Shown piece after piece: positions 1-64,000 of a DNA stretch of 64,000 bases. Location: the NCBI GenBank assembly GCA_034411995.1, contig DAOUME010000022.1:3965-67964 (forward strand). The letters are read 5' to 3'. Made by a program: the position numbers and the translations under genes. Position 1 is the first letter of the stretch. The number at the start of each line of letters is the position of its first letter. Below the pieces are notes generated by a model. That model did no database searches and was not told where the DNA came from. It saw only the letters and a list, made by a program, of their open reading frames with translations. The DNA comes from Anaerolineae bacterium (GTDB lineage Bacteria; Chloroflexota; Anaerolineae; UBA7937; B3-Chlor).

Positions 1-389
1 CTGACCCCTTGCCTCCCGTATGGGGACTAGCGAATCAACTGAAGCAAGTCTTCCTCAACATCATCATCAACGCCGTGGAAGCGATGCCTGGGGGAGGCGA
101 TCTGCACATCGATACGGATGGGGACGAAGAACGGGGCGAGGTAAGTGTGAGCTTCACCGACACGGGTGCGGGTATCCCCCTCTCGGAACTCGGCAACATC
201 TTCGATCCCTTCTTCACCTCAAAGCCCAAGGGTACGGGGCTCGGCCTTTCTATCAGCCACGGCATCATTGAGAGACACGGAGGGAGGATCGAGGTCAAGA
301 GCGAGGCCGGCAAAGGGTCCACGTTCACCGTACATCTTCCCACTCAGGCGCGGAGCCTACACGCGAACGCAATTTCTCCGGCTCGGTGA
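1..389 (+). CDS. sensor histidine kinase, C-terminal HATPase_c fragment (5' end outside window)
   Basis: ORF open to window edge; motifs NIIINAVEAM (N box), DTGAGI (G1), GTGLGLSISHGIIERHGG (G2). Confidence 0.85.
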   Translation, partial: DPLPPVWGLANQLKQVFLNIIINAVEAMPGGGDLHIDTDGDEERGEVSVSFTDTGAGIPLSELGNIFDPFFTSKPKGTGLGLSISHGIIERHGGRIEVKSEAGKGSTFTVHLPTQARSLHANAISPAR

Positions 390-430
390 GCAGCATGATC
401 CACGAGCGTTGCAGCACGAGCGCGCAGTTG

Positions 431-459
431 TTGACAACTGCGAGAAAAGGTGATATACT
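431..459 (+). promoter_or_regulatory. sigma70-type promoter of the Roadblock/MglA operon
   Basis: TTGACA (431-436), 17-nt spacer, TATACT (454-459) with TG at 451-452 (extended -10); about 140 nt upstream of ATG 598. Confidence 0.5.
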
Positions 460-527
460 ACACTGGCAAGGCCCTCGCGTCTGCAACCACGTTGGTCCCT
501 TGTCTTGCCGAGGGGAGTTAGTCAGCA

Positions 528-569
528 GGTCAGCTTCTGTGGAGATGGAATAGGGGGCTGGCCTTTTTT
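528..569 (+). terminator. leader hairpin plus T6 tract (possible attenuator inside the 5' UTR)
   Basis: GGTCAGC (528-534) pairs with GCTGGCC (557-563, one G-U), followed by TTTTTT (564-569), 29 nt before the start codon. Confidence 0.3.
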
Positions 570-597
570 GCATTCGGGTAGATGACGAGGGGAGGGC

Positions 598-1203
598 ATG
601 AGAAGACAGGCCGTTTCTTCACTGTCGGGGGAGTACCTGGAAGCCATCAGCAGGAGGCTGAAAGAACTGCTTGTCGATGCCGATGCGGCGTCCGTGGTCA
701 TGGTCGACACCATGGGCCAGGTCATCGCGCAGGCCGGAGAAGTCGGCGATCTCGACATCACCACCGTCGTTTCGCTCCTGGCAGCCAGCTTCGCCACCAC
801 CTCGGAAATGTCACGTCAATTGAAGGAGGCGCGCAGGACGTTCAACCTCACCTTCCACGAAGGAGAGAGGTATGACATCTATGCGTCCAACATCGCCAGC
901 GGTCTGTTCCTGGTCCTGATTTTCGACAGGCATGCCTATGCTCCCAAGATCGGGATGGTCTGGCTGTACATCAAGCGGAGCATTCAGGACCTGCTGCGCA
1001 TCGTGGCCGAGACAGACGCCGCAAGGCCCAAGGAGACCCTGACCTCTGACTTCGCCAAGTCCCTTAGCAGCGAGCTGGATAACCTCTTCCAGGATAGAAA
1101 AGCGCCAGCGCCACCGAGTGGCAAATGGGAGGAGGAACAGATGCAGGACCTGATCCGTTGGCGAACCAGAGGCCCGCAAGGGTCCACGAAAGGGGAGGGG
1201 TAG
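598..1203 (+). CDS. Roadblock/LC7 (MglB-like) domain protein with charged C-terminal tail
   Basis: Roadblock-like pattern VVMVDTMGQVIAQAG...YDIYASNIASGLFLVLIF; stop abuts next start (TAGATG). Confidence 0.7.
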   Translation: MRRQAVSSLSGEYLEAISRRLKELLVDADAASVVMVDTMGQVIAQAGEVGDLDITTVVSLLAASFATTSEMSRQLKEARRTFNLTFHEGERYDIYASNIASGLFLVLIFDRHAYAPKIGMVWLYIKRSIQDLLRIVAETDAARPKETLTSDFAKSLSSELDNLFQDRKAPAPPSGKWEEEQMQDLIRWRTRGPQGSTKGEG

Positions 1204-1893
1204 ATGCCGCTCGAGGGAAACCTGCGGGAGCTAAGCCTGACGAACATCATCCAGTTGAACTGCAACGAAATGAACACCGCCACAGTGGTTCTGATGCACG
1301 AAGGCAGGGAGGGCATCGTCTGCTTCTCAGATGGAGCGGTCGTGCACGCTGCCGTGGAGGACCTGGTCGGTGAGGAGGCTGTCTACGAACTCCTCGCCTG
1401 GCCGGACGGGTCTTTCGTCGTGCACCAGGGACAGGCGGCGCCGGAGAGAACCATCTCAGGCAATTGGAACACCCTTCTTCTCGAGGGTATTCGCCGACTG
1501 GATGAAGGCGAGAGCGTGACGTGGGACAAGGTGGAGGCGGAACCCGCCACGGCCTCATCCGATCAGGGTGATGACATGACCAGACTCGCTCACGATCTGA
1601 AGATGATAGGCGGTGTGGAAGGGACGGTCATCATCTCCCACGACGGAGTGGTCTTCGCCAGTGACATCGATGGCAACCCTGAGAAAGAGGGTGCGGTCGC
1701 TGTGTTCGTGGGCAATGCGGCCAAGGAAGCAGGGGAAATGATGGAGCTTGCCCCGTTCGACTGGGGACTGATTACCATGGGCAAAGACAGAATGCTGGTC
1801 ATGGAACGGCCCAGGTTCTTCGTCGGCCTGGCCTTGGGCGAGAAGGCGTCACCGGCCCTGGTGAGCGCCGAGGCAGCGAAAATTCTGGGATAG
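1204..1893 (+). CDS. DUF4388 (PATAN-type) plus Roadblock/LC7 fusion protein
   Basis: N-terminus GNLRELSLTNIIQLNC...GIVCFSDGAVVHA...AVYELLAWPDGSF (DUF4388-like); C-terminus VEGTVIISHDGVVFAS...MLVMERPRFFVGLAL (Roadblock-like). Confidence 0.7.
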   Translation: MPLEGNLRELSLTNIIQLNCNEMNTATVVLMHEGREGIVCFSDGAVVHAAVEDLVGEEAVYELLAWPDGSFVVHQGQAAPERTISGNWNTLLLEGIRRLDEGESVTWDKVEAEPATASSDQGDDMTRLAHDLKMIGGVEGTVIISHDGVVFASDIDGNPEKEGAVAVFVGNAAKEAGEMMELAPFDWGLITMGKDRMLVMERPRFFVGLALGEKASPALVSAEAAKILG

Positions 1894-1909
1894 AAACGGA
1901 GGGAGGCCC

Positions 1910-3070
1910 GTGGAACAACTCTTGGCTGACATCAATGCTGTGGCTGGCGTGAAGGGGTCCTTCGTATGCGACGTAGACGGCGCGATAGTGGCGCGAGCCC
2001 TACCCGCATCCCTCGATGAGACCAGAATCCTGCCTGCCGCTCGTACCATTCTGCAAACCATCGACGGATTGGAAACCACCAGACGGCGCAAGGTCCAGGA
2101 ATTGGACATACTCTTTCGCGACGCACGGATGGTCGTCAAGAACCTGCGTGTAGGCTGCCTGTACGTCGTCTGCGCGCGCAACATCAATGTCCCCCTGCTG
2201 AACTTGACGGCCAACCTGTCGGCGAAGAAGCTGGCCGAGATGCTGAAGGAGCCAGAGTCGGAAACCGCCGGCCCTCCAGCGGTAGCAGTGGCCGCGGAGA
2301 AAGCCGCAACGCTCGAGGAGGTCCCCACCGGAGACCCCTCCGTCTTGCTGCTGGCGCGGGCCCACGAGCTCATCGGCGCTGCCTCGCGGAGAGGTATCTG
2401 TCTGCGCCTCCTGGGAGGCATGGCCGTCAAGGCCACGTGTGGGAGCGCGGCCAGCATTTCCCTGCCACCGGAGGGACTCGACCTGGATCTCGCCGCCTAT
2501 GGCAAGGATCGCAAGCAACTGGAACTCGTCATGGAGGAGCTGGGTTATGATCCTCAGCGACGCTTCAACGCCCTGCACGGGCACAGACGCCTCAAGTACT
2601 TTAACGAGGAGCAGGGCCTTGGGCTGGACGTGTTCGTCGATACCTTCCACATGTGTCACCAACTGCCCTTCAGCGATCGCCTGGAGATGAGCGAGTTCAC
2701 GCTGCCCATGGCCGATCTGTTGCTGTCCAAGCTGCAGATAGTGCAGATGGGAGAGAATGACCTTAGAGACATCTACGCCATCTTATGTGATCACGAACTC
2801 GGGCACCTGGGAGACGTGGACAGCGTGGAAGCCAGCTACATCGGCTCCATCTGCAGCGATGACTGGGGCTGGTACAAGACGATCACCCTGAACCTGACCA
2901 AGAGTATAGAGTTGGTAGATGACTTCCTGGCAGACGAGGAGAGGGAGGTTTACGTATCCCGCGCCCGTCAACTCATGCAAGTCATCGAGGCGGTGCCCAA
3001 GTCGCTCCGCTGGCAGGCCAGGGCAAGGATTGGCGAGGCCAGGCGCTGGTACGACTTGCCTGAAGAGTAG
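1910..3070 (+). CDS. Roadblock/LC7 plus nucleotidyltransferase-like fusion protein
   Basis: N-terminus VKGSFVCDVDGAIVARA (Roadblock-like); C-terminal half has a Pol-beta-type NTase signature LLGGMAV...GLDLDLAAY; GTG start after GGAGGGAGG. Confidence 0.6.
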   Translation: MEQLLADINAVAGVKGSFVCDVDGAIVARALPASLDETRILPAARTILQTIDGLETTRRRKVQELDILFRDARMVVKNLRVGCLYVVCARNINVPLLNLTANLSAKKLAEMLKEPESETAGPPAVAVAAEKAATLEEVPTGDPSVLLLARAHELIGAASRRGICLRLLGGMAVKATCGSAASISLPPEGLDLDLAAYGKDRKQLELVMEELGYDPQRRFNALHGHRRLKYFNEEQGLGLDVFVDTFHMCHQLPFSDRLEMSEFTLPMADLLLSKLQIVQMGENDLRDIYAILCDHELGHLGDVDSVEASYIGSICSDDWGWYKTITLNLTKSIELVDDFLADEEREVYVSRARQLMQVIEAVPKSLRWQARARIGEARRWYDLPEE

Positions 3071-3094
3071 CGACCAACTGATGGAGATGGCAAG

Positions 3095-3577
3095 ATGCAG
3101 CATCTGAATCCCCCAGACGAGCTTTTCGTCCGCATGGATGACTGCCTCGAGCGGCTCCTCGATCGGAGCCGGGCAGTCTGCGTACTACTGGCCGACATCA
3201 GCGGACAGTTGATCGTACAAAGAGGCAAGGACACCAGATTGGACACCTCGGCGCTGGCAGCCGTCACCGCCAGCAACATGGCAGCGACCGAGGAGATGGC
3301 CAGGCAGATAGGTGAGCCTGCACCTTTTTCCTACCTCTTCCACGAGGGGACCAGGCGGAGCATCTACGTCTCGGCCGTCGGCAAGACTTTTCTGCTGGTG
3401 ATCGTCTTTGACGAGATGTCACAAGTGGGGTTGGTGCGCATCTTCGCCAGGCTCGCGGTGAACGAACTGCTGGAGGTCACCACCGAGCTCGAGCCCTGGT
3501 TGGAGAAGGCAGGTTCGGTGGTGGATCGCGACTTCGGTGGGGCACTGGCCGACCAACTGGACAAAGCGTTCATCTGA
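3095..3577 (+). CDS. Roadblock/LC7 domain protein
   Basis: VCVLLADISGQLIVQRG...SIYVSAVGKTFLLVIVF pattern; GGAG 8 nt upstream of ATG. Confidence 0.7.
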   Translation: MQHLNPPDELFVRMDDCLERLLDRSRAVCVLLADISGQLIVQRGKDTRLDTSALAAVTASNMAATEEMARQIGEPAPFSYLFHEGTRRSIYVSAVGKTFLLVIVFDEMSQVGLVRIFARLAVNELLEVTTELEPWLEKAGSVVDRDFGGALADQLDKAFI

Positions 3578-3613
3578 TCGAGAGGAACCACGGCCTTTGC
3601 CGTGGAGTGCACC

Positions 3614-4186
3614 ATGTTCGTCAACTGGAAGATGCGCGAGATCAACCTCAAAGTGGTGTACTACGGGCCGGCCCTCAGCGGCAAGACTACCAACCTGGAG
3701 TACATCTACAGCCGAACCAACCCAGAGCTCAGGGGAGAGCTCATCTCCCTCAAGACCCGCGGTGATCGCACGGTGTACTTCGATTTCATGCAGCTTGAGC
3801 TAGGGCGGATCAAGGGACTCAAGCCCAAGTTCAACCTCTACACCGTGCCCGGGCAGCCCTGCTACATAGCCAGTCGAAGACTGGTTCTCCAGGGTGCGGA
3901 CGGTGTGGTCTACGTGGCCGATTCCCAATTGAACCGACTCAAGGCCAACATAGATACGATGCGGAGCCTGCACCAGAACCTTCAGACCCTGGGGTTCGAT
4001 CCGCGCGACTTTCCCCTGGTGATGCAGTACAATAAGCGGGATCTGCCCAGCATAGCGCCCGTCGCCCTTCTGCGGATGCAGCTAGCCCACGACGGCGTCC
4101 CGCAGTTCCAATCGGTAGCCACCGAGGGCGTCGGCGTTCTGGAGACACTGAAGGCCGCCATCAACTTGGTAGTTTCCAGGCTGTAG
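3614..4186 (+). CDS. mglA: MglA-family Ras-like small GTPase
   Basis: P-loop YYGPALSGKTT, switch II TVPGQ (Thr instead of Asp, an MglA hallmark), NKRD; start moved to ATG 3614 to match MglA N-termini (MFVNWKMREINLKVVYYG). Confidence 0.85.
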   Translation: MFVNWKMREINLKVVYYGPALSGKTTNLEYIYSRTNPELRGELISLKTRGDRTVYFDFMQLELGRIKGLKPKFNLYTVPGQPCYIASRRLVLQGADGVVYVADSQLNRLKANIDTMRSLHQNLQTLGFDPRDFPLVMQYNKRDLPSIAPVALLRMQLAHDGVPQFQSVATEGVGVLETLKAAINLVVSRL

Positions 4187-4191
4187 GAAGA

Positions 4192-4572
4192 ATGCCCAAG
4201 ATACCCTTCGAAGAGACCCTGGAGAGAATCAACCGCGAAGGCAAGTTCGAGGCCTCGGTGCTCGCCACCCACGACGGCCTGCCCATCGCCACCGCACCCT
4301 CGGACTACGACACCGAGATCACGGCCGCCATGGTGGCCCTGCTGAGAAGTGCGGCACAGCAGACTCAGGTCCAGGTGGGATTGGCTGCGGTGGACGAAGT
4401 CTCCATCAGGTCCTCCGATCACATACGGCTGGTGTGCCGCTCTTTCCAGGTGGACGGCGAGGATTTCATCCTGGCGGTCGTGGTGCCCGCCGAGCAACGC
4501 TACTACAGGCAGCTCACCAACCGGGCGATCAAGGAGCTCAGAACAGCCTGGCGCGCCATGGTCCGGGCTTGA
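4192..4572 (+). CDS. Roadblock/LC7 domain protein in the MglB position
   Basis: ASVLATHDGLPIATA...EDFILAVVV pattern; starts 6 nt after the mglA stop. Confidence 0.7.
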   Translation: MPKIPFEETLERINREGKFEASVLATHDGLPIATAPSDYDTEITAAMVALLRSAAQQTQVQVGLAAVDEVSIRSSDHIRLVCRSFQVDGEDFILAVVVPAEQRYYRQLTNRAIKELRTAWRAMVRA

Positions 4573-5187
4573 CGGCCCGCGCACTCGACGAAGTTGCGGT
4601 ATCCGGGTGCACGCTGGATATCTCTCCGGTTTCTTCGTCCGTTCGAGGCCACTGGCGGGGATCCCGAGAGCAAGCCCGGCGCCGGACCGCCAGGACCACG
4701 GACTACCAGCCCGACTCGTCGTACCTGCCCCTGGCCGCAGCCAATCACACCAGGCAGACGTGCCTTCTTTCAGTCCGATCCTTCTCGCCCATGTAGCCCT
4801 CGCTGACGATCAGCATACGATTCTGGCACTGATCGTCTTCCTCGCACCTCGCTGGTCGGTTTTCGGATCGTGCGCCCCCTCCGCAGGGAAAGCGGAGTAG
4901 TGGTTGGGCTTCCACCCTCCTGGAAGCGAAGTCCCACGCGCCGCAACGGACACCCCCTCGTCTGGAGCGACGTGGGCGCGGCTCACGCTGGTCACCCTGA
5001 CGGGGAGTCGCAGAGGCTCCCCTTCACGGCCTGACGCCGAAGATGGCCCAGGGCTACCAGTTCCCGAAAGGGAGAGGTCCCCCGGTGTTCGACCGAGGGA
5101 CCTCTGGCGATGGCGTCTAGCCTTGAGTCTGGCAGCGCACCGCCACGGCGGATGCCCACGGCGCGCCTGGCGGTCTGAGCTTTTGCG

Positions 5188-5835
5188 TCACTCCCCCACC
5201 GCCGTCTCCGTGGCTCTCGGCGTGGAGACAGCACCAGGGGTGGCGGGCTCTGCGCTCACCGTCGGTCCCGGTGTATCGGTGGGTGTGGGCGTGGGTTTCT
5301 CGGGCGGCTCGCTGATCAGCCGCTCCAGATCCCCGATGGCGGAGGAGGCCACCAGATAGACTTCGCTGCCCCCTTCTCTTTGTACGTAACTGGAGTAACC
5401 AGCGGGGTTCTTGTTCCCGACCAGGAGTACCTGGCTGCCACCGTCTGCCAGGCCAACCTCCACGCGCAGGGCCGGTTCGGCGAGACCGAAGGCCTCCAGA
5501 TCCACATCCTCCCCCTCCACGACTCTCGTGGACTGCATCTGCGACAGGCTCCCCAGGAGCCCCTCAATCCGCGTCGCATCCGCCTCGGCCTCGAGAGGCG
5601 CGGTCAAACGCCACATCCCCTCCGCAAGCCTCCGGACCATCACCGATTCGCTGCTCCTCTGATCGGTCACCTCCAGCGTTACGGCGTCTTCCACTTCGAA
5701 AGAAAACACGGGTACTCTACCCTCTTCCTCGGGCGCCGTCTCCTGGCCGCCCCTCATCTCCAGCACGAAGACCAGTGCCGCCAGGACCACGAAGACGGCC
5801 ACCACTATGATCGTAGTTCGCTGGTGTAATCTCAT
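5188..5835 (-). CDS. DUF4340-like membrane-anchored protein
   Basis: Single N-terminal TM helix and Pro/Thr-rich tail; sits after the GldG-like gene as usual; ATG 5835 lies 5 nt after the upstream stop. Confidence 0.6.
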   Translation of the reverse strand: MRLHQRTTIIVVAVFVVLAALVFVLEMRGGQETAPEEEGRVPVFSFEVEDAVTLEVTDQRSSESVMVRRLAEGMWRLTAPLEAEADATRIEGLLGSLSQMQSTRVVEGEDVDLEAFGLAEPALRVEVGLADGGSQVLLVGNKNPAGYSSYVQREGGSEVYLVASSAIGDLERLISEPPEKPTPTPTDTPGPTVSAEPATPGAVSTPRATETAVGE

Positions 5836-5840
5836 CGCTG

Positions 5841-7373
5841 TTACCTTCGCCTCCACCAGACCACGGCGCCGACCAGCAGGATTGCCGCCGGCAAGAAGAT
5901 GACGCTGGAGTACTGCAAGAAACGAGCTTGCCCAGGGGACAGGACCAGGACGCGAGACACGGGCGGCTTCGGCCTTATGGAAATCAGCTCCTCTTCCTCA
6001 GCCAACCAGTTCACGCTATTGAGGAAGAGATCGCTGTTTCCTCCCAGCGTCAGGCTGGAGTTGCCGGCAAAATCCGAGTCTCCAAAGACCACCAGGCGCG
6101 TCCCCACGGTCGCCTCTCCTTCGCCCTGAGCCTCCACGCCCATGGCCATGGACAGCGGTCCCGCGGTGTCTGCGCCAACGTCGTACCGGGCTTCCTGCCG
6201 GCGCAGCGCCTCAAAGTCGGTTTCTCCCCAGCTCCCCTCACTGGATTCCACGAGGGCGAGCGCCGTCACCCCCTCCGGCTGCTCCACCGTGCGGGTAATC
6301 GACCTCGCCGTACTCAGCACCACGCCGGGCAAGTCCCGTGTGATTTCGCTGAACCGGAAGCTATCGACCACGGGCGACAGCGGATCGACGCCGAAAAGCC
6401 CTCGCTCAGGATCTATGACCACGTCATCCTCGTACTCCACACCCCACTCGCCCAGCACCTCGCTCAGGGCCGGTTCCTGCCCAGGTTCTTGCATGATCAG
6501 TGCCTTTCCCCCCTGCTGCAAGTAAGCGCTGATAGCCTCGCTCTCCTGCTCCAGCAAGGGAGTGCTGGGCGCCGCCACCACCAGGACAGATGCATCGACG
6601 GGAACGGTGCTGCTGATCGCCAGATTCAGCGTATTGACGACGTAGTTATCTCGCTCCAGGGCATCCCGGATCTCACTGTAGTCAGACTGATCGTACCCAC
6701 CCGGGTCGCGCTCACCGTGTCCGGTGAGGAAGTAGACGACCTTCTGCGAGTCTCGCGATACCTTCAGAAGGGCCCCGGTGATCTCCTGCTCGTCCACCGT
6801 CAAGCTGTCCTGTCTTCTCCCCGCGCACTCGAAGACGATCGTGCCGTATGACGTGATACCATACTGTTGAGCCACAAAGGGCTGCACGTCGGGATCCACG
6901 ACCTCATACGTGATCTTGTCCGTATGGTACACATACTCGGCCAGCAGGTCATCCAGTTCCTGCTGCGCGGGATCGCCCTGCACGAAGAAGGCCGTCACCT
7001 TCACAGGCTCAGTGAGATCAGACAAGATCTGCATCGTCTCAGGCGACAGCGTATAATCCTGAAACTCCGTCAGATCCAGACGTCGATGATGTCGATCCCC
7101 CAGGAAATTGAGGAGAACCAGTATGCCCAGGAAAGCTACGATGGCGATGCCAATGTTGGAGCCATACCTGGCCGCACGCCCAGTGATGGCAGACCTCAAG
7201 GCGTCCGGCCTGGCCGCCACGGACGCCACCAGCAGGATGGCACCCAGCCCCAACAACGCCTCCACGCGCAGGTCCAGCTCTTGGGTCAGTAGATACAGAA
7301 TCACCGCCAAGGTCAGAATAGCCAGCCCGGCGATGCCACCAGGAATAGCCAGGCGTTTCCACCAACCGCGCAT
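5841..7373 (-). CDS. GldG-like auxiliary component of an ABC-2 transport system
   Basis: N- and C-terminal TM helices; conserved VYFLTGHGE motif; abuts the ABC-2 permease. Confidence 0.75.
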   Translation of the reverse strand: MRGWWKRLAIPGGIAGLAILTLAVILYLLTQELDLRVEALLGLGAILLVASVAARPDALRSAITGRAARYGSNIGIAIVAFLGILVLLNFLGDRHHRRLDLTEFQDYTLSPETMQILSDLTEPVKVTAFFVQGDPAQQELDDLLAEYVYHTDKITYEVVDPDVQPFVAQQYGITSYGTIVFECAGRRQDSLTVDEQEITGALLKVSRDSQKVVYFLTGHGERDPGGYDQSDYSEIRDALERDNYVVNTLNLAISSTVPVDASVLVVAAPSTPLLEQESEAISAYLQQGGKALIMQEPGQEPALSEVLGEWGVEYEDDVVIDPERGLFGVDPLSPVVDSFRFSEITRDLPGVVLSTARSITRTVEQPEGVTALALVESSEGSWGETDFEALRRQEARYDVGADTAGPLSMAMGVEAQGEGEATVGTRLVVFGDSDFAGNSSLTLGGNSDLFLNSVNWLAEEEELISIRPKPPVSRVLVLSPGQARFLQYSSVIFLPAAILLVGAVVWWRRR

Positions 7374-8084
7374 CTACCTCCACCTCCTCAACTGCAACAT
7401 CTGTACCGACAAGAAGAGAAACCCAGCGGTAGCGCTGAGGTAGAAGATGACGTCTTTGGTATCCACGATACCCCTGAGGAAATCGAAGTAGTGAGCGGAC
7501 ATCGAAAGGTAAGCCACGACATCACCCACAGGAGGGCCAAAGAGGCTTCCTGCGACGTCCACCAGCCAGAGGATGAGCATCGCTCCAAAGGCCAGCAAGG
7601 CTGCCACTACCTGATTTCGACTCAAGGAAGACGTAAACAGCCCAATAGACAAGAACGTCGCCCCCAGCAACGCCAGACCCACATATCCGCCGATGATGGC
7701 ACCTCGATCGGGATTACCGAGGCTGATCATGAGGAGCGGGTAGTATAGAGTCAGGGCCAGCATGACCCCGTAGACACCCAGACCGGCCAGGAACTTGCCC
7801 AGGACCACCTCCCAGTCCCTGACGGGCAGGGTGAGCAACAACTCGATGGTGCCTGACCTCTGTTCTTCGGCCAACAGTCGCATGGTCAGCGCGGGGGTCA
7901 CGAACAGCAAGGTGACCGCCATGTTGGCAAAGACTCCCCTCAGCGAGGCCTCTCGGGTATAGTAGACGATCAGCGAGAAGAAGAACCCCATGATCGCCAG
8001 AAAGGCAGCGATCACCACGTAGGCGATGGGGGATGCAAAATAGGCGTGCAGCTCTTTGCGGGCGATGACGACCATGTTCCTCAT
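7374..8084 (-). CDS. ABC-2 family permease (GldF-like)
   Basis: Hydrophobic multi-TM protein between the ATPase and the GldG-like gene, with no intergenic gaps. Confidence 0.8.
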   Translation of the reverse strand: MRNMVVIARKELHAYFASPIAYVVIAAFLAIMGFFFSLIVYYTREASLRGVFANMAVTLLFVTPALTMRLLAEEQRSGTIELLLTLPVRDWEVVLGKFLAGLGVYGVMLALTLYYPLLMISLGNPDRGAIIGGYVGLALLGATFLSIGLFTSSLSRNQVVAALLAFGAMLILWLVDVAGSLFGPPVGDVVAYLSMSAHYFDFLRGIVDTKDVIFYLSATAGFLFLSVQMLQLRRWR

Positions 8085-9026
8085 TTAGGCAGCCTCCTCT
8101 CCCTTGTGCGCTTCCTCTTCCGTGGTCAACCTCAGGAAGATGTCTTCCAGCGTGAGCCCCAGCGGGCGCAGCTCCAGCAAGCCCCAACCCTGCTGAACCA
8201 CCAGAGAGGAGATCTCGGCACGGGGGTCCAGTCCGGCGCCGCACGCGACCACGTACTGGCCGTCTCCGCTGGTCTCCACGCCCGTCACACCCTCTATGGC
8301 GCCCACGAGTCTCACCACGTCTGGAGATGGATCCCGCACCTGAACCAGGACACGCCGAGCCTGCTCGAGCTTCGATCCCAACTCCTCGGGAGTGCCCTCA
8401 GCGGCTATCTCCCCCTCGTTGATGATCACCAACCGATTGCAGACCTCGCTGGCCTCGGGAAGGATGTGGGTACTGAGAATGACAGTGTGACTTCCTCCCA
8501 GACCCTTGATCAGTTGCCGCACCTCGCGGATCTGTCTGGGATCCAACCCGATGGTTGGCTCATCGAGGATGAGCACCTGGGGATCGTGGACCAGAGCCTG
8601 GGCCAACCCCACTCGCTGGCGATAGCCCTTGGAAAGTCTGCCGATCAAGGCGCCTGCGAAGTCGGTGAGATCGCACGTATCCATGATCTCCTCGATGCGC
8701 CGGCGACCATCGCTCACGTGGCGAATGCTGGCCACGAAGCTCAGGTACGAGGACACCGTCATCTCCGGGTAGAGAGGGACCATCTCGGGCATGTATCCGA
8801 TGCGCTTCCTCACCTCGAGAGAATCCTCCCAGACGTCGAACCCGGCGACGCGGGCCGTTCCAGCGCTGGGAGGCATGAAGGCAGTGAGAATGCGCATCGT
8901 GGTGGTCTTGCCCGCCGCGTTGGGACCCAGGAAAGCCAGGATCTCGCCGTCCTCGACTCGAAAACTCACGTCCTTGATCGCTGCGAAGCTCCCATAGTAC
9001 TTGGTGAGGCCCTCAACCTCTATCAT
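8085..9026 (-). CDS. ABC transporter ATP-binding protein (GldA-like)
   Basis: Walker A GPNAAGKTT, signature LSKGYRQRV, Walker B LILDEPT; start moved to ATG 9026 (GGAGGA RBS). Confidence 0.9.
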   Translation of the reverse strand: MIEVEGLTKYYGSFAAIKDVSFRVEDGEILAFLGPNAAGKTTTMRILTAFMPPSAGTARVAGFDVWEDSLEVRKRIGYMPEMVPLYPEMTVSSYLSFVASIRHVSDGRRRIEEIMDTCDLTDFAGALIGRLSKGYRQRVGLAQALVHDPQVLILDEPTIGLDPRQIREVRQLIKGLGGSHTVILSTHILPEASEVCNRLVIINEGEIAAEGTPEELGSKLEQARRVLVQVRDPSPDVVRLVGAIEGVTGVETSGDGQYVVACGAGLDPRAEISSLVVQQGWGLLELRPLGLTLEDIFLRLTTEEEAHKGEEAA

Positions 9027-9262
9027 CTTTATCCTCCACTGGTGCTGGCCAGTCCTCAAATAGAGTGAAAGCACAAGGCTCGGCTCTCCGTCGCGTCACC
9101 ATGTGCTTCCCACCATGCGTTCTGTCAGCGCCGATATTACGGCACAAGCGGCACAGTGTCAAGTCACCAACAACTCAGGGTACCTCCGTCCTTCGGGGCG
9201 ATGGTCGAAATAGTATGCCCACCGCGGTGCGGGGCATCGGCCGCTCCGGGTCATCAGGGATC

Positions 9263-10663
9263 TCAGATGGCAGCCTTGTCTCGGAAGAATGTGAAGAACG
9301 TCTTGATAATGATCTTCAGGTCGAACAGGATCGACCAGTTCTCTATGTAGTAAAGGTCGTACTTGGTCCTCGTCACGATGGACGTGTCGCCCCTGAGACC
9401 GTTGACCTGAGCCCAGCCGGTCATCCCTGCCTTTTCCTGGTGCCGCTCGACGTAGCGGGGGATGATCTGCTTGAACTGCTCCACGAACACGGGCCGCTCG
9501 GGCCTGGGTCCTACCAGGCTCATCTCCCCGAGGAAGACGTTGATGAACTGGGGCAACTCATCGAGAGAATAGCGCCTTATGAACGCACCCAGTCTGGTCC
9601 GTCGCGGATCGCCCTTGACGGCCCACACTGGTCCTGTGTCGTTCTCCGCTCCCTCCTTCATCGATCTGAACTTGATCATCCGGAACGGCTTCTCGTCCAG
9701 TCCCATGCGCTCCTGGGTGTAGAAGGCAGATCCCGGAGAATCGAGCTTGATGAGCAGTGCGACGAGCACCATTAGCGGCGAAAGTATGACCAGGCCCACA
9801 GCGCTGCCGGTGATGTCCATGGCCCGCTTGAGAGTCAGTCTCCAGCCCCTGAGCACGGTATCCCTCACCGTCAGCAGCGGCAGGCCGCCCAGATGGCCAA
9901 TGCTCAGATCGGACGTGATGAGCTGGAACGCACTGGGATAGACCCTGGTGGCCACCCTCGCTCGGTGGCAATCGGAGATGATGGGCAAGATCTCACGGCT
10001 GGCCGCGTCCGGCAGGGCAATGATCACCTCATCGATGCGCTCCGAGCGTATCAAGGAAAGCAGCTCGTCAGTGGTTCCCAGAGTCGGGACTCCAAGGTCC
10101 ACACTCTGCTGCGAAGCCTGGCTCACCATCCCCACTACCGCGTACCCCAGGCCGGGCAGCCTGCGCATAGCCTGCAATACCATGCGCCCGGTCTCTCCCG
10201 TGCCCACGATGAGCACCCTGGCCCCGCCGACACCTCTGCTCTGGAGGCTCCATATCAAGCGGCTGTAAACCAACCGACCGAGCGTCACCAGGACGATGGT
10301 CAGCAACCAGCAGAAGACGATCATCCGCCTCGAGTAGTCGGGCCCGTTCCTGATGAGAAACGAGTTGGCCGCCACGGAGATGATGGTCCCCACAGAGACG
10401 GCCACGAAGACGGAGTAGAACTCATCCACGTGAGACAAGCCCCGCTGCCGGTGGTACAACCTGGAGAAGAAAAACACCGAGACCAGGGTCAGCACCTGGA
10501 TGACGATCACACTCGCGTAACCCCGCAAAGAGCCGAGTTCGGCCGGGGTCAGCCGCTCGGTCCACAGCCTCAGGTAGTAGGTGAAGACGAAGGCCAGGAC
10601 CATCATCGCCATGTCGATGATCACCAGGAGTCCTGCGAACAGCACCGCGCTCTTGCCCTTCAC
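9263..10663 (-). CDS. polyprenyl glycosylphosphotransferase (WbaP/EpsB-type priming sugar transferase)
   Basis: Bacterial sugar transferase motifs PRPERPVFVEQF, GMTGWAQVNG, KYDLYYIENWS; N-terminal TM helices; GTG 10663 after GGAGG. Confidence 0.85.
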   Translation of the reverse strand: MKGKSAVLFAGLLVIIDMAMMVLAFVFTYYLRLWTERLTPAELGSLRGYASVIVIQVLTLVSVFFFSRLYHRQRGLSHVDEFYSVFVAVSVGTIISVAANSFLIRNGPDYSRRMIVFCWLLTIVLVTLGRLVYSRLIWSLQSRGVGGARVLIVGTGETGRMVLQAMRRLPGLGYAVVGMVSQASQQSVDLGVPTLGTTDELLSLIRSERIDEVIIALPDAASREILPIISDCHRARVATRVYPSAFQLITSDLSIGHLGGLPLLTVRDTVLRGWRLTLKRAMDITGSAVGLVILSPLMVLVALLIKLDSPGSAFYTQERMGLDEKPFRMIKFRSMKEGAENDTGPVWAVKGDPRRTRLGAFIRRYSLDELPQFINVFLGEMSLVGPRPERPVFVEQFKQIIPRYVERHQEKAGMTGWAQVNGLRGDTSIVTRTKYDLYYIENWSILFDLKIIIKTFFTFFRDKAAI

Positions 10664-10665
10664 CA

Positions 10666-11556
10666 CTAAGCCTCCGCAGCCGTCTGTTCTCCCTCCAGGC
10701 GCACCATCTCTCGCAGCATCCTCCTCCCGCCGCGCAACGCCAGCCCTCCGAGAACCAGATAGTGAGCCCACGACGGAGTCGTTTCGGCATAATGCTTGCG
10801 ATAGAAGATGTACATCGCGCGCCAGAACTCGTAGTTGGCCTTGTCCCTGTTCTGCTCGCTGGCCTTTCGCTTGTAGTGGAGCACAGTCACTTCGGGATAG
10901 TAATAGACCTTCCAGCCAGCCTGCTTGGCCCGAAGAGCCCAGTCCAAGTCCTCAGCGTACATGAAGTAGGACTCGTCCAGACCGCCCACCTGCTCGATGA
11001 CCTCCCCGCGGACTATCATAAACGCGCCCACCACCGAGTCTACCTCAGCCGTCTCGTCGGGGTCAAGATACGTCAGGTTGTACCGTCCGAAGCGCTTGCT
11101 CTTGGGGAAGAGATGGCTCAAACCGAACAGCTTGTAGAAGGAGTTCTCCACGGTCGGGAAACTGCGCCGGCAAGCCAGGTCCAAACTCCCGTCGGCCAGG
11201 ACCAGCTTGGGGCCCGCCATGCCGGCCTCAGGGTGGGTATCCATGAACTCCAGCATCTGCTCGAGGGCGTGCGGAGGAAGCACTGTGTCGCTGTTCAGCA
11301 AGAGGTAGTAGCGCGCGTGGAAGCGCCGCAACCCCAGGTTGTTCGCGTAGGCGTAGCCACCATTGATCTCACTCTCGATGACGTGCACCTGGGGGAACTC
11401 GTGTCCCACCATGGCACAGCTCCCGTCGCGAGAGCAGTTGTCCACGACCACGGTTTCGAAGGTGAACAAACCTTCGCTCTCGTATACGGACTTCAGGCAA
11501 TCCCGCAGCAGCTCTCGGGTATTCCAGTTGACGATGACGATCGAGAGATCACGCAT
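10666..11556 (-). CDS. family 2 glycosyltransferase
   Basis: [29 protein letters not shown] motifs. Confidence 0.85.
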
Positions 11557-11625
11557 GGTAAGCTACCGAAGACAGCCGTTCCACTGGGCCCGGCACAGGA
11601 TCATCCAGACGGAGGCACAGAAGCC

Positions 11626-12294
11626 TCACTCGGGGGCCGTATCCTCCCCCCGTTCTCCCACCGCCGATAGCACCCTCTGGAGCATGAGTGGTTCAGGCAC
11701 CATCCCGTCCACGAAGGTGGTCTGGTTGATCACGGTACGCGGCACACCGCGGACTTGATAATTGATTGCCAACTGGGGAAACTCGGTGGCCTCCACCATG
11801 TCTGCGGTAACGTAATCACTCTCCACCGCCATCCTGTGCGTCAGCACGACCGCGCTGGGGCAGTATGGTCAAGTAGGAGTGACGAAAACCTGAAAGTGGA
11901 TCGCTTCATCTATCCCCGCCAGCGCCTTCCTCGTGGCCTCGCACAACCTGGACTGTCCGGAGGAGACCGCCTTGATGGCCTCGATCAAAGAGACGAACTC
12001 GTAACCTGAGGGTATGCCATAGAAACGTACCCCGTAATCCCTCTCACCCACGACGGCGATGGCCGGGATCTTGTCTATGCCATACTCATCGACCTCGTCC
12101 TTGTCCGTGGCGAAATCGTAGATCTCGGCCTCCACCTTGTCGGACAGAGAGGCCAGCTCCTCCACCAGCTCGTGCGTTTCGGCGCAGAAGTCGCATTCCA
12201 AGTTCTGCGTGAACATCAACAGCCGCACCGGGCTCACCAGCTCGGCCAGTTGCTTGCCGACCTCCTTCCTGTCCTCATCCCTCAGCATGGGCAT
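11626..12294 (-). CDS. protein-disulfide oxidoreductase / glutaredoxin-like protein with two thioredoxin folds and in-frame TGA (candidate selenocysteine, U-P-Y-C)
   Basis: Track ORFs 11869..12294 and 11626..11847 are in the same frame, joined by TGA at 11869-11871. The read-through gives FVTPT-U-PYCPSAV...DMVEATEFP...VRGVPRTVI, matching the second CPYC unit of PDO-type proteins. The first unit has CDFC. Confidence 0.65.
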
Positions 12295-12327
12295 GACTTT
12301 CCCTCCTCGTCCAAGGGGACACGGCCC

Positions 12328-13095
12328 TCACCGCCGACTCGCCGCTGGCTTCCTGCCCAGGGCCCAGAAATGGGGCATGAAGAACAGACGCGATCCGTCC
12401 TGGAGAGCCTTCCACGCCCGGTTCCGATACCCCCGCAGTAAGGCTCCGTCGGCGACGTTGTCCAGCGTCTCGAAGATGAAATCCCATTCTGCATCGAACT
12501 CCTCCGAGAGCTGCCGGTCGTCCCAAACAGAGCCGATAATCCCCGCTTGCGCCACCAGCCCGGCGCCCGAGAGAAGCGCCTTCAAGCGCCGGCCGAGGCG
12601 AGGATTCGCCCCCTCGCGGCGCAGCGACTCCTCCATCAGCGGGCCCAGCTCAATGTCTTCTGGATAGTCTATCCGTCCCCCGTAGTCAGGCTCCGTCGTG
12701 GCCAGGACCGCGCCACCCTCCTTGACCACGCGAGCCATCTCCTGCACTACCAACGCCGGGCTCTCCACCCACAACAACAGGTAGCTGCACACCACCAGGT
12801 CGAAGCTCCCGTCTCGGAACGGCAACTGCTGGGCATCTCCCACCAGCCAGTCCACATCCGAGATCCAGGCGGCCGCAAACCTGATCACGGACGGGTCCAG
12901 ATCGAGACCCGTCACCCTCCCTCGGGTTCGCTGCGCGATCTCTGCGGTCACGGCCCCGGTGCCGCAGCCGACGTCGAGCACCCTCTCCGCGCCCCACAGT
13001 CCCGCCTGGCGATAGAGATGAAAACGTGTTTCCTGGGTCCAGTGAGCCTGCCGCTGGAACTGCCGATGCCATTGCTCAACGGTGAGGCTCACCAA
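12328..13095 (-). CDS. class I SAM-dependent methyltransferase
   Basis: Motif I VLDVGCGTG, GLDLD, Methyltransf_11-like spacing; TTG/GTG start. Confidence 0.85.
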   Translation of the reverse strand: MVSLTVEQWHRQFQRQAHWTQETRFHLYRQAGLWGAERVLDVGCGTGAVTAEIAQRTRGRVTGLDLDPSVIRFAAAWISDVDWLVGDAQQLPFRDGSFDLVVCSYLLLWVESPALVVQEMARVVKEGGAVLATTEPDYGGRIDYPEDIELGPLMEESLRREGANPRLGRRLKALLSGAGLVAQAGIIGSVWDDRQLSEEFDAEWDFIFETLDNVADGALLRGYRNRAWKALQDGSRLFFMPHFWALGRKPAASRR

Positions 13096-13158
13096 TGTCG
13101 CTCCATCCTGCCTGCCGATGGCCCCCGTACGGAAGAGCCGATGATCACGAAGAGCGAT

Positions 13159-14532
13159 CTAGACCGCGGTTGACGTGCTCTCGACGCACAGGGCACCCTG
13201 GTTCTTCAGGTACAGGGGGCACCCACCACCACACAGCGGCAGCTCATCGCAGGAACGACATTTCTCCATCACCCAGTCCCTGTTCCTGAGACTCACCGCC
13301 TCCTCATGATTCCAGATGGAACCCCAGTCGTCTCGAAGTATGTTCCCCAGGCTCGAATAGTAGCTCTGGCAGGGAATGACGTCCCCGTTGGGCTCGACGC
13401 ACATGTTGTACCTGGCGGCCGTACAGAACTTGGCTCCCAACTCCAGATCCACCGGATGGAACTCACAATACTGCGTCGGCGTGTACCAGATGAGCCTCAT
13501 CCCCTCAGCGATCGCCTTGTCGCGCACCCTGACCATGAGACCTTCCAGCTCTGTTTCCAGGATGCCGATGCCGCTGGAGGGCCCCTTCCCAGAATAGATG
13601 AGACTGTTGCAGGCAAAGGTCTCGATCCCCAGCTCCTTCAGGAACTCTATGGTCCGCTCGAACTGCGGAGCGTTCAGAGTGGTCAGCGTGCTATTGGTGA
13701 TCGTATAGACGTCCGTGGCGACCGCGTTCTTGATGCCCTGCACCGTCTGCTTCCAGACCTCTGCCCCCACCATCCGGTTGTGGATCGCCTCGTCGTGAGA
13801 CTCCAGCGTGATCTGAATGTGGTCCAACCCCGCGTCCACCAGCTCTTCAAGGTACCCTTCGTCCGCCAGCTTGATGCCGTTGGTTAGCAGACCAGCGACC
13901 AGCCCCACGTCCTCGGCGTGCCGAACCAGCTCGACCAGGTCGGGGTACAGGGTCGCCTCTCCCCCGGTGAAGACCACGTGCGGTATGCCCAGGTCCCACA
14001 GCTTGTCGATAACCTGTTTCCACTCCGCCGTGGTCAGGCTCTCCATATCCCTGGGGCGGCCAACGTAGCAGTGCCCGCAGTCAGCGTTGCACCTGTAGGT
14101 GAGCGCCAGGTCCATACGGTAGGGCGCCGAGACAGGTGTGTTGAAGGGTTCGATCCTCTGTACGTCCAGATACGAGATGGGGCACACGTTGTCGGTGGTA
14201 GCCAGGGTGAAGATGGTGTCTTTCAGGTGCTCGTAATCCTCGCGCAGCCTGGCCGTCGACGCTTTGTAACGCCTCTTCAGCTCTCTGACCGCCTCATCTG
14301 TGTCTTTGCCCTCGACGAGCAGCTTGGCATGCTCGGTGGCCGTCTTGTTGAGGTGCAAGACCTTCGCGGCGTTGACCACCAGGATACCCTCGCCGTTATC
14401 CTCCACCCGCAAATGGATCCGGAATCGCTGGTCAGCACCATCCGGAGTCATGTAATGGAACATGCCCTTCTCCAAGGGTTCGGGTGCCGTAGGAAAGAAG
14501 GTGTCCTTCAAAGACCGCCAAACGCTCATCAC
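13159..14532 (-). CDS. radical SAM/SPASM domain enzyme with N-terminal PqqD/RRE-like extension
   Basis: CNADCGHCY (CxxxCxxC); C-terminal Cys clusters CTAARYNMCVEPNGDVIPC and CRSCDELPLCGGGCP; about 140 aa N-terminal extension (ILVVNAAKVLHLNKTATEHAKLLVEGKDTDEAVRELKRRY). Confidence 0.8.
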   Translation of the reverse strand: MMSVWRSLKDTFFPTAPEPLEKGMFHYMTPDGADQRFRIHLRVEDNGEGILVVNAAKVLHLNKTATEHAKLLVEGKDTDEAVRELKRRYKASTARLREDYEHLKDTIFTLATTDNVCPISYLDVQRIEPFNTPVSAPYRMDLALTYRCNADCGHCYVGRPRDMESLTTAEWKQVIDKLWDLGIPHVVFTGGEATLYPDLVELVRHAEDVGLVAGLLTNGIKLADEGYLEELVDAGLDHIQITLESHDEAIHNRMVGAEVWKQTVQGIKNAVATDVYTITNSTLTTLNAPQFERTIEFLKELGIETFACNSLIYSGKGPSSGIGILETELEGLMVRVRDKAIAEGMRLIWYTPTQYCEFHPVDLELGAKFCTAARYNMCVEPNGDVIPCQSYYSSLGNILRDDWGSIWNHEEAVSLRNRDWVMEKCRSCDELPLCGGGCPLYLKNQGALCVESTSTAV

Positions 14533-14637
14533 ACGCCCTCCGCCCGTTTTCTAGAATGTCGCAGCGCCCTCGTCACTCCGCGACCCCGACGGTGCCCTGG
14601 CCCGTCGACATCGTGCGCGCATCCCTCTACTTCCGCT

Positions 14638-14666
14638 AGTATACCATAGAGGATAGTCTCAAGCAA
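14638..14666 (-). promoter_or_regulatory. candidate promoter of the radical SAM operon
   Basis: On the minus strand TTGCTT (14666-14661), 17-nt spacer, TGgTATACT (-10 at 14643-14638). Confidence 0.4.
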
Positions 14667-14700
14667 AAGAGGCCGCCTCAACAGAGACTGAGGCGGCCTC
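14661..14700 (-). terminator. intrinsic terminator of the SIMPL gene
   Basis: Perfect 12-bp stem GAGGCCGCCTCA/TGAGGCGGCCTC (14669-14700) followed on the minus strand by TTTTGCTT. Confidence 0.7.
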
Positions 14701-14737
14701 CGATGTTTCCCGCGAGCGCGTTGCTCCAGGGAGACTA

Positions 14738-15478
14738 TTAGCGAATGTCGAAGGTGACCTGGACCTGCACCGAGACCTCCAACTGGCCCGGCTGCACCGG
14801 CGCCGCACCTCCGCCTATCGCTCTCTCCGCGGTAGCGTAGATCGGCTCCAGATAGTACGGTGGCGACTCCGTGAAGGATTCGTTGATGTACCGGGGTCTC
14901 CCCAGCCCTACACCAGCCAACTGAGCCAGCGCCTCTGCCTTGTCTCGCGCCTGAGCCATCGCGTCGGCCCTGGCCTCTTCACGTAGCGCTGTGGGATCAT
15001 CGAACGTGAACCGGATGCCGTAGATGTTATTGGCTCCCGCCCCGGTCGCCGCATCCAGTACGTCTCCCGCCTTGTCTACCTCTCGCAGTTTCACCACCAC
15101 GGAGTTGTCGACCACGTAGCCGATGACCCGCTGCTCGTCGTCCTCCCAGTCGATCTCAGCCCGGACGCTGTAATCCACCGTCTGGACGTCCTCCTCAGCG
15201 ACTCCCAGCTCCAGGATCGCAGCCATCACGTCGGCCATCCGCTCGTCGTTCTCCGCGGCCGCCGCCCGGGCTTCTGCATTCCTCGTCTCCACCCCGATGG
15301 TGATCATGGCCAGATCTGGTTTCGCCGTCGCTTTTCCCTGGGCCATGACTGTGATGCCGGTCGGCTCTGTCACACCGCCCGACGGGCTAGGCACCGCCAC
15401 CACCATCAACTGAAGCACCAGCACGACAGCCACTAGGACCAGGCCCACTGCACCCACGACGATACCTGCTTTGGACAT
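14738..15478 (-). CDS. SIMPL (DUF541) domain secreted/membrane-anchored protein
   Basis: N-terminal TM/signal helix; DUF541-like pattern ITVMAQGKATAKPDLAMITIGVE...VSVQVQVTFDI. Confidence 0.75.
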   Translation of the reverse strand: MSKAGIVVGAVGLVLVAVVLVLQLMVVAVPSPSGGVTEPTGITVMAQGKATAKPDLAMITIGVETRNAEARAAAAENDERMADVMAAILELGVAEEDVQTVDYSVRAEIDWEDDEQRVIGYVVDNSVVVKLREVDKAGDVLDAATGAGANNIYGIRFTFDDPTALREEARADAMAQARDKAEALAQLAGVGLGRPRYINESFTESPPYYLEPIYATAERAIGGGAAPVQPGQLEVSVQVQVTFDIR

Positions 15479-15621
15479 CTCGACTTGCCCTCCTTACAGA
15501 CTTGGTCTGATCGCGCCCCAAAAGCGCGTCTCTCTCAGCATGTAGACGACGCGGAGAGGAAGAAGGTTCCCCAGCCCCAGGGAGGAGCGAGAAACAAGAG
15601 CGGAGGCTAGCACCATACCAC

Positions 15622-15648
15622 AAAAAAGGCCCCAGCTCACGCCGGGGC
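15622..15648 (-). terminator. intrinsic terminator after tRNA-Leu
   Basis: 8-bp stem GCCCCGGC/GCUGGGGC (its G-U pair works only on the minus-strand RNA), GUGA loop, then CUUUUUUG. Confidence 0.6.
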
Positions 15649-15660
15649 TCCCATGCTCAG

Positions 15661-15744
15661 TGCCGAGAAAGGGACTCGAACCCTTACGGGGTTACCCCCA
15701 CTGCGCCCTGAACGCAGCGCGTCTACCTGTTCCGCCACCTCGGC
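15661..15744 (-). tRNA. tRNA-Leu (anticodon CAG), class II with long variable arm, no encoded CCA
   Basis: Hand-folded cloverleaf: acceptor GCCGAGG/UCUCGGC, anticodon stem CUGCG/CGCAG with loop UUCAGGG, variable arm GGGG-UAA-CCCC, T arm AAGGG-UUCGAGU-CCCUU, discriminator A. Confidence 0.9.
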
Positions 15745-15789
15745 ACGGCACCTGAAGCCAGTATATACTCACTGGACCCGTTTGTCAAG

Positions 15790-17442
15790 TCATTCCTGCG
15801 GCTCCTCGCTGACCACCATTCTCCGGGTCTTGATGTACCACTGGCTGACGGTACGGAAGCGATCGCTGGGGTCGACGAGGGGACTCAACTGCACGCCGTT
15901 CACCATCTCGTCGACCGCGTAGTTGTACACCGGGTAGTAGAGCAGCAAGGCCGGCACCTCGTCGGCGAATAGATCCTGGAAGTCCCGGTACAGTTCGGCT
16001 CGTTCGGCTTGATCGGTGCTCTGGCGGCCCTGCTCCAGGAGCTGGTCGATGTCCACGTTGTTTAGGCCGCCATAGTTCTGCCCCTCCCCACCAATCTGCG
16101 TCGAGTGCCACATCAAGTAGGGGTCAGGATCGCTGGGCAGATTGCCCCAACTGAACAACAGCGCATCGAAGTTGCGGGGTCGAAGGGCCTCGTTCACCAC
16201 CCAGGCGCTGTCTTCCACGACGGGCACTACTCTGACTCCCACCTCCCACAGTTGGCGGGCGATCTCTTCGATGATCTGTCGACGCAGAGGGTCCTTGTTG
16301 GTAAGCAGGTTGAACTCCAGCCTGACCTGCTCCTTCTCGCGAACACCGTCATGATCGCTGTCCACCCAGCCGGCCTCCGTCAGCAATTCAGCGGCCTTGC
16401 CCGGATCGTAGGTGTACTGGTGGACATCGTGGTTGTACGCCCAGGAGTCAGGCATGATCGGGGTGTGGGCCACGATGCCCTGCCCGTCGAGGATGCTATC
16501 GATGATACCCTGGCGGTCGATGCCCCACAGCAACGCCTGCCGCACCTCCTTGTCTTCGAAGATGGGCAGGTCGAGATTGAGAAAGATCAACGTGTAGCCG
16601 GACAGACGCGCGGTGTACAGGTTCAGGTACTCCTCCTCCCGCACCTTGGGCAGGTCCTCCGGCAAGACCTCGCTGATGCCCTCCACCTCGCCTTGCTGAT
16701 AGGCGGTGAAGATGCTCTGGTTGTCCGGATAGAACTTGAACTCGATCTTCGAGAGGAGAGGTTGCTCGCCGTAGTAGTCCGGGTTGGCCTCCAGGATCAC
16801 GTAGTCGGTGCTGACCTCACTGATCTTGAACATGCCCGTCCCCACGGGGCGCACGCTGAACTGATCTCCCGGCAGGTCGCCGGCCGGAACGCTGGCCAGC
16901 ACGTGCTCCGGAAGCATGCCCACCGTCGTGTAATCCAGGAACGTGGCCAGCGGGGCCTGCAAGGTGAACGTGACGGTGTAGTCGTTGATCTTCTCGGCGA
17001 CCACCGTGCGCCACAGCTCGGCCAGTTCAGGTGGGCCCTGGTAGTCCTCATCCTGCATGGCGCTTACCGTGAACAGCACGTCATCTGCCGTGAACGCCTC
17101 CCCATCGTGCCAGACCACGTCCCTGCGCAGATAAAAGGTGTACACCAGGCCATCGTCAGACAAGTCCCAGTCCCTGGCCAGAGCAGGCACGATCTCGCCA
17201 CGCTCGTTGAGGTCGGTGAGACCCGAGAAGATGAGGGAGACCAGATCGGTGTCGACCTGGTTGTACTGACAGAGGATGGGGTTGATGTAGCTGGGGCGTC
17301 CGGCGACGCCCTCCACGTAGGTGCCACCGGCGTCAGGGACGACCACGGTGGTGGTGGTGTACGCGACATACCACAGGAGCAGAATGATCAGCGCCACGCC
17401 TACGATGGCGATGACAGCTTGCCAGCGGATATGTCTCGTCAA
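15790..17442 (-). CDS. ABC transporter substrate-binding protein, family 5 (OppA/DppA-like)
   Basis: 550 aa, N-terminal TM anchor, SBP_bac_5-like sequence (LARDWDLSDDGLVYTFYLRRDVVWHDGEAFTADDV). Confidence 0.85.
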   Translation of the reverse strand: MTRHIRWQAVIAIVGVALIILLLWYVAYTTTTVVVPDAGGTYVEGVAGRPSYINPILCQYNQVDTDLVSLIFSGLTDLNERGEIVPALARDWDLSDDGLVYTFYLRRDVVWHDGEAFTADDVLFTVSAMQDEDYQGPPELAELWRTVVAEKINDYTVTFTLQAPLATFLDYTTVGMLPEHVLASVPAGDLPGDQFSVRPVGTGMFKISEVSTDYVILEANPDYYGEQPLLSKIEFKFYPDNQSIFTAYQQGEVEGISEVLPEDLPKVREEEYLNLYTARLSGYTLIFLNLDLPIFEDKEVRQALLWGIDRQGIIDSILDGQGIVAHTPIMPDSWAYNHDVHQYTYDPGKAAELLTEAGWVDSDHDGVREKEQVRLEFNLLTNKDPLRRQIIEEIARQLWEVGVRVVPVVEDSAWVVNEALRPRNFDALLFSWGNLPSDPDPYLMWHSTQIGGEGQNYGGLNNVDIDQLLEQGRQSTDQAERAELYRDFQDLFADEVPALLLYYPVYNYAVDEMVNGVQLSPLVDPSDRFRTVSQWYIKTRRMVVSEEPQE

Positions 17443-17501
17443 GGGAAGAATCAGGCTCCTTCCAGAGGTCTAGGGCGAAGGTCTGCCCCTACACCGGGGC
17501 T

Positions 17502-17726
17502 TTACGGCTTGACAAGAACCGAGGCCAGCGAGAAGACGAAGAAGACAACCGTCAGGACGATGGTGAGGTTGAACAACGTCTTCTCTGCACCGCGGCGCGT
17601 CTTGTAGATCCCGGCGTCAGTGCCCCCGAAGATGCCCCCCAGGCCCTGACCTTTGACCTGGAGAAGAACGGCCACGATGAGACAGGTCGAGATTATGATC
17701 TGCACGATTTGCAAGTAGCCAAGCAC
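17502..17726 (-). CDS. secG: preprotein translocase subunit SecG
   Basis: 74 aa, two TM helices, VLLQVKGQGLGGIFGG motif. Confidence 0.85.
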   Translation of the reverse strand: MLGYLQIVQIIISTCLIVAVLLQVKGQGLGGIFGGTDAGIYKTRRGAEKTLFNLTIVLTVVFFVFSLASVLVKP

Positions 17727-17803
17727 TTGACCACCTCCAGACTTCCTACATTATAGCATCCCACCCGTCCACCTGTCAAACTCCGCCCACAGGAGGTTGT
17801 CAT

Positions 17804-17832
17804 GTAGGGGCGACCCGGCGGGTCGACCCTAC
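17804..17832. repeat. REP-like palindrome of the GTAGGGGC...GCCCCTAC family
   Basis: GTAGGGGCGACCCGGCGGGTCGACCCTAC in the secG-lepA intergenic region. Confidence 0.7.
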
Positions 17833-17857
17833 TCTTACCATACCCTCCAGCACCGTC

Positions 17858-17886
17858 TTTCAGTTTGGGGTCGATTCAAGTATAAT
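17858..17886 (+). promoter_or_regulatory. candidate lepA promoter
   Basis: TTTCAG (17858-17863), 17-nt spacer, TATAAT (17881-17886). Confidence 0.35.
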
Positions 17887-17943
17887 GAATCGAAGCCAAC
17901 GTAAAGACACTACCAGTGCCCTGCGAGCACTCTCTCCCCGGCC

Positions 17944-19746
17944 ATGGACCAGGAAAGAATCAGGAACTTCTCCATCATCGCACACATCGATCACGGCAAG
18001 TCCACCCTGGCGGACCGCCTGCTGGAGTACACAGGCACTATCTCCCCCCGGGAGATGGCCGATCAGGTCCTGGACCAGATGGACCTGGAGCGCGAGAAGG
18101 GCGTGACCATCAAGTCCTCCGCCGTGCGCATGCGCTACCAGGCCGACGATGGCCAAGAGTACGAGCTCAACCTCATCGACACGCCGGGCCACGTGGACTT
18201 CACCTACGAGGTCTCCCGGGCCCTGGCGGCCTGCGAAGGCGCCGTCCTGGTGGTGGATGCCACCCAGGGGGTGGAAGCGCAGACTCTGGCCAACCTCTAC
18301 CTGGCCCTGGAGCACGATCTGGCCATCATCCCCGTGGCCAACAAGATCGACCTGGAAAGCGCCCGCCCGGAGGATGTGGCGCACGAGCTGGAAGAGCTGC
18401 TGGGCATCCCGGCGGAGCAGGTGCTGCGAACCTCGGCACGAGAAGGGATAGGGACCAAGGGTGTCCTGGAGGCCATCGTCAGGGCCGTCCCGCCGCCCCA
18501 GGGTCATTCTGAAGCCCCCCTGCGCGCTCTCATCTTCGACTCCCACTACGACCCGTACAAGGGCGTGGTGGCCTACGTGAGGATCGTGGACGGCCAGCTA
18601 AGGGGTCACCAGCGACTCGAGCTTATGTCAAACGAGCGGGCCTTCGAGCCTCTGGAGATCGGTGTCTTTACACCAGGAATGAGACCCACATCTGAGCTGG
18701 CCACCGCCGAAGTGGGATACATCGCCACCGGCCTCAAGAACGTCCGGGACTGCTCCGTGGGCGATACGATCACCACCGCCACAGACTCCGCCCAGGAGCC
18801 GCTCCCCGGATACCGGCCCATCAAGCCCATGGTCTTCGCCGGACTCTATCCCGCGGAAGCTGAAGACTATCACCTGTTGAGGGATGCCCTGGACAAGCTG
18901 CACCTCAACGATGCTTCGCTCTCCTACCAGCCAGAGGACTCCCAGGCTCTGGGCTTCGGCTTTCGCTGCGGGTTTCTGGGCCTCTTCCACATGGAGATCG
19001 TCCAGGAACGGTTGGAGAGGGAATACGGCCTCAGCCTCCTGGCCACGGCGCCCAGCGTGGAATACCACGTCCTGACCGGGGACGGCGAGCTGATCGAAGT
19101 CGACCGCCCCGCTGATCTGCCGGCACCGGTGGACATCGAGTCTATCGAGGAGCCGTGGGTCAAGATCAGCGTCTTCAGTCCCGAGGACTACATCGGCCCC
19201 ATCATGGAGCTGGTCACTTCCCGGCGCGGCGAGTACGAGTCCATGGAATACCTGGACCCTCAGCGGGTGCTGCTCACCTACCAGATGCCTTTGGGCGAGA
19301 TGATCGTGGAGTTCTACGACCAGCTCAAGTCTCGCACCAGGGGATACGCCTCTCTCGACTACGCCCTGTCTGGCTACCGGCCTGGGGACCTGGTCAGGCT
19401 CGACGTGCTGGTGAACAATCAGGCGGTGGATGCGTTGTCCCTGATCACCCACAGGGACCAGGCCTACGGCAAGGGCAGCTTGCTGGTCAAGAAGCTGAAG
19501 GAGGTGATCCCCCGGCAGTTGTTTCCCGTGCCGATTCAGGCCGCCGTGGGCAGCCACGTCATCGCTCGCGAGACGGTGAAGGCGCTGCGCAAGAACGTGC
19601 TGTCCAAGTGCTACGGCGGCGACGTGACCCGCAAACGGAAGCTGCTGGAGAAGCAGAAGGCCGGAAAGAAGAGAATGAAGAAGATCGGCCAGGTGAACAT
19701 CCCCCAGGAAGCGTTCATGGCCGTCTTGAACCTGTCGGAAGAGTAG
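17944..19746 (+). CDS. lepA: translation elongation factor 4 (LepA)
   Basis: [35 protein letters not shown]; 600 aa; conserved LepA C-terminus. Confidence 0.95.
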
Positions 19747-19764
19747 GAACAGCCAGAGCAGGCC

Positions 19765-21198
19765 ATGACCTCAGGCACCACCCGGCTGACCATCCTCCAT
19801 ACCAACGATCTGCACGGGCGCATCGAGCAACTGCCGTTCCTCAGCGCCATGGCCAGGGCCATCCGCAGGGAAGTGGCCAGCCAGGGGGGCCACGCGCTGC
19901 TCTGGGACGCGGGCGACGCAGAGGATCGTATCCTCCTGGAGAGCGACGTCACCAAGGGCGCGGCGATCGTGCCGCTGATGTCTGCCGTGGGCTACGACGC
20001 AGCGGCGGTCGGCAATTCCATCGGCGTCACCTACGGCCCCCAGAACCTGTCCCAGCTGGCGAAGATCGCCCCCTACCCGCTGATGGCCGCGAACCTGGCC
20101 TGGTCCGACACCGGCCAACTGGTAGAGGGGTTGGTGCCGTACAAGCTGTGGGACCTGGGCCCGGCCAGGCTGGGCGTGGTGGGGCTCACCGCTCCCTCCG
20201 TGGCCTACTCGTCGTTCGGCGCTCGCTGCTACGTCCCGGCGCCCCTGGTCACGGAGCTGACCCGTCACCTGCGGGAGCAGGGAGCCACCATCATCTCCAT
20301 CCTCTCGCACCTGGGGCTGGAGGATGACCGGGCGCTGGCCGAGTCAGTGGAAGGCATCGATCTCATCGTCGGTGGGCACTCGCACACCCTGCTAGAGGAG
20401 CCTCTGCTGGTCCAGGGGACGCTCATCACCCAGGCCGGCTCCTACGGACAGCACCTGGGTCAGATCGACCTGGAGGTAGACGACGCCTCTGGAAGGGTCT
20501 TGGAGCGACGGGCACAGGTGCTGCCGGTGGAGACGTCCCGAGCCGACGACGTGGTGGTGGAGGCCATCCAGGCGCAGGCGCAGGAGGTGCAGAAGCTGCT
20601 GGGTCGCGTCGTCGGTCAGACCGTGGCCTTCCTAGACGTGAACTACTTCCAGGAATGCGCCCTCGGCAACTTCCTGGCTGACGTATTACGAGCGCGCATG
20701 GGCACCGAACTGGCCTTCGTGGTCACCGGCATGCTGGACGAGGCCCTCAGGGAAGGCCCCATCACCTTCGGCGACCTGTGCAGAGCCACGTCCTCCACGG
20801 CCAACCCCGGCCGGGCTGAGCTGACCGGCGAGCAGATACTGGGCGCCCTGAACCACGGTCTCCGCCCTGAGGTGGCGCAGGACCGTCCATCTCCCATGCG
20901 CGGCAACCCCCAGGGGATCCTTCAGGTGTCGGGACTCACGGTCACCTACGACCCTTACGGCGACCCCCAGGAGCAGGTGGTGGCGGTTCTGGTAGGAAAG
21001 GAACCGCTGGACAGGAACCGTACCTACACTGTGGCCTCGACAGACTGGGAGCTGGGCCACCTCACCGCCTACGTCGACCTGGACCGGGACGACGTGAGAT
21101 ACGACGTACCGACGATTCTCCGCGAAGCGATGGAGGAGCATTTGCGTCAGCACTCTCCCATCTCCGTAGCAGTGGAGGGGAGAATGCAGCCCGTATGA
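19765..21198 (+). CDS. bifunctional metallophosphatase/5'-nucleotidase family protein
   Basis: LTILHTNDLHGRI, GNSIG, GGHSHT motifs; C-terminal 5'-nucleotidase substrate domain. Confidence 0.8.
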   Translation: MTSGTTRLTILHTNDLHGRIEQLPFLSAMARAIRREVASQGGHALLWDAGDAEDRILLESDVTKGAAIVPLMSAVGYDAAAVGNSIGVTYGPQNLSQLAKIAPYPLMAANLAWSDTGQLVEGLVPYKLWDLGPARLGVVGLTAPSVAYSSFGARCYVPAPLVTELTRHLREQGATIISILSHLGLEDDRALAESVEGIDLIVGGHSHTLLEEPLLVQGTLITQAGSYGQHLGQIDLEVDDASGRVLERRAQVLPVETSRADDVVVEAIQAQAQEVQKLLGRVVGQTVAFLDVNYFQECALGNFLADVLRARMGTELAFVVTGMLDEALREGPITFGDLCRATSSTANPGRAELTGEQILGALNHGLRPEVAQDRPSPMRGNPQGILQVSGLTVTYDPYGDPQEQVVAVLVGKEPLDRNRTYTVASTDWELGHLTAYVDLDRDDVRYDVPTILREAMEEHLRQHSPISVAVEGRMQPV

Positions 21199-22373
21199 AA
21201 GCCAGAGCTCTTCCGGGGGGTTACAGCCCCACTTTCTACCTGGCCTTCCTGTCCTGCTTTCTCTTCTTCAGCAGTATTCACTTGCTGATCACACCGCTGC
21301 CCACCTACATCGAGGCCCTGGGAGGGGGCCCGGTCCACGTCGGGCTGGCCGGGACGACCTTCGCCCTGGCGGCCCTCGTCCTCCGCCCCTGGATGGGCCG
21401 CCTGGTGGACACTCGAGGGCGCAAGATAGCCCTGCTCATCGGAACGGCCGTCTTCACCGTAGGGCCTCTGTGCTACATTGTGACCACCACCCTGCCCGCC
21501 TTTCACCTGGCGCGGGTCTTCCACGGCATCGGCATCGCCGCGTTCACCAGTGCGTACTTTGCCCTCATCGCCGACGTCACGCCGCCCGCCCGCTGGGGTG
21601 AAGCCCTGGGACTGGCCGGCGTCGCCGCCTCTCTCTCCGTGATCATCGCCTCACCCGCAGGGACGGCGCTCCTCGAACACACCAGCCATCGACTGGTCTT
21701 CGTCGCCTCCAGCCTGACGGCACTGGCCAGCTTCGCCGTCGCCCTTTCCATCCACGAGTCCAGACGGGCGGTCGTCGCCTCCCAGAGCCTGGATTCCAGC
21801 CAAGAGGGCCTGCTCGACGTGATCAAGCTGCCTGGCGTGAGCGCACCGTCCATGGTCACTCTGGCCCTGGGGCTGAGCTACGGCGCGGTCTACTCCTTCC
21901 TGCCCCTCTTTGCCCGAGATCGCAACCTGGGCAACGTGGGGTTCTTCTTCACCGGCCTGAGCCTCTCCATGGTGGTCTCCCGATCCATGGGCGGACGGGT
22001 GTCGGACAGGCTGGGCCGCCTCCCTGTGATCCTGCCCATGGGTGGCCTCCTGGCCCTCAGCCTGGCGGGCCTCAACTGGACCTACGCCTTCGGCACGCTC
22101 ATGCTCATGGCCGTCTTTCATGGCTTGGGCTTCGGGGGCGCCCGGGTGGTCCTGGAGACCATGGTCGTGGACAGCGCACCGGCCAGGGTGAGAGGAAGGG
22201 CCTTGAGTATCGTGTACTTCTGTTTCGACACCGGCCTGGCCGCCAGCGGGCTGTTGTTGGGGCCGGTCATCGATCTGGCGGGATACGGGATGGCCTTCCT
22301 CTTGGTGGGTGGTGTCTGCGTCCTCGCTCTGATCCTCTTCGCGGCGGCCATGAGGCGGGCAGAGACCGCCTAG
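21195..22373 (+). CDS. MFS transporter
   Basis: 12-TM-like hydrophobic profile, GRLVDTRGRK loop motif; ATGA overlap with the upstream stop. Confidence 0.85.
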   Translation: MKARALPGGYSPTFYLAFLSCFLFFSSIHLLITPLPTYIEALGGGPVHVGLAGTTFALAALVLRPWMGRLVDTRGRKIALLIGTAVFTVGPLCYIVTTTLPAFHLARVFHGIGIAAFTSAYFALIADVTPPARWGEALGLAGVAASLSVIIASPAGTALLEHTSHRLVFVASSLTALASFAVALSIHESRRAVVASQSLDSSQEGLLDVIKLPGVSAPSMVTLALGLSYGAVYSFLPLFARDRNLGNVGFFFTGLSLSMVVSRSMGGRVSDRLGRLPVILPMGGLLALSLAGLNWTYAFGTLMLMAVFHGLGFGGARVVLETMVVDSAPARVRGRALSIVYFCFDTGLAASGLLLGPVIDLAGYGMAFLLVGGVCVLALILFAAAMRRAETA

Positions 22374-22383
22374 TATCCCGAGC

Positions 22384-23502
22384 TCAGACAGGCCCCTGGT
22401 CGGCCACTTCCAGCAGGACCTCCAGCACCCTCCCTGCCGTCACCCCCCAATCGAAGGCCCGCAACCGGTCACGGCCCCGCCGCACCAGTTCGGAGCGTAG
22501 TGCTCGATCCATGATAACCCGCAACGTGGCCTGGGCTATCCCCTCCACGTCCAGGGGGTCGACCAGCAGCGCCGCCTCCCCCGCCACCTCGGCCAGGGCG
22601 GAAGTGTCCGAGGTCACCACGGGCACGCCGTACGCGGCGGCCTCCAGGATGGGGAAACCGAAGCCCTCGTACAGCGAGGGGAAGAGGAAAGCCTCGGCCC
22701 CGGCGAAGAGGCCGGCCTTCTCCCGGCCCACGTATCCGGTGAGCACCACGTCCACGCCGTGTGGTGAGGCGTTGATCAAGCGCGCCACCTCCTCGAACCC
22801 CACGCCGGGCGTGCCCCCCAGCACCAGTTGATGCGGCAGGCCGCGCTCTTTGAGCCTCAGGAAGGCCTGCACGATGCGCGCCACGTTCTTCTTCGTCTCC
22901 AACCGCCCCAGGAAGAGGAGGTACGGCGGGGTGATCTCGTACCGCTCCAACGTGGCGGCCACCTGGTCAGGTGTCGGCAGCTCCGCCTCGGTGACGGTCA
23001 ACCCGGAGAGGACGGCTTCGATGCGCGCCGGGTCAACACCGTAGATGCGCACCAGGTCGTCCTTCGTGGCCTGGGAGACAGCGATGATCTTCGCCGCCGT
23101 GCGCAGGGCGAAGCGGGTGGTGAGCTCCAGGTACCAGCGCGCCAGCGGCGAGTAACACTCCGGGAAGTAGTGAAAGGCCACGTCGTGGATGGTGGTCACG
23201 CAGCGCGGCGGACGCAGGAAGGGGATGACGTTGGCCGGAGCGAAGAACACGTCGGGCTTCAGCCGTCGCAGCTCCGTGGCCATCCGAGTCTGCGCCCACA
23301 GGGTGCGTCGCGGTATCTCGAGAGGGACGAAGTTGGAGGGCAGGTCCCCGAACTCCTCCGGCACCCTGTCGTTCAACAAGAGGGTGTACTGGTTGGTGGA
23401 GTCCAGCCGCGCCAGAGCCAGGATCAGGTGTAGCGTGTAGAACTCCGTGCCGGTCCGGCGTTTCTTGGCCGCCGGGGAAGCGTCGATGGCGATCCTCTTC
23501 AC
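22384..23502 (-). CDS. family 1 (GT4) glycosyltransferase
   Basis: C-terminal EGFGFPILEAAAYGVPVV motif; start set to GTG 23502, which overlaps the upstream TGA (GTGA); the track N-terminal 114 aa look non-coding. Confidence 0.85.
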   Translation of the reverse strand: MKRIAIDASPAAKKRRTGTEFYTLHLILALARLDSTNQYTLLLNDRVPEEFGDLPSNFVPLEIPRRTLWAQTRMATELRRLKPDVFFAPANVIPFLRPPRCVTTIHDVAFHYFPECYSPLARWYLELTTRFALRTAAKIIAVSQATKDDLVRIYGVDPARIEAVLSGLTVTEAELPTPDQVAATLERYEITPPYLLFLGRLETKKNVARIVQAFLRLKERGLPHQLVLGGTPGVGFEEVARLINASPHGVDVVLTGYVGREKAGLFAGAEAFLFPSLYEGFGFPILEAAAYGVPVVTSDTSALAEVAGEAALLVDPLDVEGIAQATLRVIMDRALRSELVRRGRDRLRAFDWGVTAGRVLEVLLEVADQGPV

Positions 23503-24539
23503 CCTACGCCCTCCACCGGTTTCCGGGCCACGGCGGTGAGCCCGTACTCGACGAAGAGCAGCCCAGCCAGGTTGGCCCCCTGCGAACGGAGCATCCTCCG
23601 TGCCCACGCTCCCTTCCACATCCGTCTGGTGAGGGCGAAGAGCGAAGACTTCACCCTCCCCCCCTCTGGGGCTCCCTCCTCCCCGTCCAGCATGGCGCGC
23701 AGCGCCCCGGGGAGGTAGTAGCGGGGATTCAGCCCTGCGGCCCCGAAGGCCTGGCGGTAGTCGAGGATGGTATAGGCGTGCTCGTTGATGCCCGCCTCCG
23801 TCTCCTCGTTGTCCACGCGTTTGTCCTTGAGGATCCTGTAGCACGGCTCACTGGTCAGCGCCAGCCTCCCTCCCTCTCTCAGCACGCCAGCGCACTGTAT
23901 CACCACCTGACCCAGCATCGGGCTATGGTGGATGCTGGCCACGGAGAGCACCAGGTCGAAGGTCTCAGGACGAAAGGGCAGCTTCTCCATGCTGGCCAGG
24001 ACCCGCTCGAAGGGAGGGGTCCCCTGCCGCAGGTACACCTCCCCCGTCTCCAACCCTCCTGCCCGTCTGTCCCTCACCACGTCCAGGGCCACCACCTGGC
24101 ACCCCGCCCGCGCCAGAAAAGCGCTGGCCCAGCACCGTCCAGCCCCCAGCTCCAGCACCCGCTCTCCACCGCGCAGGTCCAGCAGTTCCATCAGGCCGAA
24201 GAAGTTGTCGCCCTGCCTCTTCCAGTGGGCTACGCTCTGGAGGTTGGAGGTGACGCCCTGGTGCACGCGGGGCAGGGACAGGATCCACTCCTCCCTCATC
24301 TCCTCGGCGCCGCCCTGAAGGAACCTCTCCCAGCCGGCCCGCTCCCGAAGGACCGCCTCGGGCGGGTGCGGAAGGAGGTCCAGGACACCGTGGCTGAGGG
24401 CGTAGCGAGCGCCGCAGGCCCCACACTCCAGCCAGCCCTCGGTGAGAACGTCTGGCTGTGCGCTGCGCAGGGCTTCCAGGTGCCAGTGGCCTTCCCCGCA
24501 GGCCGGGCAAACCAGCCAATCCAGTAGCTCCTCTCTCAT
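23499..24539 (-). CDS. class I SAM methyltransferase with N-terminal Trm112-like zinc ribbon
   Basis: LVCPACGE...CGACG zinc ribbon, VLELGAGRC motif I. Confidence 0.75.
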   Translation of the reverse strand: MREELLDWLVCPACGEGHWHLEALRSAQPDVLTEGWLECGACGARYALSHGVLDLLPHPPEAVLRERAGWERFLQGGAEEMREEWILSLPRVHQGVTSNLQSVAHWKRQGDNFFGLMELLDLRGGERVLELGAGRCWASAFLARAGCQVVALDVVRDRRAGGLETGEVYLRQGTPPFERVLASMEKLPFRPETFDLVLSVASIHHSPMLGQVVIQCAGVLREGGRLALTSEPCYRILKDKRVDNEETEAGINEHAYTILDYRQAFGAAGLNPRYYLPGALRAMLDGEEGAPEGGRVKSSLFALTRRMWKGAWARRMLRSQGANLAGLLFVEYGLTAVARKPVEGVG

Positions 24540-24577
24540 GGTCAGCCTATCATATCAGCGCTATGGGGCAGAGTCAA

Positions 24578-24864
24578 GGCAAGGACGTTGGGGCGAGGCG
24601 GCCTTGCCCCCCTTCTTTGCCTCGTCGCCGCACGGCATGCCGTGCGGCTACACCCAACGCGCGCGCTGCACACATCCTCCCACCTGCGAATCCCTTGCCC
24701 CCCGCAATCCGTAGGGCAAGCTTAAGCTTGCCTAGCGCTGGATGCCTGATCCTGCGCGTGCCTTCCACGCTCCCATGTCGGCGCCAATACCTGTCCTGCC
24801 ACCCTCGCCCCACGTCGAGCTGAAGCTCGACGCTACATCAGCCCTAAACGCGCCACAGCGCGTT
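24578..24864. repeat. cluster of five different GC-rich hairpin (REP-like) elements
   Basis: Stems at 24578-24608, 24627-24648 (GCCGCACGGCATGCCGTGCGGC), 24715-24732 (GGCAAGCTTAAGCTTGCC), 24814-24831 (GTCGAGCTGAAGCTCGAC), 24847-24864 (AACGCGCCACAGCGCGTT). Confidence 0.7.
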
Positions 24865-24982
24865 CCTCCCCCCCACCACCCCCTGCTGCACCCCGTCCCC
24901 TGCGTCACCAAGCAGGCATTCCCCATGCCCGGCGACTCGGCCTGCCCCCCCGCCCCTACCCCCGTTCCCAGCCGCACCTGAC

Positions 24983-25011
24983 GTGACACCTGTCACCAGA
25001 CATGGTACAAT
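24983..25011 (+). promoter_or_regulatory. sigma70-type promoter
   Basis: GTGACA (24983-24988), 17-nt spacer, TGgTACAAT (-10 at 25006-25011). Confidence 0.45.
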
Positions 25012-25286
25012 AGCCTGTGACCATCGCCGCTGCTCGAAACGGAGGAATAGCCCGTGAGCACGGAAGAAGACCTCATCCCCGAGGAAGCCATCGGGGGTGG
25101 TGGCGCGGCACGCGCCCCATCCCGGCCTCCCTGTGGCTCCGTGGTTCACCATTTCTACTCAAGCACACCGTTCGGCAGCGATGAACGAAGCGTTGGACTT
25201 CTCTGTGACGCCATAGGCCCCGGCTTCGGGGCGTTCGACGCCGTCCTGACCGGCTACTGCTACCCCTCACGGAGATCGCCAGCGAG

Positions 25287-27134
25287 GTGGTTACGGTGAA
25301 GAAGAACCTGTGCGGAATAGCCAAGCTCCTGATTCTGCTCGTCGCGCTGGCTCTAGTCATGCCGGCGCGAAACCCTGTGGAAGCCCAGGAAGGAGGGCAA
25401 ACGGTAACCCTCGAGCTGATCCCCGTGGGTATCGAAGGGGAGGTCGGCGGGTCGATATCCTTCCGTCTCCCCCCAGGCTACGAACCGTGGGGGTCCTATC
25501 CCCACGAATCCAGGTGGGGGCCGGCCACGGCTATCTGGACCGACTACGATTACCACGGCACACGAGTGGTCCAGACCGTGACCTTCCCCGATGGTGCCCA
25601 GGACCGACGTACAGGCGATGAGATCGACGGCGTCGGCTTTGGCGGCGGCGTGCTCTATGTCAGAGGGTATGCGGACATTCACACCGAGGCGGAGGAGTCC
25701 CAGAGGCCGTACGTGGCGGGGGTGATCTACGAGGAAGGGGCCACTACCGTAGCTGGGGATGGAGTGGCGTACGATGCGTACTACTACCTCTCCTCACGGA
25801 CCGAAGAGGAGCAAGGGGACTATGAGTGGGTTTACGGCTACCACAATCTGGCGCTCAGGATAGCGCTCTCCGACACTGAGCCCCTTTACACCCTCTGGCT
25901 TCACTTCTGGACCTGGGGGCCTGCCGACTTCACCGACAGCCAGGGTACGGATTATACTTTCACGCTGGACGGCAACCCGGCGATGGACGCCCACCACGAA
26001 TACCTGAAGGCCATGCTCTCCAGCGTCACCATCACCGGCTGGAAGGCGCCACCGGCTGTCGCACCGCCAGAGACGGAGCTCACCGGCAGCGACTGGCTGG
26101 ATACGATCCCCCTGCCCACGGAAATCTCCACCGAGCCCAAGGTGGTGGGCACGAACCTGGGACTGGCTCTCTTCTTCGCCCTGGCCTTCGGGCTCACTTC
26201 GGAGCTCTTCAACGCCACCCTGAAGGAGAACGAAGAGCTCCTCCACGCCCGGCTGGCACCAGTGCTGGCGCCTCTCCGGCGTGGAAAGAAGCGGCTGCCG
26301 CGCCTGGAGGGAGGGCGGTGGACCCGTTTCGCCAAAGCGATGCTCATGCTCCTCCTCTCAGCCCTCCTCTACGCCTTTCTCGACCCTGGATTCGGCCTCA
26401 GCCCCAGCGGGGCCATCGTCTTCCTTTCCCTCTTCGTCGCCCTGCTGGTGGTGGTCTACTCGTACGACGGGTGCCAGGCCCTGCTGGGAGCCAGGTTCTA
26501 CGAGCTGAGGTCCCGCTTTCAACTCTTCCCCATCGCCCTGGCTTTTGGTCTGGCTTGCGTGCTGGTCACGCGAGGTATGGACTTCCACCCTGGCTATCTC
26601 TACGGCTTCGTGGCTGGCCTGGGTCTGCTGGGTCTGGAGGCGGAGACACCACGCCGCCAGGCGCTTCTGGTGCTGGGGGGCGTCGGGGCGCTCCTGGCCG
26701 CCACCCTGGTGGCCTGGGGGTTGGCCGTGCCGGTGGCTGGGCTGGCCGAGGGTGGCCTGCCTGGCGCCTCGGTTCTCTACGGCGTGCTGGTGGCCATCTT
26801 CGTCGCCGGGCTGGAGGGCCTCCTCTTTTCCCTGGTGCCGCTGGCTTTCATGGACGGATCCAAGGTCATGGCCTGGAGCCGGGTCGTCTGGGCGGTGACC
26901 TTCGGCCTGGCAGCCTGGCTGTTCTTCCACGTGCTCATCAACCCCGGCAGCGCTTATCTGGAGGCACTGAGCAGCAAGAAGGTCCTGTTGATGGTGGGGA
27001 CGTTGGCCGCCTACGGTGCCCTGACCGCCGGCACCTGGCTCTGCTTCCGGTGGTATGGGCCAGAAAGCGAGCCAGGACAGGCCGGGCCAGCTATGGAGAC
27101 CATGCAAAGAAAAGGCCGAGCCGGCCGCCGCTGA
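25287..27134 (+). CDS. uncharacterised membrane protein (N-terminal exported domain plus C-terminal multi-TM region)
   Basis: Signal/TM helix LLILLVALALV, about 250-aa soluble region, then at least 8 hydrophobic helices; start may be GTG 25296. Confidence 0.6.
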   Translation: MVTVKKNLCGIAKLLILLVALALVMPARNPVEAQEGGQTVTLELIPVGIEGEVGGSISFRLPPGYEPWGSYPHESRWGPATAIWTDYDYHGTRVVQTVTFPDGAQDRRTGDEIDGVGFGGGVLYVRGYADIHTEAEESQRPYVAGVIYEEGATTVAGDGVAYDAYYYLSSRTEEEQGDYEWVYGYHNLALRIALSDTEPLYTLWLHFWTWGPADFTDSQGTDYTFTLDGNPAMDAHHEYLKAMLSSVTITGWKAPPAVAPPETELTGSDWLDTIPLPTEISTEPKVVGTNLGLALFFALAFGLTSELFNATLKENEELLHARLAPVLAPLRRGKKRLPRLEGGRWTRFAKAMLMLLLSALLYAFLDPGFGLSPSGAIVFLSLFVALLVVVYSYDGCQALLGARFYELRSRFQLFPIALAFGLACVLVTRGMDFHPGYLYGFVAGLGLLGLEAETPRRQALLVLGGVGALLAATLVAWGLAVPVAGLAEGGLPGASVLYGVLVAIFVAGLEGLLFSLVPLAFMDGSKVMAWSRVVWAVTFGLAAWLFFHVLINPGSAYLEALSSKKVLLMVGTLAAYGALTAGTWLCFRWYGPESEPGQAGPAMETMQRKGRAGRR

Positions 27135-27262
27135 CATGGTGGGGGAGGGCCCTCTCGCCGAACCAGCGGCGAGGGTCCCTGACGAGGTCAAGCGGGTACT
27201 GCTGGCTGCTCAGCCTGGTTTCCTGCCGGGACATCCTTGCGCTACCCCACACCGTCCTGTAG

Positions 27263-27419
27263 GGCAAACTTCAGTTTGCCGCACCCCACACCCCGCAGCG
27301 ATGCCACCGCCCTGTAGGGGCACGGCATGCCGTGCCCCTACCAAGGCGTACACCCCACCTGTTTTTCTGAGCGCAGCGAAGAATCTCAGGCACAGATTCT
27401 TTGCTTCGACTGGGCTCAG
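27263..27419. repeat. cluster of REP-like hairpins
   Basis: 27263-27280 (GGCAAACT-TC-AGTTTGCC), 27314-27341 (GTAGGGGCACGGCATGCCGTGCCCCTAC), 27376-27404 (GCGAAGAATCT...AGATTCTTTGC) nested in CTGAGC/GCTCAG (27367-27419). Confidence 0.7.
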
Positions 27420-27646
27420 GGCAAGCTCTGGTTCGCGCCTCAGGACGACAGGGGGACCGGGCCCCGAGGGCGGGTGATCCACCAAGTCTTGCCGCGCGGG
27501 CCTCGCCCCGCGCTGGGCAAGCCAGCTTGCCCTCGCTGGCCAGTTGTGCTACTATTGATTGACTTCGCCCCTACTTCGAGAACCGCTCGACAGACGCCTC
27601 GCCCCGGCAATGACCCGGGTCTGCCCACGCGCCAGAGGAGGAAAGC

Positions 27647-30600
27647 TTGGTGGCTCAAGAGGATCGCCCACAGGCAACCGCCCCGCCGGAGAGCCGTCGG
27701 GAGATCGAGGGTCTCGTCCAGCGCTTCGCCCGCAACCGCGACGTGTACACCCGCCCCGACTACAAAGAGACCCAGGTCCGCGTGGAGTTCATCGACCCCT
27801 TCTTCGAGGCCCTGGGCTGGGACGTGCGCAACGTCAAAGGGTACGCGGAACAGTACAAGGACGTGGTCCACGAGGACGCCATCAAGATCAGCGGGGCCAC
27901 CAAGGCCCCCGACTACTGCTTCCGCGTGGGCGGGGTGAGGAGGTTCTTCCTGGAGGCCAAGAAGCCCTCCACCGCGGTCAAGGGTGAGGTAGGCCCGGCC
28001 TACCAACTGCGCCGCTACGCCTGGAGCGCCAGGCTGCCCCTCAGTCTGCTCACCGACTTCGAGGAGCTCGCCGTCTACGACTGCCGCCAGCGGCCCCGGC
28101 CCACCGACAAGGCTGGCGTGGGCCGGGTGATGTATTACACCTTCGACCAGTACCTGGAGCGCCTGGACGAGATCTACTCCATCTTCGCCCGGGAATCGGT
28201 CCTCAAAGGCTCCTTCGACCGGTACGTGGAGGACACCAAACGCCAGCGCGGCACCAGCGAGGTGGACGTGGAGTTCCTCAAGGAGATCGAGGGCTGGCGC
28301 GACGAGCTGGCCCGCAACCTGGCCCTGAGGAACCCCCAGCTCTCCGTCCACGAGCTGAACTTCGCCGTGCAGCGCACCATCGACCGCATCATCTTCCTGA
28401 GGATGTGCGAGGACCGGGGCATCGAGAGGTATGGCGGCCTGCTGGGCCTGACCGCCGGTCCCCACGTCTACGACCGTCTGGGGGAGCTGTACCGCGAGGC
28501 CGATCAGAAGTACGACTCCGACCTCTTCGACTTCCAGGCGGACAGACTGACCAGGTCCCTCTCCCTCGACGACAAGACCCTCAAGCCCATCCTCTCCGGC
28601 CTGTACTACCCCGACTGCCCCTACGAGTTCTCCGTGCTCCCCCCGGAGATCCTGGGCCAGGTGTACGAGCAGTTCCTGGGCAAGGTCATCCGCCTCACCG
28701 CGGGCCACCGGGCCAAGGTGGAGGAGAAGCCGGAGGTGAAGAAGGCGGGCGGCGTGTACTACACCCCCTCCTACATCGTGGAGTACATCGTCCAGCAAAC
28801 GGTGGGTCGCCTCATCGAAGGCAAGACGCCCCAGCAGATCTCCAAGCTGCACATCCTGGACCCCGCCTGCGGCTCCGGATCGTTCCTGCTGGGCGCTTAC
28901 CAGCACCTGCTGGACTACCACCGGCGCTGGTACGAAGAGCACGACCCGGAGAAGTACGCCACGGCCAAGCGCCCCGCCCTGTACCAGGGCCGCGGGGGCG
29001 AGTGGCGGCTGACCACGGGGGAGAAGAAGCGCATCCTGCTCAACAACATCTACGGCGTGGACATCGACCGCCAGGCGGTGGAGGTGACCAAGCTGAGCCT
29101 GCTGCTCCAGGTGCTGGAGGGAGAGAGCCAGGAGACGTTGGGCCAGCAGTTGAAGCTGTGGCGGGAGAGGGCCCTGCCCGACCTGGGGGAGAACATCAAG
29201 TGTGGCAACTCCTTGATCGGCCCGGACTACTTTGAGGGGCAGTTGCTGCCCGACGAGGAGGAGATGCGCCGGGTGAACCCCTTCGACTGGGAGAAGGAGT
29301 TCCTCCAGATTATGAAGGCGGGCGGCTTTGACGCGGTCATCGGGAACCCGCCCTACATCCGCATCCAGAGGATCGAGCATAGCGTGGCGGACTACCTCTT
29401 CCGCTCCTATCGGGCTCCGACAAGCAAGACCGACCTCTCTCTGGTGTTTCTTGAGCGCGCTCTGGCCCTAGCAACGGACAGCGGACTTGTCGGCTTCATA
29501 TGCACGTCTCAGTGGCTGTCGACAGACTACGGGCGGAACATGCGGGCCATGCTGTCCGATGGGCGACTTCACCAAGTGGTCGACTTCGGCTCCCTGCCAG
29601 TCTTCCAGAAAGCCAATACATACCCTGCGATCCTGATCCTGAGCCCGACCCGATGCGACGCCCTTGCGCTTAAGCGGATCCGGCGAGGTGAACAGCTGAA
29701 CCTGCCGGGCATCCAAGCTACCGATCCGGTCTTGATCGATCTGGATGGACTATCGGACGACCCATGGAACCTTGGGCGTTTGGATATACCAACGCTGCTC
29801 GGCGAGCGCGGGCTCGAATGGAGACCGCTCAGCGCGTACGCGAACGCGTACATCGGAGTCCTGACCGGCATGGACAGGGCCTTCGTCGTCGAGACGAGGG
29901 CTGCCAAGCAACTCCAGTTGGAGACGGACCTGCTCTTGCCGTACGCGTACCGAGGGGCCGAAGTCCAGCGATATGCTCAGGTGGAGCCTGGGGCCCTGGT
30001 GATTTACCCGTACCGTGAAGGGCCAGGGGGCGCGCCGAGGCTCATCCCCGAACCAGAACTGAGGCGGCACTACCCGAATATCCACCAGCATCTCGTGGCT
30101 CACAAGGATGCTCTGCGTGAGCGAAGAGATAGCCGGAGATTCTACGCGAAGGGGCCAGACTGGTATCGTCACCTGCGCGCGGGCTCCTTCGACTACATTC
30201 ATGCCCGCAAGCTCCTCGTCAAGGGTATTGAGACCCGTACGGTCGTAGGCCTGTTGGACGCGGGGACAGCATTCAATGGCGCGAACTGTCCGGGCGTAAT
30301 CGTCGAAGAGCCACAACAACTCTCGCCTCTCTACATCCTGGGGATCCTCAATTCCGGCGTCATGTCGTATCACCTTCGGATGATCTGCCCGGCGAAGCTA
30401 GGCGGCTACACTAGATTCAATGCTCGCGGCATCAACAGTGCACCCATCCGCACCCTCAGTCGCACAGACCGGGCCGAGGAAGCCCGACACGACAAGATGA
30501 TCGCGCTGGTGGAGCGGATGTTGGACCTGCATGAGAAGCTGGCCGCGGCCACCATCCCCGCCGACAAGAAACTCTACCAGCGTCAGATCGAGGCCACAGA

Positions 30601-30679
30601 TGAGGAGATAGACGCGCTGGTGTATGAGTTGTATGGGTTGACCGAGGAGGAGATCGCTATCGTGGAGGGTCGGGCGTGA
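27647..30679 (+). CDS. type IIG restriction-modification enzyme (fused PD-(D/E)xK nuclease, N6-adenine methyltransferase and specificity domain; Eco57I-like)
   Basis: PDYCF...FFLEAKKP nuclease motif, LDPACGSGSFLL motif I, NPPY at 29345-29356, tail LVYELYGLTEEEIAIVEG; 1010 aa; GAGGAGGAAAG RBS. Confidence 0.9.
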   Translation: MVAQEDRPQATAPPESRREIEGLVQRFARNRDVYTRPDYKETQVRVEFIDPFFEALGWDVRNVKGYAEQYKDVVHEDAIKISGATKAPDYCFRVGGVRRFFLEAKKPSTAVKGEVGPAYQLRRYAWSARLPLSLLTDFEELAVYDCRQRPRPTDKAGVGRVMYYTFDQYLERLDEIYSIFARESVLKGSFDRYVEDTKRQRGTSEVDVEFLKEIEGWRDELARNLALRNPQLSVHELNFAVQRTIDRIIFLRMCEDRGIERYGGLLGLTAGPHVYDRLGELYREADQKYDSDLFDFQADRLTRSLSLDDKTLKPILSGLYYPDCPYEFSVLPPEILGQVYEQFLGKVIRLTAGHRAKVEEKPEVKKAGGVYYTPSYIVEYIVQQTVGRLIEGKTPQQISKLHILDPACGSGSFLLGAYQHLLDYHRRWYEEHDPEKYATAKRPALYQGRGGEWRLTTGEKKRILLNNIYGVDIDRQAVEVTKLSLLLQVLEGESQETLGQQLKLWRERALPDLGENIKCGNSLIGPDYFEGQLLPDEEEMRRVNPFDWEKEFLQIMKAGGFDAVIGNPPYIRIQRIEHSVADYLFRSYRAPTSKTDLSLVFLERALALATDSGLVGFICTSQWLSTDYGRNMRAMLSDGRLHQVVDFGSLPVFQKANTYPAILILSPTRCDALALKRIRRGEQLNLPGIQATDPVLIDLDGLSDDPWNLGRLDIPTLLGERGLEWRPLSAYANAYIGVLTGMDRAFVVETRAAKQLQLETDLLLPYAYRGAEVQRYAQVEPGALVIYPYREGPGGAPRLIPEPELRRHYPNIHQHLVAHKDALRERRDSRRFYAKGPDWYRHLRAGSFDYIHARKLLVKGIETRTVVGLLDAGTAFNGANCPGVIVEEPQQLSPLYILGILNSGVMSYHLRMICPAKLGGYTRFNARGINSAPIRTLSRTDRAEEARHDKMIALVERMLDLHEKLAAATIPADKKLYQRQIEATDEEIDALVYELYGLTEEEIAIVEGRA

Positions 30680-30828
30680 GCGGACGGCGCAGCTGGTCGA
30701 GCCGCACATCCGCTGGTAGGCGCGATGGCCCCGAATCTCGCAATCAGGGCAACCCAATGGGCAGCTAGGTTCGACAGCCGGCCGCGGCCGTGCGGATATT
30801 GGCTGGGCCGGGAGCGCGGAGAGTTGGA

Positions 30829-31656
30829 GTGACCGCAGTTGTAGGCGTAAGTTTCCTCTCGGAAGTCATAATGATCGCAGATACTAGGGTGTCCTGGCCA
30901 GGCGCCCCACGGCCACCAGCAGATATGTTGCGGAAGCTGTACCCGGTCTTTTCGCCGCGAACTCCACAAAAGGCAGCTGTGCTGGGTTTCTCCGGCACAA
31001 TATCGGCGGCCAAAACAGTAATGATACACCTCGTGAAGGACAAGCTTCGCAACTACAATCGGCCCCTGATAATGGTCAATCTGAAAGACCATTTGAAGTG
31101 CTGGATAGAAGAAGTGACGGTGACCTGCCTGAGTCCGAGGAGCAGAACCGGCCTCACCTTCATGCTCTGCGGGCTTGAACCCTCCCGCACTGCTGCTGCA
31201 AGAAAGGGAAACGCGCTCGTGAGGTATAGACAGATCTTGGAAACCCACATATACGTCTTCAGTGTGAGCCAGAGCACCGGCAGAGTAGACGTGGTGAAGA
31301 AAGGCCTCTTCGCCGTCATTGGCTCGGGTGCAACACTCGAGCGAGAGCTGAAACGGAAGATTCCGCCAATGATCAGGTTCGGATTCAACCAGCCGAATCT
31401 GCATTGGGCACGAGCTCGCTTGGTGGGCGAAGTAGCGCGAGGAGTTTTTGACAGCGGCGGCGCAACCACAGTTGGCGGACCGTTTCAAGTGTTCCGCATC
31501 ACAGCAGAAGGCTTGGTCACCGAGTACATCTGGCCGGCAAGTATACAACCAAGAGACGTCAGCGTACGACAAGAAGGCCAAAAGACCATAATACAGAATC
31601 GAGACCTCAACCAGACTTACACGCTCCATCCCATATGGGACCTGCCATTGCAGTAG
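30829..31656 (+). CDS. proteasome-beta/HslV-like Ntn (threonine) hydrolase homologue, stand-alone
   Basis: GTG 30829 lies 5 nt after GGAGAG and gives M-TAVVGVSFLSEVIMIADTRVS: Thr1 directly after the initiator, Asp17 in ADTR, Lys35 in RKLYPV, later AVIGSGAT and DSGG...FRITAEG; this order matches the proteasome beta fold. Confidence 0.6.
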   Translation: MTAVVGVSFLSEVIMIADTRVSWPGAPRPPADMLRKLYPVFSPRTPQKAAVLGFSGTISAAKTVMIHLVKDKLRNYNRPLIMVNLKDHLKCWIEEVTVTCLSPRSRTGLTFMLCGLEPSRTAAARKGNALVRYRQILETHIYVFSVSQSTGRVDVVKKGLFAVIGSGATLERELKRKIPPMIRFGFNQPNLHWARARLVGEVARGVFDSGGATTVGGPFQVFRITAEGLVTEYIWPASIQPRDVSVRQEGQKTIIQNRDLNQTYTLHPIWDLPLQ

Positions 31657-31679
31657 TGGGCGAACCAGCAAGTGGCGCC

Positions 31680-31811
31680 GCCACCATCCCCGCTGACAAG
31701 AAGCTCTGCCAGCGCCAGATGGAGGCCACCGATGAGCAAATCGACGCGCTGGTGTACAAATTGTATGGGGTGACGGAGGAAGAGATCGCTATCGCGGAGG
31801 GCCGGGGTTGA
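31680..31811 (+). repeat. remnant copy 2 of the type IIG gene 3' end
   Basis: 132 nt align without gaps to 30548-30679 (19 substitutions by hand count); encodes ATIPADKKLCQRQMEATDEQIDALVYKLYGVTEEEIAIAEGRG-stop with no upstream ORF. Confidence 0.9.
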
Positions 31812-31851
31812 CAGCCAGAAACCCGATGCGGTAGGGACCTAGACGGGCGGC

Positions 31852-33510
31852 TTGCGGCATGACCAGACCGGCCTCCTCTCGCAGAGCGCAAGGCCGGGCA
31901 ATGCAGCGACCGGGGGCATCAGGGGAAATACATTGACAACCATCTCGCAGGGTGAACTGAACAACCTGAGCGTGCTCATCGTGGAAGATGCGCGGCAGGC
32001 TCTGGAGATGCTACTACGGTATCAGCAGAAGTACCGCGACGACATCAATTTCGCCGCGAACAAAGGAGGTTTGCTGATTGACATTGGTAGTCGTCTCGGC
32101 GACACCGGTGTTGTACGGCAGGGCATGGCGTCGATTGATGAGTTGCTGCCGAGGGCTGGTGAGCAATCTCGTCCCCTTCTCCTCTACAATCTAGGCAACG
32201 GGTATATGGCGTTGCACTCCATTGCTCGGCGCCAACCTGGCTTCTCATTCGACCCCGATGACACTAGACTCCGTGAAGCCAAGCGCTGTTACCGCGGCGT
32301 GCTGGGAGGATCAGAGCGTCTTGATGCCAACCAACGCGCTGGACTCCGAGTGAACTATGGCAACTGTCTCGCGAGTCTTGGCCGTTCCCTCGAGGCAATC
32401 CACCAATACGAGACGGCTCTCCGCCACGCGCCCAATCACCCCATGGCATGGGGGAACCTGGGAGTTGAGTTGGAGCGCTTCGCGTTCGTTGGTCAAGACC
32501 CGGCCATCCTGCGGGCTGCGAATGAAGGGCTACTCAGGGCTCTTGCAGATGATAGCCTTGAGCAAATGGGAGAGGATTCGGCGCGCCCCGGTTTCGAAAA
32601 GGCGCAGCAACGTATTGCACGGCTGTTGAGCCAGCTTGTAGAAGACGCGGGACTGGGCGGGCCCGAGGTGCCCCAGGCCGCGACACCGTATCATCAAGCG
32701 TACAGCGAGTTCTGTGTGAAGCATGAACTCTTCCTGAATTTCTGTCTGAAGGGCCGCCCATGCCAGCGGGTGGCTGAAGATGCTGTCAGTTTGTCAATTA
32801 CCACGCCACTTGATGACGAGACGACCTACCCTCGGCTCGCACGAGTGGTCAACGAGATCAAAGAACGATACGCGGTCGCCCGCCTACTGCTGTTCGAAGC
32901 CTGCAATCCGCCTCTTGACACTCAGCCATATGACGAGATGACCTACTACGCGGACAATCTCGACTACGCCGTATACGGGATTGGTCCCACCAAGCTGAAG
33001 CTGGCCTTTGAAAGTGCCTACAACATCTTGGACAAGCTGGCCTTCTTCGTCAACGACTATCTCGATCTGGGGATCAAGGTGCGGCTGGTGAGTTTTCAGG
33101 GGCTATGGAAGGAGCGCAAGACGGCCGCTCTCAGGCCTGCGATTGTCGAACGTGGTAATTGGCACCTGTATGGCCTGTACGACCTCTCCAAAGACCTAGC
33201 ACCGACAGGCTACCTTGAGCACCTGCGGCTCACCCGAGACTATCTAACACACCGCTATCTGGTGCTCCATGTTGAGGGGCTAGATTGGCTAACGTCCGCC
33301 GATGGTCCTGGGTACCACTCGGGCTACCGCCAGTTGCTGACCAACACGATCGAATTGATGCGACTCGTCCGCAGTGCGGTCATCTACCTCATCGCCTTCA
33401 TCGACCGAGAGGAGCGCGCGAAACGCCAAGACGGAGAGGGCTCTATTGCACCCATGCGTGTCCCGCCTTATAGGCCTTACCGGTTGGGTCCGCAGGATGC
33501 TCCAATGTAG
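31852..33510 (+). CDS. TPR-repeat protein with C-terminal HEPN-like (Rx4H) domain, LA2681-like architecture
   Basis: TPR-like helices (NYGNCLASLGRSLEAIHQYETALRHAPNHPMAWGNLG); C-terminal RLTRDYLTHRYLVLH (R-x4-H); start uncertain (TTG 31852 or TTG 31933 after AGGGGAAA). Confidence 0.6.
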   Translation: MRHDQTGLLSQSARPGNAATGGIRGNTLTTISQGELNNLSVLIVEDARQALEMLLRYQQKYRDDINFAANKGGLLIDIGSRLGDTGVVRQGMASIDELLPRAGEQSRPLLLYNLGNGYMALHSIARRQPGFSFDPDDTRLREAKRCYRGVLGGSERLDANQRAGLRVNYGNCLASLGRSLEAIHQYETALRHAPNHPMAWGNLGVELERFAFVGQDPAILRAANEGLLRALADDSLEQMGEDSARPGFEKAQQRIARLLSQLVEDAGLGGPEVPQAATPYHQAYSEFCVKHELFLNFCLKGRPCQRVAEDAVSLSITTPLDDETTYPRLARVVNEIKERYAVARLLLFEACNPPLDTQPYDEMTYYADNLDYAVYGIGPTKLKLAFESAYNILDKLAFFVNDYLDLGIKVRLVSFQGLWKERKTAALRPAIVERGNWHLYGLYDLSKDLAPTGYLEHLRLTRDYLTHRYLVLHVEGLDWLTSADGPGYHSGYRQLLTNTIELMRLVRSAVIYLIAFIDREERAKRQDGEGSIAPMRVPPYRPYRLGPQDAPM

Positions 33511-33544
33511 TCCCCAGGTGCCGCGTGCAGAACTCTAGTTCGGG

Positions 33545-33598
33545 GTGCTAGTGTATGAGTTATATGGGTTGACCGAGGAGGAGATCGCGATTGTCTGA
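33545..33598 (+). repeat. remnant copy 3 of the type IIG gene 3' end
   Basis: GTGCTAGTGTATGAGTTATATGGGTTGACCGAGGAGGAGATCGCGATTGTCTGA = (V)LVYELYGLTEEEIAIV-stop. Confidence 0.85.
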
Positions 33599-33631
33599 AG
33601 GGCTTCCTCAGCGCAGAGAGTAGGCTGTAGC

Positions 33632-34135
33632 ATGATTCAGCCTTGGAGCGACCCCATACCGTACGACCTATCCCGCACGCTGCGTCGGGCAAGTGTCCCG
33701 CCGGGGTTCAGCAGTAGTGTGCCGCAGACTCCGGGTACGTACGTGATCTATTGCACCGCTCAACCAGACCTATGTGAAGCTATCATTGATATCGGAGAAG
33801 CTGGCCCGCGCGCCAAAGCGAGACCAAAGGGCCTCCGAGGGAGGCTGGCAACTACAGTTGCCCACACGGCCTCTGAAAGGATGGCCGCTGACGTACAGGC
33901 CGGCAAACTCCCGAACAGACTCCGTGTAGTTTGGATCGAGAGGCCGTCCAAAGAGGACGCCAAGGAGTTACAGGACGCACTTATCAGCCTCTTCCGAACG
34001 GATTGCGGACGCCAGCCGCGACACAACAAGAGACTGGAGCAGCACCCAAAGCCTGAGGCCTTCCTGGCGATTTGCGCCGCCCTGAAGAGGCACATTGGCG
34101 GCCTATTGCGCCACCCGACGGCCCGCTGCGGGTGA
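33632..34135 (+). CDS. GIY-YIG-like nuclease domain protein
   Basis: PGTYVIY...IIDIGEAG...GLRGRL...H...VVWIERPSKEDAKELQDALISLF...P.HN follows the GIY / YIG / R / H / E / N order of GIY-YIG domains. Confidence 0.45.
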   Translation: MIQPWSDPIPYDLSRTLRRASVPPGFSSSVPQTPGTYVIYCTAQPDLCEAIIDIGEAGPRAKARPKGLRGRLATTVAHTASERMAADVQAGKLPNRLRVVWIERPSKEDAKELQDALISLFRTDCGRQPRHNKRLEQHPKPEAFLAICAALKRHIGGLLRHPTARCG

Positions 34136-34244
34136 CCAGACCGGCGTGCCCCAGGTTGGAGTGAGCGCTGCCCCCCGGCGGGCTCAGCCCGAGGGGGCCG
34201 GGGGCAAATCGTTCGGTGCAACAGCAGAATCAAAGGAGGAGGAG

Positions 34245-34691
34245 ATGTCTGAGTTGCTCACTGCTATCGGCGTCGTATCAGCCGCTAGTGTGTCGATCCT
34301 TAGTGTCTTTGTCCCTTCTTACTACGACAGGCAGCACCGCAAGGAGGAGAAAGCCGACGCCGAACTCCGAAGAATAGACGAGACTACCTTGGGTTTTCTA
34401 GCACAGCTCTCGAACTTCCGGCATTGGGAACCCAGGAGCCTTCAGAAGATCGCGGGGGATCGTGCACTAGAGCATCTCTACACCGACTTGCAGGTAGCGC
34501 AGTATGCTTGGGAGCGCGCCGTTTGGCCAAAACTGGGTGATCAAGACCGCGCCAAGGTCGAGACCATCCGCACAAGGCTTGAAGGGGTCCATACCGCCAA
34601 CGACCTGTCGAGACGCGCAAATGAGTCGGATGTTCCTGCATTGGCAGATCAAATCCTCGCATTGGCTCGTGCCGCAAATGGACGGCCCTAG
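34245..34691 (+). CDS. uncharacterised protein with one N-terminal TM helix
   Basis: ATG 34245 after AAAGGAGGAGGAG; LLTAIGVVSAASVSILSVFV helix, then a helical soluble part. Confidence 0.5.
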   Translation: MSELLTAIGVVSAASVSILSVFVPSYYDRQHRKEEKADAELRRIDETTLGFLAQLSNFRHWEPRSLQKIAGDRALEHLYTDLQVAQYAWERAVWPKLGDQDRAKVETIRTRLEGVHTANDLSRRANESDVPALADQILALARAANGRP

Positions 34692-34770
34692 TCGACCAAG
34701 TGTGTTTGGTTTTGGTGTACAGTGTGCACTGACGCACAGCTGCTTCGGCCCAACAATGGCTTGACCCCAT

Positions 34771-34849
34771 GGGGAGATCGACACGTTGGTGTATCACTTG
34801 TATGGGTTGACGGAGGGAGAGATCGCTATCGTGGAGGGGCGATCGCTGA
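34771..34849 (+). repeat. remnant copy 4 of the type IIG gene 3' end
   Basis: Encodes (G)EIDTLVYHLYGLTEGEIAIVEG; a 1-nt indel lies near the former stop. Confidence 0.85.
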
Positions 34850-35029
34850 ACGCGCTGCGCGGACCGGCTACCCCGAAACAGAGTTCGGTGATCTCTCGGG
34901 GCTCGGATGTGGCATGGTGATGGGGACCAACGTTGGGCCACTGCGCCAGTTGAGGTGACTGGGTGGAAAGATGTCCGCATAATCATTAGTTAGCACGCTT
35001 CACGCCGCTGACGCTCGGGAAGGAAAACC

Positions 35030-36085
35030 ATGAGCAAAGAAATCCTAGTGAGAATGGACATACCAATCCCCGCTCACAAAATCGTCAATACACCTGCCAT
35101 GGTTTTCAGCAGGTGGATGCCTCTGGACGAGGATGAGTCTATTGTAGTCCAAGAGGAAAACGCCACCCTGAGGTTATGGTTCGACAGAAGTTGCTGGCAT
35201 AACGTGACTCACGCGGGAGGAGACATACCTAATCACGTGAATGTTCTCGTAGACAAGGTATTCGCAGATGTAACGCTCCGCGACTTGTCTGAGGGTTTAG
35301 TAGACTACATTGAACTCACAGCCACTGAACCTCACCCTCCAGAGAGCCCCTACCAGCAAGAGTACCGGGAGCTAGGACAGAAAGTGTACCTTCTAACTCT
35401 CACCTACCTGAACAGATTGATTAACTACGCACGAAGCATGAAGGGGCAATACTGGCTACAAGAATACCCCCTTAGCGAAGCTGAGGGCCTGTCTACTGTC
35501 AACCTGGCTTTCAAAGCCCGTGTCCTAATCGACTCTGAATGGGTTAGGTGGTTCCCGGATGTCAGGCAGCTAGTTATCGGCAGGGTGGGAGGCTGTCAAG
35601 ACAGAGAGCGTTTCATAGACAAGGACTCCTGGTCACAGGTCAGGAGCTTCATCACATCAAAGCAACGGGCCTCACTTGTCCGGGAACTCCTCGCCGGGGC
35701 AGAGTGGCTCGCTGGAATTGGGCACCGCAGAAGTGCATTGACAGAAGCAATAACAGCACTTGAAGCCGCAATCACCACATTCTCAAACCAGCCCAAAGCA
35801 GAGGAAGCTTTCGGCTCTCTTATTACGGAGAGAATGAACGTGAGCTCACTGAGCAATTGGACTGAAAAGATGGGTTTGTCGGGCACCATTCACTACCTCT
35901 TCCCACTGGTATTCTCTGAAGAGATGATGCCCACCGACATTCTGACAGATTGTCAGGAGGCGATACTAGAGCGCCAGAATGTGGTGCACAACGCTCAGCG
36001 AGATGTTCAGGAAGATAAGCTGTCAGTGTACCTGGAGGCAATTCGCAATATGTGTCGCCTGCTCGAAACTTACCAGCAAACTTAG
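35030..36085 (+). CDS. uncharacterised protein with C-terminal HEPN-like Rx4H motif
   Basis: Visibly AT-richer than its surroundings; GGAAGGAAAA RBS; C-terminal helical region with ILERQNVVHNAQRD (R-x4-H). Confidence 0.45.
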   Translation: MSKEILVRMDIPIPAHKIVNTPAMVFSRWMPLDEDESIVVQEENATLRLWFDRSCWHNVTHAGGDIPNHVNVLVDKVFADVTLRDLSEGLVDYIELTATEPHPPESPYQQEYRELGQKVYLLTLTYLNRLINYARSMKGQYWLQEYPLSEAEGLSTVNLAFKARVLIDSEWVRWFPDVRQLVIGRVGGCQDRERFIDKDSWSQVRSFITSKQRASLVRELLAGAEWLAGIGHRRSALTEAITALEAAITTFSNQPKAEEAFGSLITERMNVSSLSNWTEKMGLSGTIHYLFPLVFSEEMMPTDILTDCQEAILERQNVVHNAQRDVQEDKLSVYLEAIRNMCRLLETYQQT

Positions 36086-36259
36086 TACCTAGTCACGCAG
36101 TCCATCCCGAGAAGAGCGTGGTAACAGGTCGCTGGCGGCGACAGCCCCTGTCGGTGCCAGGCTGCGTGTGGAGCGACGACTCGGCGATACTCCAGGCTAG
36201 CGGAAGAGCGTCGACGAGAAGACTCAGGCACGCGAAATGACCTATCGCTTCTACGAGAA

Positions 36260-36460
36260 TTGTGCGTGCGACCCAAGAAGGCGAAGATACATTTCTCCAA
36301 TTGCAGGTCCTGCAACTACGGATTAGGAAAAAACAAGCACAAGGTGGAAGGGCTTCACGGGAGATGGCACGGCCCATTCTCGACGTTCGAGGAGGCATGG
36401 GACGCAGCACAACACACCGGCAAGAAGCCGACCACCTGCGGCCACTGCAGACCTCGGTGA
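36260..36460 (+). CDS. small CxxC...CxxC zinc-ribbon protein
   Basis: 66 codons: HFSNCRSC...GRWHGPFSTFEEAWDAA...CGHCRP; no clear RBS; TTG/GTG start. Confidence 0.35.
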   Translation: MCVRPKKAKIHFSNCRSCNYGLGKNKHKVEGLHGRWHGPFSTFEEAWDAAQHTGKKPTTCGHCRPR

Positions 36461-36574
36461 GAGGGGCGGCGCTGCGCCTTGTGCGCTTGCGCGCCGCTGG
36501 TCCAGCTCTACCCAAGCAGACCGCTCTGCCATGGAGGGGTCAATCACCCAGGCACCCAGCGACACCTTCGTAGA

Positions 36575-36593
36575 GGCGGGTCTGAGACCCGCC
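36575..36593. repeat. palindrome GGCGGGTCTGAGACCCGCC (core shared with 42898, 45062 and 46636 elements)
   Basis: Perfect inverted repeat around TCTGAGA. Confidence 0.6.
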
Positions 36594-36734
36594 CGCAAGC
36601 GGCCTCCCGATTCGTCATGGTCGTTCGCACAAACCTCGGCCGGTGCGCCGGTTTGGAGCACCACGCGCGACGCTGTCGGCCAGGCAGCTCGGATCAAAGA
36701 GCTCCATAGTCACGAGTGAGGGACTAGCAACGTC

Positions 36735-37478
36735 ATGAGCATTCGTTTACTCGATTGCGCGCCGATGGCTCCCCGGTACCCACGGTGGCACCTGGGGACT
36801 CCCTGTCTGCTCGTCGACACCGACCAGGGCCTCGTTCTCGTCGATACCGGCCTCGGCCTGCACGACTTTCTGGCCCCAGGGCCCCTGGTCCGCCTCTTCG
36901 CGTGGGCTTTGCGCTTCCCTCACGATCCCGAGCACGCCGCCGTGCGCCAGCTCTCGCGCCTGGGCCACGACCCCGAATCTGTCCGGCACATCGTGATGAC
37001 CCACCTCCATTTCGACCACGCCGGGGGCCTTCCCGACTTCCCCCACGCTCAGGTTCACGTACACCGCCGCGAGTACGAGGCCATGCTCCATCCTCGCAGT
37101 CTGCTAGAGCTGGGCTACGATGGCCTCGATTTCGCCCATGGGCCCTCCTGGGTTCTCTACGACCAACCCACCGAGGACTGGCTCGGGTTCGAGGCTTTCC
37201 GGCTGCCCTTCACGCCGGAGATGTATCTCGTCCCACTCTTCGGCCACACCCGCGGCCATTGCGGGGTAGCCATCCAGGACGATGATGGTTGGGTCTTGCA
37301 GTGTGCCGACGCCCTGCCCACGAATGCTGACTTCGACCTCACCCCGCCATGGCTCAACCGTTTGGTGATCGGACCGCACGTTGCCAGGTTGCGGGAGTGG
37401 GCTTGCCGCCATCCCGAAGTTCGCCTGTTGGCCGGGCACATGCGGCACCCTTTCCCCGATCACAAGGGCGAAGTCTGA
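36735..37478 (+). CDS. MBL-fold metallo-hydrolase
   Basis: HLHFDHAGG metal-binding motif, later H and D ligands. Confidence 0.85.
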   Translation: MSIRLLDCAPMAPRYPRWHLGTPCLLVDTDQGLVLVDTGLGLHDFLAPGPLVRLFAWALRFPHDPEHAAVRQLSRLGHDPESVRHIVMTHLHFDHAGGLPDFPHAQVHVHRREYEAMLHPRSLLELGYDGLDFAHGPSWVLYDQPTEDWLGFEAFRLPFTPEMYLVPLFGHTRGHCGVAIQDDDGWVLQCADALPTNADFDLTPPWLNRLVIGPHVARLREWACRHPEVRLLAGHMRHPFPDHKGEV

Positions 37479-37505
37479 GAGTCCCCGGCCGAAGCGGACC
37501 CGACT

Positions 37506-37544
37506 GGAGAAGAGATCGCTATCGTCGAGGGCCGGAATTGCTGA
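37506..37544 (+). repeat. remnant copy 5 of the type IIG gene 3' end
   Basis: GGAGAAGAGATCGCTATCGTCGAGGGCCGGAATTGCTGA = GEEIAIVEGRNC-stop. Confidence 0.8.
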
Positions 37545-37839
37545 ACCGCTGAGGCCAGCTTCGCAAGGCCAGGCCTGACACCCGCCCCTACCAACCCCCC
37601 AGCCCTGCGTGCGGCGGGCCTTTCTTTGCCCAACACAGACTCGCGAAAGAACCTGAGCTCAGCATACACTTGCGGCAGCTAGCCCTTCTGGCGCCACTGA
37701 GTGCCGCCCGGACACAGCCCATTGGCGAGGACAAACGTGCGCCTGAGGCGCCAGATGGCTTGACGGCGCCGAACGATATCCCCATAATCACTAGTTGGGA
37801 GGACACAACAGGAGGGAATATGAAAGAGCGCGAATCAGT

Positions 37840-38832
37840 ATGGGAAGATTGAGAGTCGGCTTGCTGAACAAGAAACGGGGCAACTTTGCACTCGAAGAAA
37901 GGTTCATAGGCCCCGATGGCGTCGTTGATAGGACGAACGCCGAAGCAGAACATCACCAGCGGGCCCTGACCGAAGCCGGTTACGTTGTCCGCCAGATTCG
38001 CTGGGGCCCTGATTTCATCAACGATCTACAGGCTTCCCCAGTCGATCTTGTGTTCAACGTTTCCAGTCTGGTAGAAGCCGCGATCCTCGAAGAATTGCAG
38101 ATACCCTACGTGGGCTCCGATACGTTCACCATCGCCATCGCCACCGACAAATCGCTGGCGAAAAGGCTCTGGCAGCAGGCGGGCCTGCCGACATCGCCTT
38201 TCTGGCTGGCCAGATCGCAGAAGGACTGTGGCCTGTTTGGGGGCATCCCACCCTTCGAGTATCCCCTGTTCGTCAAGCCGGTGGCCGGCCGAGGCAGCGC
38301 AGGGATCGACGACACGTCCATCGTTCACAGCTACGACCAACTGGTCAGCGCAGTTGTGGAAAGGCTGGAGACTATCGGTCAACCAGTCCTCATAGAGAAG
38401 CTGCTGCGGGGCAGAGAAATCACCCTGGGCGTCCTGGGAAATGAGCGCGCAAGGGCCCTTCCTCCATTAGAGATCGCGTATTGCGAGGGGGATGACACAC
38501 TGACTTTCGAGAAGAAAGAGTTGGACAACGATACCTTCCTCTGCCCTGCTCCGCTGACCGCTGAAGAGACCCACACCATGCAGCAATTGGCGCTTCGGGC
38601 CTACCACGTGTTGGGCTTCAGGGACTTTGGCCGAATTGACACGATCTTGACCGACGAAGGGCCGTGCTTGTTGGAGGGGAACACTTTCGCGGGGCTCATG
38701 TGCACACCCAAGGAGAAACCTCGTAGCTATATTGGCTTCATGGCTCGCGCAGAGGGAAAGGACGGCAAGGCTCTGCTGGATGAGATCATGCAGATAGCTA
38801 TCAGGAGACTCAACTTGAAAGCCTGTGATTGA
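37840..38832 (+). CDS. D-alanine--D-alanine ligase family ATP-grasp enzyme
   Basis: Ddl-like order: LRVGLL..., PYVGSD, KSLAKRLW, FVKPVAGRGSAGI, LIEKLLRGREITLGVLG, GRIDTILT...LEGN; start ATG 37840. Confidence 0.8.
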   Translation: MGRLRVGLLNKKRGNFALEERFIGPDGVVDRTNAEAEHHQRALTEAGYVVRQIRWGPDFINDLQASPVDLVFNVSSLVEAAILEELQIPYVGSDTFTIAIATDKSLAKRLWQQAGLPTSPFWLARSQKDCGLFGGIPPFEYPLFVKPVAGRGSAGIDDTSIVHSYDQLVSAVVERLETIGQPVLIEKLLRGREITLGVLGNERARALPPLEIAYCEGDDTLTFEKKELDNDTFLCPAPLTAEETHTMQQLALRAYHVLGFRDFGRIDTILTDEGPCLLEGNTFAGLMCTPKEKPRSYIGFMARAEGKDGKALLDEIMQIAIRRLNLKACD

Positions 38833-38833
38833 G

Positions 38834-39436
38834 ATGTCAGTACCTCGGATAGAGATAGAACTCGACAAACTGAGCCATAACGCCCGCAAGCTGATAGCTC
38901 TATACGGTTCCAAGCGAATCCACATCGTGGCTGTCACGAAGGGGCTCTGTGGCTCTCCCAGGATTGCGAATCCTCTGCTCAAGAGCGGATTCCGCTGCTT
39001 CGGCGACTCACGCACCCCCAACGTACGAGAGCTGCGCGAGGGTGGCATAGATGCGCAATTCACCTTCATCCGCTCCCCCATGCCCAGCCGGGTCGAGCGA
39101 GTGCTCGAATCTGACGACGTAAGTCTCGATACAAAGATCGCCGTTATGCAGCTTCTTGCCGATGAGGCCACCAGATGTGGCAGAAGCCATCGAGTCAGTC
39201 TGATGGTTGGGCTGGCCTATCTACGGGAGGGCATACTACCCTCCGATCTCGAGCCGGTGGTGAAGGGGATCATTGGCATGCAAGGCATGGATCCACTTGT
39301 CTCCGGCAGGCTGCGGGACGATAATCTGCTGGGCTGGGGTAGTGCCCGCCCGTGGGAGGAAAGGGCAGGCCCAGCGTGCTCATCCGCGTGGATCGGCGGA
39401 AGGGTCGCGCCTGATTCTCTCCCTGAGCAGCGATGA
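38834..39436 (+). pseudogene. truncated amino-acid racemase-like (alanine racemase N-terminal domain) gene
   Basis: HIVAVTKGLCG (PLP-Lys context) and MVGLAYLREGI are present, but the ORF is about 200 aa against roughly 350 expected, and the C-terminal 60 aa look non-homologous. Confidence 0.45.
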
Positions 39437-39483
39437 CCTTCGAGCAGTCGAACCGGCGCGGTTCGGAAAGGAGGGCTACACCA

Positions 39484-40512
39484 ATGTCTGCTTCAACCAT
39501 ACTGGGATACGCCGCGAGGGCGGTGGGACAACCGCTCGAGCCCTTCACCTACGAGCCGCCGCCGTTGGACGAACACGACGTGCGGGTTTCTGTCACTCAC
39601 TGCGGCGTCTGCCACACCGACGTCCACGCCATCGACGACTACTACGGAATCACCACCTATCCCTTCGCGCCCGGTCACGAGATCGTGGGCTACGTCTCGG
39701 ATGTGGGCCCGGCAGCGTCCGGCCTGAAGGAAGGGGACAGGGTGGGCATAGGCTGGCAGGGCCGTTCTTGCGGGCAGTGTGAGTGGTGCTTGAAGGGAGA
39801 AGAGCAACTGTGTATGGACATCGTCCAGGCGGCAACCTGGCTCCCCTACGGAGGGTTCTCCTCCTCCGTCGTCGTGGACAGCCGCTTCGCCTACGGGCTC
39901 CCTGACGGTATGCCCTCGGAGATAGCCTCGGTGCTCATGTGCGCCGGGATCACCGTCTACTCTCCCCTCCGCTCCTTCGCCGCGCCACCCTCGCAGAAAC
40001 TCGGCATCGTCGGCGTGGGAGGGCTGGGCCATCTCGCCCTACAGTTCGCCCGCGCCTTCGGCTACGAGGTCACCGCCATTTCCTCGTCCCCAGAGAAGAA
40101 GGAGCAGGCGCTGGCCTTCGGCGCAGACCACTTCGTCGTCTCGGACCAGGCCAGCCTGTCCGAGCTCGAGTTCACCTTCGACCTGCTGCTATGCACCGCC
40201 AGCGGCAAGATCGACTGGGTGCCGCTGCTGGACACTCTGAAGAAGAACGGCAAGATGATCCTCGTCGGCTTCCCCGACGTGGAGCTCAATTCGACCGACC
40301 TGGTGGCGCACCAACTCTCCATCCTCACGTCCTTCCTGGGCAACCGGGCGCGAATGCGGGAGATGCTGTCGTTCGCGCAGGCCCACGGCATTACCCCCGC
40401 CATCGAGCAAATGCCCATGTCGGAGGTCAACGAAGCCCTTCAGAGAGTGAGAGACAACCAGGCCCGCTACCGCATCGTGCTCGTCAACGAGACGGAGAGC
40501 ACAGGGGCCTAG
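39484..40512 (+). CDS. zinc-type NAD(P)-dependent alcohol dehydrogenase (cinnamyl-ADH/YahK-like)
   Basis: GVCHTDVH, GHEIVG, CGQCEWC structural-zinc motif, GVGGLGH; ATG 39484 after GGAAAGGAGGG. Confidence 0.9.
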   Translation: MSASTILGYAARAVGQPLEPFTYEPPPLDEHDVRVSVTHCGVCHTDVHAIDDYYGITTYPFAPGHEIVGYVSDVGPAASGLKEGDRVGIGWQGRSCGQCEWCLKGEEQLCMDIVQAATWLPYGGFSSSVVVDSRFAYGLPDGMPSEIASVLMCAGITVYSPLRSFAAPPSQKLGIVGVGGLGHLALQFARAFGYEVTAISSSPEKKEQALAFGADHFVVSDQASLSELEFTFDLLLCTASGKIDWVPLLDTLKKNGKMILVGFPDVELNSTDLVAHQLSILTSFLGNRARMREMLSFAQAHGITPAIEQMPMSEVNEALQRVRDNQARYRIVLVNETESTGA

Positions 40513-40590
40513 TCCCCCCTTCCCTCACGGGTGATCTGGTCCAGCCAGACTCGCACCATTACTGCTCAGACTACGGCACAGGAGGCCACC

Positions 40591-41823
40591 ATGGATTACG
40601 ACTTCGACGCCGAGGTCGACCGCCGAGGCACCGACTCTCTGAAATGGGAGTTCATACAGAGCGACGAAGATCCGCTGAAGTGGGAGCTCACCGATTCTTT
40701 CTTCGGAGAAGACCGTACCCTCCCCTTGTGGGTGGCGGACATGGACTTCCCCTGTCCCCAGCCGGTAGTGGATGCGCTGGTGGCCAGGGCCCAGCACGGG
40801 ATCTACGGCTACACCATGCCCTCTCCCGCCTTCTATCGATCCGTCGTCGGCTGGATGCGGAGACGGCACGGGTGGGAGATAGCGCCCGAATGGATCTGTA
40901 TCACCCCTGGGGTCGTGCCGGCCGTCAACATGCTGGTCCGCGCCTTCGTCGCCCCTGGCGACAAAGTACTGATCCAGCCCCCGGTCTACTATCCTTTCTA
41001 CTCCGCCATCGAGAACAACGGCGCCGAGCTGGCCCTCAACCCCCTGATCTACGAGGACGGTCGCTATCGCATGGACCTGGCGGACCTGGAGGCCAAATGC
41101 CAGGATCCTCAGGTCAAGCTGGCCATCCTGTGCAGTCCGCACAACCCCGTGGGGCGCGTGTGGACCCCGGAGGAGCTCCGCCGCTTTGGGGAGATCTGTA
41201 TCGACAACGACGTGCTCGTCGTCTCTGACGAGATCCACGCCGACCTGATCTTCAAAGGTCACGTGTTTACGCCCTTCGCCAAGGTCAGCGAACCCTTCGC
41301 CCAGCATTCCGTCACCTGCACCGCGCCCAGCAAGACCTTCAACCTGGCCGGGTTGCAGACCTCTTGTATCGTCATCCCCAATCACGATCTGCGCTCCGTC
41401 TTCGATAGAATCGTGCAGAGCAACGGGCTGGTCACCGTCGGCACCTTCGGCGCGGTTGCCCTTCAGGCCGCGTACGATCTTGGAGAGGAATGGCTGGGGC
41501 AGCTTCTCGACTATCTCCAGGGGAACCTCGAATACCTCGAGCAGTACGTGGCGGAGCAGATCCCGCAACTATCCGTGGTGCGACCAGAGGGGACCTACCT
41601 GGTCTGGCTCGACTGTCGCCGGCTTGGGCTCAGCAAGTGGGGGCTAAAGCAACTCATGCTGGAGGAGGCGAGAGTCTATCTCGACGAGGGTTTCGTGTTC
41701 GGCCCCCAGGGTGAGGGCTTCGAACGTCTCAACATCGCTTGCCCCCGAGGAGTCCTGGCTGAGGCGCTCGATCGAATCAGGCAGGCCGTGGAAAGCCTGC
41801 CGGCCGGACCGATGTCCGCGTAG
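40591..41823 (+). CDS. MalY/PatB-type PLP-dependent C-S lyase (aminotransferase class I/II)
   Basis: DRRGTDSLKW, WVADMDF, SPHNPVGRVW, SKTFNLAG (PLP Lys); ATG 40591 after GGAGG. Confidence 0.85.
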   Translation: MDYDFDAEVDRRGTDSLKWEFIQSDEDPLKWELTDSFFGEDRTLPLWVADMDFPCPQPVVDALVARAQHGIYGYTMPSPAFYRSVVGWMRRRHGWEIAPEWICITPGVVPAVNMLVRAFVAPGDKVLIQPPVYYPFYSAIENNGAELALNPLIYEDGRYRMDLADLEAKCQDPQVKLAILCSPHNPVGRVWTPEELRRFGEICIDNDVLVVSDEIHADLIFKGHVFTPFAKVSEPFAQHSVTCTAPSKTFNLAGLQTSCIVIPNHDLRSVFDRIVQSNGLVTVGTFGAVALQAAYDLGEEWLGQLLDYLQGNLEYLEQYVAEQIPQLSVVRPEGTYLVWLDCRRLGLSKWGLKQLMLEEARVYLDEGFVFGPQGEGFERLNIACPRGVLAEALDRIRQAVESLPAGPMSA

Positions 41824-41881
41824 CCGGTCGCTGAGCAGCCCCACGCCGTGCTCGTCACATCTCCCAGAGGGTTACAGGAAG

Positions 41882-42886
41882 ATGAACGAAGAGGACCAAC
41901 CTGCTTGGGTGAATCCGCGTCTCGTGCGGCCGCACGGCTGGTCACCCATACTGCACGTCGACCTGGAAAAGATGACAGACCAGCAGAGGCAGACGTTTGC
42001 CCTTCATCGCCTCTCCGGTTTCACGGCTGCGGGTTACCCTGCAGAGAGGTGCTACCATTTCTACACCAACAAGCAAGCTGAGTCCTTCTCGCTGCCCACC
42101 TACGTGTGGACACCCTGGAGCAGAGACTCAACCGCGTTGGAACCCGCGAAGATCGAATCGGTGCAGGAAATGCTGCCGTACGTCGCGGATGAGGAAATTG
42201 TCCATGTCTGTCGTTCTCTCATCGAACAGGGACAACTGCTGGACCACACCAGCGAGCAACTGGGCCGGGCACTCGCCGACTTCCTTGGCCTACCCTCCCC
42301 AGAAACCGACCGGCATTCCGAGCAACTGTGGCGACGAGCGAACGAGTATCGCGCGAAGCACGGCCCGGCCTGGGCAAGTCAGGCACAGATCAGGCCACTG
42401 GTCGCCCAGTTGAAGGACGTCTTCGTGGAGCTGAGTTCGTCGCAGTTTGAGCTTCACGGCAGGCTCCGACCCTATTACGAGCGCCTGGCCCCAGGTGGCG
42501 CGGAGATGGGCGATCAACGAGCCGACGACCTGGTCAACCAGGCCATGGAAGAGCCCGACGCCGATCGTGCCATACGCCTGCTCGAGAGAGCCTTACGATA
42601 CGGCAAGACCGGTATCCCGGCCAGCAGGGCCTACGTGGAACTTGCCGGACGCTACTCAGACCGGGGGGAGACCAAGAGAGCCATCGCCTACTACACCAAG
42701 TCCATCGAAGCCTCCAAGATTCCTAACGCCTACGCTCTCTACTGGCGGGGAGAGCTATACTATCAGCAAGAGGAGTGGGACAAGGCGCTCGGCGATTTCG
42801 AACGGGCGGTGTCCATAGGGCTTTTCTCGCCCGAGTGCGAGCAGGCGCAAGAGTATCTAGCCGAGCTGCGTGGCCGTCAGCCCTAG
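41882..42886 (+). CDS. uncharacterised protein with C-terminal TPR repeats
   Basis: AYVELAGRYSDRGETKRAIAYYTKSIE...ALYWRGELYYQQEEWDKALGDFERAV. Confidence 0.55.
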   Translation: MNEEDQPAWVNPRLVRPHGWSPILHVDLEKMTDQQRQTFALHRLSGFTAAGYPAERCYHFYTNKQAESFSLPTYVWTPWSRDSTALEPAKIESVQEMLPYVADEEIVHVCRSLIEQGQLLDHTSEQLGRALADFLGLPSPETDRHSEQLWRRANEYRAKHGPAWASQAQIRPLVAQLKDVFVELSSSQFELHGRLRPYYERLAPGGAEMGDQRADDLVNQAMEEPDADRAIRLLERALRYGKTGIPASRAYVELAGRYSDRGETKRAIAYYTKSIEASKIPNAYALYWRGELYYQQEEWDKALGDFERAVSIGLFSPECEQAQEYLAELRGRQP

Positions 42887-42897
42887 CGATGACCCGT

Positions 42898-42945
42898 GGG
42901 GGTGGGTCTCAGACCCGCCCCTACGCAGGTGCCCTTGCTACGTGG
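42898..42945. repeat. 48-nt element GGGGGTGGGTCTSAGACCCGCCCCTACGMAGGTGCCSTTGSTACGTGG, copy 1
   Basis: Aligns to 45062-45109 with 4 mismatches; contains a palindrome around TCTCAGA. Confidence 0.8.
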
Positions 42946-43069
42946 GGTGATCTCACCCCCGCATACCGTCCGGGCCTGAACAGACATGTCGGCATAGCCA
43001 GTAATCAGCCGCCCCGTCGTGGTACTCACGGTCCCGCTTCGTGGGCAAGGGTAGAGCGGAGGGAGAGTG

Positions 43070-43882
43070 ATGACCAAGAAAGGCGAGGACAGTCGCAAAC
43101 CGCTTGGCACCCGCGAATGGTACGATTTCGTTGGTCAACTCGCAGACGCGCTGCCAGGGATGCACCTGGGAGGACAGGAAGCTACGCAGAAACTGCTGGA
43201 GATGTGCGATCTGGAAGCGACGAGCCGCGTTCTCGATGTGGGCTGCGGTGGCGGGAACACAGCCTGCTTCATCGCCGAGCAGTACGGTTCGTCTGTCCGA
43301 GGGATAGACATATCCGAGGTCATGATCGACAAGTCCAAAGAGAGGGCGCGCCGACAGGGACTGGAGGACAAAGTCGAGTTCCGGGTTGCCGACGCGGCCG
43401 AGCTACCCTTCGAGGATGACTCATTTGACGTGGTCATCGTTGAGTCCGTCTTGACGCCGATACCTGGCGACAAGAGCAAGGCGCTTGGGGAGATGGTCAG
43501 GGTTGCGCGTGCCGGAGGGCGGATTGGGGCCAATGAATCCACTGTGGATCCGTCGGCGCCGGAAGAGTGGCTGGCTCTCCTGGACGAGCACCCGGCCATA
43601 CATGGGTACTTCACGCCGCAGACGCTCCGCAGCCTGTTCGAAGAATCCGGGCTGCAAGTGGTGGAGATGATCGAGGCTCAATACGTGGATACCCCGAAGG
43701 CGCTCAAGGACATGGGCCTACGCGCGGTGTTCTCCTTCATGCTCAGGGCCTATCCAAAGATCCTGCTCCGGCTGCTGCGCGACGCACGGATCAGGGAAGC
43801 CAGCAGGGTCGATGGCCAAATGACGAAGCGGGGCAAGGAGTACATGGGCTACACCTTGATCGTTGGGCAGAAACCTGGATAG
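43070..43882 (+). CDS. class I SAM-dependent methyltransferase (Methyltransf_11-like)
   Basis: VLDVGCGGG motif I, GIDIS, FDVVIVESVL. Confidence 0.85.
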   Translation: MTKKGEDSRKPLGTREWYDFVGQLADALPGMHLGGQEATQKLLEMCDLEATSRVLDVGCGGGNTACFIAEQYGSSVRGIDISEVMIDKSKERARRQGLEDKVEFRVADAAELPFEDDSFDVVIVESVLTPIPGDKSKALGEMVRVARAGGRIGANESTVDPSAPEEWLALLDEHPAIHGYFTPQTLRSLFEESGLQVVEMIEAQYVDTPKALKDMGLRAVFSFMLRAYPKILLRLLRDARIREASRVDGQMTKRGKEYMGYTLIVGQKPG

Positions 43883-43992
43883 CGACCGCGGCCACGTCGT
43901 AGAAAGTGCAGCGCAAAACGGCAGGTGTCGAATGGATTGTGTTCATAGGGGCGACGGCCCATAAGGCGCTACAGGGCCAGACTCGGGCCACC

Positions 43993-44031
43993 GCTGGAGA
44001 GATCGCTACGGTGGAGGGGCGGGACCGCTGA
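43993..44031 (+). repeat. remnant copy 6 of the type IIG gene 3' end
   Basis: GCTGGAGAGATCGCTACGGTGGAGGGGCGGGACCGCTGA = AGEIATVEGRDR-stop. Confidence 0.75.
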
Positions 44032-44049
44032 GAACAGCGAGGGCGCACT

Positions 44050-44078
44050 GTAGGGGCGAGTCGGCGACTCGCCCCTAC
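44050..44078. repeat. REP-like palindrome GTAGGGGCGAGTCGGCGACTCGCCCCTAC
   Basis: Perfect 13-bp arms; same flanks as the 17804 and 27314 elements. Confidence 0.75.
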
Positions 44079-44113
44079 TGCTCGATGGACAAAAACGAAA
44101 GCATGACCCCACG

Positions 44114-44416
44114 ATGAATCGAATATCCCAGGCCCAAACCGCTGACCCCACCTACCGGAGCCTCTACAAATTGGGCGGCGCGGCCGCCTTCATCGTGGTG
44201 GGCTTGACCCTGAGCGAGGTCGTCGGCTTCACCATCTTCAGGCAACCTGCCACGGCAGCAGGCTGGTTCGAACTGTTCCAGGGGAACACCGTCCTCGGAC
44301 TTCTGGGGGTTGGAAGTCCCCATGTACGTGTTGTTCGCTTTGGTATATCTGGCGCTCTGCGCCGTGCTCAGAAATGCCAGCCCGGCTGGATATCATCCTC
44401 GTGGGGGTACAATCGT
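44114..44416 (+). pseudogene. frameshifted 5' remnant of a DUF4386-like membrane protein gene
   Basis: YKLGGAAAFIVVGLTLSEVVGF... continues in another frame as LEVPMYVLFALVYLALCAVLRNASPAG, then stops; the track fuses it artificially to the next gene. Confidence 0.4.
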
Positions 44417-44803
44417 ATGAAAGCTGACCACGGCACACCCCGGACTATTGACCAGTACATCGCCGGCTTCCCCGATGAAGTTCGAGAGATCCTGCAACAG
44501 GTGAGGAAAACGATCAGCGAGGCAGCGCCGGACGCGGAAGAGGCCATCAAGTATCGAATGCCGACCTTCACTCTGAGAGGCAATCTGGTTCATTTTGCCG
44601 CGTACAAGAGGCACCTCGGCTTTTATCCCACGTCGACGGGAATCGAAGCGTTCAAGAACGAGCTATCTGCCTATAAGAGCTCGAAGGGTGCGGTACAGTT
44701 TCCGTTGGACAAACCGATCCCTTTCGACCTGATAGGCAGGATCGTGAGGTTCAGGGTAGAGGAGAATCTGGCCAGAGCAGCAGCGAAAGGGAAGAAGAGA
44801 TAG
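44417..44803 (+). CDS. DUF1801 (YdhG-like) domain protein
   Basis: TIDQYIAGFPDEVREILQQVRKTI...MPTFTLRGNLVHFAAYKRHLGFYP. Confidence 0.75.
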   Translation: MKADHGTPRTIDQYIAGFPDEVREILQQVRKTISEAAPDAEEAIKYRMPTFTLRGNLVHFAAYKRHLGFYPTSTGIEAFKNELSAYKSSKGAVQFPLDKPIPFDLIGRIVRFRVEENLARAAAKGKKR

Positions 44804-45061
44804 AGAGCACCGCCTGCCCTTCGCCCTGTTGTTCACGTCGAGAATCACCGCCCCACAGCTTGCACCGGCGACGGTTGCCGTGCCACCGCCGACCCCGAGC
44901 GCAGGATGCCCGGCCCGCCGCGAGAATCAGGTTCATGGATCCACTGGCACACGCTTCGGTGGGATTGATGGCCAGTCCGTCTCAACCCCCCAACGCTTCT
45001 CCAGGCGGCTGCTACTCGAGATGCTGGGGCTCTGGCGGTATCGGACGCGTGCCGCCCTGGC

Positions 45062-45109
45062 GGGGGTGGGTCTGAGACCCGCCCCTACGAAGGTGCCGTT
45101 GGTACGTGG
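45062..45109. repeat. 48-nt element, copy 2 (see 42898)
   Basis: GGGGGTGGGTCTGAGACCCGCCCCTACGAAGGTGCCGTTGGTACGTGG. Confidence 0.8.
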
Positions 45110-45365
45110 ATCGATTCTGCCCCAACGCACTCCGCAGCCGGGAGCGGAGGGGGGCCTCTCTGCGGCCGGCACGCCACCGACGTGAACGAAACCCTGCGCG
45201 GCACCAGGTCGGGCCGGCAAAGCCCTCCCGGACGGCACGGTAGCCACCAACGTCGGCGGCGTGCACCAGACGCGGTGACCAGCTACAATGACGTCCACAT
45301 CATCAGTAGTCGGGCGGCGCAGGACGTCCGCCGTGGAGAAGCTATCGTGGCCAGGAGGATTTGCA

Positions 45366-45734
45366 GTGCGAAACGATCACCGGTGGTTACCGCTGGCCCT
45401 GTTGTTCGTCATGGTGCTAGCCTGCCGATGGACAGGCGCGTCCCTCACGTTCTCGCCGCCTGAGCTTCCGGAGGCCCAGGTGGGCCGGCCGTACGAGGCG
45501 ACCATCGCCGTTTCCGGCAACCACACGCCGGTGTTCCTCATCTCCGTCGACCATGAGGAGCTTCCGCCGGGTCTGACCCTGCAGTACGAAGAGGGCGCCA
45601 GCACCGCCGACATCTCGGGAGTCCCCCAACAGGCCGGGGAGTTCCAGCTCACGGTGCGCGCCTCGTGCTACGGCACCAACGTATCGGGGCAGACCGGGGA
45701 GCGACGGTACAGGTTGCTGGTTCGAGAGGAGTGA
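45366..45734 (+). CDS. small lipoprotein with putative-Ig (He_PIG-like) domain
   Basis: GTG 45366 after AGGAGGA; lipobox-like VLAC; LPEAQVGRPYEATIAVSG...LPPGLTL...ISGVPQQAGEFQLTV. Confidence 0.55.
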   Translation: MRNDHRWLPLALLFVMVLACRWTGASLTFSPPELPEAQVGRPYEATIAVSGNHTPVFLISVDHEELPPGLTLQYEEGASTADISGVPQQAGEFQLTVRASCYGTNVSGQTGERRYRLLVREE

Positions 45735-45843
45735 CGTCGGGGGTGGCAGAAGGGGGGCGAAGCTGAACGAGAAATCAGAATTCGTCGCCGCGCTTGGTGA
45801 AGAGCTCGATCGTTGGGAAGGATTCCTGGCTAGCCTGAACGAA

Positions 45844-46224
45844 GTGCAGATCACCGCCCCGCTCCCGCCTTCTCACTGGTCCGTCAAAGACGTGGTGGCC
45901 CACTTCCGGGCCTGGCAGCAGGTCTCCATCGCCCGCCTGGAAGCCGCTCTGTCGAACGAAGAACCCCAGTTTCCAGAATGGATTGGCGGAGCGCATCCAG
46001 AAGCGGAGGATAATCGAGAGACGTACAACGAAAGGATCTATCGAGCGCATCGTGACCAGCCCTGGGCAGCCGTGCACCGAGCGTGGAAAGAAGGGTTCGT
46101 GCGGTGTCTGGAACTGGCAGAAACGATTCCTGAGGAGGATCTGCTGGAGAGCGGACGTTATCCCTGGCTCGAAGAATACCCTCTCTCAGCGGTTCTTCTT
46201 GGTACCTGCAATCATCATCGATAA
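45844..46224 (+). CDS. DinB/ClbS-like four-helix-bundle protein (boundaries uncertain)
   Basis: WSVKDVVAHFRAWQ...NERIY...LLGTCNHH; homologous-looking sequence continues upstream of GTG 45844 (LNEKSEFVAALGEELDRWEGFL) with no canonical start. Confidence 0.45.
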   Translation: MQITAPLPPSHWSVKDVVAHFRAWQQVSIARLEAALSNEEPQFPEWIGGAHPEAEDNRETYNERIYRAHRDQPWAAVHRAWKEGFVRCLELAETIPEEDLLESGRYPWLEEYPLSAVLLGTCNHHR

Positions 46225-46828
46225 CATCTCGAACCTCTTCTGGTGTTGTTCGGTCAACAGCGAGCGTGAGCCTAGTCCTCCCTGCACCGGCCAGCGAAGC
46301 GCGCCGCGGAGCGCCTGGAGGCCGAGACCGAGGAACACCACCGGACTGGCGCGGTAGAATCGCCTGAGAGGCGTCCACCGACCACACCTCGCTCGCGGCT
46401 CTTGGGAGCTGTCGCTGGGTGCTGCCAGGAGGCAGCACCCCTGCTTTGCGCTGGTGGAAGTTATGTCTATGTGGCGGTACTGTGCAGCCCGATTCCGCTC
46501 AGAGATGGTTATCGAAGCCCAGAGTTCAACTTGCCTCAGTGGTTCAAGGCGAGACAATGCTCCGTGGGGTCGGCGGCCGAGACGGGAACAATCGTGTCAC
46601 GCTGGTTCGCATACAACAACCCCCCGTGGGCACAGGACTGAGACCCGCCCGCAAGTGACCTGCCATCGGCGTCAGCCGTTTCCTCTTCGCCCAACCGCGA
46701 CAGTGGTTTGACGGAGAAGCCCTGCGGGGGCAGAATTGCGCCCGGCTTAGTCAGCGGCTGTCCGCCGTTGACTCGAGCTCGCATCCATGTACATCTTCCA
46801 TCTGCATGATGGACAACAGGAGGTTCGT

Positions 46829-47734
46829 GTGTCACACGCGATATCTCGAGCTATCAAACCGCTGGTAATCTTGTCTCTGGCCGCGGTGCTGATCGGTTGC
46901 GCGTCCGCAGCGCAGCCGCAGCCCACGCCCACTCCAGAGTCGGCGGCCCAGATCGCCAACCCCGCCTCCCAGAACTGCGTGGACCAGGGCGGCATGCTGG
47001 TCATTCAGGAACGCCCTGATGGAGGCCAGTACGGTGTGTGTGCCTTCGAGGATAACAAGCAATGCGAGGAGTGGGCCATGTTCCGCGGCGAGTGCCCGGT
47101 CGGTGGGGTCAAGGTCACCGGCTACATCACTCCCGCAGCTTTGTACTGCGCCATCACCGGAGGAGAGTATCAGGTCACGGGCAGCAGCAACACCGAAGAG
47201 GAACAGGGGACCTGCACCCTCCAGAACGGCCAGACCTGCGATGTGTGGGAGTACTACGGAGGGACGTGCAGCGGCGGCGCCGAGGCGAGCCCCTCGTCGT
47301 GGAGCGACCCCTTTGCCTATTGCGCGGCGGTGGGGACCATCGACGCCCCAGACGAGCGATACGACGGGCCCCCGATGCCGGACTCCATCGTTCAGGCCAT
47401 GATCCGCCAGGACATCGTGTCGGCCGATGCGCCGCTGGAGTTCCAGCAGCACGCCGTGTGGCGGTGTTTGGAGAACAGCGTGTGGGTCTGCCATTTTGGG
47501 GCCAACCTCCCCTGCGAGGAAAAAGCCGACACCTCCCAGGTGCCGAACGAGGGCATGGAAGAGTATTGCACGGAAAACCCCACCGCCGAGATCATTCCGG
47601 TTTTCGCCACCGGGCGAGCGACGGTGTACGAATGGGCCTGTCAGGACGGCCAACCCCAGGTGGTCAAGCAGGTCCTCACCGCTGATCCACGAGGGTACCT
47701 GGCCGAATTCTGGTACGAGCTGAGCCCGGAATGA
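46829..47734 (+). CDS. DUF333 domain lipoprotein
   Basis: GTG 46829 lies 5 nt after AGGAGG; lipobox LIGC; NPASQNCVDQGG...GVCAFEDNKQCEEWAMFRGEC. Confidence 0.7.
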   Translation: MSHAISRAIKPLVILSLAAVLIGCASAAQPQPTPTPESAAQIANPASQNCVDQGGMLVIQERPDGGQYGVCAFEDNKQCEEWAMFRGECPVGGVKVTGYITPAALYCAITGGEYQVTGSSNTEEEQGTCTLQNGQTCDVWEYYGGTCSGGAEASPSSWSDPFAYCAAVGTIDAPDERYDGPPMPDSIVQAMIRQDIVSADAPLEFQQHAVWRCLENSVWVCHFGANLPCEEKADTSQVPNEGMEEYCTENPTAEIIPVFATGRATVYEWACQDGQPQVVKQVLTADPRGYLAEFWYELSPE

Positions 47735-47835
47735 GCGTTCGAACGAGACCGCCTGTGGTGGCCCCTGGCTGATGGAGGTGAGGCCAGGGAACGAGGAGAA
47801 CGGGAGGGTCGCCCCCCCATAGAGAGGGCTTACCG

Positions 47836-48603
47836 ATGGACGAGAAGCCTCTCGTGATTGCGCGAAGGGGTGACCTGGAGAGGGCGCCCGAGAACACGCT
47901 GCCTGCTTTCGAGAGCGCCATCGCCAGAGGGGCGGACGGCGTGGAGCTGGACGTCCATCTCTCCCGGGATGGTCAACTCGTGGTCCATCACTTCTACAAC
48001 CTGGGCGCCACCGACGACGGCCAGGGCCTGGTCGGCGAGCACACGCTGGCCGAGTTGAAGGCGCTCGACTCCGGTAGCTGGTATGCCGAGCAGTTCGCCG
48101 GTGAGCCGAAGCCCACATTGAGCGAGGTCTTCGAGCTGTGTGCCGGCCGGGCCAGCCTGGAGGTCGACTTGAAGGACTCCAGCCCGGTTTTCCTGCACCT
48201 GGTCATCGAGGAAGTGGAGAGGTTCGACCTGGGGGGCGAGGTGGAGCTGACCACGGCCCACTACCCGCTCCTGACGTTGGTCAAGGAGCTCAACGGGGAG
48301 CTGCGCACCGGGACCTTCTTCTGCGAGCCTCCTGAGTGGATGCCGGTCCGTCTGGCCCAGAACCACCTTCTGGACTGGGCCGAGCTGCTGGGGATCGCCG
48401 TGGCTCACCTGGACATAGCGCTGATCACCCCCGATTTCGTGGACGAGCTGCATGACCGGGGCTTCGTCGTGCACGGCTCGAATCTCGATTCGGTAGAGCA
48501 GATCCAGCGCGGCTTGAATCTGGGGATCGATTCACTGTCGACGGGTCAGCTTGGCCTGGCCTTGCGGCTGCGAGATGAGTTCGTGGAGTCTCGTTGGAGA
48601 TAG
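47836..48603 (+). CDS. glycerophosphodiester phosphodiesterase
   Basis: VIARRGDLERAPENTLPAFESAI..GADGVELDVHLSRDGQLVVHH. Confidence 0.85.
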   Translation: MDEKPLVIARRGDLERAPENTLPAFESAIARGADGVELDVHLSRDGQLVVHHFYNLGATDDGQGLVGEHTLAELKALDSGSWYAEQFAGEPKPTLSEVFELCAGRASLEVDLKDSSPVFLHLVIEEVERFDLGGEVELTTAHYPLLTLVKELNGELRTGTFFCEPPEWMPVRLAQNHLLDWAELLGIAVAHLDIALITPDFVDELHDRGFVVHGSNLDSVEQIQRGLNLGIDSLSTGQLGLALRLRDEFVESRWR

Positions 48604-48971
48604 TCACTGCCGCTCCAACGTCGTTCGGCAACAGGAGGCAAGAGGTTTCAGTGCGTCAAGCGACCCGTGACACGATCCTCGCCAGCACCGATCCGGCCTT
48701 CGTGCGCGGTGCTGGCGCTGCCCGACGCCGTCTTAGCCGCCAGGCCCGCAACAGATAACGTCAACGACGTGGCTCCCAAGCCCCCACACTTCAAGGCGCA
48801 CGAGCACGGCCTGCACGGGCCGGAAACTTGACCTGGACCGGCTCCTGGGGGATAGTCTACGAAACTGGTCCACCCCTTAGCTGTGGCCGCGAGGTCTGCT
48901 GAAGACGCCCCATCGGCCAGGTCAACGGAACGAGGTCCGCACAGCCGGGTCGCTCTGGCTGGGGAGGAAGA

Positions 48972-49655
48972 ATGGACCACAAGATCATCCTGCGCTACGC
49001 CGTCCGGGAAGCTATGGGGCTTTTCCTCATGGCTGTGGCCCTGTTCTGGTCAGCCGGGCGGATAGACTGGTGGCCAGCCTGGGCTCTGATCGTGCTGATG
49101 CTGGCCTGGACCACGGCCACGGCCATCGTCATCCTGCGTTTCAACCCGGACCTGCTGGCCGATCGTTTGGGACCGCGCCGGGGTGGCAAACGCTGGGACC
49201 TGGCCATCATGAGTATCATAGGCCTCACCACCCTGGTGAGACTGATCGTGGCTGGGCTGGACCAGCGGTATGGCTGGAGCAGGGGTATTCCGCCCACCGC
49301 CCAGGTCGTCGCTCTGGTCGTATCTGCCCTGGGATACGTTCTGGTGGTCTGGGCCACCGCCTCCAACGCCTTCTTTTCGCAGGTCGTCCGTATCCAATCC
49401 GAGCGCGACCACGTTGTGGTTACTGGCGGCCCGTACCGATACGTGCGTCATCCGGCCTACCTGGGCACGATACTCTACGAGCTGGCGGTGCCCATCCTGC
49501 TCGCTTCCTGGTGGGCCTTGGTCGTCGGCGGATTGAACGTCATCCTGTTCGTGCTGCGCACGGCCCTGGAGGACCGCACCTTGCAGGGAGAGTTGAGCGG
49601 CTACGACGACTATGCTCGCCAGGTGCGCTATCGTCTGCTGCCGGGCATCTGGTAG
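48972..49655 (+). CDS. isoprenylcysteine carboxyl methyltransferase (ICMT)-family membrane protein
   Basis: Multi-TM; VVTGGPYRYVRHPAYLG motif. Confidence 0.75.
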   Translation: MDHKIILRYAVREAMGLFLMAVALFWSAGRIDWWPAWALIVLMLAWTTATAIVILRFNPDLLADRLGPRRGGKRWDLAIMSIIGLTTLVRLIVAGLDQRYGWSRGIPPTAQVVALVVSALGYVLVVWATASNAFFSQVVRIQSERDHVVVTGGPYRYVRHPAYLGTILYELAVPILLASWWALVVGGLNVILFVLRTALEDRTLQGELSGYDDYARQVRYRLLPGIW

Positions 49656-49727
49656 CCACGCGGAGACATGTGCGCACAGTCATCGGTCAGGCACAGTCCC
49701 GAAGTATGAGATCAAAGGGAGGGAGAA

Positions 49728-50366
49728 ATGAATCTGACACTTACTCTCGCGGCACTGCTGGCTACTTTCGAGAGCTACAACCTCGCAATCTGGCCCATGC
49801 AGGTGCTGGCCTACGCGCTGGGGCTGGTGGCGCTGTTCTTCGCCATCAGACCGGGCAGGTATTCCAGTAGAATCATCAGCGGTATCCTCTGTTTCCTGTG
49901 GCTGTGGACGGCGATTGTGTTCTTCCCGTTCTACTTCGGTCCGGTCTACACCCCTGCCTACGGATTCGGCCTGTTGTTTCTCATCCAGGGCCTGGTCTTC
50001 CTGGCCAGCGTGGTCAAGCCGCGAATCTCCTTTGGCTTCCACGGGAGCGTGTACTCCATCGTGGGGCTCCTGTTCGTCGCCTATGCCATGATCGGCTATC
50101 CCGTATTCGGCTACTTCCTGGGTCACGTATTCCCACAATCACCCCCCTTCGGGCTCACTCCTTGTCCCGCTACCATCTACACCTTTGGCCTGTTCCTGCT
50201 CACCGACAAGAAGGTGCCGAGGCTGTTTCTGGTCATTCCGCTGCTCTGGGGCCTGGGCGGAATCTTGCCGGTGTCTATCGGCATCCTAGAGGATCTGGGC
50301 CTGATCACCTCCGGCGTCCTGGGCACGGCCATGATCCTGTACCGGGATAGGAAGATGCAGGCTTAG
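49728..50366 (+). CDS. multi-pass membrane protein, function unknown
   Basis: AAAGGGAGGGAGAA RBS; six hydrophobic helices. Confidence 0.6.
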   Translation: MNLTLTLAALLATFESYNLAIWPMQVLAYALGLVALFFAIRPGRYSSRIISGILCFLWLWTAIVFFPFYFGPVYTPAYGFGLLFLIQGLVFLASVVKPRISFGFHGSVYSIVGLLFVAYAMIGYPVFGYFLGHVFPQSPPFGLTPCPATIYTFGLFLLTDKKVPRLFLVIPLLWGLGGILPVSIGILEDLGLITSGVLGTAMILYRDRKMQA

Positions 50367-50560
50367 GAGCGCTGGGTCCCCGACCCGCTGAGCGGGAGGC
50401 GAACAAAGTAAGGCGGTGGGGAGCAACGTCCGGCGCGGGACGACAGATGAGGTCACCAACGGCTGCGGCGTCCCCGTGACCACACGTCAGGCCGCAAACG
50501 AGCCAGGTGGACAGTTTCCAGAGCCGTAGCGGCCAGCATGGCCCACTGCGGAAGGTAACC

Positions 50561-52334
50561 ATGGGGCAGGCAGAAAACAGGAGAGCTGTGGCTGGTTCTG
50601 GGCGAAGAAAGGCCCTGAGGGCGTTGCTCGTGGCCGTGGCCTGCGTTGTTTTGGCCGCGATCACGACGAGCCCAGACCTGGCGCAAGAGGGCGAGATGCA
50701 ACTGCCGCCCGAATATGACTACGAGATCATATACCGTCCAGAAATCACAGGGCTCAGCGGGATCGTCGCCAGCCACGATGGCACACTGTACGCCAGACAC
50801 TTGAACTCGACCGGCGGGGTAATGGTCTCCCAGGTAGACGTGGACCTGGGAACGCTGACCACGGTGCTGGACCTGCCGCCAGAGACCTCGGTCTCCGGCA
50901 TCGTCGGCGGCCCTGAAGAGACCTTTTTCGCTTCAGTAGACGGGGAGTTCCGCCAGGTATGGCCCGATGCACTTTACGAGGTTTGGGGCGTCATTTCACC
51001 CGCCGGCTTCCCCATGTACTACACCACAGACGACCACATGCTGGGCATATCGAACGACGGGACCGCCGTCCTGGAGCTCTTCTCAGACGGCTCCTACGAC
51101 ACGCTGCTCATCGGACTGACGTCGGCCTACGACCTCGTGGCTGCTGACGACGGCACGATCTTCGTCGCGGACATGGGAGCCGGCGAGCTCGTTCGTCTCG
51201 AGACCGGCGGCACTCACAGCGTCCTGGCCACGATTGCGCAGGACAATACCGATCTGGCCTTTGACCACGGGGGGAGAGCTCTACGTCAACAACGCCAAAG
51301 ACCGTTTCTCCCAGGTCGACCTCCTCACCGGAGCGTTCACTGAGATGACCGCCCCCAATGCGGAATGTCCAGTGATCAGGAGCCCCGCCGCCGTGGCCTT
51401 CGACAGCTCCAATAGAGCCGTCTTCGGCGCCTGGGCAGAGAACCTGATCACCTGGGCTGATCTGAGCGCAGGTGACGGTGGGTTGGTCATTCACCAACAC
51501 TGGTCCAACTCGAACGCGGCGGACATCGGCCCGGACCAGGCGCTGTATCTCAGCGTGAACGGCTGTGGCAGCTCCCCGTCATCGTTAATCGAGCGCTTCA
51601 CCGCAGATGGTTCGCACGCCACATACCTCAACGGTCTGGTCGGTGGTATCCACGGCCTGGCCTTTGACTCCGCCGGGGGACTGTACGTCTCCCTGGCAAC
51701 GCAGACCGGCAGCGGGGTCTACTTCGTGGCAGCGGGGACCACTACCCTCACGCTGGTCCCCGATTCTGCCAATGCTGACATAGGCTACCTGGCCGTGGAC
51801 CCGGTAACCGGGCACGTCTTCGGCTATGGGGGCCAGGACCCGGCAGATCAGACTCGCGCTGTGCTGGTGGAGTTCTCCACGCTGGGCAAAGTCGACGAAT
51901 ACCAGGTGAAGCTGCCCATGGCAGCGATCGAGGTCCTCCTGGACTTTGCACCCGATGGCACGCTCTACGCCTTCGCCACAGAGGAAGCCCGGTTCATGAC
52001 CGGTCCCGAGGTGGAGCGCTGGATACTGCGTGTGGACCTGGCAGGAGAGACCTCGGAGCTCGTGGCCCAGGTCAATCGAGTGGGTTGTTGTCCCATGGGC
52101 AGCTTCAGCGTCGATGGCGGTGGATACGTCTGGTGGCTCCTCAACCCTGACTTCCTGCTCTATCGGATCTCTCCCAACGATAGGATGAGACTGTTTGGCG
52201 AGAACCTGCCTGTCGATGCAGGTTACGTAAATCGGAACTCCAACGGAGACGTCTTCGTCAACTCGCCTGACGGACTGTACCGGTTGTGGGTCTGGGCCGA
52301 CCACAGGGCGAGCCTGCCCCTCGCCTTGCACTAG
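50561..52334 (+). pseudogene. secreted beta-propeller (NHL/SMP-30-like) protein interrupted by a +1 frameshift in a G6 run
   Basis: Track ORFs 50507..51343 and 51234..52334 join as ...DLAFDHGG/ELYVNNAKD... if one G of GGGGGG (51269-51274) is removed; signal peptide after ATG 50561. Confidence 0.6.
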
Positions 52335-52505
52335 GACGCTGCCCAACGACTTCTTGTCCCTAACGCCGGAGTCCCCATGGACACCGCCTCCTCGCCACCA
52401 TCGTGCGGCTACCCGTTTCCGTACACTTGCCGCATCCCTCCACTTAGGCTATAAATCAAGGCGACGCGCGTTTACCTAGATCGACGTTCGTGCAAGGAGA
52501 CCCTT

Positions 52506-53033
52506 ATGCCAGAGATTCCTGACCTCTCGGAATTGTTCGCCACCCTGGGGTTGATCGGCCAGGTGCTGTTCTGGGTGATCGGCGCCTACTTCGTGGCCTT
52601 CTGGTTCAGCCTCATCGTCTGGACCTTTCGAGACGTTCGTTCCCGGTCCCGAGACCTGTTCACGCAAGCGTTGGGCACCCTGTTGGTCGTGCCCCCTCCC
52701 CCCATGGACCTCCTTGGCCTGGTACTGTACCTCATCCTCCGGCCCCGCGAGACCCTGTCCGAGGCGTACGACCGCTCCCTGGAAGAGGAGATCCTGCTCC
52801 AGGGCATCGAGGACGTGAACGTCTGCCCGGCCTGCAAGCAGCTCATCCAGCAAGACTACATCGTCTGTCCCAGTTGCTATACGCAGCTCAGAAAGCAGTG
52901 CCCCGAATGCGGGCGCCTCCTGGAGCTGGGCTGGACCGTCTGCGCCTATTGCGGCGCGAAGGTGCCCGGTCGAGCGGTCCCTGCGACCACACCTACTGAC
53001 CGGCTGCCCGAAAAGCATAGTGAGCCCGAGTGA
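52506..53033 (+). CDS. membrane-anchored double zinc-ribbon protein
   Basis: N-terminal TM helices; CPACKQ...CPSC...CPECG...CAYCG. Confidence 0.6.
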   Translation: MPEIPDLSELFATLGLIGQVLFWVIGAYFVAFWFSLIVWTFRDVRSRSRDLFTQALGTLLVVPPPPMDLLGLVLYLILRPRETLSEAYDRSLEEEILLQGIEDVNVCPACKQLIQQDYIVCPSCYTQLRKQCPECGRLLELGWTVCAYCGAKVPGRAVPATTPTDRLPEKHSEPE

Positions 53034-54000
53034 CGTCTCCGTCATAGTCACCGTCAAGAACGAAGCCTCCACCATCCACCGGCTGCTGGACTCCCTGCGC
53101 GACCAGACTATCGCCCCTTCTGAGGTGGTGGTGGTCGACGGAGGTTCCACCGACGGGACGGTGGAACGCATAGAAAGCTACCGCCCGCGACTTCCCATCA
53201 AGCTTCTCCTGCGCGCGGGGACCAACATCTCCGAGGGGAGAAACGAGGCTATCAGGGCTGCCGGGGGCAAGATCATCGCCAGCACCGACGCCGGCGTGCG
53301 ACTGGTCCCCCACTGGCTGGAAGAGCTGACCCGCCCGCTGGAAGAGGACGTTTCCCTGGACGTGGTCAGCGGGTTCTTCCTCCCCGATCCCCAGACCGTC
53401 TTCGAGAGGGCCATGGGAGCGGCCGTGCTTCCCGTGGAAGGCGACGTGCATGCGGAGCGTTTCCTGCCCTCCAGCCGCTCCGTGGCCTTTCGCCGGGAGG
53501 CCTGGCAGGAGGTGGGCGGTTATCCTCAGTGGCTGGACTTCTGCGAGGACCTGGTCTTCGACCTGGCCCTGCTGCGTGCTGGCCGCAAATTCACCTTCGC
53601 GCCCCAGGCAGTGGCCTACTTCCGCCCCCGGGAGAGCCTGTCAGCCTTCTGGCGGCAGTACTACCGGTACGCTCGGGGAGACGGCAAGGCCGATCTGTGG
53701 CGCAAGCGCCACGCCATACGCTACCTCACCTATCTCGTCGGGGTACCCCTGGTGACTGTGGCGGGCGTGGCCTACCATCCGCTGTGCTGGATGCTGCTCC
53801 CCCTGGCTGCGGCCGTTTACCTCTGGTCCCCCTACCGGCGTCTAGGGCCGATGATCGAGGGGCTCGCGGTGGGGGAGAAGATCAAGGCCGTCCTCTGGGT
53901 GCCCATCATCCGTCTCTGGGGAGACGTGGCCAAGATGGTGGGGTATCCCGTGGGGGTGTTGTGGAGATTACGCCACCGGGACCTGGTCAGAGCCAGGTGA
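53020..54000 (+). CDS. family 2 glycosyltransferase with C-terminal TM helices
   Basis: VSVIVTVKNEASTI, VVVVDGGSTDGT, STDAG. Confidence 0.8.
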   Translation: MSPSDVSVIVTVKNEASTIHRLLDSLRDQTIAPSEVVVVDGGSTDGTVERIESYRPRLPIKLLLRAGTNISEGRNEAIRAAGGKIIASTDAGVRLVPHWLEELTRPLEEDVSLDVVSGFFLPDPQTVFERAMGAAVLPVEGDVHAERFLPSSRSVAFRREAWQEVGGYPQWLDFCEDLVFDLALLRAGRKFTFAPQAVAYFRPRESLSAFWRQYYRYARGDGKADLWRKRHAIRYLTYLVGVPLVTVAGVAYHPLCWMLLPLAAAVYLWSPYRRLGPMIEGLAVGEKIKAVLWVPIIRLWGDVAKMVGYPVGVLWRLRHRDLVRAR

Positions 54001-54274
54001 GTCTGCAGGAGAAGCCGTCGTAGCCCCCCGCCCTCTGGCACGGCAGTCGCCGTCCACCGCGCGCCAAGCCTACTCGTCACTCGCCATCTCCATGCAACCG
54101 TTGAACCACTGATTTCGACCATTTGCCGCAAAACCGTTGACCCAGCTCAAATCCTCTTCTATAATGGTCATGCAGCCGATATCTACGGCCCATTGCGAGA
54201 AGACCTCGCCGAATCGTCTCCACACGATAGCTGTGCCAGATGTAGCCCGACCGCGACACGGCGAGGAGATCCGG

Positions 54275-55300
54275 ATGGTGACTACTCGAGACGAAGTCAG
54301 GAGATTATTGATCTGGGATGCCCTGGGCGCGCTGGCGGTGGGGCTCATCGCCGGTTTTTTCAGTGGGGACTACGTCTACGCCCTCGCTATCAGCTTCGCC
54401 ATGGTCTACATGGTCGAGGTCTTCTACTTCCTGACCAAGCACCTTCTCAGACCAAGGATCGAGAGCCTCCCGCGCGTGAGGAGGGTGCTGGTGGAGATCG
54501 GTGCCTCCTTCGGGAGCCACCTGCTGGGCGGCGTCCTCGGCGCGTTGTTGGTTACCCTGCTCCTCCAGCGCTACACCCCTTTGCTGCTCGTCTATCTGGT
54601 GACCTTCTCCCTCTTCTTCCCGGCGGCTCACTCGGTGCAGTACGTCCGCATGTTCTACCGGGAGCTGAGAGAGACGGAGCTCCAGGAGGAACGGCTCAAG
54701 TCCCTGGCGGCTGAAGCCGAGCTCAAGGCGCTCAAGGCCCAGATCAACCCCCACTTTCTGTTCAACACCCTCAACACCATAGCCCACCTCATACGCACCG
54801 ATCCCTCGAGGGCTGAGAGGATGGTCGAGAGGCTGGCCGAGGTCTTTCGCTACGCACTCTTCGCCATCGAACGAGATACGGTCTCCTTGGAGGAGGAACT
54901 CGCCTTCATCGAGGATTATCTCGACCTGGAACACGAGCGCTTTGGAGACAGGCTGTCGGTGGAGGTCCGCGTGGCACCGAGCAGCCTTCGGGTCGCGGTA
55001 CCTCCCCTGATTCTCCAACCCCTCGTAGAAAACGCCCTGAAACACGGCCAGGGCCCGAAAGGAGAGGTGTTTCTGGAGCTGCAGGCCTCTCTCGACGATC
55101 AGCGCCTGACCATCGCCGTGAAGGACCAGGGTCCCGGGCTACCAGTTCAGAGGCGACAGGCACGCAGAGACGGCATCGGACTGCGAAACGTCCGGGAGCG
55201 GCTGAAAAAGACCTATGGAGAGGCATACCATCTGAGACTTGCCCCCAACGAGCCAAGGGGAGCAAAGGTCACCATCACCATTCCCCTGGAGCGAACATGA
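54275..55300 (+). CDS. LytS/YehU-type sensor histidine kinase
   Basis: TM helices, then LKAQINPHFLFNTLNTI (His_kinase PF06580-type) and an HATPase_c end; ATG 54275 after GAGGAG. Confidence 0.85.
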   Translation: MVTTRDEVRRLLIWDALGALAVGLIAGFFSGDYVYALAISFAMVYMVEVFYFLTKHLLRPRIESLPRVRRVLVEIGASFGSHLLGGVLGALLVTLLLQRYTPLLLVYLVTFSLFFPAAHSVQYVRMFYRELRETELQEERLKSLAAEAELKALKAQINPHFLFNTLNTIAHLIRTDPSRAERMVERLAEVFRYALFAIERDTVSLEEELAFIEDYLDLEHERFGDRLSVEVRVAPSSLRVAVPPLILQPLVENALKHGQGPKGEVFLELQASLDDQRLTIAVKDQGPGLPVQRRQARRDGIGLRNVRERLKKTYGEAYHLRLAPNEPRGAKVTITIPLERT

Positions 55301-56046
55301 AGCTGACCACCCTCATCGTTGATGACGAAGCGCCGGCCAGAGACCGGCTCCGGCACCTTCTGGCCGGCAACGAACTCGTGGACCTGGTCGGCGAGGCCAG
55401 GGACGGCGCCGAGGCGATAGAAGCCGTCGAGCGACTCTCTCCGGACCTCGTGCTGCTGGACATCCAGATGCCGGTGCTCGACGGTTTCGAGGTCATCGAA
55501 GCGCTCGACAAGCCGCCCGCCATCATCTTCGTGACCGCTTACGACGAATACGCCATCCGGGCGTTCGAGGTCAACGCACTGGACTACCTCTTGAAGCCCT
55601 TCCGGCAAGAGAGGCTGGAGAGGGCTGTAGCCAGAGCTCACGAGGAACTGACCGCGGGGCGCGAATTCGCCAGCAGAATCGGACCGCTTCTGGAGACCCT
55701 CCGTGAGGAGAAGCGCCTCCTGACTCGTGTGGCTGTACGCAAACCCGGTAGTCTCCTGGTGGTGGATGTCCGTGATATCGACTGGATGGAGGCCAGGGAA
55801 GGCGGTGTGCTCCTCCACATCGGCGCCGAGGAGCACGCCATAAGTCGCACGTTGACAGAGCTGGAGTCCCGACTAGACCCCAGCCTGTTCTTCCGCGCAC
55901 ACCGGTCGATCATCGTCAATCTCGATCGGGTCAAGGAGATCGTGCCCTGGTTCGCAGGGAGCCACCGGCTGCGCTTGACCACCGGGACGGAGGTGGATCT
56001 GAGCCGCTCCCGGGCCAGGGAACTCCGCGAGATACTGGGCCTCTAG
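55297..56046 (+). CDS. LytR/AlgR-family response regulator (REC plus LytTR)
   Basis: LIVDDE...DLVLLDIQMP receiver domain; C-terminal LytTR pattern (FFRAHRSIIVNLDRV); ATGA overlap with the kinase. Confidence 0.9.
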   Translation: MKLTTLIVDDEAPARDRLRHLLAGNELVDLVGEARDGAEAIEAVERLSPDLVLLDIQMPVLDGFEVIEALDKPPAIIFVTAYDEYAIRAFEVNALDYLLKPFRQERLERAVARAHEELTAGREFASRIGPLLETLREEKRLLTRVAVRKPGSLLVVDVRDIDWMEAREGGVLLHIGAEEHAISRTLTELESRLDPSLFFRAHRSIIVNLDRVKEIVPWFAGSHRLRLTTGTEVDLSRSRARELREILGL

Positions 56047-56074
56047 ATGCCCTGTCAGGCGAGGAGGAGAGGGC

Positions 56075-56992
56075 ATGCCAGCCATCGAGGTCCAGCAACT
56101 CGTGAAGACGTACCACCAGGTGAGAGCGGTGGATGGCATCACCTTCTCCGTGGGCCAAGGAGAGGTCTTCGGGTTCCTGGGACCCAACGGTGCCGGCAAG
56201 ACGACCACCATAGAGATTCTGGAAGGATATCGCAGGCCCGACTCTGGGCTGGTGAGCGTGCTGGGCCTGGATCCCTGTGACGATGGCTACGAGCTCAAAG
56301 AGCGCGTGGGCATCCTGCTCCAGTCAACCTCCCTCCACCCTGACCTGACGGTGGCCGAACTGGTGTCCCTGTTTGAGGGATACTACCGGCACGCCACTCG
56401 ACCAGACACGCTCCTGCAAGCGATGGGACTGGGCGAGAAGCGTAGCGCCCGATACAGAGAGTTGTCAGGAGGTCAGCAGCAGAGGCTAGCTCTGGTTCTG
56501 GGCTTCATCAACGATCCTCGCCTCCTGTTCCTCGACGAGCCCACCGCTGGCCTCGATCCTCAGTCGCGACAAGCCGTGTGGGGATGGATCGTCCAGGCGC
56601 GCCTCGACAGCAAGACTGTCTTCCTCACCACACACCACATCGAGGAAGCACAGGAGTTGTGTGACCGGGTGGCTATCATCGACCACGGCAAGATCATCGC
56701 CCTGGACACCCCCCGGCGTTTGATGGCAGATCTGGGGATCGAGCAGAAGATCGTGTTCCTCACCGAGGACCCCGTGGACCTGGCCAGGCTTTCGTCGCTA
56801 CCGGGAGTGTGGGCAGCCGTGAGCCGCAGGGAGGGCGAATACTTGCTCCACGCAGAGGATCCACAACTGGCCCTCGCAGGTCTGATGGAGCTGGCCTCCG
56901 AGGAAGGGTTTCGACCAAGAGACCTGAGACTCGAGGGTGCCGCTCTGGAGGACGTGTTCATCAGTCTGACCGGCAGGAGAATGAGGGAATGA
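56075..56992 (+). CDS. ABC transporter ATP-binding protein
   Basis: GPNGAGKTT, LSGGQQQRL, LLFLDEPT. Confidence 0.9.
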   Translation: MPAIEVQQLVKTYHQVRAVDGITFSVGQGEVFGFLGPNGAGKTTTIEILEGYRRPDSGLVSVLGLDPCDDGYELKERVGILLQSTSLHPDLTVAELVSLFEGYYRHATRPDTLLQAMGLGEKRSARYRELSGGQQQRLALVLGFINDPRLLFLDEPTAGLDPQSRQAVWGWIVQARLDSKTVFLTTHHIEEAQELCDRVAIIDHGKIIALDTPRRLMADLGIEQKIVFLTEDPVDLARLSSLPGVWAAVSRREGEYLLHAEDPQLALAGLMELASEEGFRPRDLRLEGAALEDVFISLTGRRMRE

Positions 56993-57735
56993 AAGTCCTG
57001 TGGTCCGAGGTGCTGATTAACGTGAAGCTCTACTTCCGCAACGGACACGCCCTGGTGCCCACGGCGGGGTTTCCTCTGATCCTGATGATGCTCTTCGGCT
57101 ACATGTGTCGCGGCGAGAGCACGGGCGACGTGCCCCTGGTGGCCTACGTATTCGCCAGCACCGTCAGCATGTCGGTGGGAGGAACCGCGTTTCTCAACCT
57201 CTCCATCAGCCTGGTTGAGGAGCGAGACCAGGGAATCCTGAAGAGGCTCCGGGGCACGCCGCTCCGGGAGTGGCAGCTCCTGGGAGGAAAGGTCTTTGCT
57301 GCCAGCCTGGTCATCTGCTTGCAGTTGCTCGTCCTCTCCGTTGTCGGCGTGGCGCTCTTCGAACTCCGCCTGAAGGGGACTCCCCTCCCGTCATTGACCA
57401 TCCTCGTCGTGGGAACCCTGACCTTCCTGGCCATGGGCTTTTGCCTGGCCAGTCTGATGAAGAACGCCAGAGCGGCGGAGGCCTGGGCACTGGCCCTGTT
57501 CCTACCCATGCTGTTCATCGGTGGGGGGTTCTTCCCCACTGAGTCGCTGCCGCGAGCCGTACAGCAACTGGCGTGGGCCTTGCCTCTGACCCACTTCTAC
57601 GAAGCCCTGGTCTCGGTAATGGTGGAGGGCAGCAGCATCGTGAACAGCGCTCATCATCTGCTGATCGTGGGCCTCTGGGCGATAGGTTGTTTTGCGGTGA
57701 CGCTCAAAGCGTTCCGCTGGGAATCAAGCAGATAG
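56989..57735 (+). CDS. ABC-2 family permease
   Basis: ATG 56989 overlaps the ATPase stop (ATGA); six hydrophobic helices. Confidence 0.8.
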   Translation: MKVLWSEVLINVKLYFRNGHALVPTAGFPLILMMLFGYMCRGESTGDVPLVAYVFASTVSMSVGGTAFLNLSISLVEERDQGILKRLRGTPLREWQLLGGKVFAASLVICLQLLVLSVVGVALFELRLKGTPLPSLTILVVGTLTFLAMGFCLASLMKNARAAEAWALALFLPMLFIGGGFFPTESLPRAVQQLAWALPLTHFYEALVSVMVEGSSIVNSAHHLLIVGLWAIGCFAVTLKAFRWESSR

Positions 57736-57924
57736 GAGAGTACAGGGTGGACTGGCCAGCGGGCAGAGAGGGCGGCGAGGATGCCATGGCCAGAGAACGG
57801 ATTCCCTTCGCCGCCGTGTGCGTATCGCTCGTCCGTAGCTCAGAAGGAGCAATGACCGGCGGGCGATCAGGGACGGCATCTACGGCACGCTGAGCCGGCT
57901 ACCAGTATTCCTGGGAGGACCCAA

Positions 57925-58470
57925 ATGACTTCTTTCAAGGAGCAACTATACAGACTCAACCCCTGGATCCTTTCGTCAGTGGCGGGCGTTCTCACAGCGG
58001 TGCAGATTGGCCTGTGCATCGTTCGCTCCCATCCGGAGGGTGTGCCCCTGCTCAGATATACGGGCTATGTCCTCTGGACAGCAGCCGTGGTCTTCGCTGT
58101 GCTGCCCGTCTTCACCCTCAAGCGCAAGGGGCGGGTGGCCGAGGGCCAGAGCTACATGAAGACCACAACCCTGGTGACCAGCGGGGTGTACTCTCTGGTT
58201 CGGCATCCGCAGGGAGGCCTGGCCTGGCTGCTGATGAACCTGGCAGTGATGCTGGTGGGGCAGACCTGGCCCATCGTACTCCTGGGCGGCGTGTCCATGC
58301 TCCTGGTGTACCTGGACGCGCACAAGACCGATCAGTACTGTGTTGAGAAGTTCGGCGAGGAGTATGAACGTTATATGGAGATTGTGCCCAGGGTCAACGT
58401 GATAGTGGGAGCAACACGGCTGCTGCGGAGAAAGGCAGGGGGTGGCCAGCAACCGGACCCCTCCATCTGA
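57925..58470 (+). CDS. ICMT/PEMT-like methyltransferase-family membrane protein
   Basis: TM helices; LVTSGVYSLVRHPQ motif; GGAGGA RBS. Confidence 0.65.
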   Translation: MTSFKEQLYRLNPWILSSVAGVLTAVQIGLCIVRSHPEGVPLLRYTGYVLWTAAVVFAVLPVFTLKRKGRVAEGQSYMKTTTLVTSGVYSLVRHPQGGLAWLLMNLAVMLVGQTWPIVLLGGVSMLLVYLDAHKTDQYCVEKFGEEYERYMEIVPRVNVIVGATRLLRRKAGGGQQPDPSI

Positions 58471-58594
58471 GGAACCCAGCACGGGAACACGAGGCAAAGA
58501 AACAGCCCCCGCGATCGCGGGGGCTGTCGTCTTCCTGGTACGAATGCCGAGCGGCGGCGTGTCCGTCGTCTGCGTCAGCCGTAGGGCCTACAGC

Positions 58595-59935
58595 TCATCT
58601 GTTGGGAGTGCAGCAATACGCCTGACCAACGCCGGGAGAGTCCATGGCATCCGTGGCGATCCGATCAAGGTCCAGGCCTACCAGGAAACTTCCATTCGGA
58701 CACCAGGTCACGGGCTGGTGGCTGTTAATCCCGGCCTGTTCCACCTTCACCCAGGAACATGAACCCCAGCCACTGTACTTGGGGTCACCCAGCGGACAGC
58801 AGAAACCTTGTCCAACTCCTGGGGAGTCCATGGGGTCGGTCGCGATACGATCCAGGTCCAGGCCTGTCAGATACTGGCCGTTGGGACACCAAGCCACGGG
58901 CTGGTGGCTATTGATGCCGGCCTGTTCCACCTTCACCCAGGAACACTGGCCCCAGGGACTGAACTGGGCAACACTCAGTGGGCAGCAAAAACCCGCACCA
59001 ACCCCGGGAGAGTCCATGGGGTCCGTGGCGATCCGATCGAGGTCCAGACCGGCCAGGAAACTCCCGTTGGGACACCAGGTCTTCGGCTGATGGCTGTTGA
59101 TCCCTGCCTGTTCCACTCCCACCCAGGAACACTGACCCCACACGGGGACGAAAGTTGTTGGCGTCGCCGTGGCCGCCGGAGGTGGCGGCGGTGGCTGAGT
59201 TGCCGTAGCCGCAGGAGGTGCGGGTGGCTGAGTCGCCGTGGCCGCAGGGGGAGCCGGTGGCTGCGGCGTGGGCTCTGGTGGCGCGCCGTCCTCGACGTGC
59301 AGGGTCACGTTGCGCGTCTGAGGTCCTCCCGGTCCTTCCACCAACAGCTCGTAGGTGACGGTTCCCTCGGGGCACTCCTCCCTCTCCCCAATGGGCGGCG
59401 CCTCCTGACCATTGACGAAGGTGGGGAACTCGGGAGGCTGTACCTCCCAGTGCAGCATGGCGCACCCACCCTTGGGGATCACGTCAGGGTCGACGATGAA
59501 GTTGATGACCTCTGGTCCTCCTTCAGGAGGTGGCTCTTCCGGTGGGACTTCCTCCGGAGGGCCTTCTTCCGGCGGCGGTTCCTCGCCTCCGCCCTCGACC
59601 CGGATCAGCACGGTCTCCCTCACCGATCCGCTGGGTGCCGCCACCACCAGCTCGAAGGTCCTGGTCTCGTCGAGACACACGTCCTGCTCACCCGAGGCAG
59701 GGACTTCCCGGCCGTCGAAGAAGATCGGATAGTCTTCGGCGCCGCTAACGTCCCAGTGCACCAACGTGCACCCGCCCGGCGGGACCACTTCCTCGCTCGA
59801 CCAGAGCTGTATCTCGGGCTCCGTGCCAACACCCGGAAACACGCTGGGAAGCGTACAGCCAGCGGCGCCGGCGAACAGTGCGAGAGCCACCGCCAGCGTC
59901 AGCCCAAGTAAGACTGGAGATCTCTGTCTACTCAT
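58595..59935 (-). CDS. lipoprotein with two Ig-like modules, a Pro/Ala/Thr linker and three tandem 4-Cys repeats of unknown family
   Basis: ATG 59935 after AGAAGGGAGGA; lipobox AGC; repeats WG.CSWV.VEQAGINSHQP..WCPNG..L.GLDLDRIATD.MDSPGVG...CC. Confidence 0.65.
   Translation of the reverse strand: MSRQRSPVLLGLTLAVALALFAGAAGCTLPSVFPGVGTEPEIQLWSSEEVVPPGGCTLVHWDVSGAEDYPIFFDGREVPASGEQDVCLDETRTFELVVAAPSGSVRETVLIRVEGGGEEPPPEEGPPEEVPPEEPPPEGGPEVINFIVDPDVIPKGGCAMLHWEVQPPEFPTFVNGQEAPPIGEREECPEGTVTYELLVEGPGGPQTRNVTLHVEDGAPPEPTPQPPAPPAATATQPPAPPAATATQPPPPPPAATATPTTFVPVWGQCSWVGVEQAGINSHQPKTWCPNGSFLAGLDLDRIATDPMDSPGVGAGFCCPLSVAQFSPWGQCSWVKVEQAGINSHQPVAWCPNGQYLTGLDLDRIATDPMDSPGVGQGFCCPLGDPKYSGWGSCSWVKVEQAGINSHQPVTWCPNGSFLVGLDLDRIATDAMDSPGVGQAYCCTPNR
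58598..59140 (-). repeat. three tandem coding repeats (186, 186 and 171 nt)
   Basis: 62/62/57-aa units with near-identical cores; a separate pair of 33-nt PPAPPAATATQ repeats lies around 59160-59260. Confidence 0.85.
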
Positions 59936-60081
59936 CTGATCCTCCCTTCTAGTGCCCTCACTCATTGGGGCCCGGGCACCTGAGCCCCCCCAATGGATTT
60001 CGATTACTATAGCAGCCAGCCAGCACAATGTCAACCCGGTGACGGAGCAGGGTGCGGAAAAAGGCGGCGAGCGAGGGGCGC

Positions 60082-60110
60082 TGTACAGGCTCGAAAACCA
60101 CACGTATAAT
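60082..60110 (+). promoter_or_regulatory. candidate promoter of the B12-radical SAM gene
   Basis: TGTACA (60082-60087), 17-nt spacer, TATAAT (60105-60110). Confidence 0.4.
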
Positions 60111-60123
60111 GACAGGCAGGGCC

Positions 60124-61554
60124 ATGTCGCGAGCAGGCCATCCTGGTCTGCTGAAGAAACACGTACCGGTGTGGCCGTGCCCGGAACAGGCAGTGAAAGG
60201 TCGAATACTCCTCATCAACCCCTGGATCTACGACTTCGCCGCCTACTGCGAATGGAGCGAGCCCCTGGGCCTGCTCTCCGTCGCCGCCGTGCTGAAGGAG
60301 AACGGCTATGAGGTCTCCCTCATCGACTGCCTGGACAGGCACCATCCCCAACTGCCCACCGGGTCTCGTGAAGACTCCTATGGCCGCGGCAAGTTCCTGA
60401 AGACCTTCATCGAGACACCGCCCCTCCTCTCCCACGTCCCACGTCGCTACGGGCGATACGGCCTCCCGGCGGAGGTCTTCGAGGAGGAGCTGGAGCGGCA
60501 GCCCCGGCCTGACATCACTATGGTCACCTCCGGGATGACCTACTGGTACCCGGGGCCTTTCGAGGCCATCCGGAGAGCCAAGGCGCACTTCCCGGGGGTG
60601 CCCACCGTTCTGGGGGGCGTCTACGCCACGCTCTGCCCCCATCACGCCCGGGAAGAGTCAGGCGCCGATCACATCGTCACGGGCGAGGGGGAGCTCCAGG
60701 CGCTGCGCCTCGTTGATGAGTTGACCGGCAACAGGTCCGACTACGGGCCGTACAGCTCGGATCTCGACTCCCTGCCCTGGCCTTCCCACGAGCTGCGCAG
60801 GAATCAGGGGTACGCAGCTATCCAGACGTCGCGCGGCTGCCCCTTCCACTGCACGTATTGCGCTTCTTCCCTGCTGCACCCACAGGGCTTCAGGCGAAGA
60901 GCTCCACACCGCGTGGCGGACGAGATAGAACAGTGCCGAAGGGAGTTGGGAATCCGCGATTTCGCCTTCTACGACGACGCCCTCCTGGTGGAGGCCACCG
61001 GTCACCTCCACCTCCTCCTGGACCAGGTGCTGCAACGGCGCCTGGACTGCCGGTTTCACACCCCCAACGGCCTGCACGCTCGTTACCTGGACGAACCCCT
61101 GGCCTCCAAGATGTACCGGGCTGGGTTCAGAACGATCAGGCTGGGGTTGGAGACCTCGGATGCCCGCGAGCAGCAGCGCACCGGCTCCAAGGTCAACAAC
61201 GAGGACTTCCGCTCCGCCGTCCGAGCCCTGAAGGGGGCCGGCTTCAGGACGGATCAGATCACCGCCTACGTGCTCATGGGACTGCCCGGGCAAGCGGTGC
61301 CGGAGGTGATGGACAGCGTGGATTTCGCCCACGAAAACGGGGTACTGGTCCAGATCGAGGCCCTCTCACTCATCCCTGGGACCGTGGAATGGGAGCGCGC
61401 CCGGCTCGGCGGCCACCTGGACGGCGGTGTCGACCCGCTTCTGCACAACAACTCCCTCTACCCCTTTTCCTGGTGCGCAGCCAGTATGGATGACTTCCAG
61501 AAAGCCAAGTCGCGCGCCACGGCGGGAAACCGCGCCCTGGTCCGCGCCTCATGA
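60124..61554 (+). CDS. B12-binding domain radical SAM protein
   Basis: ILLINPW...N-terminal B12-binding-like domain, [14 protein letters not shown] cluster motif; start ATG 60124 or GTG 60193 ([11 protein letters not shown]). Confidence 0.8.
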
Positions 61555-61661
61555 CCTGGCCCTGCAAGTGTGGTTTCCACAATCAACCGTTCTATGTTAG
61601 AATACTCTTGGACCCCAGGCTCGCACGCAGAGCAGAGCACCCGGGTCAGGAGGTTGTGGTT

Positions 61662-62567
61662 GTGAGCAAGATTGGCAGGAACGACCCTTGCCCTTGCGGC
61701 AGTGGGAAGAAGTACAAGCACTGCTGTCTCCAGAAGGAAGCGGCCGGCAAGTCGGAAGCCATGAGCCGCGACCGGGCCTGGGACACGATGATGGACAAGC
61801 TCCTCGACTTCTCGCGCGAGACACGATTCCGTGTGGATCTGGAAGCGGCGTTTGACCTCTTCTGGAACAAGAGCTACACCCTCGAACAGAGCGGCGAACT
61901 CGTGCCTCCGCAGATCATGAGTTTTCTGGACTGGTACGTCCACGACTACCAGACCTCGGCTGACGGCCGGAGGATCGTGAAGATCTTCCTCGAGGAGAAG
62001 GGCCGTGCGCTTTCCGAGCAAGAGCGGAACCTGCTGCGAGCGGACACCGACGCCCTCCTCAGCGCCTTCAAGGTCACCGGGGCGGAACCGGGTGAAACCA
62101 TCGGGCTGCTGGACGTGTTTCAGAACTCGGAGGTGGAGCTGCCCCACACTCCCTCTTTGCGGGGCGTGGAGGAAGGTCAGTTGTTGCTGGCTCGCCTGGT
62201 CACCGCGGGCGAGTACCGCCGTTTCTCCTGGATCAGCGCCCTCATACCGCCAGAGGTCGAGGAGAGCTTCACAGCCCACGTCCAGGAGATGTTCGCCGCC
62301 TACCAGGACGAGCACTACCAGGCCCCGTGGCCGCAGTTCCTGCGGCAAAGGAGCTACGTCTTCAATCACTTCCTGCTAGAGCTGAGAGGAGAGGTGGCCC
62401 CACCCAGGATCATACTGCCCGACCAGGAGAGGACTCAGGCTGAGCCTCGGCCCACCGTTCTCACCCTCGACGACCTGCGATCGAAGGATGGTCCTCCCGT
62501 TGCTGTGCCGGGGCAGAAGGAGCGCAGACCCCGACCTACCGTTCTGGTGCCCGGCAGGGACACCTAG
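61662..62567 (+). CDS. SEC-C motif domain protein
   Basis: [18 protein letters not shown] at the N-terminus; GTG 61662 lies 8 nt after AGGAGG. Confidence 0.7.
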
Positions 62568-62859
62568 GCGGCGGCCAGACATCGCCGGCGATTGATCGAG
62601 CTCCCAGAATTGCAGCAGATGGACTTCAGGCCGTGGGCCAGTGTGGCGCTCCAGCAACTGAAGGTGTCTCAAGAAAACCACGCTGGACCTCATCGACTTC
62701 CAGGACGACGAGCCCCCAGGGTCGCAATGGCGGTCAGCCTGGAGCACCAGGGGAGGAAAGTCCAACGCAGGCGCTGAAGCGTGCTGCGACCTTCGCGGGC
62801 ATGAATCCGCGGCTCGAAATCCATCGTGGGCGCGAAGTGCTCGAGTGTATTGGGGATGA

Positions 62860-63738
62860 GTGAATCAGGAGCGAGAATTGAACCCAGATGAGCTGGCCGG
62901 TGCACAGCCACAGTCGCGGCCAGTAGAGCTGGAGGCGAAGCTGGACGACCTCAGGCAACTTCTCCGGGACATGGGCCGGGTGATCGTCGCCTACTCCGGA
63001 GGCACGGATAGTACGCTCCTGCTCAAGGTCGCCCACGAGGAACTGGGCCCAGGCGCCGTCGCGGTGACCGCCGTCAGCCCCACCACCCCCAGAGAGGAGC
63101 TGGATAGTGCGGCCAGCGTGGCCAGGGAGATCGGCGCTCAACACCTGCTCGTCGACAGCGATGAACTGGACGACGCGGACTACGTGGCCAACACGCCGGA
63201 ACGGTGTTATCACTGCAAGCACGTGCGCTTCGGCAAGCTCACGGAGATGGCTCGAGACAGAGATTTCTCCTACGTGGTAGATGGAAGTAACCTCGACGAT
63301 CTGGGAGACCACAGGCCGGGCATGAGGGCCGCTCGCGAACTGGGCGTGCGCAGCCCTCTCCGGGAGGCTGGTCTGAACAAGGCTGACATTCGTGCCCTGA
63401 GCCGGAAGCTGGGCCTATCCACCTGGGACAAGCCGTCCGGCGCATGTCTGGCCAGTCGCCTCCCTTACGGGACCCCCATCACCGGCGCGCGTCTAAAACA
63501 GGTCGAAGATGCGGAGAGGTTTGTCCGCAGTCTGGGCATCTCTCAACTGCGCGTCCGGCTCCACGGGGACATAGCCCGCATCGAGGTAGAAGCGAAAGAC
63601 CTGCCGGTACTGCTTCAGAACCGATCGTTGATCGTGAAGGAGTTGCGAGGACTGGGATTTTCGTACGTGACGGCCGATCTGGAGGGGTATCGCACGGGGA
63701 GCATGAACGAGACCCTGGCGGAAGAAGAGCATGAATGA
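62860..63738 (+). CDS. larE: ATP-dependent sacrificial sulfur transferase LarE (PP-loop ATPase)
   Basis: [14 protein letters not shown]-loop; [12 protein letters not shown] with the LarE-type Cys; start GTG 62860 or TTG 62878. Confidence 0.8.
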
Positions 63739-64000
63739 CCGGATGAGAAAGCTCCTGGAAGACGTCAGGAGTGGCCGCCTGGAGGTCGAGGAAGCCCTCT
63801 CCCTCCTGCGGGATCTGCCCTACCAGGATCTGGACTACGCGATACTGGACCACCACCGCGGATTGAGGAAAGGCTTTCCCGAGGTAGTCTTCTGTCAGGG
63901 CAAGACGCCCGCACAGGTCGCGGAGATTCTGGTCGAGTTGTCCAAGCACCACGACCGCGTCATGGCCACGCGGGCCGACGAAGAGACGTTCAGAACGGTG
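63731..64000 (+). CDS. larB: nickel-pincer cofactor biosynthesis protein LarB, N-terminal part (3' end outside window)
   Basis: Not in the ORF track because no stop lies in the window. ATG 63731 overlaps the larE end; [22 protein letters not shown]...[25 protein letters not shown]...VMATRAD matches LarB N-termini. Confidence 0.75.

Follow-up and report, generated by a model that had tools for sequence, protein, structure and literature searches.

MglA and MglB are the model for bacterial cell polarity governed by a Ras-like switch. To our knowledge, nearly all mechanistic work on this pair comes from one organism. One MglB dimer was described to bind one MglA asymmetrically (PMC11016934). MglB is also bound by a Roadblock paralog, MglC, and the two form higher-order complexes in Myxococcus xanthus (PMC7949163). 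Group 1 MglA neighbourhoods of the composition 'PATAN, MglA, MglB-MglB' were tabulated for Chloroflexi by Wuichet and Sogaard-Andersen in 2014 (PMC4316618, text and Table S2), and the survey's text credits the PATAN-MglB link to Makarova (2006).

We analysed a 64,000-nt stretch of DNA (the window) from an Anaerolineae bacterium of the Chloroflexota (DAOUME010000022.1:3965-67964). It contains a six-gene operon, g1 to g6, encoding MglA and five Roadblock-domain partners. The features are summarized in Table 1.

Table 1 Features of the six-gene locus, in coordinates counted from the first letter of the whole stretch.
Feature	Position	Strand	Description
Histidine kinase gene, 3' end	9..389	+	HATPase_c domain, Pfam 98 bits
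Sigma-70-type promoter (predicted)	431..459	+	TTGACA-17-TATACT, extended-10 TG, 11/12 positions
5' leader, conserved, ~135 nt	465..597	+	Alignments of related loci
g1, MglB1	598..1203	+	201 aa, MglB-like Roadblock protein 1
g2, PATAN(DUF4388)-Roadblock fusion	1204..1893	+	229 aa
g3, Roadblock-NTase-fold fusion	1910..3070	+	386 aa
g4, MglB2	3095..3577	+	160 aa, MglB-like Roadblock protein 2
g5, MglA	3614..4186	+	190 aa from ATG 3614; ORF also opens at GTG 3602
g6, R6, short stand-alone Roadblock protein	4192..4572	+	126 aa

An earlier reading made from the sequence alone (the sequence-only reading) had described six tightly packed genes behind a strong promoter, and this description held. The intergenic gaps from g1 to g6 were 0, 16, 24, 36, and 5 nt according to the ORF calls. 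Of 14 related six-gene loci, 13 retain the predicted promoter. The leader contains the ribosome-binding site of g1 (around 587-596) and a terminator-like hairpin, with arms at 528-536 and 555-563 followed by a U-run at 564-569. RNAalifold folded the hairpin as a 9-bp stem, in which only one-sided changes were found. A riboswitch was not matched in an Rfam scan of positions 1-5200.

The histidine kinase gene, which had also been noticed just upstream, is conserved in this place and forms a separate transcription unit; the promoter of the operon lies after it. An ORF homologous to this kinase precedes the operon in 14 loci, and the full-length kinases of the relatives have the arrangement GAF-GAF-HisKA-HATPase_c (593-597 aa). 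A kinase gene beside Roadblock and MglA-family GTPase genes is likewise found in the conservons of Streptomyces and Mycobacterium (CvnA-D, Mfp). However, the kinase here is a soluble GAF-GAF protein, whereas CvnA is membrane-bound and histidine kinase-like; Pfam detected no DUF742/CvnC protein among the six, and the MglA resembles Group 1 rather than Group 2. Elsewhere in the window, none of 27 large ORFs scanned with Pfam was a pilus or motility gene. The g1 profile weakly matched positions 54817-56046 as a further Roadblock candidate, which was rejected because this gene encodes a REC-LytTR response regulator. The match probably stems from REC-fused g1 orthologs in the profile; the g1 ortholog is fused to REC in L002, L019, and L022.

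The identification of g5 as an MglA with the TVPGQ hallmark was borne out. The protein matched M. xanthus MglA (6hjh) with an E value of 9e-67 over residues 5-193, at about 57% identity over the full length, and Thermus thermophilus MglA with 1e-61. The P-loop (GPALSGKTT), Arg finger (DRT), YTVPGQ, and NKRD motifs are all present; YTVPGQ and GDRT align with T78/Q82 and R53 of M. xanthus MglA. In the G3 motif, Thr replaces Asp (TxxGQ), with the catalytic Gln and the intrinsic Arg finger kept. The orthologs in related loci have 190 aa, in agreement with a start at the ATG. By these sequence features g5 classifies as a Group 1-type MglA of the Ras superfamily. Both mglB-like genes are located within four genes of mglA, g4 directly upstream and g1 four genes upstream.

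A Roadblock/LC7 (PF03259) fold of alpha-beta-beta-alpha-beta-beta-beta-alpha topology, or a profile match, was confirmed for all five partner proteins, and every domain call of the sequence-only reading proved correct. The stand-alone proteins g1, g4, and g6 scored 26.6, 40.8, and 39.2 bits against Pfam Robl_LC7, all above the cutoff. In phmmer searches, g4 (E 4e-21) was the closest of the five to characterised MglB, and g1 also matched M. xanthus MglB (E 4e-15). The g1 alignment runs through the C-terminal helix, via DDIDNLF, and g1 itself carries the MglB-type helix motif ELDNLF followed by a tail of about 35 aa. In hhalign, g1 matched the g4 family at 99.8%. With 62.2 and 65.5 bits, g1 and g4 did not reach the 200-bit cutoff of the NCBIfam MglB equivalog (NF052242), a model built on Thermus-type MglB. 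To judge from these scores, g1 and g4 are best classified as MglB-like paralogs, not equivalogs.

In 23 of 24 MglA-linked loci, the gene immediately after mglA is R6, the family of g6; the contig of L018 breaks off within R6. Among solved structures, the closest relatives of the R6 family profile were Asgard Roadblocks (E 3e-4) and neither MglB nor MglC. MglC (7cy1) was considered for g6 and rejected, as it was unmatched by the single sequence at E values up to 1 and by the family profile up to 10.

The locus thus has three features in common with the MglA/MglB(/MglC) systems of M. xanthus and T. thermophilus: the MglA is of Group 1 type, with TVPGQ, the Gln, and an intrinsic Arg finger; the MglB-type partners carry the C-terminal helix motif; and an extra Roadblock protein is present. 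It differs in having two MglB paralogs in place of one homodimer, in a g6 that is not detectably MglC, and in the PATAN-Roadblock and Roadblock-NTase proteins encoded inside the operon. None of RomR, RomX, and RomY was seen here. The clusters in the 2014 survey come from the same phylum and have the same parts, namely one MglA, two coupled MglB, and a PATAN gene. In that survey, only genes for MglA, MglB, and PATAN carry labels. The word 'nucleotidyltransferase' is absent from it, and we found no mention in it of the Roadblock domain of the PATAN protein, the Roadblock-NTase fusion, R6, the two modules, or the pairing with REC-Ras described below (PMC4316618). Literature searches returned no paper describing the Roadblock-NTase fusion or the cassette that it forms with the PATAN-Roadblock protein, and nothing relevant on the function of PF14907. 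Therefore, the earlier view that the architecture is uncharacterised stands for the fusion but not for the cluster of PATAN, two MglB, and MglA, which was already tabulated. No earlier description of the fusion and cassette was found, and the locus is a conserved variant of the MglA/MglB system.

The cassette consists of g2 and g3. In g2, a PATAN domain (residues ~1-102) is connected to a Roadblock domain (122-228) through a disordered linker (103-121). Its PATAN/DUF4388 domain (PF14332), called earlier, scored 76.9 bits against a Pfam cutoff of 25 over residues 4-101. In g3, a Roadblock domain (1-113) is joined by a disordered linker (115-140) to a minimal pol-beta-type NTase-like domain (143-386). 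A PATAN/R2 gene was found within 1.6 kb upstream of all 45 Roadblock-NTase fusion genes that had at least 900 nt of upstream sequence. It was scored as directly adjacent in 37, and hand-checking of the other eight against the coordinates showed that an R3-like gene intervened, that the g3 ORF had been called too long, or, in L033, that an uncharacterised gap of 1.5 kb lay in between. In L045 and L052, the link between Roadblock and NTase recurs as an unfused trio of NT, R2-like, and Rbl-V4R genes.

We surveyed the gene order, with naive ORF calling, in a census of 85 loci, most of which are MAG contigs. The order is not unique to the genome of the window; it recurred identically in 17-19 Anaerolineae loci, across which the identity of g3 fell from 85% to 45%. 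Five loci (L023, L025-L027, and L033) have the permuted order MglB1-MglB2-MglA-R6-PATAN-Rbl-Rbl-NT. Thus, the cassette is located between the two mglB genes in the window and after R6 in the permuted loci. A small GTPase gene was present in 26 of 28 well-flanked loci, encoding MglA in 13 and a REC-Ras-type GTPase (Pfam Ras, 137 bits) in 13. The latter 13 belong to other Chloroflexota, and there the cassette stands beside the REC-Ras gene with no MglA. Because of the permuted order, the five-Roadblock set resolves into two modules, a block of MglB1, MglB2, MglA, and R6 and the PATAN-Rbl/Rbl-NTase cassette.

The sequence-only reading had placed all five Roadblock proteins in one Ragulator/LAMTOR-like scaffold around MglA, with the PATAN domain as input and the NTase as enzymatic output. 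Five genuine Roadblock domains in one operon are consistent with such a scaffold, as are the additional Roadblock genes of some relatives (up to seven, in L025 and L027) and the MglB-MglC complexes of M. xanthus (PMC7949163). However, the census splits the five proteins, as the order of the blocks varies and the cassette occurs without MglA, MglB, and R6. Further points against the scaffold came from comparison of the proteins. Rag GTPases sit on Ragulator through a Roadblock C-terminal domain, whereas g5 is a single 190-aa G domain that lacks one; compared from the genes alone, no LAMTOR1-like wrapping subunit was detected in the operon. Matches to LAMTOR and Asgard Roadblock proteins were at only 10-20% identity, and those to LAMTOR (11-20%) reflect the shared fold only. 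The NTase catalytic residues expected for an enzymatic output are also unconserved across the fusion family (see below). The likeness to Ragulator is an analogy in the number of Roadblock domains only, and we consider a single scaffold of this type improbable.

The NTase-like domain of g3 matched the folds of the active minimal NTases MenT1, ANT(2''), and LnuA. Its sequence showed no significant similarity to the minimal pol-beta NTases (MenT1/MenT3(TglT), ANT(2'')/AadB, LnuA, and JHP933); a sequence-profile search of PDB gave no significant match, with ANT(2'') at an E value of about 1.4. The Pfam NTP_transf_5 score was 17.6 bits, below the cutoff of 31.2, and the stand-alone homolog P0118 scored 25.8 bits. 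Unlike those enzymes, g3 is fused to a Roadblock domain and belongs to a family that has a signature of its own (RFNxxxG, MCH, DDWGWYKT, and PKSxxW..R) and in which many orthologs have lost the catalytic residues. The stand-alone relatives form an uncharacterised family; clustered at 50% identity, it has 2669 representatives, and all sampled members with a name were annotated as 'hypothetical protein'. Genes beside these homologs (clusters 10 and 11) and a 90-aa DUF7990-like gene (cluster 9) were tried as Roadblock-like candidates and rejected at hhalign probabilities below 2%.

The domain could be an active enzyme, tethered by the Roadblock domain, that nucleotidylylates MglA, an MglB, or another partner and adds a covalent layer to the GTPase cycle. 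In line with this, G169, G170, D191, D193, and D244 are kept in the window's copy and its close clade, the hG[GS], DxD, and third carboxylate are intact in 35 of 35 stand-alone homologs, and the K364/R371 pair and a WGW motif are invariant in fusions and stand-alone homologs alike. There is also a precedent for an NTase-fold domain coupled to small-GTPase regulation, as the adenylyltransferase domain of Legionella DrrA/SidM AMPylates Rab1 (PMC7815794). The analogy is purely conceptual; unlike g3, DrrA is a secreted effector of the GlnE type and is fused to a GEF domain. Against a catalytic function, none of the 22 REC-Ras-linked fusions retains D191, the first catalytic Asp, and 4 of 25 MglA-linked ones have lost it as well (six more have Glu). 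About a third of the MglA-linked fusions have degenerate catalytic motifs. The closest structural neighbours modify tRNA or antibiotics, not proteins, the Pfam score is below the cutoff, and a substrate is only hypothesised. Because of the loss of D191 and the decay of the motifs, catalysis is dispensable for whatever keeps the cassette beside GTPases, and the function common to the fusion family, as judged from residue conservation, is probably not catalysis. The full set of catalytic residues in the window's g3 counts against a purely non-catalytic role for this copy. Thus, the 'nucleotidyltransferase output' of the sequence-only reading was right as to the fold and the residues of this copy, but the catalytic output is uncertain. 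On balance, we regard an active enzyme as rather unlikely. For the clade of the window, such an enzyme is compatible with the two-module explanation.

In another reading, g3 would be a nucleotidyltransferase of the MenT/AbiEii type, acting as a toxin or in defence with its neighbours as regulators, in a toxin-antitoxin or anti-phage locus. Yet no PADLOC model matched g1-g6 or the stand-alone homolog, and no antitoxin gene of the AbiEi or MenA kind is present; g3 is surrounded by MglA, MglB, and Roadblock genes. The inheritance in the same order with the MglA genes, over the range of g3 identity given above, is typical of a housekeeping regulatory operon and not of a mobile defence island. Together with the decay of catalytic residues in many members and the lack of significant similarity to any solved NTase, this makes a toxin or defence system highly improbable.

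We therefore return to the two modules, and propose, with slightly better than even confidence, that the operon encodes a Chloroflexota MglA switch that works as follows. The pairings g1:g4, g2:g3, and g6:g6 are suggested by gene co-occurrence and the tendency of Roadblock domains to dimerise. In module 1, formed by MglA, the MglB paralogs g1 and g4, and g6, the g1:g4 heterodimer would act as the GAP; the asymmetry that an MglB homodimer adopts on one MglA would in this way be built into two separate genes. g6 may form an accessory Roadblock dimer, MglC-like in role and not homologous to MglC at the family level. In module 2, the Roadblock domains of g2 and g3 would pair as a heterodimeric platform for docking to the GTPase or the MglB dimer. 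In Synechocystis, response regulators with a PATAN domain bind the T4P motor (bioRxiv 10.1101/2021.06.11.447907), and the PATAN domain of g2 may provide the link to a partner, for example a polar landmark or the type IV pilus motor. The NTase-like domain of g3 would serve mainly in nucleotide or ligand binding or as a scaffold, and may stay catalytic in the window's clade. The proteins may have GAP, GEF, or effector roles, and the cellular output would be polarity or motility.

A more far-reaching reading is that the cassette is an unrecognised class of small-GTPase regulator or effector serving both MglA and REC-Ras. Where the catalytic residues are kept, as in the clade of the window, the tethered NTase would covalently nucleotidylylate either the GTPase or the GAP of that GTPase; elsewhere it would be a nucleotide-binding pseudoenzyme. 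We consider this speculative and unlikely; if true, it would be an endogenous bacterial counterpart of the DrrA-type AMPylation of Rab1.

The locus presents a phylum-wide alternative design of the MglA/MglB switch, in which the GAP is split into two paralogs and extra Roadblock proteins are built into the operon. MglA and a GTPase unrelated to it, REC-Ras, share a two-gene Roadblock cassette whose proteins carry a PATAN and an NTase-fold domain as appendages. Should the cassette bind these GTPases, it would offer a simple bacterial system for the recognition of small GTPases by Roadblock heterodimers, a question that matters for how Ragulator, Rag, and longin/Roadblock GEFs arose. It could also bring to light a new layer of GTPase control, either nucleotidylylation or the sensing of nucleotides by a pseudo-NTase.

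Six forward-strand genes comprise an operon in the order MglB1 (g1), a PATAN (DUF4388)-Roadblock fusion (g2, PATAN-Rbl), a Roadblock-NTase-fold fusion (g3, Rbl-NT), MglB2 (g4), MglA (g5), and the short stand-alone Roadblock R6 (g6). The intergenic gaps from g1 to g6 are 0, 16, 24, 36, and 5 nt, a spacing of the co-transcription type, and the promoter preceding g1 is kept among related loci. Sites of this promoter's quality are expected by chance at 0.8 per 5.4 kb. G + C content is approximately 0.59–0.60 across the operon (1–4000) and 0.64 at 4001–6000, and the closest relatives are Anaerolineae/Chloroflexota MAGs. The gene identities, the Roadblock and MglA assignments, and the domain calls of the sequence-only reading were confirmed in every particular, and its interpretation is supported in part. 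The upstream kinase is of the GAF-GAF type and is kept within the close clade; it could be an input source for the operon, though it is located before the operon's own promoter.

Features of the operon and of other loci in the window
Feature	Position	Strand	Basis or remark
Histidine-kinase gene, 3′ tail	ends 389	+	HATPase_c, 98 bits
Promoter TTGACA-17-TATACT, extended −10 TG	431–459	+	Predicted; consensus match 11/12
Six-gene operon g1–g6	598–4572	+	ORF calls
Convergent operon: DUF4340, ABC_transp_aux (GldG-like), ABC-2 permease, ABC ATPase	5188–9074	−	Gene set resembles GldA/F/G
Class I methyltransferase	12328–13095	−	Adjoins radical SAM/SPASM enzyme
Radical SAM/SPASM enzyme	13159–14532	−	Adjoins class I methyltransferase
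Eco57I/MmeI-type restriction-modification fusion, 1010 aa	27647–30679
HEPN_LA2681 protein	31852–33510

The 5′ leader (465–597, approximately 135 nt) was unusually conserved in 13 related loci. It contains a 9-bp hairpin (528–536 paired with 555–563) with a conserved 18-nt loop, followed by a U-run (564–569) and, just 3′, the RBS; in sequence, the hairpin and U-run look like a terminator or attenuator. Base changes in the stem were one-sided only, and the leader had no Rfam match.

The g5 product aligned over its whole length with M. xanthus MglA (E = 9e-67). It carries the GPALSGKTT, DRT arginine, YTVPGQ, and NKRD motifs and, by these features, is a true MglA. ATG 3614 is its likely start codon, as its orthologs are 190 aa. 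The products of g4 and g1 matched M. xanthus MglB at E-values of 4e-21 and 4e-15, respectively, and are clear paralogs of one another (hhalign, 99.8%); neither came close to the NCBIfam cutoff for MglB equivalogs. The alignment of g1 to MglB extends through the C-terminal helix motif. The g6 product passed Pfam Robl_LC7 (39.2 bits), and its family profile was nearest to Asgard Roadblocks, rather than to MglB or MglC.

We found more than 650 homologs of g3. Scanning 185,579 species genomes yielded 167 confirmed loci, and the best 80 of these, together with seven metagenome loci, were examined by classing every ORF with family HMMs. The gene order of the window was found exactly in 17–19 examined loci, among which g3 identity spanned 45–85%. 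Five loci (L023, L025, L026, L027, and L033) have the order MglB1, MglB2, MglA, R6, PATAN-Rbl, Rbl-NT, indicating that the operon consists of two blocks. Among loci with at least 900 nt of sequence upstream of the Rbl-NT fusion gene (n = 45), automated scoring placed a PATAN/R2 gene (the g2 type) immediately 5′ of it in 37. When the remaining eight were checked by hand from their coordinates, all had such a gene within 1.6 kb upstream; the automated scoring had overlooked them where a small Roadblock gene lay in between, where an ORF had been called too long, or, in L033, across an uncharacterised 1.5-kb gap. A small GTPase was present in 26 of 28 well-flanked loci: MglA in 13, and in the other 13 a protein of approximately 310 aa in which a receiver domain is fused to a Ras/Roc-type G domain (REC-Ras; Pfam Ras, 137 bits). 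MglB and R6 were absent from the REC-Ras loci. The conserved unit is the PATAN-Rbl and Rbl-NT cassette, which is coupled to two families of small GTPase, and not the five-Roadblock set proposed from sequence alone. MglB1 orthologs fused to a receiver domain (L002, L019, and L022), additional stand-alone Roadblock paralogs in some loci (bringing the Roadblock domains of a locus to as many as seven), g3 with a DUF8082 tail, and an unfused trio point the same way.

The tailed g3 is found in L087 (6001–8284), where DUF8082 adds approximately 80 aa at the C-terminus and g3 and mglB2 are separated by an inserted gene for a TarH/4HB-HAMP membrane protein. In L086, a PATAN protein with DUF8082 adjoins another TarH-HAMP gene, so that DUF8082 may serve for docking to a HAMP receptor. 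The unfused trio (L045, 9239–11712, and L052; minus strand) encodes, in succession, a divergent NTase paralog of 298 aa, an R2-like Roadblock of 98 aa, and a Roadblock-V4R protein of 304 aa. REC-Ras loci (L001, 7242–8455; L028, L032, L036, L042, and others) often have a conserved gene of approximately 90 aa between the Rbl-NT and REC-Ras genes. Precomputed Pfam annotation assigns it to DUF7990, our own Pfam scan gave no match, and by hhalign it is not Roadblock-like. Close relatives carry a second large cluster directly 3′ of the six-gene operon. In L086 (12955–21170, minus strand) it comprises three Roadblock proteins, PilZ, two MglA-like GTPases, a HATPase_c protein, TarH-HAMP, PATAN-DUF8082, and REC-PATAN; in L009, L015, and L020 only R6- and MglB2-like genes are found, plus an MglA-like gene in L015. 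An ABC transporter occupies this place in the window.

The fold of g3 was predicted confidently (pLDDT 87.5) and has three parts, with a disordered linker at residues 115–140. A profile of the NTase-like C-terminal domain retrieved 2669 representatives (50% identity clustering), 738 of them at E ≤ 1e-30. Most are stand-alone proteins of approximately 250 aa from Anaerolineae and archaea (Bathyarchaeia and Nitrososphaerales), and all sampled homologs carrying names were "hypothetical protein". Throughout the family, R166, RFNxxxG, H250, Q276, DDWGWYKT, K364, W368, and R371 show little or no variation. The catalytic set (G169, G170, D191, D193, and D244 in window numbering) was intact in 35 of 35 stand-alone homologs, except that D244 was substituted in three, and in fusions of the window's clade. 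MglA-linked fusions are partly degenerate (G170 kept in 14/25, D191 in 15/25, D193 in 17/25), and the first Asp was lost in 22 of 22 REC-Ras-linked fusions. We read this pattern as suggesting that the ancestral stand-alone protein was an enzyme and that the function holding the cassette with GTPases after fusion no longer needs catalysis. The retained function could be nucleotide or partner binding, and the window copy may still be active. A MenT/AbiEii-type toxin role is disfavored, since no PADLOC model matched and no solved structure is related to the domain by sequence.

Stand-alone homologs with all catalytic residues intact (L004, L031, L034, and L062–L085) were common in Bathyarchaeia and Nitrososphaerales and occurred as second copies in Anaerolineae. 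They often adjoin a Metallophos-like gene, an opposite-strand divergent NTase paralog, and genes for two small unknown proteins, one seemingly membrane-bound.

For the MglA module, MglB1 and MglB2 would form a heterodimeric GAP, locking in the asymmetry of the MglB dimer on one MglA that is known from PMC11016934. R6 would be an accessory Roadblock dimer, in a role analogous to that of MglC (PMC7949163). In the cassette, the g2 and g3 Roadblock domains would pair as a heterodimer platform touching the GTPase or its GAP, and the NTase-fold domain would serve nucleotide binding or catalysis. Covalent modification of the GTPase system by the Roadblock-tethered NTase seems improbable. PATAN may be a tether to a partner, e.g., a pilus motor, by analogy with PATAN regulators linked to the pilus motor in Synechocystis (bioRxiv 10.1101/2021.06.11.447907). 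A Pfam search of 27 large ORFs found no pilus or motility genes elsewhere in the 64-kb window.

Elsewhere in the window, 12328–14532 could be a locus for peptide maturation or for a cofactor. The stretch 27647–36100, lower in GC (0.55–0.59 at 30–36 kb), is probably a defence island. ORFs 25287–27134 (615 aa), 35030–36085 (351 aa), and 51234–52334 (366 aa) had no Pfam match at E ≤ 1e-5.

The skeleton of the locus was previously on record, as Table S2 of PMC4316618 lists "PATAN, MglA, MglB-MglB" for Chloroflexus and Herpetosiphon and "MglB-MglB MglA" for Sphaerobacter. JGI automatic annotation names many g2/g3 homologs [quoted passage not shown]. In the literature searched, we did not find the Roadblock-NTase fusion, R6, recognition of PATAN-Rbl and Rbl-NT as a cassette, its alternative coupling to REC-Ras GTPases, or the catalytic-site decay of Rbl-NT. 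The sequence-only reading had likened the locus to Ragulator. However, the GTPase of Ragulator bears a Roadblock C-terminal domain, which the window MglA lacks, and DUF742, a defining feature of conservons, is absent from the locus. The Ragulator likeness is only an analogy of fold and number. What stands is a real conserved operon of the MglA/MglB kind, one component of which appears to be undescribed.

Follow-up and report, generated by a model that had tools for sequence, protein, structure and literature searches.

A UGA at the nucleophilic cysteine position of a Chloroflexota protein disulfide oxidoreductase gene is very probably decoded as selenocysteine

The locus described here raises the question of whether a TGA that interrupts an otherwise intact reading frame ends the protein or is read as selenocysteine (Sec). 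Within the 64-kb stretch of Chloroflexota DNA that we analysed (the window), sequence and translation define the minus-strand frame 12294..11626 as one gene for a protein disulfide oxidoreductase (PDO) of 222 residues, whose sole break is a TGA at 11871..11869. The frame opens with the ATG at 12294, 7 nt downstream of a Shine-Dalgarno-like AGGAGG of presumed function (12302..12307, minus strand, context ..gacGAGGAGGgaaagtcATG..), and closes with a second TGA at 11628..11626; the 80 codons that follow the internal TGA contain zero frameshifts and zero further stops. An earlier reading of this DNA, made from the letters alone (the sequence-only reading), had described two open reading frames that share one frame and are parted only by the TGA at 11869-11871, and this description agrees with the sequence and its translation. 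The read-through peptide that it quoted (HFQVFVTPT, then the TGA, then PYCPSAVVLTHRMAVESDYVTADMVEATEFPQLAINYQVRGVPRTVIN) is matched exactly on re-translation, and the first thioredoxin unit does retain the CDFC that it had noted, as C34-D-F-C37 at 12195..12184, with C34 and C37 invariant in a 23-sequence alignment. In public protein sets the gene is cut into a "glutaredoxin-like protein" of 141 aa and an orphan thioredoxin fragment of 68-73 aa, and the protein database lists the N-terminal 141 residues, as called in the source, as a truncated protein (P0035). Our analysis leads us to conclude that the locus is very probably a single gene for a Sec-containing PDO of the PDO / AhpF-N-terminal-domain family (NCBIfam TIGR02187), with the internal UGA at 11869..11871 as the proposed Sec142, the first (N-terminal) position of a U-P-Y-C redox motif (11871..11860).

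The product belongs to a well-defined family. With Cys put at the TGA it scores 275.5 bits against the NCBIfam model TIGR02187.2 (PDO_seleno_TRX; cutoff 185) over profile positions 2-208 of 209, and sequence comparison matches its residues 2-212 to the PDO of P. furiosus (PDB 1A8L) with E = 2.3e-46, both of which bear out the earlier assignment to PDOs with two thioredoxin folds. Pfam Thioredoxin_3 matches the protein in two stretches, and the PDOs 1A8L, 1J08, 2AYT and 2HLS in the PDB give full-length matches to the 222-residue product. By sequence, the nearest solved structures are the PDOs of P. furiosus, P. horikoshii, Aquifex aeolicus and Aeropyrum pernix; the AhpF N-terminal domain comes next. 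A protein database search returned thousands of PDO homologues, of which the best full-length ones are 72-74% identical and mostly either unnamed or labelled "glutaredoxin-like protein", with Anaerolineae and Chloroflexota names appearing on somewhat more distant matches.

Where the TGA falls within this family is unambiguous. In an alignment with 21 full-length homologues (overall identity 58-74%) its column is the first Cys of CPYC within a near-invariant T-P-T-C-P-Y-C, and positions C142, P143, Y144 and C145 are each conserved at 90% or more. The homologues have Cys at this codon, and the proposal that the TGA sits exactly on the nucleophilic Cys is confirmed. The 80 codons after it align without gaps to the conserved DMVEAxEFPxLAxxYxVxGVPRTVIN region. 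Both PDO active sites are therefore found when the frame is read through, FVTPT-UGA-PYC (U142, C145) in the second unit as well as C34-D-F-C37 in the N-terminal unit, and all of these are conserved columns.

The same TGA recurs widely. A scan for the pattern F-[VIT]-T-P-T-TGA-P-Y-C, using one genome per species (185,579 species, 596 Gb), gave at least 120 matches compared with the roughly 2 that we calculate to be expected at random, and at least 119 other species carry F-x-T-P-T-TGA-P-Y-C in two-domain PDO genes. In the PDO matches listed, the frame continues for ~70-110 codons beyond the TGA with the conserved sequence of the family, wherever the available DNA reaches that far. The hosts of TGA forms among the matches listed include Chloroflexota (many of them Anaerolineae), Acidobacteriota, Ignavibacteria, Dormibacterota, Methylomirabilota and others, as well as the Bacillota Sulfobacillus thermotolerans, Alicyclobacillus tolerans and A. 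mengziensis. One of the matches listed, L006, encodes a small glutaredoxin-like protein of a single domain that carries UPYC.

Closer to the window, a 95%-identical copy of the PDO is present on contigs of two separate JGI metagenomes (L242 and L243), where gene callers split it in the same manner (141 aa + 68 aa) and its neighbour genes are those of the window. Over the DNA of these contigs from 30 nt before the TGA through the stop the identity is 99%, and the TGA and the next 54 bases are unchanged; the TGA and the hairpin discussed below are thus common to three independent assemblies (the NCBI/Logan source and the two JGI metagenomes). The window differs from these near-identical strains at 7 places after the TGA, and 5 of these changes are synonymous when read in the PDO frame. 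L013 and L015, the two TGA-carrying species closest to the window, are at a synonymous divergence near or above 1, and here dN/dS after the TGA is 0.063 for L013 and 0.088 for L015 (62 codons, dS 1.10), which is as low as the 0.12-0.13 found before the TGA in the same two comparisons. This substitution pattern indicates that the post-TGA codons are under strong purifying selection, and a pseudogene or a frame that is terminated at the TGA would not be expected to show it.

If the UGA is decoded as Sec by the bacterial mechanism, then a SECIS hairpin should follow it at a suitable distance. The bacterial SECIS model set out in the legend to Figure 2 of PMC13188914 has a loop of 3-9 nt whose first two positions carry G, a stem of 4-16 bp, a spacing of 16-37 nt to the UGA and a free energy no higher than -7.5 kcal/mol. 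By eye, the sequence-only reading had recognised no convincing SECIS and had named two weak candidates; as these were weak and single-sequence folds proved ambiguous, a comparative approach was used. It overturned that negative result, as family comparison and fold energy together point to a putative SECIS core at 11842..11857 on the minus strand, made up of a 5' arm CAGCGC (11857..11852), a loop GGUC (11851..11848) and a 3' arm GUGCUG (11847..11842). This hairpin spans +14..+29 and begins 11 nt 3' of the UGA; it has a 6-bp stem and a 4-nt loop whose first two residues are G, and the loop is separated from the UGA by 17 nt. On its own it has a dG of -7.4 kcal/mol and misses the -7.5 threshold by 0.1 kcal/mol; within +12..+39 it is the fold of lowest energy, at -8.9 kcal/mol. 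A possible extended form (11837..11862) adds a lower stem UGC/GCA (11862..11860 with 11839..11837) and a 2x2 internal loop to the core hairpin: the segment +9..+34 folds as (((..((((((....))))))..))) at -11.0 kcal/mol, and the L015 sequence folds alike. The hairpin thus essentially fits the published model, with the energy of the bare hairpin being borderline.

The stability of the single sequence is nevertheless not unusual. Its fold has z-scores of -1.4 (101 nt) and -1.3 (38 nt), and synonymous resampling of the same peptide gives z = -0.09, i.e. no extra stability. When the UGA is included in the folded segment a rival fold of similar energy appears, and the 101-nt and 38-nt folds favour pairings of the UGA region that could not form while the UGA occupies the A site. 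Support for the SECIS hairpin is therefore comparative rather than thermodynamic. An Rfam search of the whole window at the gathering threshold and of the locus at E up to 10 returned nothing but a tRNA-Leu; as Rfam is not known to hold a general bacterial SECIS model, the missing match is weak evidence against a SECIS. The two hairpins named earlier do exist, but neither is the conserved element of the family. One of them, GUGC-UGAC-GCAC (11847..11836, minus strand), has a dG of -3.5, reuses the 3' arm of the proposed SECIS and so competes with it for the GUGC segment, and lies at a position that is not conserved, as the loop positions of the family peak at +20 and +25, not at +28. The other, GCGGUGG...UUACCGC at +43..+68, has no support from any comparative signal.

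The comparative signal comes from 114 TGA forms and 114 Cys forms, the latter found in metagenomes with the corresponding TGY pattern, for which we compared the 90 nt 3' of the TGA or TGY codon. A best local hairpin of -7.5 kcal/mol or lower is found in 90% of the TGA forms versus 39% of the Cys forms. The difference is far sharper when position is considered, as a perfect 6-bp stem with its 5' arm at +14..+19 (class A) is present in 67/114 TGA forms versus 4/114 Cys forms (Fisher p = 2.5e-21), and a perfect hairpin of either class A or class B in 98/114 versus 16/114 (Fisher p = 1.5e-29). The apical loop starts at +20 in 49/114 TGA forms (class A) and at +25 in 25/114 (class B), whereas the loop starts of Cys forms are scattered. 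Between lineages the class-A stem undergoes paired changes (GCGAGC/GCUCGC, GCAAGC/GCUUGC, GCCAGC/GCUGGC, CCGGGC/GCCUGG, CCAGUC/GACUGG, CAGGGC/GUCCUG), some of which join an amino-acid change with a synonymous change, and the loops in this subset all begin N-G-U; because the subset was chosen for pairing, it is the contrast between Sec and Cys forms that provides the non-circular test. The window hairpin is a perfect class A and is identical in L242 and L243, and in L013 and L015 it reads CGGCAC-GGUC-GUGCUG, in which an A-U pair of the window has become G-U and a G-U pair A-U, so that hairpin position and loop motif are common to the window and all four of these TGA-carrying sequences. RNAalifold did not recover the hairpin from a MAFFT alignment of 30 TGA forms, as MAFFT held the codon register while loops vary from 3 to 6 nt, leaving the 3' arms misaligned; position-anchored pair counts were used in its place.

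Taken with the preceding data, these results bear directly on other explanations of the TGA. That it is a sequencing or assembly error, or that UGA is reassigned to Trp or Gly in this organism, is conceivable a priori but effectively refuted: the TGA is identical in the three independent assemblies, the homologues show Cys at the aligned residue rather than Trp or Gly, and TGA is the stop codon of about half of the credible, high-GC3 genes in the window, among them the PDO gene itself and a sugar transferase (9263..10771) whose family profile is matched to position 444 of 445. The earlier judgement that a reassigned code is unlikely is therefore well founded. We also consider it very unlikely that a Cys-type PDO has recently acquired the TGA by nonsense mutation of TGC or TGT, which would leave a pseudogene or a 141-residue N-terminal fragment. 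Such a mutation would agree with the 141-aa product and separate 68-73-aa ORF given by gene callers, with the unremarkable fold statistics of the single sequence and with the fact that the closest full-length database homologues are Cys forms, although the last of these arises because protein searches rank Sec forms too low when they are truncated. It is difficult to reconcile, however, with a TGA that is shared by at least 119 species, including L013 and L015, with a dN/dS of 0.06-0.09 after that TGA, with the mostly synonymous differences (5/7) between near-identical strains, and with 80 downstream codons that have acquired neither a frameshift nor a second stop. It is exceedingly unlikely that the locus encodes two separate functional polypeptides, one a thioredoxin-like protein formed by the N-terminal 141 aa and the other a C-terminal fragment of ~70 aa. 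In the same frame, ORFs of 73 and 68 aa do begin at an internal GTG (11847) and an ATG, but these starts lack a properly spaced Shine-Dalgarno sequence, neither fragment would contain UPYC/CPYC, the conserved redox site of the second unit, and in all solved structures of the family the two domains form a single chain.

An alternative of a different kind accepts read-through and the SECIS but not Sec. In this scenario UGA plus SECIS would be read as Cys via a tRNA(Sec)-like tRNA that is charged with Cys and delivered by SelB (tRNA-ReC, SelC*), the product would be an ordinary CPYC PDO, and the UGA would not stand for selenocysteine. According to PMC13582414, which cites Vargas-Rodriguez et al. 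2018, tRNA-ReC is reported to decode UGA as Cys when a SECIS lies downstream, and the paper acknowledges Cys recoding as a limit of purely bioinformatic Sec calls. Cys is clearly tolerated at this position, as syntenic sister lineages of the Anaerolineae clade have either Sec or Cys in their PDO. The three closest Cys forms lie in the same neighbourhood, a conserved cluster of a SIMPL protein, a radical-SAM/SPASM enzyme, a methyltransferase and the PDO, and are true orthologues; of the three, L245 has kept the hairpin perfectly, and the others form 5/6 and 4/6 of its pairs. The hairpin alone is hence no proof of Sec decoding. The series looks like a recent exchange between Sec and Cys with stepwise decay of the hairpin; as an improbable account of the L245 hairpin we mention a very recent Sec-to-Cys replacement with a "fossil" SECIS, or else tRNA-ReC-type decoding of UGA/UGC plus SECIS as Cys. 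Several observations speak against Cys recoding at the window locus: tRNA-ReC is given for about 17% of the Sec-type genomes surveyed in PMC13582414, the 64-kb window contains no tRNA-ReC-like tRNA, canonical SelA is encoded near the Sec-PDO gene in two related genomes, and an advantage of Sec is the simpler explanation for the retention of UGA in more than 100 species. We therefore assign Cys recoding only a very low likelihood.

Decoding as Sec, the reading that we prefer, would require SelA, SelB, SelD and tRNA-Sec. None of selA, selB, selD and tRNA-Sec is encoded in the window, a result that is uninformative for 64 kb, and tblastn with approximate E. coli SelA, SelB and SelD sequences matched only LepA in the window, through the GTPase domain of SelB. 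Indirect support comes from two Anaerolineaceae genomes, in which canonical SelA (TIGR00474, 548 and 516 bits) is encoded 4-5 kb from the Sec-PDO gene. ARAGORN found no adjoining tRNA-Sec at 120 Sec-PDO loci; a "tRNA-???" that it reported at L040 has no Rfam support. A GC3-based scan of the window for further selenoprotein candidates with an in-frame TGA brought up only the PDO gene, all other matches being either adjacent genes that share a frame by chance or non-coding frames.

We predict with considerable confidence, on sequence grounds, that the UGA at 11871..11869 is decoded as selenocysteine via the hairpin at 11857..11842. In the corresponding model translation would begin at the ATG at 12294, and once the UGA reaches the A site the hairpin would be located just outside the ribosomal mRNA channel, because it starts 11 nt downstream. 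SelB with GTP and Sec-tRNA(Sec), both presumably encoded elsewhere in the genome, would bind the hairpin, Sec would be inserted in place of termination, and translation would proceed for 80 further codons to the TGA at 11628..11626. The resulting protein would combine an N-terminal unit with CDFC and a C-terminal unit with U-P-Y-C, carrying selenium at the attacking (N-terminal) position, and its U-P-Y-C should cycle between a selenolate/thiol and a selenenylsulfide form. The PDOs of Sulfolobus, Pyrococcus and Aquifex are substrates of thioredoxin reductase and reduce peroxiredoxins. By analogy with the PDOs of archaea and Aquifex and with the AhpF N-terminal domain, electrons may flow from a flavoprotein of the thioredoxin-reductase type through the window protein to protein disulfides or peroxiredoxins.

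As far as its sequence can tell, the gene is in agreement with every criterion for membership of the PDO family and for a bacterial selenoprotein gene, and its annotation should become one 222-residue selenoprotein in place of two fragments. Its presence also implies that the source genome, to judge by the nearest relatives of the gene an apparent member of the Anaerolineae (Chloroflexota), decodes Sec. The value of the result is mainly practical, as it concerns annotation and opens no new question. The gene is a further member of a selenoprotein family that has been predicted since 2004, and it is not new biology. Table 1 of PMC13188914 lists the PDO family as a UxxC selenoprotein "predicted with high confidence", crediting Kryukov & Gladyshev 2004, and the paper describes selenium incorporation in this family as predicted, without experimental verification; since selenium insertion in this family is still only a prediction, direct proof of it from 75Se or mass-spectrometric data would count as a small advance. 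Zhang et al. 2006 (PMC1794560) reported Sec-PDO in Carboxydothermus hydrogenoformans and Symbiobacterium thermophilum, the 2 Sec members known at that time. With at least 119 species, Sulfobacillus and Alicyclobacillus among them, Sec-PDO is far commoner than this, a wider spread that recent databases probably already cover.

Comparison with the known Sec-PDO family, for which the C. hydrogenoformans protein ABB15282.1 is a literature example that we compared by description, reveals nothing fundamental in which the window gene differs. Both share the NCBIfam model, whose name PDO_seleno_TRX itself carries "seleno", a UxxC with a single Sec, and the placement of this Sec at the first Cys of the CxxC in the C-terminal unit. 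The Cys-PDOs of hyperthermophiles (1A8L, 1J08, 2AYT, 2YWM and 2HLS) match the window protein over the full length of both domains (E 2.3e-46 to 2.9e-30) and share with it the CxxC of the N-terminal unit and the FVTPTCPYCP of the C-terminal unit, but they have Cys where the window gene has UGA, and behind the CPYC helix they contain a short insertion (ENTKAGKGKILGD) that is absent from the window protein. The N-terminal domain of AhpF (1ZYN, 1HYU and 4O5Q; E 1e-10 to 1e-11) has the same tandem thioredoxin folds with a redox-active CxxC in the second fold, and the window protein also matches the AhpF model TIGR03140, though far below its cutoff (78 bits vs 503). In contrast to AhpF, the window protein lacks a fused flavoprotein (thioredoxin-reductase-like) module and keeps a CxxC in the first fold.

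At the RNA level, the closest comparison is with the E. coli fdhF SECIS, which has an 11-nt spacer between UGA and hairpin, a GGUC loop with its G-U ~21-23 nt from the U of the UGA, and a bulged U. The 11-nt spacer and the 4-nt GGUC loop, with its G-U at this distance, are common to the window hairpin, whereas the bulged U is not, the window stem being a plain 6-bp helix, and the stem sequences are unrelated. The window hairpin would act in the manner of an fdhF SECIS. In its geometry this putative SECIS closely resembles the fdhF element, minus the bulged U.

The SECIS-like hairpins of the Sec-type PDO (protein disulfide oxidoreductase) genes fall into two position classes within +14 to +32 nucleotides after the TGA, as judged from the loci matching F-x-T-P-T-TGA-P-Y-C in the species-genome scan (L001-L120). 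In class A the 5′ arm lies at +14 and the loops begin N-G-U, while in class B it lies at +20 and the typical form is GGCCA-GGU-UGGCC. Across the same loci the local peptide and the hairpin class tend to go together (PRAVVLA vs PSAARLA and similar).

A hairpin of this kind is also found where the codon is an ordinary cysteine. The syntenic Cys-type orthologue L245 (GCA_975967045.1) retains a perfect SECIS-like hairpin, CAGCAC-GGUC-GUGCUG, directly 3′ of the TGC in CPYC, and of the two other Cys orthologues (L244 and L246) one forms 5 of the 6 hairpin pairs and the other 4 of 6. The L245 hairpin looks like a "fossil" SECIS left by a recent Sec/Cys exchange.

All close orthologues, both Sec and Cys type, share one gene order, which is kept in the window, in its near-identical TGA-carrying metagenomic copy (L242) and in L244, L245 and L246: a SIMPL/YggE-like protein (window 14738-15478, minus strand), a radical-SAM/SPASM enzyme whose N-terminal part is PqqD-like (13159-14532, minus strand), a class I methyltransferase (12328-13095, minus strand), the PDO, a glycosyltransferase and a sugar transferase. 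A functional link between the radical-SAM/SPASM enzyme and the PDO is possible.

In two Anaerolineaceae genomes, selenocysteine synthase (SelA) is encoded 4-5 kb from the Sec-PDO gene (L020, 4343-5782, and L042, 5436-6797, both on the minus strand; TIGR00474, 548 and 516 bits, respectively), where its neighbours are genes for an Xaa-Pro peptidase-like protein, TsaD and an ECF sigma factor; this SelA/Sec-PDO linkage is absent from the 64-kb window. Near a further Sec-PDO gene, in L040, ARAGORN called a "tRNA-???" of 95 nt whose anticodon loop is unusual (2384-2478, plus strand); the call is probably a false positive because Rfam finds neither a tRNA nor a tRNA-Sec at this site.

The pattern scans also picked up other loci. 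The TGA pattern recovered a small single-domain glutaredoxin-like gene in Deltaproteobacteria bacterium RBG_13_52_11 (L006, minus strand near 1142-1168) that reads MDVKIFTTPT-TGA-PYCHKAKEFL... and is a candidate short UPYC selenoprotein distinct from the PDO. In a Cys-type PDO on a metagenome contig (L232), similarity ends about 20 codons past CPYC (...AFESPNGGSRNGGGDGISHAG...), suggesting either a frameshift through assembly error or a pseudogene.

Elsewhere in the window, GC content falls to 0.55-0.59 at about 30-36 kb. Adjoining this region are an Eco57I/MmeI-type restriction-modification enzyme of 1010 aa (27647-30679) and a protein with a LA2681-like HEPN domain (31852-33510), and a 351-aa ORF at 35030-36085 has no family match; the stretch from about 27600 to 36100 has the look of a small island of defence genes or mobile DNA. 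The window itself starts with a truncated histidine-kinase-like ORF, which adjoins a series of small genes encoding Roadblock/LC7 and DUF4388 domain proteins (598-3577, plus strand), a run that resembles MglB-type regulatory modules.

Follow-up and report, generated by a model that had tools for sequence, protein, structure and literature searches.

The RM gene and the array behind it

The stretch of DNA analysed here (the window, 64 kb) contains an intact Type IIG restriction-modification (RM) gene encoding 1010 aa. Pfam recognizes in it an HSDR_N nuclease, an Eco57I/MmeI-type methylase and a TaqI_C specificity domain, and the PADLOC model REase_MTase_IIG matches it over its full length (E 2.5e-226). 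The conserved 3' block of the gene, hereafter the tail, was delimited by identity to the homologous gene of a relative (L082) and by repeat family D1-D3; the part that recurs downstream is 30544-30679. A blastn search with the last 280 nt of the RM gene as query gave exactly five further tail matches, all on the + strand and all downstream of the gene, in agreement with the positions at which the original prediction had placed them. No tail match was found elsewhere in the 64 kb. The features of the array and its surroundings are as follows.

27647-30679, + strand, Type IIG RM gene (Pfam, PADLOC)
30440-30679, + strand, tail of the RM gene, reference copy
30680-31675, + strand, cassette 1: ORF 30790-31656 (288 aa) without family match, GC3 0.62
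31676-31811, + strand, tail copy 2, covering -136 to -5 of the RM gene, reading frame and TGA stop kept
31812-33546, + strand, cassette 2: gene 31852-33510 for a TPR and LA2681-like HEPN protein (Pfam, E 4e-46)
33545-33598, + strand, tail copy 3, ending in VLVYELYGLTEEEIAIV-stop
33599-34768, + strand, cassette 3: ORF 33632-34135 (167 aa)
34769-34849, + strand, tail copy 4 (blastn)
34850-37505, + strand, cassette 4: ORF 35030-36085 (351 aa) without family match, GC3 0.58
36570-36598, REP-like palindrome in cassette 4
36735-37478, metallo-beta-lactamase-fold gene in cassette 4 (Pfam)
37503-37544, + strand, tail copy 5, ending in TGEEIAIVEGRNC-stop
37545-43989, + strand, segment 5, composite (Pfam)
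37795-38832, D-Ala-D-Ala-ligase-like gene of segment 5 (Pfam)
38825-39436, truncated alanine-racemase-like gene of segment 5 (Pfam)
39433-40512, ADH gene of segment 5, with a conserved leader of ~160 nt from about 39270
40531-41823, aminotransferase gene of segment 5 (Pfam)
41711-42886, TPR gene of segment 5 (Pfam)
42896-42924, REP in segment 5
43067-43882, methyltransferase gene of segment 5 (Pfam)
43990-44031, + strand, tail copy 6, the last, ending in TAGEIATVEGRDR-stop; end of the array
44050-44078, REP-like palindrome after the array
44114-44803, + strand, ORF after the array: DUF4386-like N-terminal fragment fused to DUF1801

The blastn alignments comprise 31676-31806 in copy 2 (131 nt, 86%, E 1e-40), 33547-33594 in copy 3 (48 nt, 92%, E 2e-14), 34769-34841 in copy 4 (73 nt, 86%, E 6e-20), 37509-37535 in copy 5 (27 nt, 89%, E 3e-4) and 43999-44023 in copy 6 (25 nt, 88%, E 4e-3). 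Copy 2 aligns to the end of the RM gene without gaps, with 19 mismatches in 132 nt, 9 synonymous changes among 16 changed codons and the stop kept, exactly as had been counted by hand. The stop codon in the tail frame is also kept in copies 3, 5 and 6. A 20-nt core, GAGATCGCTAYSGTSGAGGG, itself derived from the tail copies, occurs five times on the + strand of the window, against 0.01 occurrences expected by chance. At the protein level copy 4 may reach upstream to about 34513, and the predicted ORF 34095-34691 of cassette 3 probably overlaps this RM 3' remnant.

The proposed division into five cargo segments holds for the array as a whole, except that segment 5 is composite. In it the truncated alanine-racemase-like gene abuts the ADH block, which has its own preceding tail copy in three other arrays. 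Together with the aminotransferase gene this block is 89% identical at the nucleotide level to that of locus L099, where it lies directly behind a tail copy. In the deltaproteobacterial locus L075, a homologue of the cassette 2 TPR/HEPN gene likewise sits immediately behind a tail copy, the ORF 33632-34135 of cassette 3 is common to loci L001 and L091, again behind a tail copy, and the order tail-REP-DUF4386 recurs in L001.

GC3 of six cargo genes is 0.58-0.69, compared to 0.85 in the flanking core genes and in the RM gene, which is thus host-like; the difference in base composition first noticed by eye is real. The cargo is mostly foreign. Of the window's cargo genes, the LA2681-like HEPN gene alone is clearly of defence type, the rest being metabolic or without assigned family, and a test of nine cargo ORFs against PADLOC gave no match to a defence system. 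As had been stated from the sequence, integrases and transposases are absent from the ORFs scanned with Pfam (about 9.2-48 kb of the window) and no tRNA gene lies beside the array; the sole one, tRNA-Leu at 15660-15744, is 12 kb upstream. Folding similar to attC was absent (z-scores -0.7 to +1.5).

Arrays in relatives and across the RM family

Two relatives carry arrays at the same chromosomal locus, with LepA, 5'-nucleotidase and MFS genes upstream: L001 with five copies and L082 with seven. Their cargo is largely different from that of the window. The survey covered 128 non-redundant homologous RM loci from many phyla of bacteria and archaea, and at least one downstream tail copy is present in 45 of them, about a third, so that tail-flanked cargo, as predicted, accompanies other genes of the family. 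The 84 cassettes have a median length of 1.2 kb, and in 71 of 78 cases their longest ORF runs in the direction of the RM gene (+). These 78 ORFs fall into 69 clusters, and the cargo is largely of defence type (HEPN, PIN, TIR, Schlafen, OLD-like ATPases, GmrSD, RhuM). A dispersed repeat unrelated to RM genes does not account for the copies: beyond the array the window holds none, and off-pattern matches across the 128 loci amount to two on the minus strand and seven upstream. A scan of 83 cargo ORFs taken from the survey likewise turned up no recombinase. All comparison sequences are MAG or metagenome contigs, and trans-acting recombinases elsewhere in the underlying genomes are possible.

Position of the junction between cargo end and remnant is variable, from -237 to -27 at the nucleotide level and from 20 to 172 codons at the protein level. 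In the 70 remnants scored in the survey, the length retained is at most 172 codons out of about 1000, with a mode at 60-100. Copies do shorten with distance from the gene, as suggested, although the trend is weak (Spearman rho -0.32, p = 0.013, 59 copies in multi-copy arrays). Two loci show duplications with little or no cargo: a 303-nt tandem duplication in L029 (88-96% identity) and a 52-nt tail copy 26 nt past the stop in L075. In the L010 contig, the whole gene-plus-array block is repeated about 10.7 kb upstream, which may be an assembly artefact. No near-identical pair of loci with a clean empty site was found among those compared.

Mosaic genes and breakpoints inside tails

Comparison of the window, L001 and L082 reveals a mosaic RM gene. 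Codons 1-560 are 85-93% identical at the nucleotide level in all three; over codons 580-940, the ~360 codons before the tail, identity of the window and L001 genes to L082 drops to about 40%, and in the last 70 codons it returns to 80-87%. The same conserved/variable/conserved pattern is seen in four metagenomic RM pairs. The gene is thus composed of 560 conserved 5' codons, a swapped specificity region and a conserved end of ~70 codons, and with conserved ends flanking a swapped middle, the tail is placed as the 3' homology arm for allele exchange. In the family at large, the 5' two-thirds and the last ~70-80 codons are conserved and the specificity region between them is hypervariable.

Homology between arrays starts or stops inside tails, at differing positions (-121, -73, -185). 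The segment +2668 to +4183 of L107, an internal tail with its cassette, matches -121 to +1392 of L111, a real gene end with its first cassette, at 95%, whereas the tails of the two RM genes are 88% identical, their 5' parts 90%, and their specificity regions do not align. This favours allele replacement with stacking over local target duplication. A unit with its start at -73, within a tail, is common to loci L095 and L109 at 99% identity. The MJECL34 cassette and the tail following it form one contiguous alignment between L001, where they occupy array position 1, and L082, where they occupy position 2, and this alignment stops at the tail. The RM genes of the window and L099 are only 60% identical in aa despite their highly similar ADH blocks. 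The role of the tail as a recombination anchor, as originally proposed, is supported by both the mosaic gene and these breakpoints.

Tail copies often resemble the gene tail of another genome more closely than that of their own locus. Copy 4 of the window shares 92.8% identity with the genuine tail of the L099 gene but only 86% with the resident one, and the segment -185 to +71 of L106 is a closer match to the first downstream copy of L165 than L165's own gene tail is. Divergence of tails is independent of that of their flanks: they are 84% identical both where cargo pS is 0.57 and where it is 0.054. When 33 copies are pooled and compared with their resident tails, pN/pS is 0.29, and it is 0.25 between non-genic copies at matching positions; selection on the copies themselves could be an alternative cause of the latter value. 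Together with the matches of copy 4 to L099 and of L107 to L111, the pooled value upholds the view that the copies did not arise as local duplicates but are ends of homologous genes, either imported or displaced.

Assembly of the arrays and relation to known systems

We consider it probable that the cassettes are stacked and shuffled through allele replacement by homologous recombination at the RM 3' block, in which tails pair unequally. RM alleles would be exchanged by crossovers in conserved parts of the gene, presumably through RecA-type recombination. If incoming DNA already bears cargo and a second tail, the right-hand crossover could pair the distal tail with the resident one, placing the donor specificity region, donor tail and cassettes ahead of the resident tail, which would persist as a 5'-truncated remnant with the old downstream genes still attached. 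The direction of each event is part of this proposal. Repeated rounds, plus gene conversion and recombination between direct repeats that delete, excise and re-insert or re-order units, would yield an ORF-tail-ORF-tail order with all units co-oriented with the RM gene, fast turnover of arrays and a cargo pool common to lineages. Cargo may be kept because of its role in defence. A donor already having two tails is required, and the origin of the first duplicate thus lies outside the model; it was probably a rare illegitimate join or a tandem duplication such as those in L029 and L075. The variable position of the cargo-end/remnant junctions suggests that each of them was first formed by non-homologous joining. 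Judged from the DNA examined, the array was apparently assembled without a dedicated recombinase. The original interpretation, tail-anchored stacking of RM variants and cargo, is supported by these data, and the pattern points to defence islands built by ordinary homologous recombination.

Each cassette might instead have entered alone by insertion with long target duplication, an illegitimate, possibly restriction-break-triggered join at the 3' end of the gene that duplicates tens to hundreds of bases, with the repeats later blurred by gene conversion. RM-linked rearrangements of this kind, free of mobility genes, are on record (Furuta et al. 2010, PMC2853133), the 5' boundaries of tail copies vary, and the duplications in L029 and L075 lie at the same place. 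It may well be the origin of the first duplicates, but as an account of the arrays it is rather unlikely: repeats derived from the resident gene should begin identical and drift neutrally, which neither the pooled pN/pS nor the proximity of copies to foreign gene tails bears out, and the L107 tail differs by 12% from its internal copy while the adjoining cassette is only 5% diverged from L111. We give very little credence to a trans-encoded integrase (integron-like, Xer-like or island-type) that uses a site inside the tail as attB/attC, the copies then being att sites of integrase-less, mobilisable cassettes. The ORF-repeat-ORF-repeat layout, single orientation and ~1.2 kb cassettes do resemble integron arrays, and elements entering gene 3' ends with a replacement end are known (e14/icd). 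Against this stand the lack of recombinases in the window ORFs scanned and in the survey cargo, the absent attC-like hairpin, the continuous variation in repeat length and boundaries, and the differing breakpoints. Moreover, tail nucleotide sequences differ widely between high- and low-GC hosts and are conserved at the peptide level only, which makes a single DNA recognition site implausible.

In-place decay of former tandem complete RM paralogues, with copies as deletion leftovers bearing no causal tie to cargo gain, is highly improbable, even though the remnants are genuine RM 3' ends, a few reaching 140-172 codons, and L010 has a duplicated RM-plus-array block. Searches of the window and L001 arrays with 103 family proteins revealed nothing from the 5' 80% of the gene, only the last 20-172 codons remain in any remnant scored, no second full-length copy was found within the flanks of any surveyed locus other than L010, and remnants are all co-oriented and interleaved with single foreign genes. 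Equally slim is the chance that the copies are functional themselves, as small peptides mimicking C-terminal helices of the enzyme (regulator- or antitoxin-like) or as cis elements for cargo expression. Non-genic copies keep the reading frame at a pN/pS of about 0.25, some are called as genes of 53-57 aa in public annotations, and one has an in-frame ATG (L001 14347). Start codon and length are inconsistent, however, with many copies of only 8-25 codons; distal ones gather stops and non-synonymous changes (L082 copies 6 and 7), and gene conversion from functional tails accounts for the same pN/pS.

In the literature searched, we found neither a published description of such RM-tail cassette arrays nor a report of gene-end remnants repeated as cassette boundaries, in line with the original remark that no description of such a mechanism was known. 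The nearest parallels are insertion with long target duplication at RM loci, compared below, and the orphan cassettes that lie behind the rhs and cdiA genes and behind mafB of Neisseria. In the orphan arrays, units carry a fragment of the gene's conserved coding sequence, and their origin is attributed to homologous recombination, incoming alleles displacing the previous end; no dedicated recombinase is known to take part. These arrays are likewise serial, downstream of a large gene and with a gene fragment per unit. Their repeat, however, precedes a variable toxic C-terminal domain and an immunity gene, and recombination alters the main protein, whereas in RM-tail arrays the repeat is the extreme 3' end with its stop, the main protein stays essentially as it was and the cargo is made up of independent, unrelated genes. 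With e14 and phage 21 in E. coli icd, incoming DNA supplies a diverged homologous 3' end and the gene stays intact. As here, the displaced original end persists downstream and differences are mostly synonymous, but the process is integrase-mediated at a fixed core site and leaves one duplicate around a whole prophage. Accessory genes are also known in RM operons (PrrC in EcoprrI; RhuM, Schlafen/AlbA_2 and PIN genes in Type I loci), and defence islands were reportedly described by Makarova et al. in 2011 by gene content, without an assembly mechanism; in both, genes of the kinds that make up the RM-tail cargo lie beside an RM gene.

In insertion with long target duplication, foreign DNA adjoins RM genes between long direct repeats of resident sequence (>30 bp, variable) without mobility genes (Nobusato et al. 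2000; Furuta, Abe and Kobayashi 2010, PMC2853133). There the RM system itself is what was inserted, with a single duplication of an arbitrary chromosomal target. In the RM-tail arrays the RM gene stays in place as the anchor, the repeated sequence is in every case the 3' coding end of that gene, and repeats come from diverged alleles, iterated up to seven copies, with non-RM cargo. In Type IIG genes of close relatives, differences are known to be confined to the specificity region, with conserved sequence on both sides (PMC2853133), an allelic swapping like the mosaic of the window, L001 and L082. Integrons, among them the sedentary chromosomal ones reported to hold defence cassettes (bioRxiv 10.1101/2024.07.02.601686), share with RM-tail arrays co-oriented, mostly single-gene cassettes of ~1 kb split by a recurring element, extremely diverse and often defence-related cargo, and a platform at a fixed chromosomal position. 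RM-tail arrays differ from them in having no IntI integrase, attI or attC secondary structure; what recurs in them is a remnant of coding sequence whose length varies, and exchange appears homology-dependent.

The anchor gene and the copies of its tail

Type IIG enzymes combine an N-terminal PD-(D/E)xK-type nuclease, a gamma-class N6-adenine methylase and a C-terminal target-recognition domain in one polypeptide. The RM protein of the window carries the domains that define a single-polypeptide enzyme of this type (Eco57I/MmeI-like), and its cleavage and methylation activity is predicted. Pfam matches comprise HSDR_N (residues 39-149), Eco57I (466-653, E 6.5e-41), MmeI_Mtase, N6_Mtase and TaqI_C (848-934), while residues 15-1005 match positions 5-1003 of 1011 in the PADLOC model REase_MTase_IIG (E 2.5e-226). 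The reading frame is intact, with host-like GC3.

Codon-aligned comparison of this gene, or that of the homologous locus L001, with the RM gene of L082 (both loci represent the same chromosomal locus in other genomes) divides it into three parts. Nucleotide identity is 85-93% in codons 1-560, ~40% in codons 580-940, which make up the specificity region, and 80-87% in the last ~70 codons. The same three parts are found in four metagenomic pairs, with the 5' 1.6 kb ~90% identical, an unalignable middle, and 84-88% identity in the last ~200 nt. The gene is therefore a mosaic in which relatives exchange the specificity region, and the tail is its conserved block of homology on the 3' side. That Type IIG recognition domains show allelic diversity is already known (Furuta et al. 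2010, PMC2853133).

When the last 280 nt of the gene were used as a blastn query against the whole 64-kb window, five further matches were obtained, all on the + strand and all downstream of the gene. This agrees with the original prediction that the tail recurs five more times in the same orientation, and the same repeat families were recovered by an independent repeat finder.

Type IIG RM gene and further tail copies in the window (coordinates, strand, feature; tail copies with length, identity and E-value)
27647-30679, +, Type IIG RM gene, 1010 aa; HSDR_N nuclease, Eco57I/MmeI-type methylase, TaqI_C specificity domain
31676-31806, +, tail copy 2; 131 nt, 86%, E 1e-40
33547-33594, +, tail copy 3; 48 nt, 92%, E 2e-14
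34769-34841, +, tail copy 4; 73 nt, 86%, E 6e-20
37509-37535, +, tail copy 5; 27 nt, 89%, E 3e-4
43999-44023, +, tail copy 6; 25 nt, 88%, E 4e-3

The earlier hand count for copy 2 proved exact, with 19 mismatches in 132 positions, no gaps, nine synonymous changes among 16 changed codons, and the stop retained. Copies 3, 5 and 6 also close with an in-frame stop, their last residues differing from copy to copy. A 20-nt tail core, as a pattern derived from the copies themselves, occurs five times on the + strand vs 0.01 by chance. Copies 5 and 6 are individually weak, and are backed by their strand, position, retained stops and the behaviour of relatives. Two other features noticed at the outset were borne out by measurement. 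Base composition differs, GC3 being 0.85 in flanking core genes and the RM gene vs 0.58-0.69 in six genes of the cargo, i.e. of the segments (cassettes) between neighbouring tail copies. Copies tend to be shorter further from the gene, a weak trend of length against array rank across 59 copies in multi-copy arrays (rho -0.32, p 0.013).

Tail-bounded arrays in relatives and across the family

The closest RM homologue, with 86% amino acid identity, is that of L001 (GCA_030603665.1), located behind the same MFS gene as in the window. The two loci have a collinear backbone (167-aa gene, ADH, DUF4386, in this order) and differ in two gene-proximal cassettes and inserted material. L082 (GCA_964433755.1) has upstream genes for LepA, 5'-nucleotidase, MFS, glycosyltransferase and methyltransferase in common with the window, and contains seven tail copies in 10 kb.

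Tail copies in L001
14352-14477
15475-15575
17548-17579
19318-19442
21406-21475

Loci were gathered from species-representative genomes (80) and metagenomes (80), the sediment samples Ga0307378/Ga0307379 yielding numerous arrays. The survey set consists of 128 non-redundant loci in which 1 kb or more of sequence follows the RM gene; every sequence used for comparison is a MAG or metagenome contig, and flanks extend up to 10 kb. At least one same-strand downstream tail copy is present in 45 of the 128 loci, one of which has seven, while off-pattern matches across the survey amount to two on the minus strand and seven upstream. The hosts include Chloroflexi-like bacteria, Planctomycetes, Nitrospirae, Deltaproteobacteria, Victivallis, Methanothrix, Methanolinea and others, and in the clade closest to the window arrays were found in 19 of 23 loci.

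The surveyed cassettes (n=84) have a median length of 1.2 kb, and in 71/78 their longest ORF reads in the same direction as the RM gene. The 78 cargo ORFs fall into 69 clusters, many of them without annotation; Pfam domains include AAA_15/AAA_21 (OLD/AbiEii-like), PIN_8, PIN, TIR_2 and SLFN_AlbA_2, as well as HNH, GmrSD_N, RhuM, DUF5677 and UvrD. The sole mobility-related cargo among the cassettes is a gene in L051 (13236-13811) which, judged from its translation, resembles a REP-associated tyrosine transposase (RAYT-like, IS200-type).

By nucleotide similarity, the 3' limits of copies lie within 30 nt of the stop in 73/84, the 5' limits vary from -237 to -27 relative to the RM stop, and repeat identities are 73-96%. 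Protein similarity with ~170 family members gives remnants of 20-172 codons with a mode of 60-100, approximately the conserved block. Fragments of the first 80% of the RM gene were not detected in arrays; tblastn with 103 family proteins found C-terminal pieces only. The median distance from the end of a cargo ORF to the next copy is 72 nt. In L001 (14347-14508) and L084 (13662-13835; same gene in L085), tail remnants correspond to publicly annotated genes of 53-57 aa, so that remnants have entered public records as hypothetical genes of 50-60 aa, an annotation artefact. The idea that copies are small ORFs gained no support from the second and third copies of L082, in which the promising ATGs are out of frame.

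Several loci show additional peculiarities. In L010, the RM tail with two downstream copies (13123-15088) is repeated ~10.7 kb upstream (2451-4568), the first copy being 100% identical, which represents either a large tandem duplication of an RM-plus-array unit or a MAG assembly artefact. Loci of a Micrarchaeota archaeon (L003, 13001-14640) and a Gemmataceae planctomycete (L030, 13238-14916), neither with tail copies, carry a common two-gene module (~385 aa and ~165 aa, overlapping start/stop) directly 3' of the RM gene; it may be a functional partner travelling with this gene. Furthermore, L142 and L147 from a more distant family branch without tail copies are 95% identical and differ by an indel of ~2.8 kb that begins ~345 nt past the RM stop (+345..+605 vs +347..+3412); the site past the RM gene thus varies even in loci that lack tails.

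Origin of the copies and exchange of cassettes

Substitutions between copies and their resident tails are of the coding type, with pS of 0.27, pN of 0.077 and a ratio of 0.29 in the pooled sample (n=33). Copy 4 of the window is closer to the authentic RM gene tail of the surveyed locus L099 (92.8% identity) than to the resident tail (86%). In a similar way, the first downstream copy of L165 fits the gene tail of L106 together with 71 nt downstream of it better than L165's own tail. A further case is the pair L107 and L111. A stretch of L107 comprising an internal tail, a cassette and the next tail (+2668..+4183) is 95% identical to the real gene end, first cassette and next tail of L111 (-121..+1392). 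Between the RM genes themselves, identity is 90% in the 5' part and 88% in the tails, whereas the specificity regions cannot be aligned; therefore, a different allele and 2.6 kb of cassettes now precede what is the gene end in L111. In line with the original prediction of import from homologous genes, tail copies appear to be displaced ends of other alleles and not local duplicates, to judge from this ratio, the better foreign matches and the units that recur in different arrays.

Other units are also common to different arrays. L095 and L109 have a 99%-identical unit starting at -73, inside the tail. The MJECL34 cassette and its following tail form one contiguous 1.1-kb alignment between position 1 in L001 and position 2 in L082, and the alignment ends at the tail's end. 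A block of ADH and aminotransferase genes is 89% identical in nucleotides between the window and L099, whose RM genes are just 60% identical in amino acids; in L099, L087 and L001 a tail copy immediately precedes this block. The limits of homology between arrays thus fall in tails, and, as judged from these alignments, cassettes move between arrays tied to different RM alleles.

Divergence of tails is not coupled to that of their flanks. The MJECL34 gene has pS of 0.57 between L001 and L082 and is followed by a tail that is 84% identical, and the tail that follows a cassette with pS of 0.054 between L107 and L111 is likewise only 84% identical. Decoupling in both directions would be expected if many tails, functional ones among them, recombine or undergo gene conversion with each other. 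Differences between non-genic copies at matching positions are also mainly synonymous (ratio 0.25), for which selection on the tail copies themselves is an alternative.

Allele replacement by homologous recombination with unequal tail pairing is the best-supported explanation of the arrays. The left crossover would be located in the conserved 5' part of the RM gene or upstream of it, and the right one between the distal tail of a donor array and the tail of the resident gene. The donor specificity region, tail and cassettes would in this way be placed before the resident tail and its old neighbours, and recombination between direct repeats could subsequently delete, excise or re-order cassettes. 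We infer RecA dependence, the direction of events and any selective value of this arrangement. Among the compared loci, no two formed a clean empty-site pair.

Site-specific systems were considered in comparison. Integrons carry an adjacent IntI-type tyrosine recombinase, which may be lacking in CALINs, and their attC sites are imperfect inverted repeats with a conserved single-stranded hairpin and little sequence conservation. The array is alike in layout but has no IntI among scanned ORFs and no attC structure: single-stranded DNA folds of three copies on both strands gave z of -0.7 to +1.5 vs shuffled sequence. Tail repeats are conserved in sequence, as coding DNA; tail DNA differs widely between low- and high-GC hosts, with the peptide conserved. 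This, together with the lack of an attC-like fold, fits homology-dependent exchange and not a sequence-specific recombinase. The original prediction noted no integrase, transposase or tRNA target, and database searches concur. Pfam disclosed no recombinase domains in 40 window ORFs (about 9.2-48 kb), and no integrase or transposase in 83 cargo ORFs of other loci, on MAG or metagenome contigs for which trans-acting factors are possible. The sole tRNA or Rfam match in the window is a tRNA-Leu at 15660-15744, 12 kb upstream. Duplication of att by an integrative island leaves an identical core repeat of fixed length at either end, with an integrase gene beside one of the two; the observed repeats, with their variable extents and identities, and the scanned ORFs show neither. 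Replacement of a gene 3' end is known for e14/icd, which the array resembles in substitution pattern, but with no integrase in the scanned ORFs and no fixed core. Diversity-generating retroelements have an RT nearby, adenine-specific differences between template and variable repeats, and the VR/TR pair at a gene 3' end; this candidate was rejected, with no RT among the ORFs and differences spread over all bases, mostly synonymous and with no adenine bias.

Among systems shaped by recombination, Rhs/CdiA orphan units start with a conserved fragment of the main gene that continues in frame into a new variable C-terminal domain, and an immunity gene comes next. Tail arrays are alike in presumed mechanism and differ in that the remnants represent the extreme 3' end with its own stop, and the cargo consists of independent ORFs with own starts and domains unrelated to the anchor protein, which sets them apart from this class. 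Insertion with long target duplication is characterized by direct repeats >30 bp, to which a single copy corresponds where a relative has the empty site, and by no mobility genes. The array likewise has direct repeats >30 bp and no mobility genes among the scanned ORFs, but its repeats show coding-type substitutions and are closer to tails of other genomes than to the resident one; this speaks against the resident target having simply been duplicated. This class of RM-linked rearrangement comes from the Kobayashi group (PMC2853133), and the array extends it, with roles reversed and the event iterated. Such an insertion would also be a plausible source of the first tail duplicate, which lies outside the allele-replacement model. 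Cargo-free duplications at the same spot, a 303-nt tandem in L029 and a 52-nt copy 26 nt past the stop in L075, may be examples of such a first duplicate.

No description of tail-bounded cassette arrays was found in full-text literature searches, although absence there is no proof of novelty. The known routes of defence-island assembly depend on integrases, transposases, or hotspots between two conserved core genes. A single conserved coding block at the end of a widespread RM gene appears enough to nucleate and grow an island by ordinary recombination, in hosts ranging from Chloroflexi-like bacteria to methanogenic archaea, and offers a concrete, testable route to their assembly. If this holds, it explains why accessory defence genes cluster directly 3' of RM genes, links RM specificity switching to turnover of the neighbouring defence repertoire, and gives a rule for finding new defence genes, namely to search between RM-tail remnants; the arrays would be a practical guide to unannotated candidates. 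We regard as rather unlikely the stronger proposal that the array is a selected, recombinase-free analogue of integrons, in which the RM coding tail would be a universal docking site, used by any member of this family in bacteria and archaea to take up single-gene defence cassettes from a common pool, to stack and re-order them and to lose them again, and in which the RM promoter might drive expression and the enzyme's own DNA breaks might stimulate recombination.

Cargo and neighbouring elements in the window

The window cargo includes an LA2681-like HEPN protein (Pfam); the remainder is metabolic (ligase, racemase fragment, dehydrogenase, aminotransferase, methyltransferase, MBL-fold) or unannotated. 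PADLOC gave no defence-system match for this cargo, save a weak 'mad2' for the methyltransferase, and a promoter/terminator scan gave the same counts as shuffled sequence.

Unannotated cargo ORFs and REP-like elements in the window and its relatives
30790-31656, unannotated cargo ORF
35030-36085, unannotated cargo ORF
36570-36598, REP-like element
37572-37594, REP-like element, partial
42896-42924, REP-like element
44050-44078, REP-like element
45060-45088, REP-like element
L001 19472-19519, REP-like element
L082 about 20780 and 21578, REP-like elements

The ADH gene (39433-40512) is preceded by a leader of ~160-230 nt (about 39270-39432 in the window), conserved at the nucleotide level in L001, L087 and partly L099. 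It has no Rfam match at the gathering threshold and could be a candidate regulatory 5' UTR. An alanine-racemase-like ORF (38825-39436, 203 aa) consists of the N-terminal domain alone and is cut exactly at the start of this conserved leader, so there is probably a rearrangement junction at this border inside segment 5 (37545-43989, between tail copies 5 and 6). The ORF at 44114-44803 resembles a fusion of ~90 N-terminal residues, which match a DUF4386 membrane protein encoded in L001 (20402-20676), with a DUF1801 domain that makes up the rest. In addition, the REP-like palindromic element GGGGCGGGTCTGAGACCCGCCCCTAC occurs in both orientations, often directly after a tail copy. In the sixth and seventh tail copies of L082, its left arm merges with the ...GAGGGGCGGG end of the tail.

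What the first reader, a model, noticed from the sequence alone, without database searches (positions are those of the whole stretch)
30829..31656. Stand-alone proteasome-beta/HslV-like threonine hydrolase as first cargo gene after the RM enzyme
Seen: GTG 30829 lies 5 nt after GGAGAG and gives M-T-A-V-V-G-V-S-F-L-S-E-V-I-M-I-A-D-T-R. Thr would therefore be residue 1 after Met removal, as in HslV. Asp17 sits in ADTR, Lys35 in RKLYPV, and further on come AVIGSGAT and DSGG...FRITAEG. This is the order of catalytic and structural motifs in the proteasome beta fold.

There is no HslU-like ATPase, alpha subunit or Anbu-type partner nearby. The gene is AT-richer than the flanks and is bracketed by two copies of the RM tail.

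Inference: this is a divergent Ntn protease acting as an accessory or defence effector. I know of no described defence system built on this fold.
Basis: partly seen in the sequence, partly recalled or inferred. Interest (0 to 1): 0.75.

Follow-up and report, generated by a model that had tools for sequence, protein, structure and literature searches.

The report
Mobile proteasome-like protease gene beside restriction enzyme
This is a real, intact gene for a previously unannotated relative of the proteasome's catalytic subunit, carried as a small foreign cassette in a swappable array of defence-type genes behind a restriction enzyme, so it hints at, but does not prove, a role in phage defence.

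Summary
ORF 30829-31656 (275 aa) belongs to a rare, unannotated family: 39 close homologues and about 250 representatives among 1.84 billion proteins. It has no Pfam, NCBIfam, PHROG or PADLOC hit.

The true SGG equivalent is VGG at 215-217.

Leader, gene and RM-tail copy form a roughly 1.1-kb foreign cassette (GC3 0.62 against 0.85). It lies in an array of tail-delimited cassettes behind a native Type IIG RM gene. A sister genome carries different cargo there, including PADLOC candidate PDC-S18.

Stand-alone proteasome homologues without ATPase partners are already known (Fuchs et al. 2021). A defence role is plausible from context only.

The parts
30829..31656 (+). CDS, 275 aa: proteasome-beta-like N-terminal-threonine hydrolase. 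Thr1 codon 30832-30834; Asp17-equivalent 30880-30882; Lys33-equivalent 30934-30936; Gly47-equivalent 30994-30996; GSG 31321-31329; VGG (SGG-equivalent) 31471-31479.
30818..30823 (+). Shine-Dalgarno-like GGAGAG, 5 nt before the GTG start.
   Evidence: Read directly from the sequence.
30771..30800 (+). Promoter-like site TCGACA-18-GATATT in the cassette leader. Both hexamers are conserved in the 71%-identical relative's locus L023, while the spacer has diverged.
   Evidence: Consensus scan; alignment with L023. This is a consensus match only; function has not been shown.
30733..31811 (+). Inferred cassette unit: leader, gene and trailing long RM-tail copy. This is the stretch shared with L023.
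   Evidence: DNA homology with L023 starts about 100 nt upstream of the start codon and runs into the downstream tail. GC3 is 0.62, against 0.85 for native genes. The cassette is absent from sister genome L033.
27647..30679 (+). Type IIG restriction-modification enzyme, 1010 aa, compositionally native. Its last 136 nt (30544-30679) are tail copy 1.
   Evidence: PADLOC REase_MTase_IIG E 2.5e-226; Pfam Eco57I, N6_Mtase, MmeI_Mtase, TaqI_C and HSDR_N; GC3 0.85.
31676..31811 (+). RM-tail copy 2, 85% identical to the real RM 3' end. It encodes ...ATIPADKKLCQRQMEATDEQIDALVYKLYGVTEEEIAIAEGRG*.
31852..33510 (+). Next cargo gene: TPR plus HEPN_LA2681 protein, 552 aa.
   Evidence: Pfam PF18733 E 4.4e-46 plus TPR hits.
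33531..33603 (+). RM-tail copy 3 (short form).
33632..34135 (+). Cargo gene, 167 aa, of unknown function. It is shared with the sister-genome array (L033 15806-16336; 69% aa and 79.6% nt identity).
34769..34841 (+). RM-tail copy 4. The tail and its downstream about 150 nt resemble the last tail and its flank in L033.
37505..37535 (+). Fifth, very short tail remnant (GAGATCGCTATCGTCGAGGGCCGG), just after the MBL-fold gene.
   Evidence: Pattern scan.

Best explanation
The ORF encodes a member of a rare, unannotated subfamily of the proteasome-beta (MEROPS T1 / Pfam PF00227) superfamily.

Shown:
- The protein has the Ntn alpha-beta-beta-alpha fold of 20S beta subunits.
- The gene starts Met-Thr with no propeptide.
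- Thr1, Asp17, Lys33, the Gly47-type oxyanion glycine and the GSG loop are conserved across the whole family.
- The gene is under purifying selection.

Inferred:
- Methionine aminopeptidase exposes Thr1, which acts as the nucleophile for peptide-bond hydrolysis.
- Arg20 and Ser22 align with the Arg and Ser/Thr of the active beta-subunit ADxRxS/T motif, which by my recollection helps form the substrate-binding strand.
- The protein probably self-assembles and works without an ATPase, as BPH and Anbu appear to do.
- A family-specific C-terminal three-stranded extension (about residues 236-275) may mediate assembly or substrate choice.

Genomically, the gene is the cargo of a roughly 1.1-kb horizontally acquired cassette made of its own promoter-like leader, the gene and a trailing copy of the RM 3' end. 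The cassette sits in an array of such tail-delimited cassettes behind a native Type IIG RM gene. Array content differs between sister genomes and includes defence-type genes.

The most likely biological role is therefore in a conflict or defence context, for example proteolysis of phage or host proteins on infection. I put that at about 40% and it is not demonstrated.
For: Fold:
- The AF2 model has pLDDT 86.9 and pTM 0.87.
- Foldseek gives E 5e-9 and probability 1.0.

Sequence link:
- The family profile hits beta subunits at E 6.7e-8 and HslV at 3.4e-5, in register.
- 19 of 72 members, and the distant roughly 580-aa fusion proteins, hit PF00227.

Active site: T2, D18, K36, G165 and G216 are present in 72 of 72 members. 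R20 is present in 69, G56 in 67 and S166 in 48. The start codon directly precedes Thr in 70 of 72.

Selection: dN/dS is 0.17-0.29.

Cassette:
- Tails bracket the gene in the window and in L023.
- The gene is absent from the orthologous array in L033.
- Its GC3 is foreign.

Defence-type company:
- Type IIG RM.
- TPR-HEPN_LA2681.
- PDC-S18 at E 5e-116 in L033.
- A weak TIR/NDT-like cargo in L023.
- An orthologous RM next to a 41%-identical homologue in L020.
- A ZorD-like SNF2-Mrr protein in L010.
- DUF5677 proteins and integrases in L013.
Against: - No enzymatic, structural or phenotypic data exist.
- The protein itself misses PF00227.
- The equivalents of Asp166 and Ser169 are not conserved; Ser169 is replaced by Val215. 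Ser129 is kept in only 48 of 72 members.
- Oligomerisation could not be modelled.
- The defence association is patchy. In 9 other loci only 1 of 63 neighbours matches PADLOC. Several loci show ordinary or unknown genes, or Y-family polymerase genes.
- The family has no PADLOC model.
- It was not found in viral, phage or plasmid collections.
Confidence: 0.72

Rival explanations
1. Single-gene phage-defence effector. The protease alone senses or responds to infection and degrades phage or host proteins, giving immunity or abortive infection.
For: - The gene is a cassette in arrays that carry TPR-HEPN, PDC-S18 and a TIR/NDT-like gene behind a Type IIG RM.
- A homologue adjoins the same RM family in L020.
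- Another homologue sits beside a ZorD-like SNF2-Mrr protein in L010.
- The gene has its own promoter-like leader.
- It shows presence/absence variation between sister genomes.
Against: - The case is guilt by association only.
- Most lineages lack known defence neighbours.
- No sensor or regulatory domain is evident in a 275-aa protease that appears to be made constitutively.
- I found no precedent in the literature.
Confidence: 0.35
2. Accessory peptidase with no role in conflict. It would be one more of the many partner-less bacterial proteasome homologues, for example clearing unfolded or damaged proteins, that happens to ride in a recombination-prone variable region.
For: - Fuchs et al. 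2021 describe 22 such families with no informative context and suggest ATP-independent clearance functions.
- Many family loci have non-defence or unknown neighbours.
- The array also contains ordinary-looking genes: MBL-fold in the window and ADH in L033.
Against: - The distribution is rare and patchy, with foreign GC3.
- One homologue is disrupted by an IS element and another is split by a frameshift.
- The gene is repeatedly linked to the RM and its tail array.
These features fit a dispensable, selfish or conflict-type gene better than a physiological one.
Confidence: 0.3
3. RM-linked modulator. The protease would control the level of the adjacent fused R-M enzyme, in a way analogous to ClpXP-dependent restriction alleviation of Type I enzymes. 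This would ease establishment or limit self-restriction.
For: Two diverged homologues (41% identical) flank orthologues of the same Type IIG RM (73% identical). One lies downstream (window) and one lies 427 nt upstream (L020). The closest relative also sits among RM-tail copies.
Against: - The 86%-identical RM in sister genome L033 has no such protease.
- About 10 other lineages show no RM nearby.
- The analogy with ClpXP comes from general knowledge and was not tested here.
Confidence: 0.1
4. The protein has the Ntn fold but is not a general protease. It could be a sequence-specific ligase or transpeptidase like connectase, or an amidase acting on a small molecule.
For: - The superfamily includes connectase (PMC7980362).
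- The Asp166 and Ser169 equivalents are lost.
- The C-terminal extension is unique to the family.
Against: - It keeps helices H1 and H2, which connectase lacks according to Fuchs et al..
- It keeps the ADxRxS motif and the Gly47-type glycine, which align with the same positions in active beta subunits.
Confidence: 0.1

Closest known systems
20S proteasome beta subunit (MEROPS T1A, Pfam PF00227)
   Same: - The Thr1/Asp17/Lys33 triad, the ADxRxS strand, the Gly47-type glycine and the GSG loop are all present and in register.
   Different: - There is no propeptide, no alpha subunit and no 20S operon.
- The protein itself scores below PF00227 detection.
- The Asp166 and Ser169 equivalents are not conserved.
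- It has about 80 extra residues, including a C-terminal three-stranded extension.
Partner-less bacterial proteasome homologues (BPH, Anbu, and the 22 families of Fuchs, Alva & Lupas 2021)
   Same: It is a single gene with no AAA+ partner, no propeptide and the catalytic residues retained. The family is rare and patchy in distribution, and its function is unknown.
   Different: - It lacks the Anbu operon partners and the long C-terminal helix of Anbu.
- Unlike those families it has a suggestive context, a defence-type cassette array behind an RM gene.
- I could not test whether it coincides with one of the 22 families, because their sequences are not held here.
HslV (ClpQ)
   Same: - It starts Met-Thr with no propeptide.
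- The profile aligns T2, D18, K36, GFSG and IGSG with HslV Thr1, Asp17, Lys33, GFAG and IGSGG at E 3.4e-5.
   Different: - No hslU is present in the window or in any related locus.
- The protein is 275 aa, against about 175-180 for HslV.
Phage-encoded proteasome homologues (the PPH and AAH families)
   Same: They share the fold (14 BFVD hits at E<=1e-3) and they travel on mobile DNA.
   Different: Identity is only 12-14%. The family was not found in IMG/VR, INPHARED phages or PLSDB plasmids.

Membership tests
Proteasome-beta-like / T1 Ntn hydrolase superfamily | Four-layer alpha-beta-beta-alpha Ntn fold with beta-subunit topology | tested here: met
   [not shown]
Proteasome-beta-like / T1 Ntn hydrolase superfamily | Nucleophilic Thr at the mature N-terminus | tested here: met
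   Thr2 is present in 72 of 72 members. The start codon directly precedes it in 70 of 72. Thr2 aligns with residue 1 of mature HslV and beta-1i chains. Actual removal of Met cannot be tested here.
Proteasome-beta-like / T1 Ntn hydrolase superfamily | Asp17 and Lys33 completing the triad, plus the Gly47 oxyanion glycine | tested here: met
   D18 and K36 are present in 72 of 72 members and G56 in 67 of 72. They are in register with HslV and beta-1.
Proteasome-beta-like / T1 Ntn hydrolase superfamily | Ser129, Asp166 and Ser169 supporting Thr1 | tested here: not met
The Ser129 equivalent (S166) is present in 48 of 72 members. The Ser169 equivalent is Val215 (V or I in 71 of 72). No Asp166 equivalent is conserved.
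Proteasome-beta-like / T1 Ntn hydrolase superfamily | Match to Pfam PF00227 above its gathering score | tested here: not met
   The window protein has no Pfam hit at E<=1. However, 19 of 72 relatives hit at E<=0.01, and 8 of the 10 distant members scanned exceed the cut-off. The link is therefore transitive.
Proteasome-beta-like / T1 Ntn hydrolase superfamily | Assembly into rings; activity only when assembled | not testable with these tools
   Only single-chain prediction is available.
HslV | Adjacent or co-occurring hslU AAA+ gene; subunit of about 175 aa | tested here: not met
   [not shown]
Anbu | Operon with ATP-grasp, alpha-E and transglutaminase genes; long C-terminal helix | tested here: not met
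   No such neighbours were found. A Ddl-type ATP-grasp gene lies 6 kb away at 37795-38832, but it is absent from all related loci. The model's C-terminus is beta strands, not a helix. The operon composition is from general knowledge.
Connectase | Lacks helices H1 and H2; has an insertion between S3 and S4; found in methanogens | tested here: not met
   [not shown]
One of the 22 families of Fuchs et al. 2021 | Sequence clustering with that paper's family alignments | not testable with these tools
   The sequences are on Mendeley and are not held here. The supplement holds none.
Known or candidate anti-phage defence system | Match to a PADLOC model | tested here: not met
   No PADLOC family at E<=1.
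Known or candidate anti-phage defence system | Consistent neighbourhood with defence genes | tested here: inconclusive
   Defence-type context appears in the window, L023, L020, L010 and L013. In 9 other loci, 1 of 63 neighbours hits PADLOC. No background control was run.

The most novel reading that the evidence does not exclude
A propeptide-less, ATPase-independent proteasome-type threonine protease is itself an anti-phage or abortive-infection effector. That would be the first defence function for this fold. It would be distributed as a promoter-bearing cassette that enters arrays anchored on the conserved 3' tail of Type IIG RM genes. Such arrays would be an integron-like platform for defence cargo that needs no integrase and works by recombination between the tail copies.
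Probability: 0.2. Interest if true: 0.8.

Novelty: new member of a known kind. Interest (0 to 1): 0.5.

Why it matters
Bacterial proteasome homologues without partners are numerous, but none outside HslV, the 20S proteasome and connectase has an assigned role. The survey that described them found no informative gene context.

This family offers one. It is a presence/absence-variable cassette in a defence-type array next to an RM enzyme. That yields a direct experiment: express the wild type and a T1A mutant, with and without the RM, and challenge with phage.

The RM-tail-delimited cassette array is a separate lead on how defence islands exchange cargo.

Tried and rejected
Partners and context
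- Conserved partner gene. All-against-all BLAST of neighbours across 17 loci found none. The only recurrences were the RM orthologue in L020, weak alpha/beta-hydrolase similarity and Y-family polymerases in two loci.
- Phage or plasmid origin. No hits in IMG/VR, INPHARED or PLSDB.
- RM relatives in plasmids. Only relatives of 27% identity or less turned up, and no multi-tail records.

Explanations for the tail repeats
- Diversity-generating retroelement. By eye, the differences between tail copies 1 and 2 are of mixed kinds rather than adenine-specific (alignment). None of the cargo or flanking ORFs scanned with Pfam hit a reverse transcriptase.
- attC-like hairpins. The tails fold no better than shuffled sequence, with z from -0.7 to +2.2.
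- Structured RNA in the island. No Rfam match at E<=0.1.
- Tail motif in the literature. Nothing relevant was found.

Gene model
- The 362-aa ORF on the minus strand (30583-31671) is a shadow of the plus-strand gene. Codon-position statistics and the homologues' start and stop positions show this.

Method limits
I give it little weight.
- The AFDB fold library was unavailable.
- The full alignment was too diverse for a locus search, so a 13-sequence subset was used.

Full report
OBSERVATION

The sequence is as described. GGAGAG at 30818-30823 is followed 5 nt later by GTG at 30829. The ORF runs to 31656 (275 aa) and begins MTAVVGVSFLSEVIMIADTR. ADTR, RKLYPV, AVIGSGAT, DSGG and FRITAEG are all present.

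A longer reading from GTG 30790 (288 aa) is not the real start. In a 72-member family alignment the start codon lies directly before the Thr in 70 sequences. The 13 extra residues are also not conserved in the closest relative.

The gene is real.
- It has 39 homologues at E from 5e-126 to 5e-19.
- A profile search of 1.84 billion representatives gives 251 hits at E<=1e-3 and 94 at E<=1e-10. Nearly all align from residue 1.
- dN/dS against two relatives is 0.29 and 0.17, and third-position differences dominate in this frame.
- The 362-aa ORF on the opposite strand is therefore a shadow.
- No Pfam, NCBIfam, PHROG or PADLOC model matches the protein.

WHAT THE PROTEIN IS

An AlphaFold2 model built on the family alignment is confident (pLDDT 86.9, pTM 0.87).

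- Anbu scores 18.3.
- Alpha subunits score 14.8.
- HslV scores 14.3.
- BPH scores 14.2.
- Other Ntn hydrolases score 12 or less.
- Connectase scores 10.4.

Foldseek agrees, with E 5e-9 and probability 1.0.

At the sequence level, a profile of 72 diverse members reaches beta subunits at E 6.7e-8 and HslV at 3.4e-5. The alignments place:
- Thr2 on residue 1 of the mature chains;
- ADTRVS on the ADxRxS/T strand;
- Lys36 on Lys33;
- GFSG on the Gly47 region;
- IGSG on the Ser129 loop.

Nineteen of the 72 members hit PF00227 at E<=0.01. Eight of ten distant family members scanned also hit it, including seven of about 575-590 aa. Homology is therefore transitive even though this protein misses the Pfam model.

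Conservation across the 72 members, which go down to about 18% identity:
- T2, D18, K36, G165 and G216 are present in 72 of 72.
- R20 is present in 69, G56 in 67 and S166 in 48.

Two points depart from canonical beta subunits. The Ser169 position is Val or Ile (V215), and no Asp166 equivalent is conserved. The homologous motif is VGG-PFQ at 215-220, which aligns with ...SGGCIRMASITREG of a beta-1 subunit.

About 80 residues lie outside the shared core. They include a low-confidence loop at 21-33, a hairpin near 119-135 and a C-terminal three-stranded extension at 244-267 with conserved Trp, Tyr and Pro.

I could not measure active-site geometry or model oligomers with the tools available.

CONTEXT IN THE WINDOW

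Upstream is an intact Type IIG RM enzyme at 27647-30679 (PADLOC E 2.5e-226). Its GC3 is native, 0.85, the same as lepA.

The protease gene has GC3 0.62. The genes after it have GC3 0.58-0.67, so they are foreign.

The last 55-136 nt of the RM gene encode ...DALVYELYGLTEEEIAIVEG. This stretch recurs as direct repeats after successive cargo blocks:
- 30544-30679, the real RM 3' end;
- 31676-31811;
- 33531-33603;
- 34769-34841;
- a short remnant near 37505-37535.

The copies share a common 3' boundary at the stop-codon region and differ in their 5' extent. They do not fold as hairpins. No Rfam family matches the island. None of the ORFs scanned with Pfam is an integrase or a reverse transcriptase. 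The next cargo is a TPR plus HEPN_LA2681 protein (E 4.4e-46).

RELATED LOCI

The closest relative (71% identity, L023) is bracketed by tail copies in the same way. DNA homology with the window starts about 100 nt upstream of the start codon. It includes a promoter-like TCGACA-18-GATATT site whose hexamers are conserved, and it continues into the same long form of the downstream tail. The unit is therefore leader plus gene plus tail, about 1.1 kb. Upstream in L023 lies a different cargo with weak similarity to nucleoside deoxyribosyltransferase and TIR families.

A sister genome (GCA_030603665.1, L033) carries the orthologous RM (86% aa, 85% nt identity) followed by at least four further tail copies and different cargo:
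- a MJECL34-family protein;
- a full-length match to PADLOC candidate PDC-S18 (E 5e-116);
- the same 167/176-aa cassette as in the window (79.6% nt identity);
- a 47%-GC gene;
- an ADH gene and a DUF4386 gene.

L033 has no protease gene. The protease is thus a presence/absence-variable cassette in a dynamic array.

A 41%-identical homologue (L020) lies 427 nt upstream of another orthologue of the same RM, which is 73% identical over 295 aa.

Other lineages show:
- a ZorD-like SNF2-Mrr protein and PRiA4_ORF3 proteins (L010);
- two DUF5677 proteins and tyrosine integrases (L013);
- Y-family polymerase or imuA-imuB-dnaE2 genes (L002 and L029);
- a PemK toxin (L027);
- an IS630 insertion that truncates the gene (L024);
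- a split ORF (L021);
- several loci of small unknown genes.

No partner gene is conserved. Of 63 neighbour proteins from nine loci, only the SNF2-Mrr protein matches PADLOC.

The family is very rare in genomes. It has one hit in 185,579 species representatives, a Babeliaceae MAG. It was not found in the viral, phage or plasmid collections.

HOW IT MOST LIKELY WORKS

Shown: beta-subunit fold; Met-Thr start; invariant triad; purifying selection; cassette structure; foreign composition; variable presence.

Inferred:
- Met removal exposes Thr1 as the nucleophile.
- The enzyme hydrolyses peptide bonds.
- It probably self-assembles and needs no ATPase, as proposed for other partner-less homologues.
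- The C-terminal extension may set assembly or substrate choice.
- Cassettes probably move by recombination between tail copies, with excision as a circle and Campbell-type re-entry. This is a hypothesis. It fits the direct orientation, the shared 3' boundary and the lack of a recombinase.

The biological role is not established. The company the gene keeps makes a conflict or defence role the single most likely reading, at roughly 35-40%. A conflict-neutral accessory peptidase is nearly as likely. An RM-modulating role and non-protease Ntn chemistry are minor alternatives.

COMPARISON WITH WHAT IS KNOWN

Fuchs, Alva and Lupas (2021, PMC8665760) described 22 new proteasome-homologue families in prokaryotes and phages. 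All lack propeptides, and none has a co-occurring AAA+ partner or an informative context.

A stand-alone beta-like threonine hydrolase is therefore a known kind. This family is either a further member or possibly one of those 22, which I could not test here.

Three things are new: the absence of any annotation, the cassette packaging, and the recurrent link to a Type IIG RM and its tail array. Full-text searches found no report of a defence system built on this fold.

VERDICT

The fold and chemistry inference is strongly supported. The defence inference is plausible but rests on context only. The novelty claim needs tempering. Interest is moderate at 0.5, mainly as a testable lead on the function of orphan proteasome homologues and because of the unusual RM-tail cassette array it sits in.

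Noticed in passing
window 30544-37535; L033 12898-21475; L023 543-2022: Direct repeats of the last 55-136 nt of the Type IIG RM gene (encoding ...LVYELYGLTEEEIAIVEG) delimit successive cargo blocks. There are five copies in the window, at least five in the sister genome with different cargo, and two in L023. The copies share a 3' boundary and differ in 5' extent. They form no hairpins, and no recombinase was found among the neighbouring ORFs scanned. This looks like a recombination-driven cassette array anchored on a coding tail. I found no description of it in the literature.
   Followed up: partly
window 31852-33510: The second cargo gene encodes TPR repeats plus a LA2681-type HEPN domain (Pfam E 4.4e-46). 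It has no PADLOC model and is absent from sister genome L033.
   Followed up: partly
window 33632-34135 and L033 15806-16336: A 167/176-aa cargo gene of unknown function is the only cassette shared by the two arrays (69% aa and 79.6% nt identity). In both genomes it sits directly after a tail copy. In the window, a 198-aa ORF (34095-34691) overlaps its end.
   Followed up: partly
L033 14510-15433: The sister-genome array carries a full-length match to PADLOC candidate defence gene PDC-S18 (E 5e-116), with weak HSDR_N and NucS-like nuclease similarity.
   Followed up: yes
L020 670-2844: A 41%-identical protease homologue lies 427 nt upstream of an orthologue of the window's RM (73% identical over the first 295 aa). 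This is the opposite side of the RM from the arrangement in the window.
   Followed up: yes
L002 10297-15646; L029 740-1936: Two diverged homologues sit near error-prone polymerase genes. One is near an imuA-like/imuB/dnaE2 cassette and a UDG-like gene. The other is directly downstream of a Y-family polymerase. This may be coincidence or a second recurrent context.
   Followed up: no
P0116, P0123, P0127, P0132, P0133, P0151, P0173 (573-592 aa): Distant family members carry a long C-terminal extension. In six of the seven it matches DUF6941 at E<=0.012, above the Pfam cut-off only in P0116. Their N-terminal halves hit Pfam Proteasome above its cut-off.
   Followed up: partly
L024 807-2817; L021 433-1248: One homologue is N-terminally truncated by an IS630-type (DDE_3) insertion. 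Another is split into two ORFs. The gene is evidently dispensable in some lineages.
   Followed up: no
window 37600-39200: A second low-GC stretch (0.54-0.59) lies just after the fifth tail remnant. It holds a D-Ala-D-Ala-ligase-type ATP-grasp gene (37795-38832) that is absent from L033.
   Followed up: no
L013 1356-5936: In the Babeliaceae MAG contig, the homologue is followed by two DUF5677 proteins and by tyrosine-integrase genes, which suggests an integrative element.
   Followed up: partly
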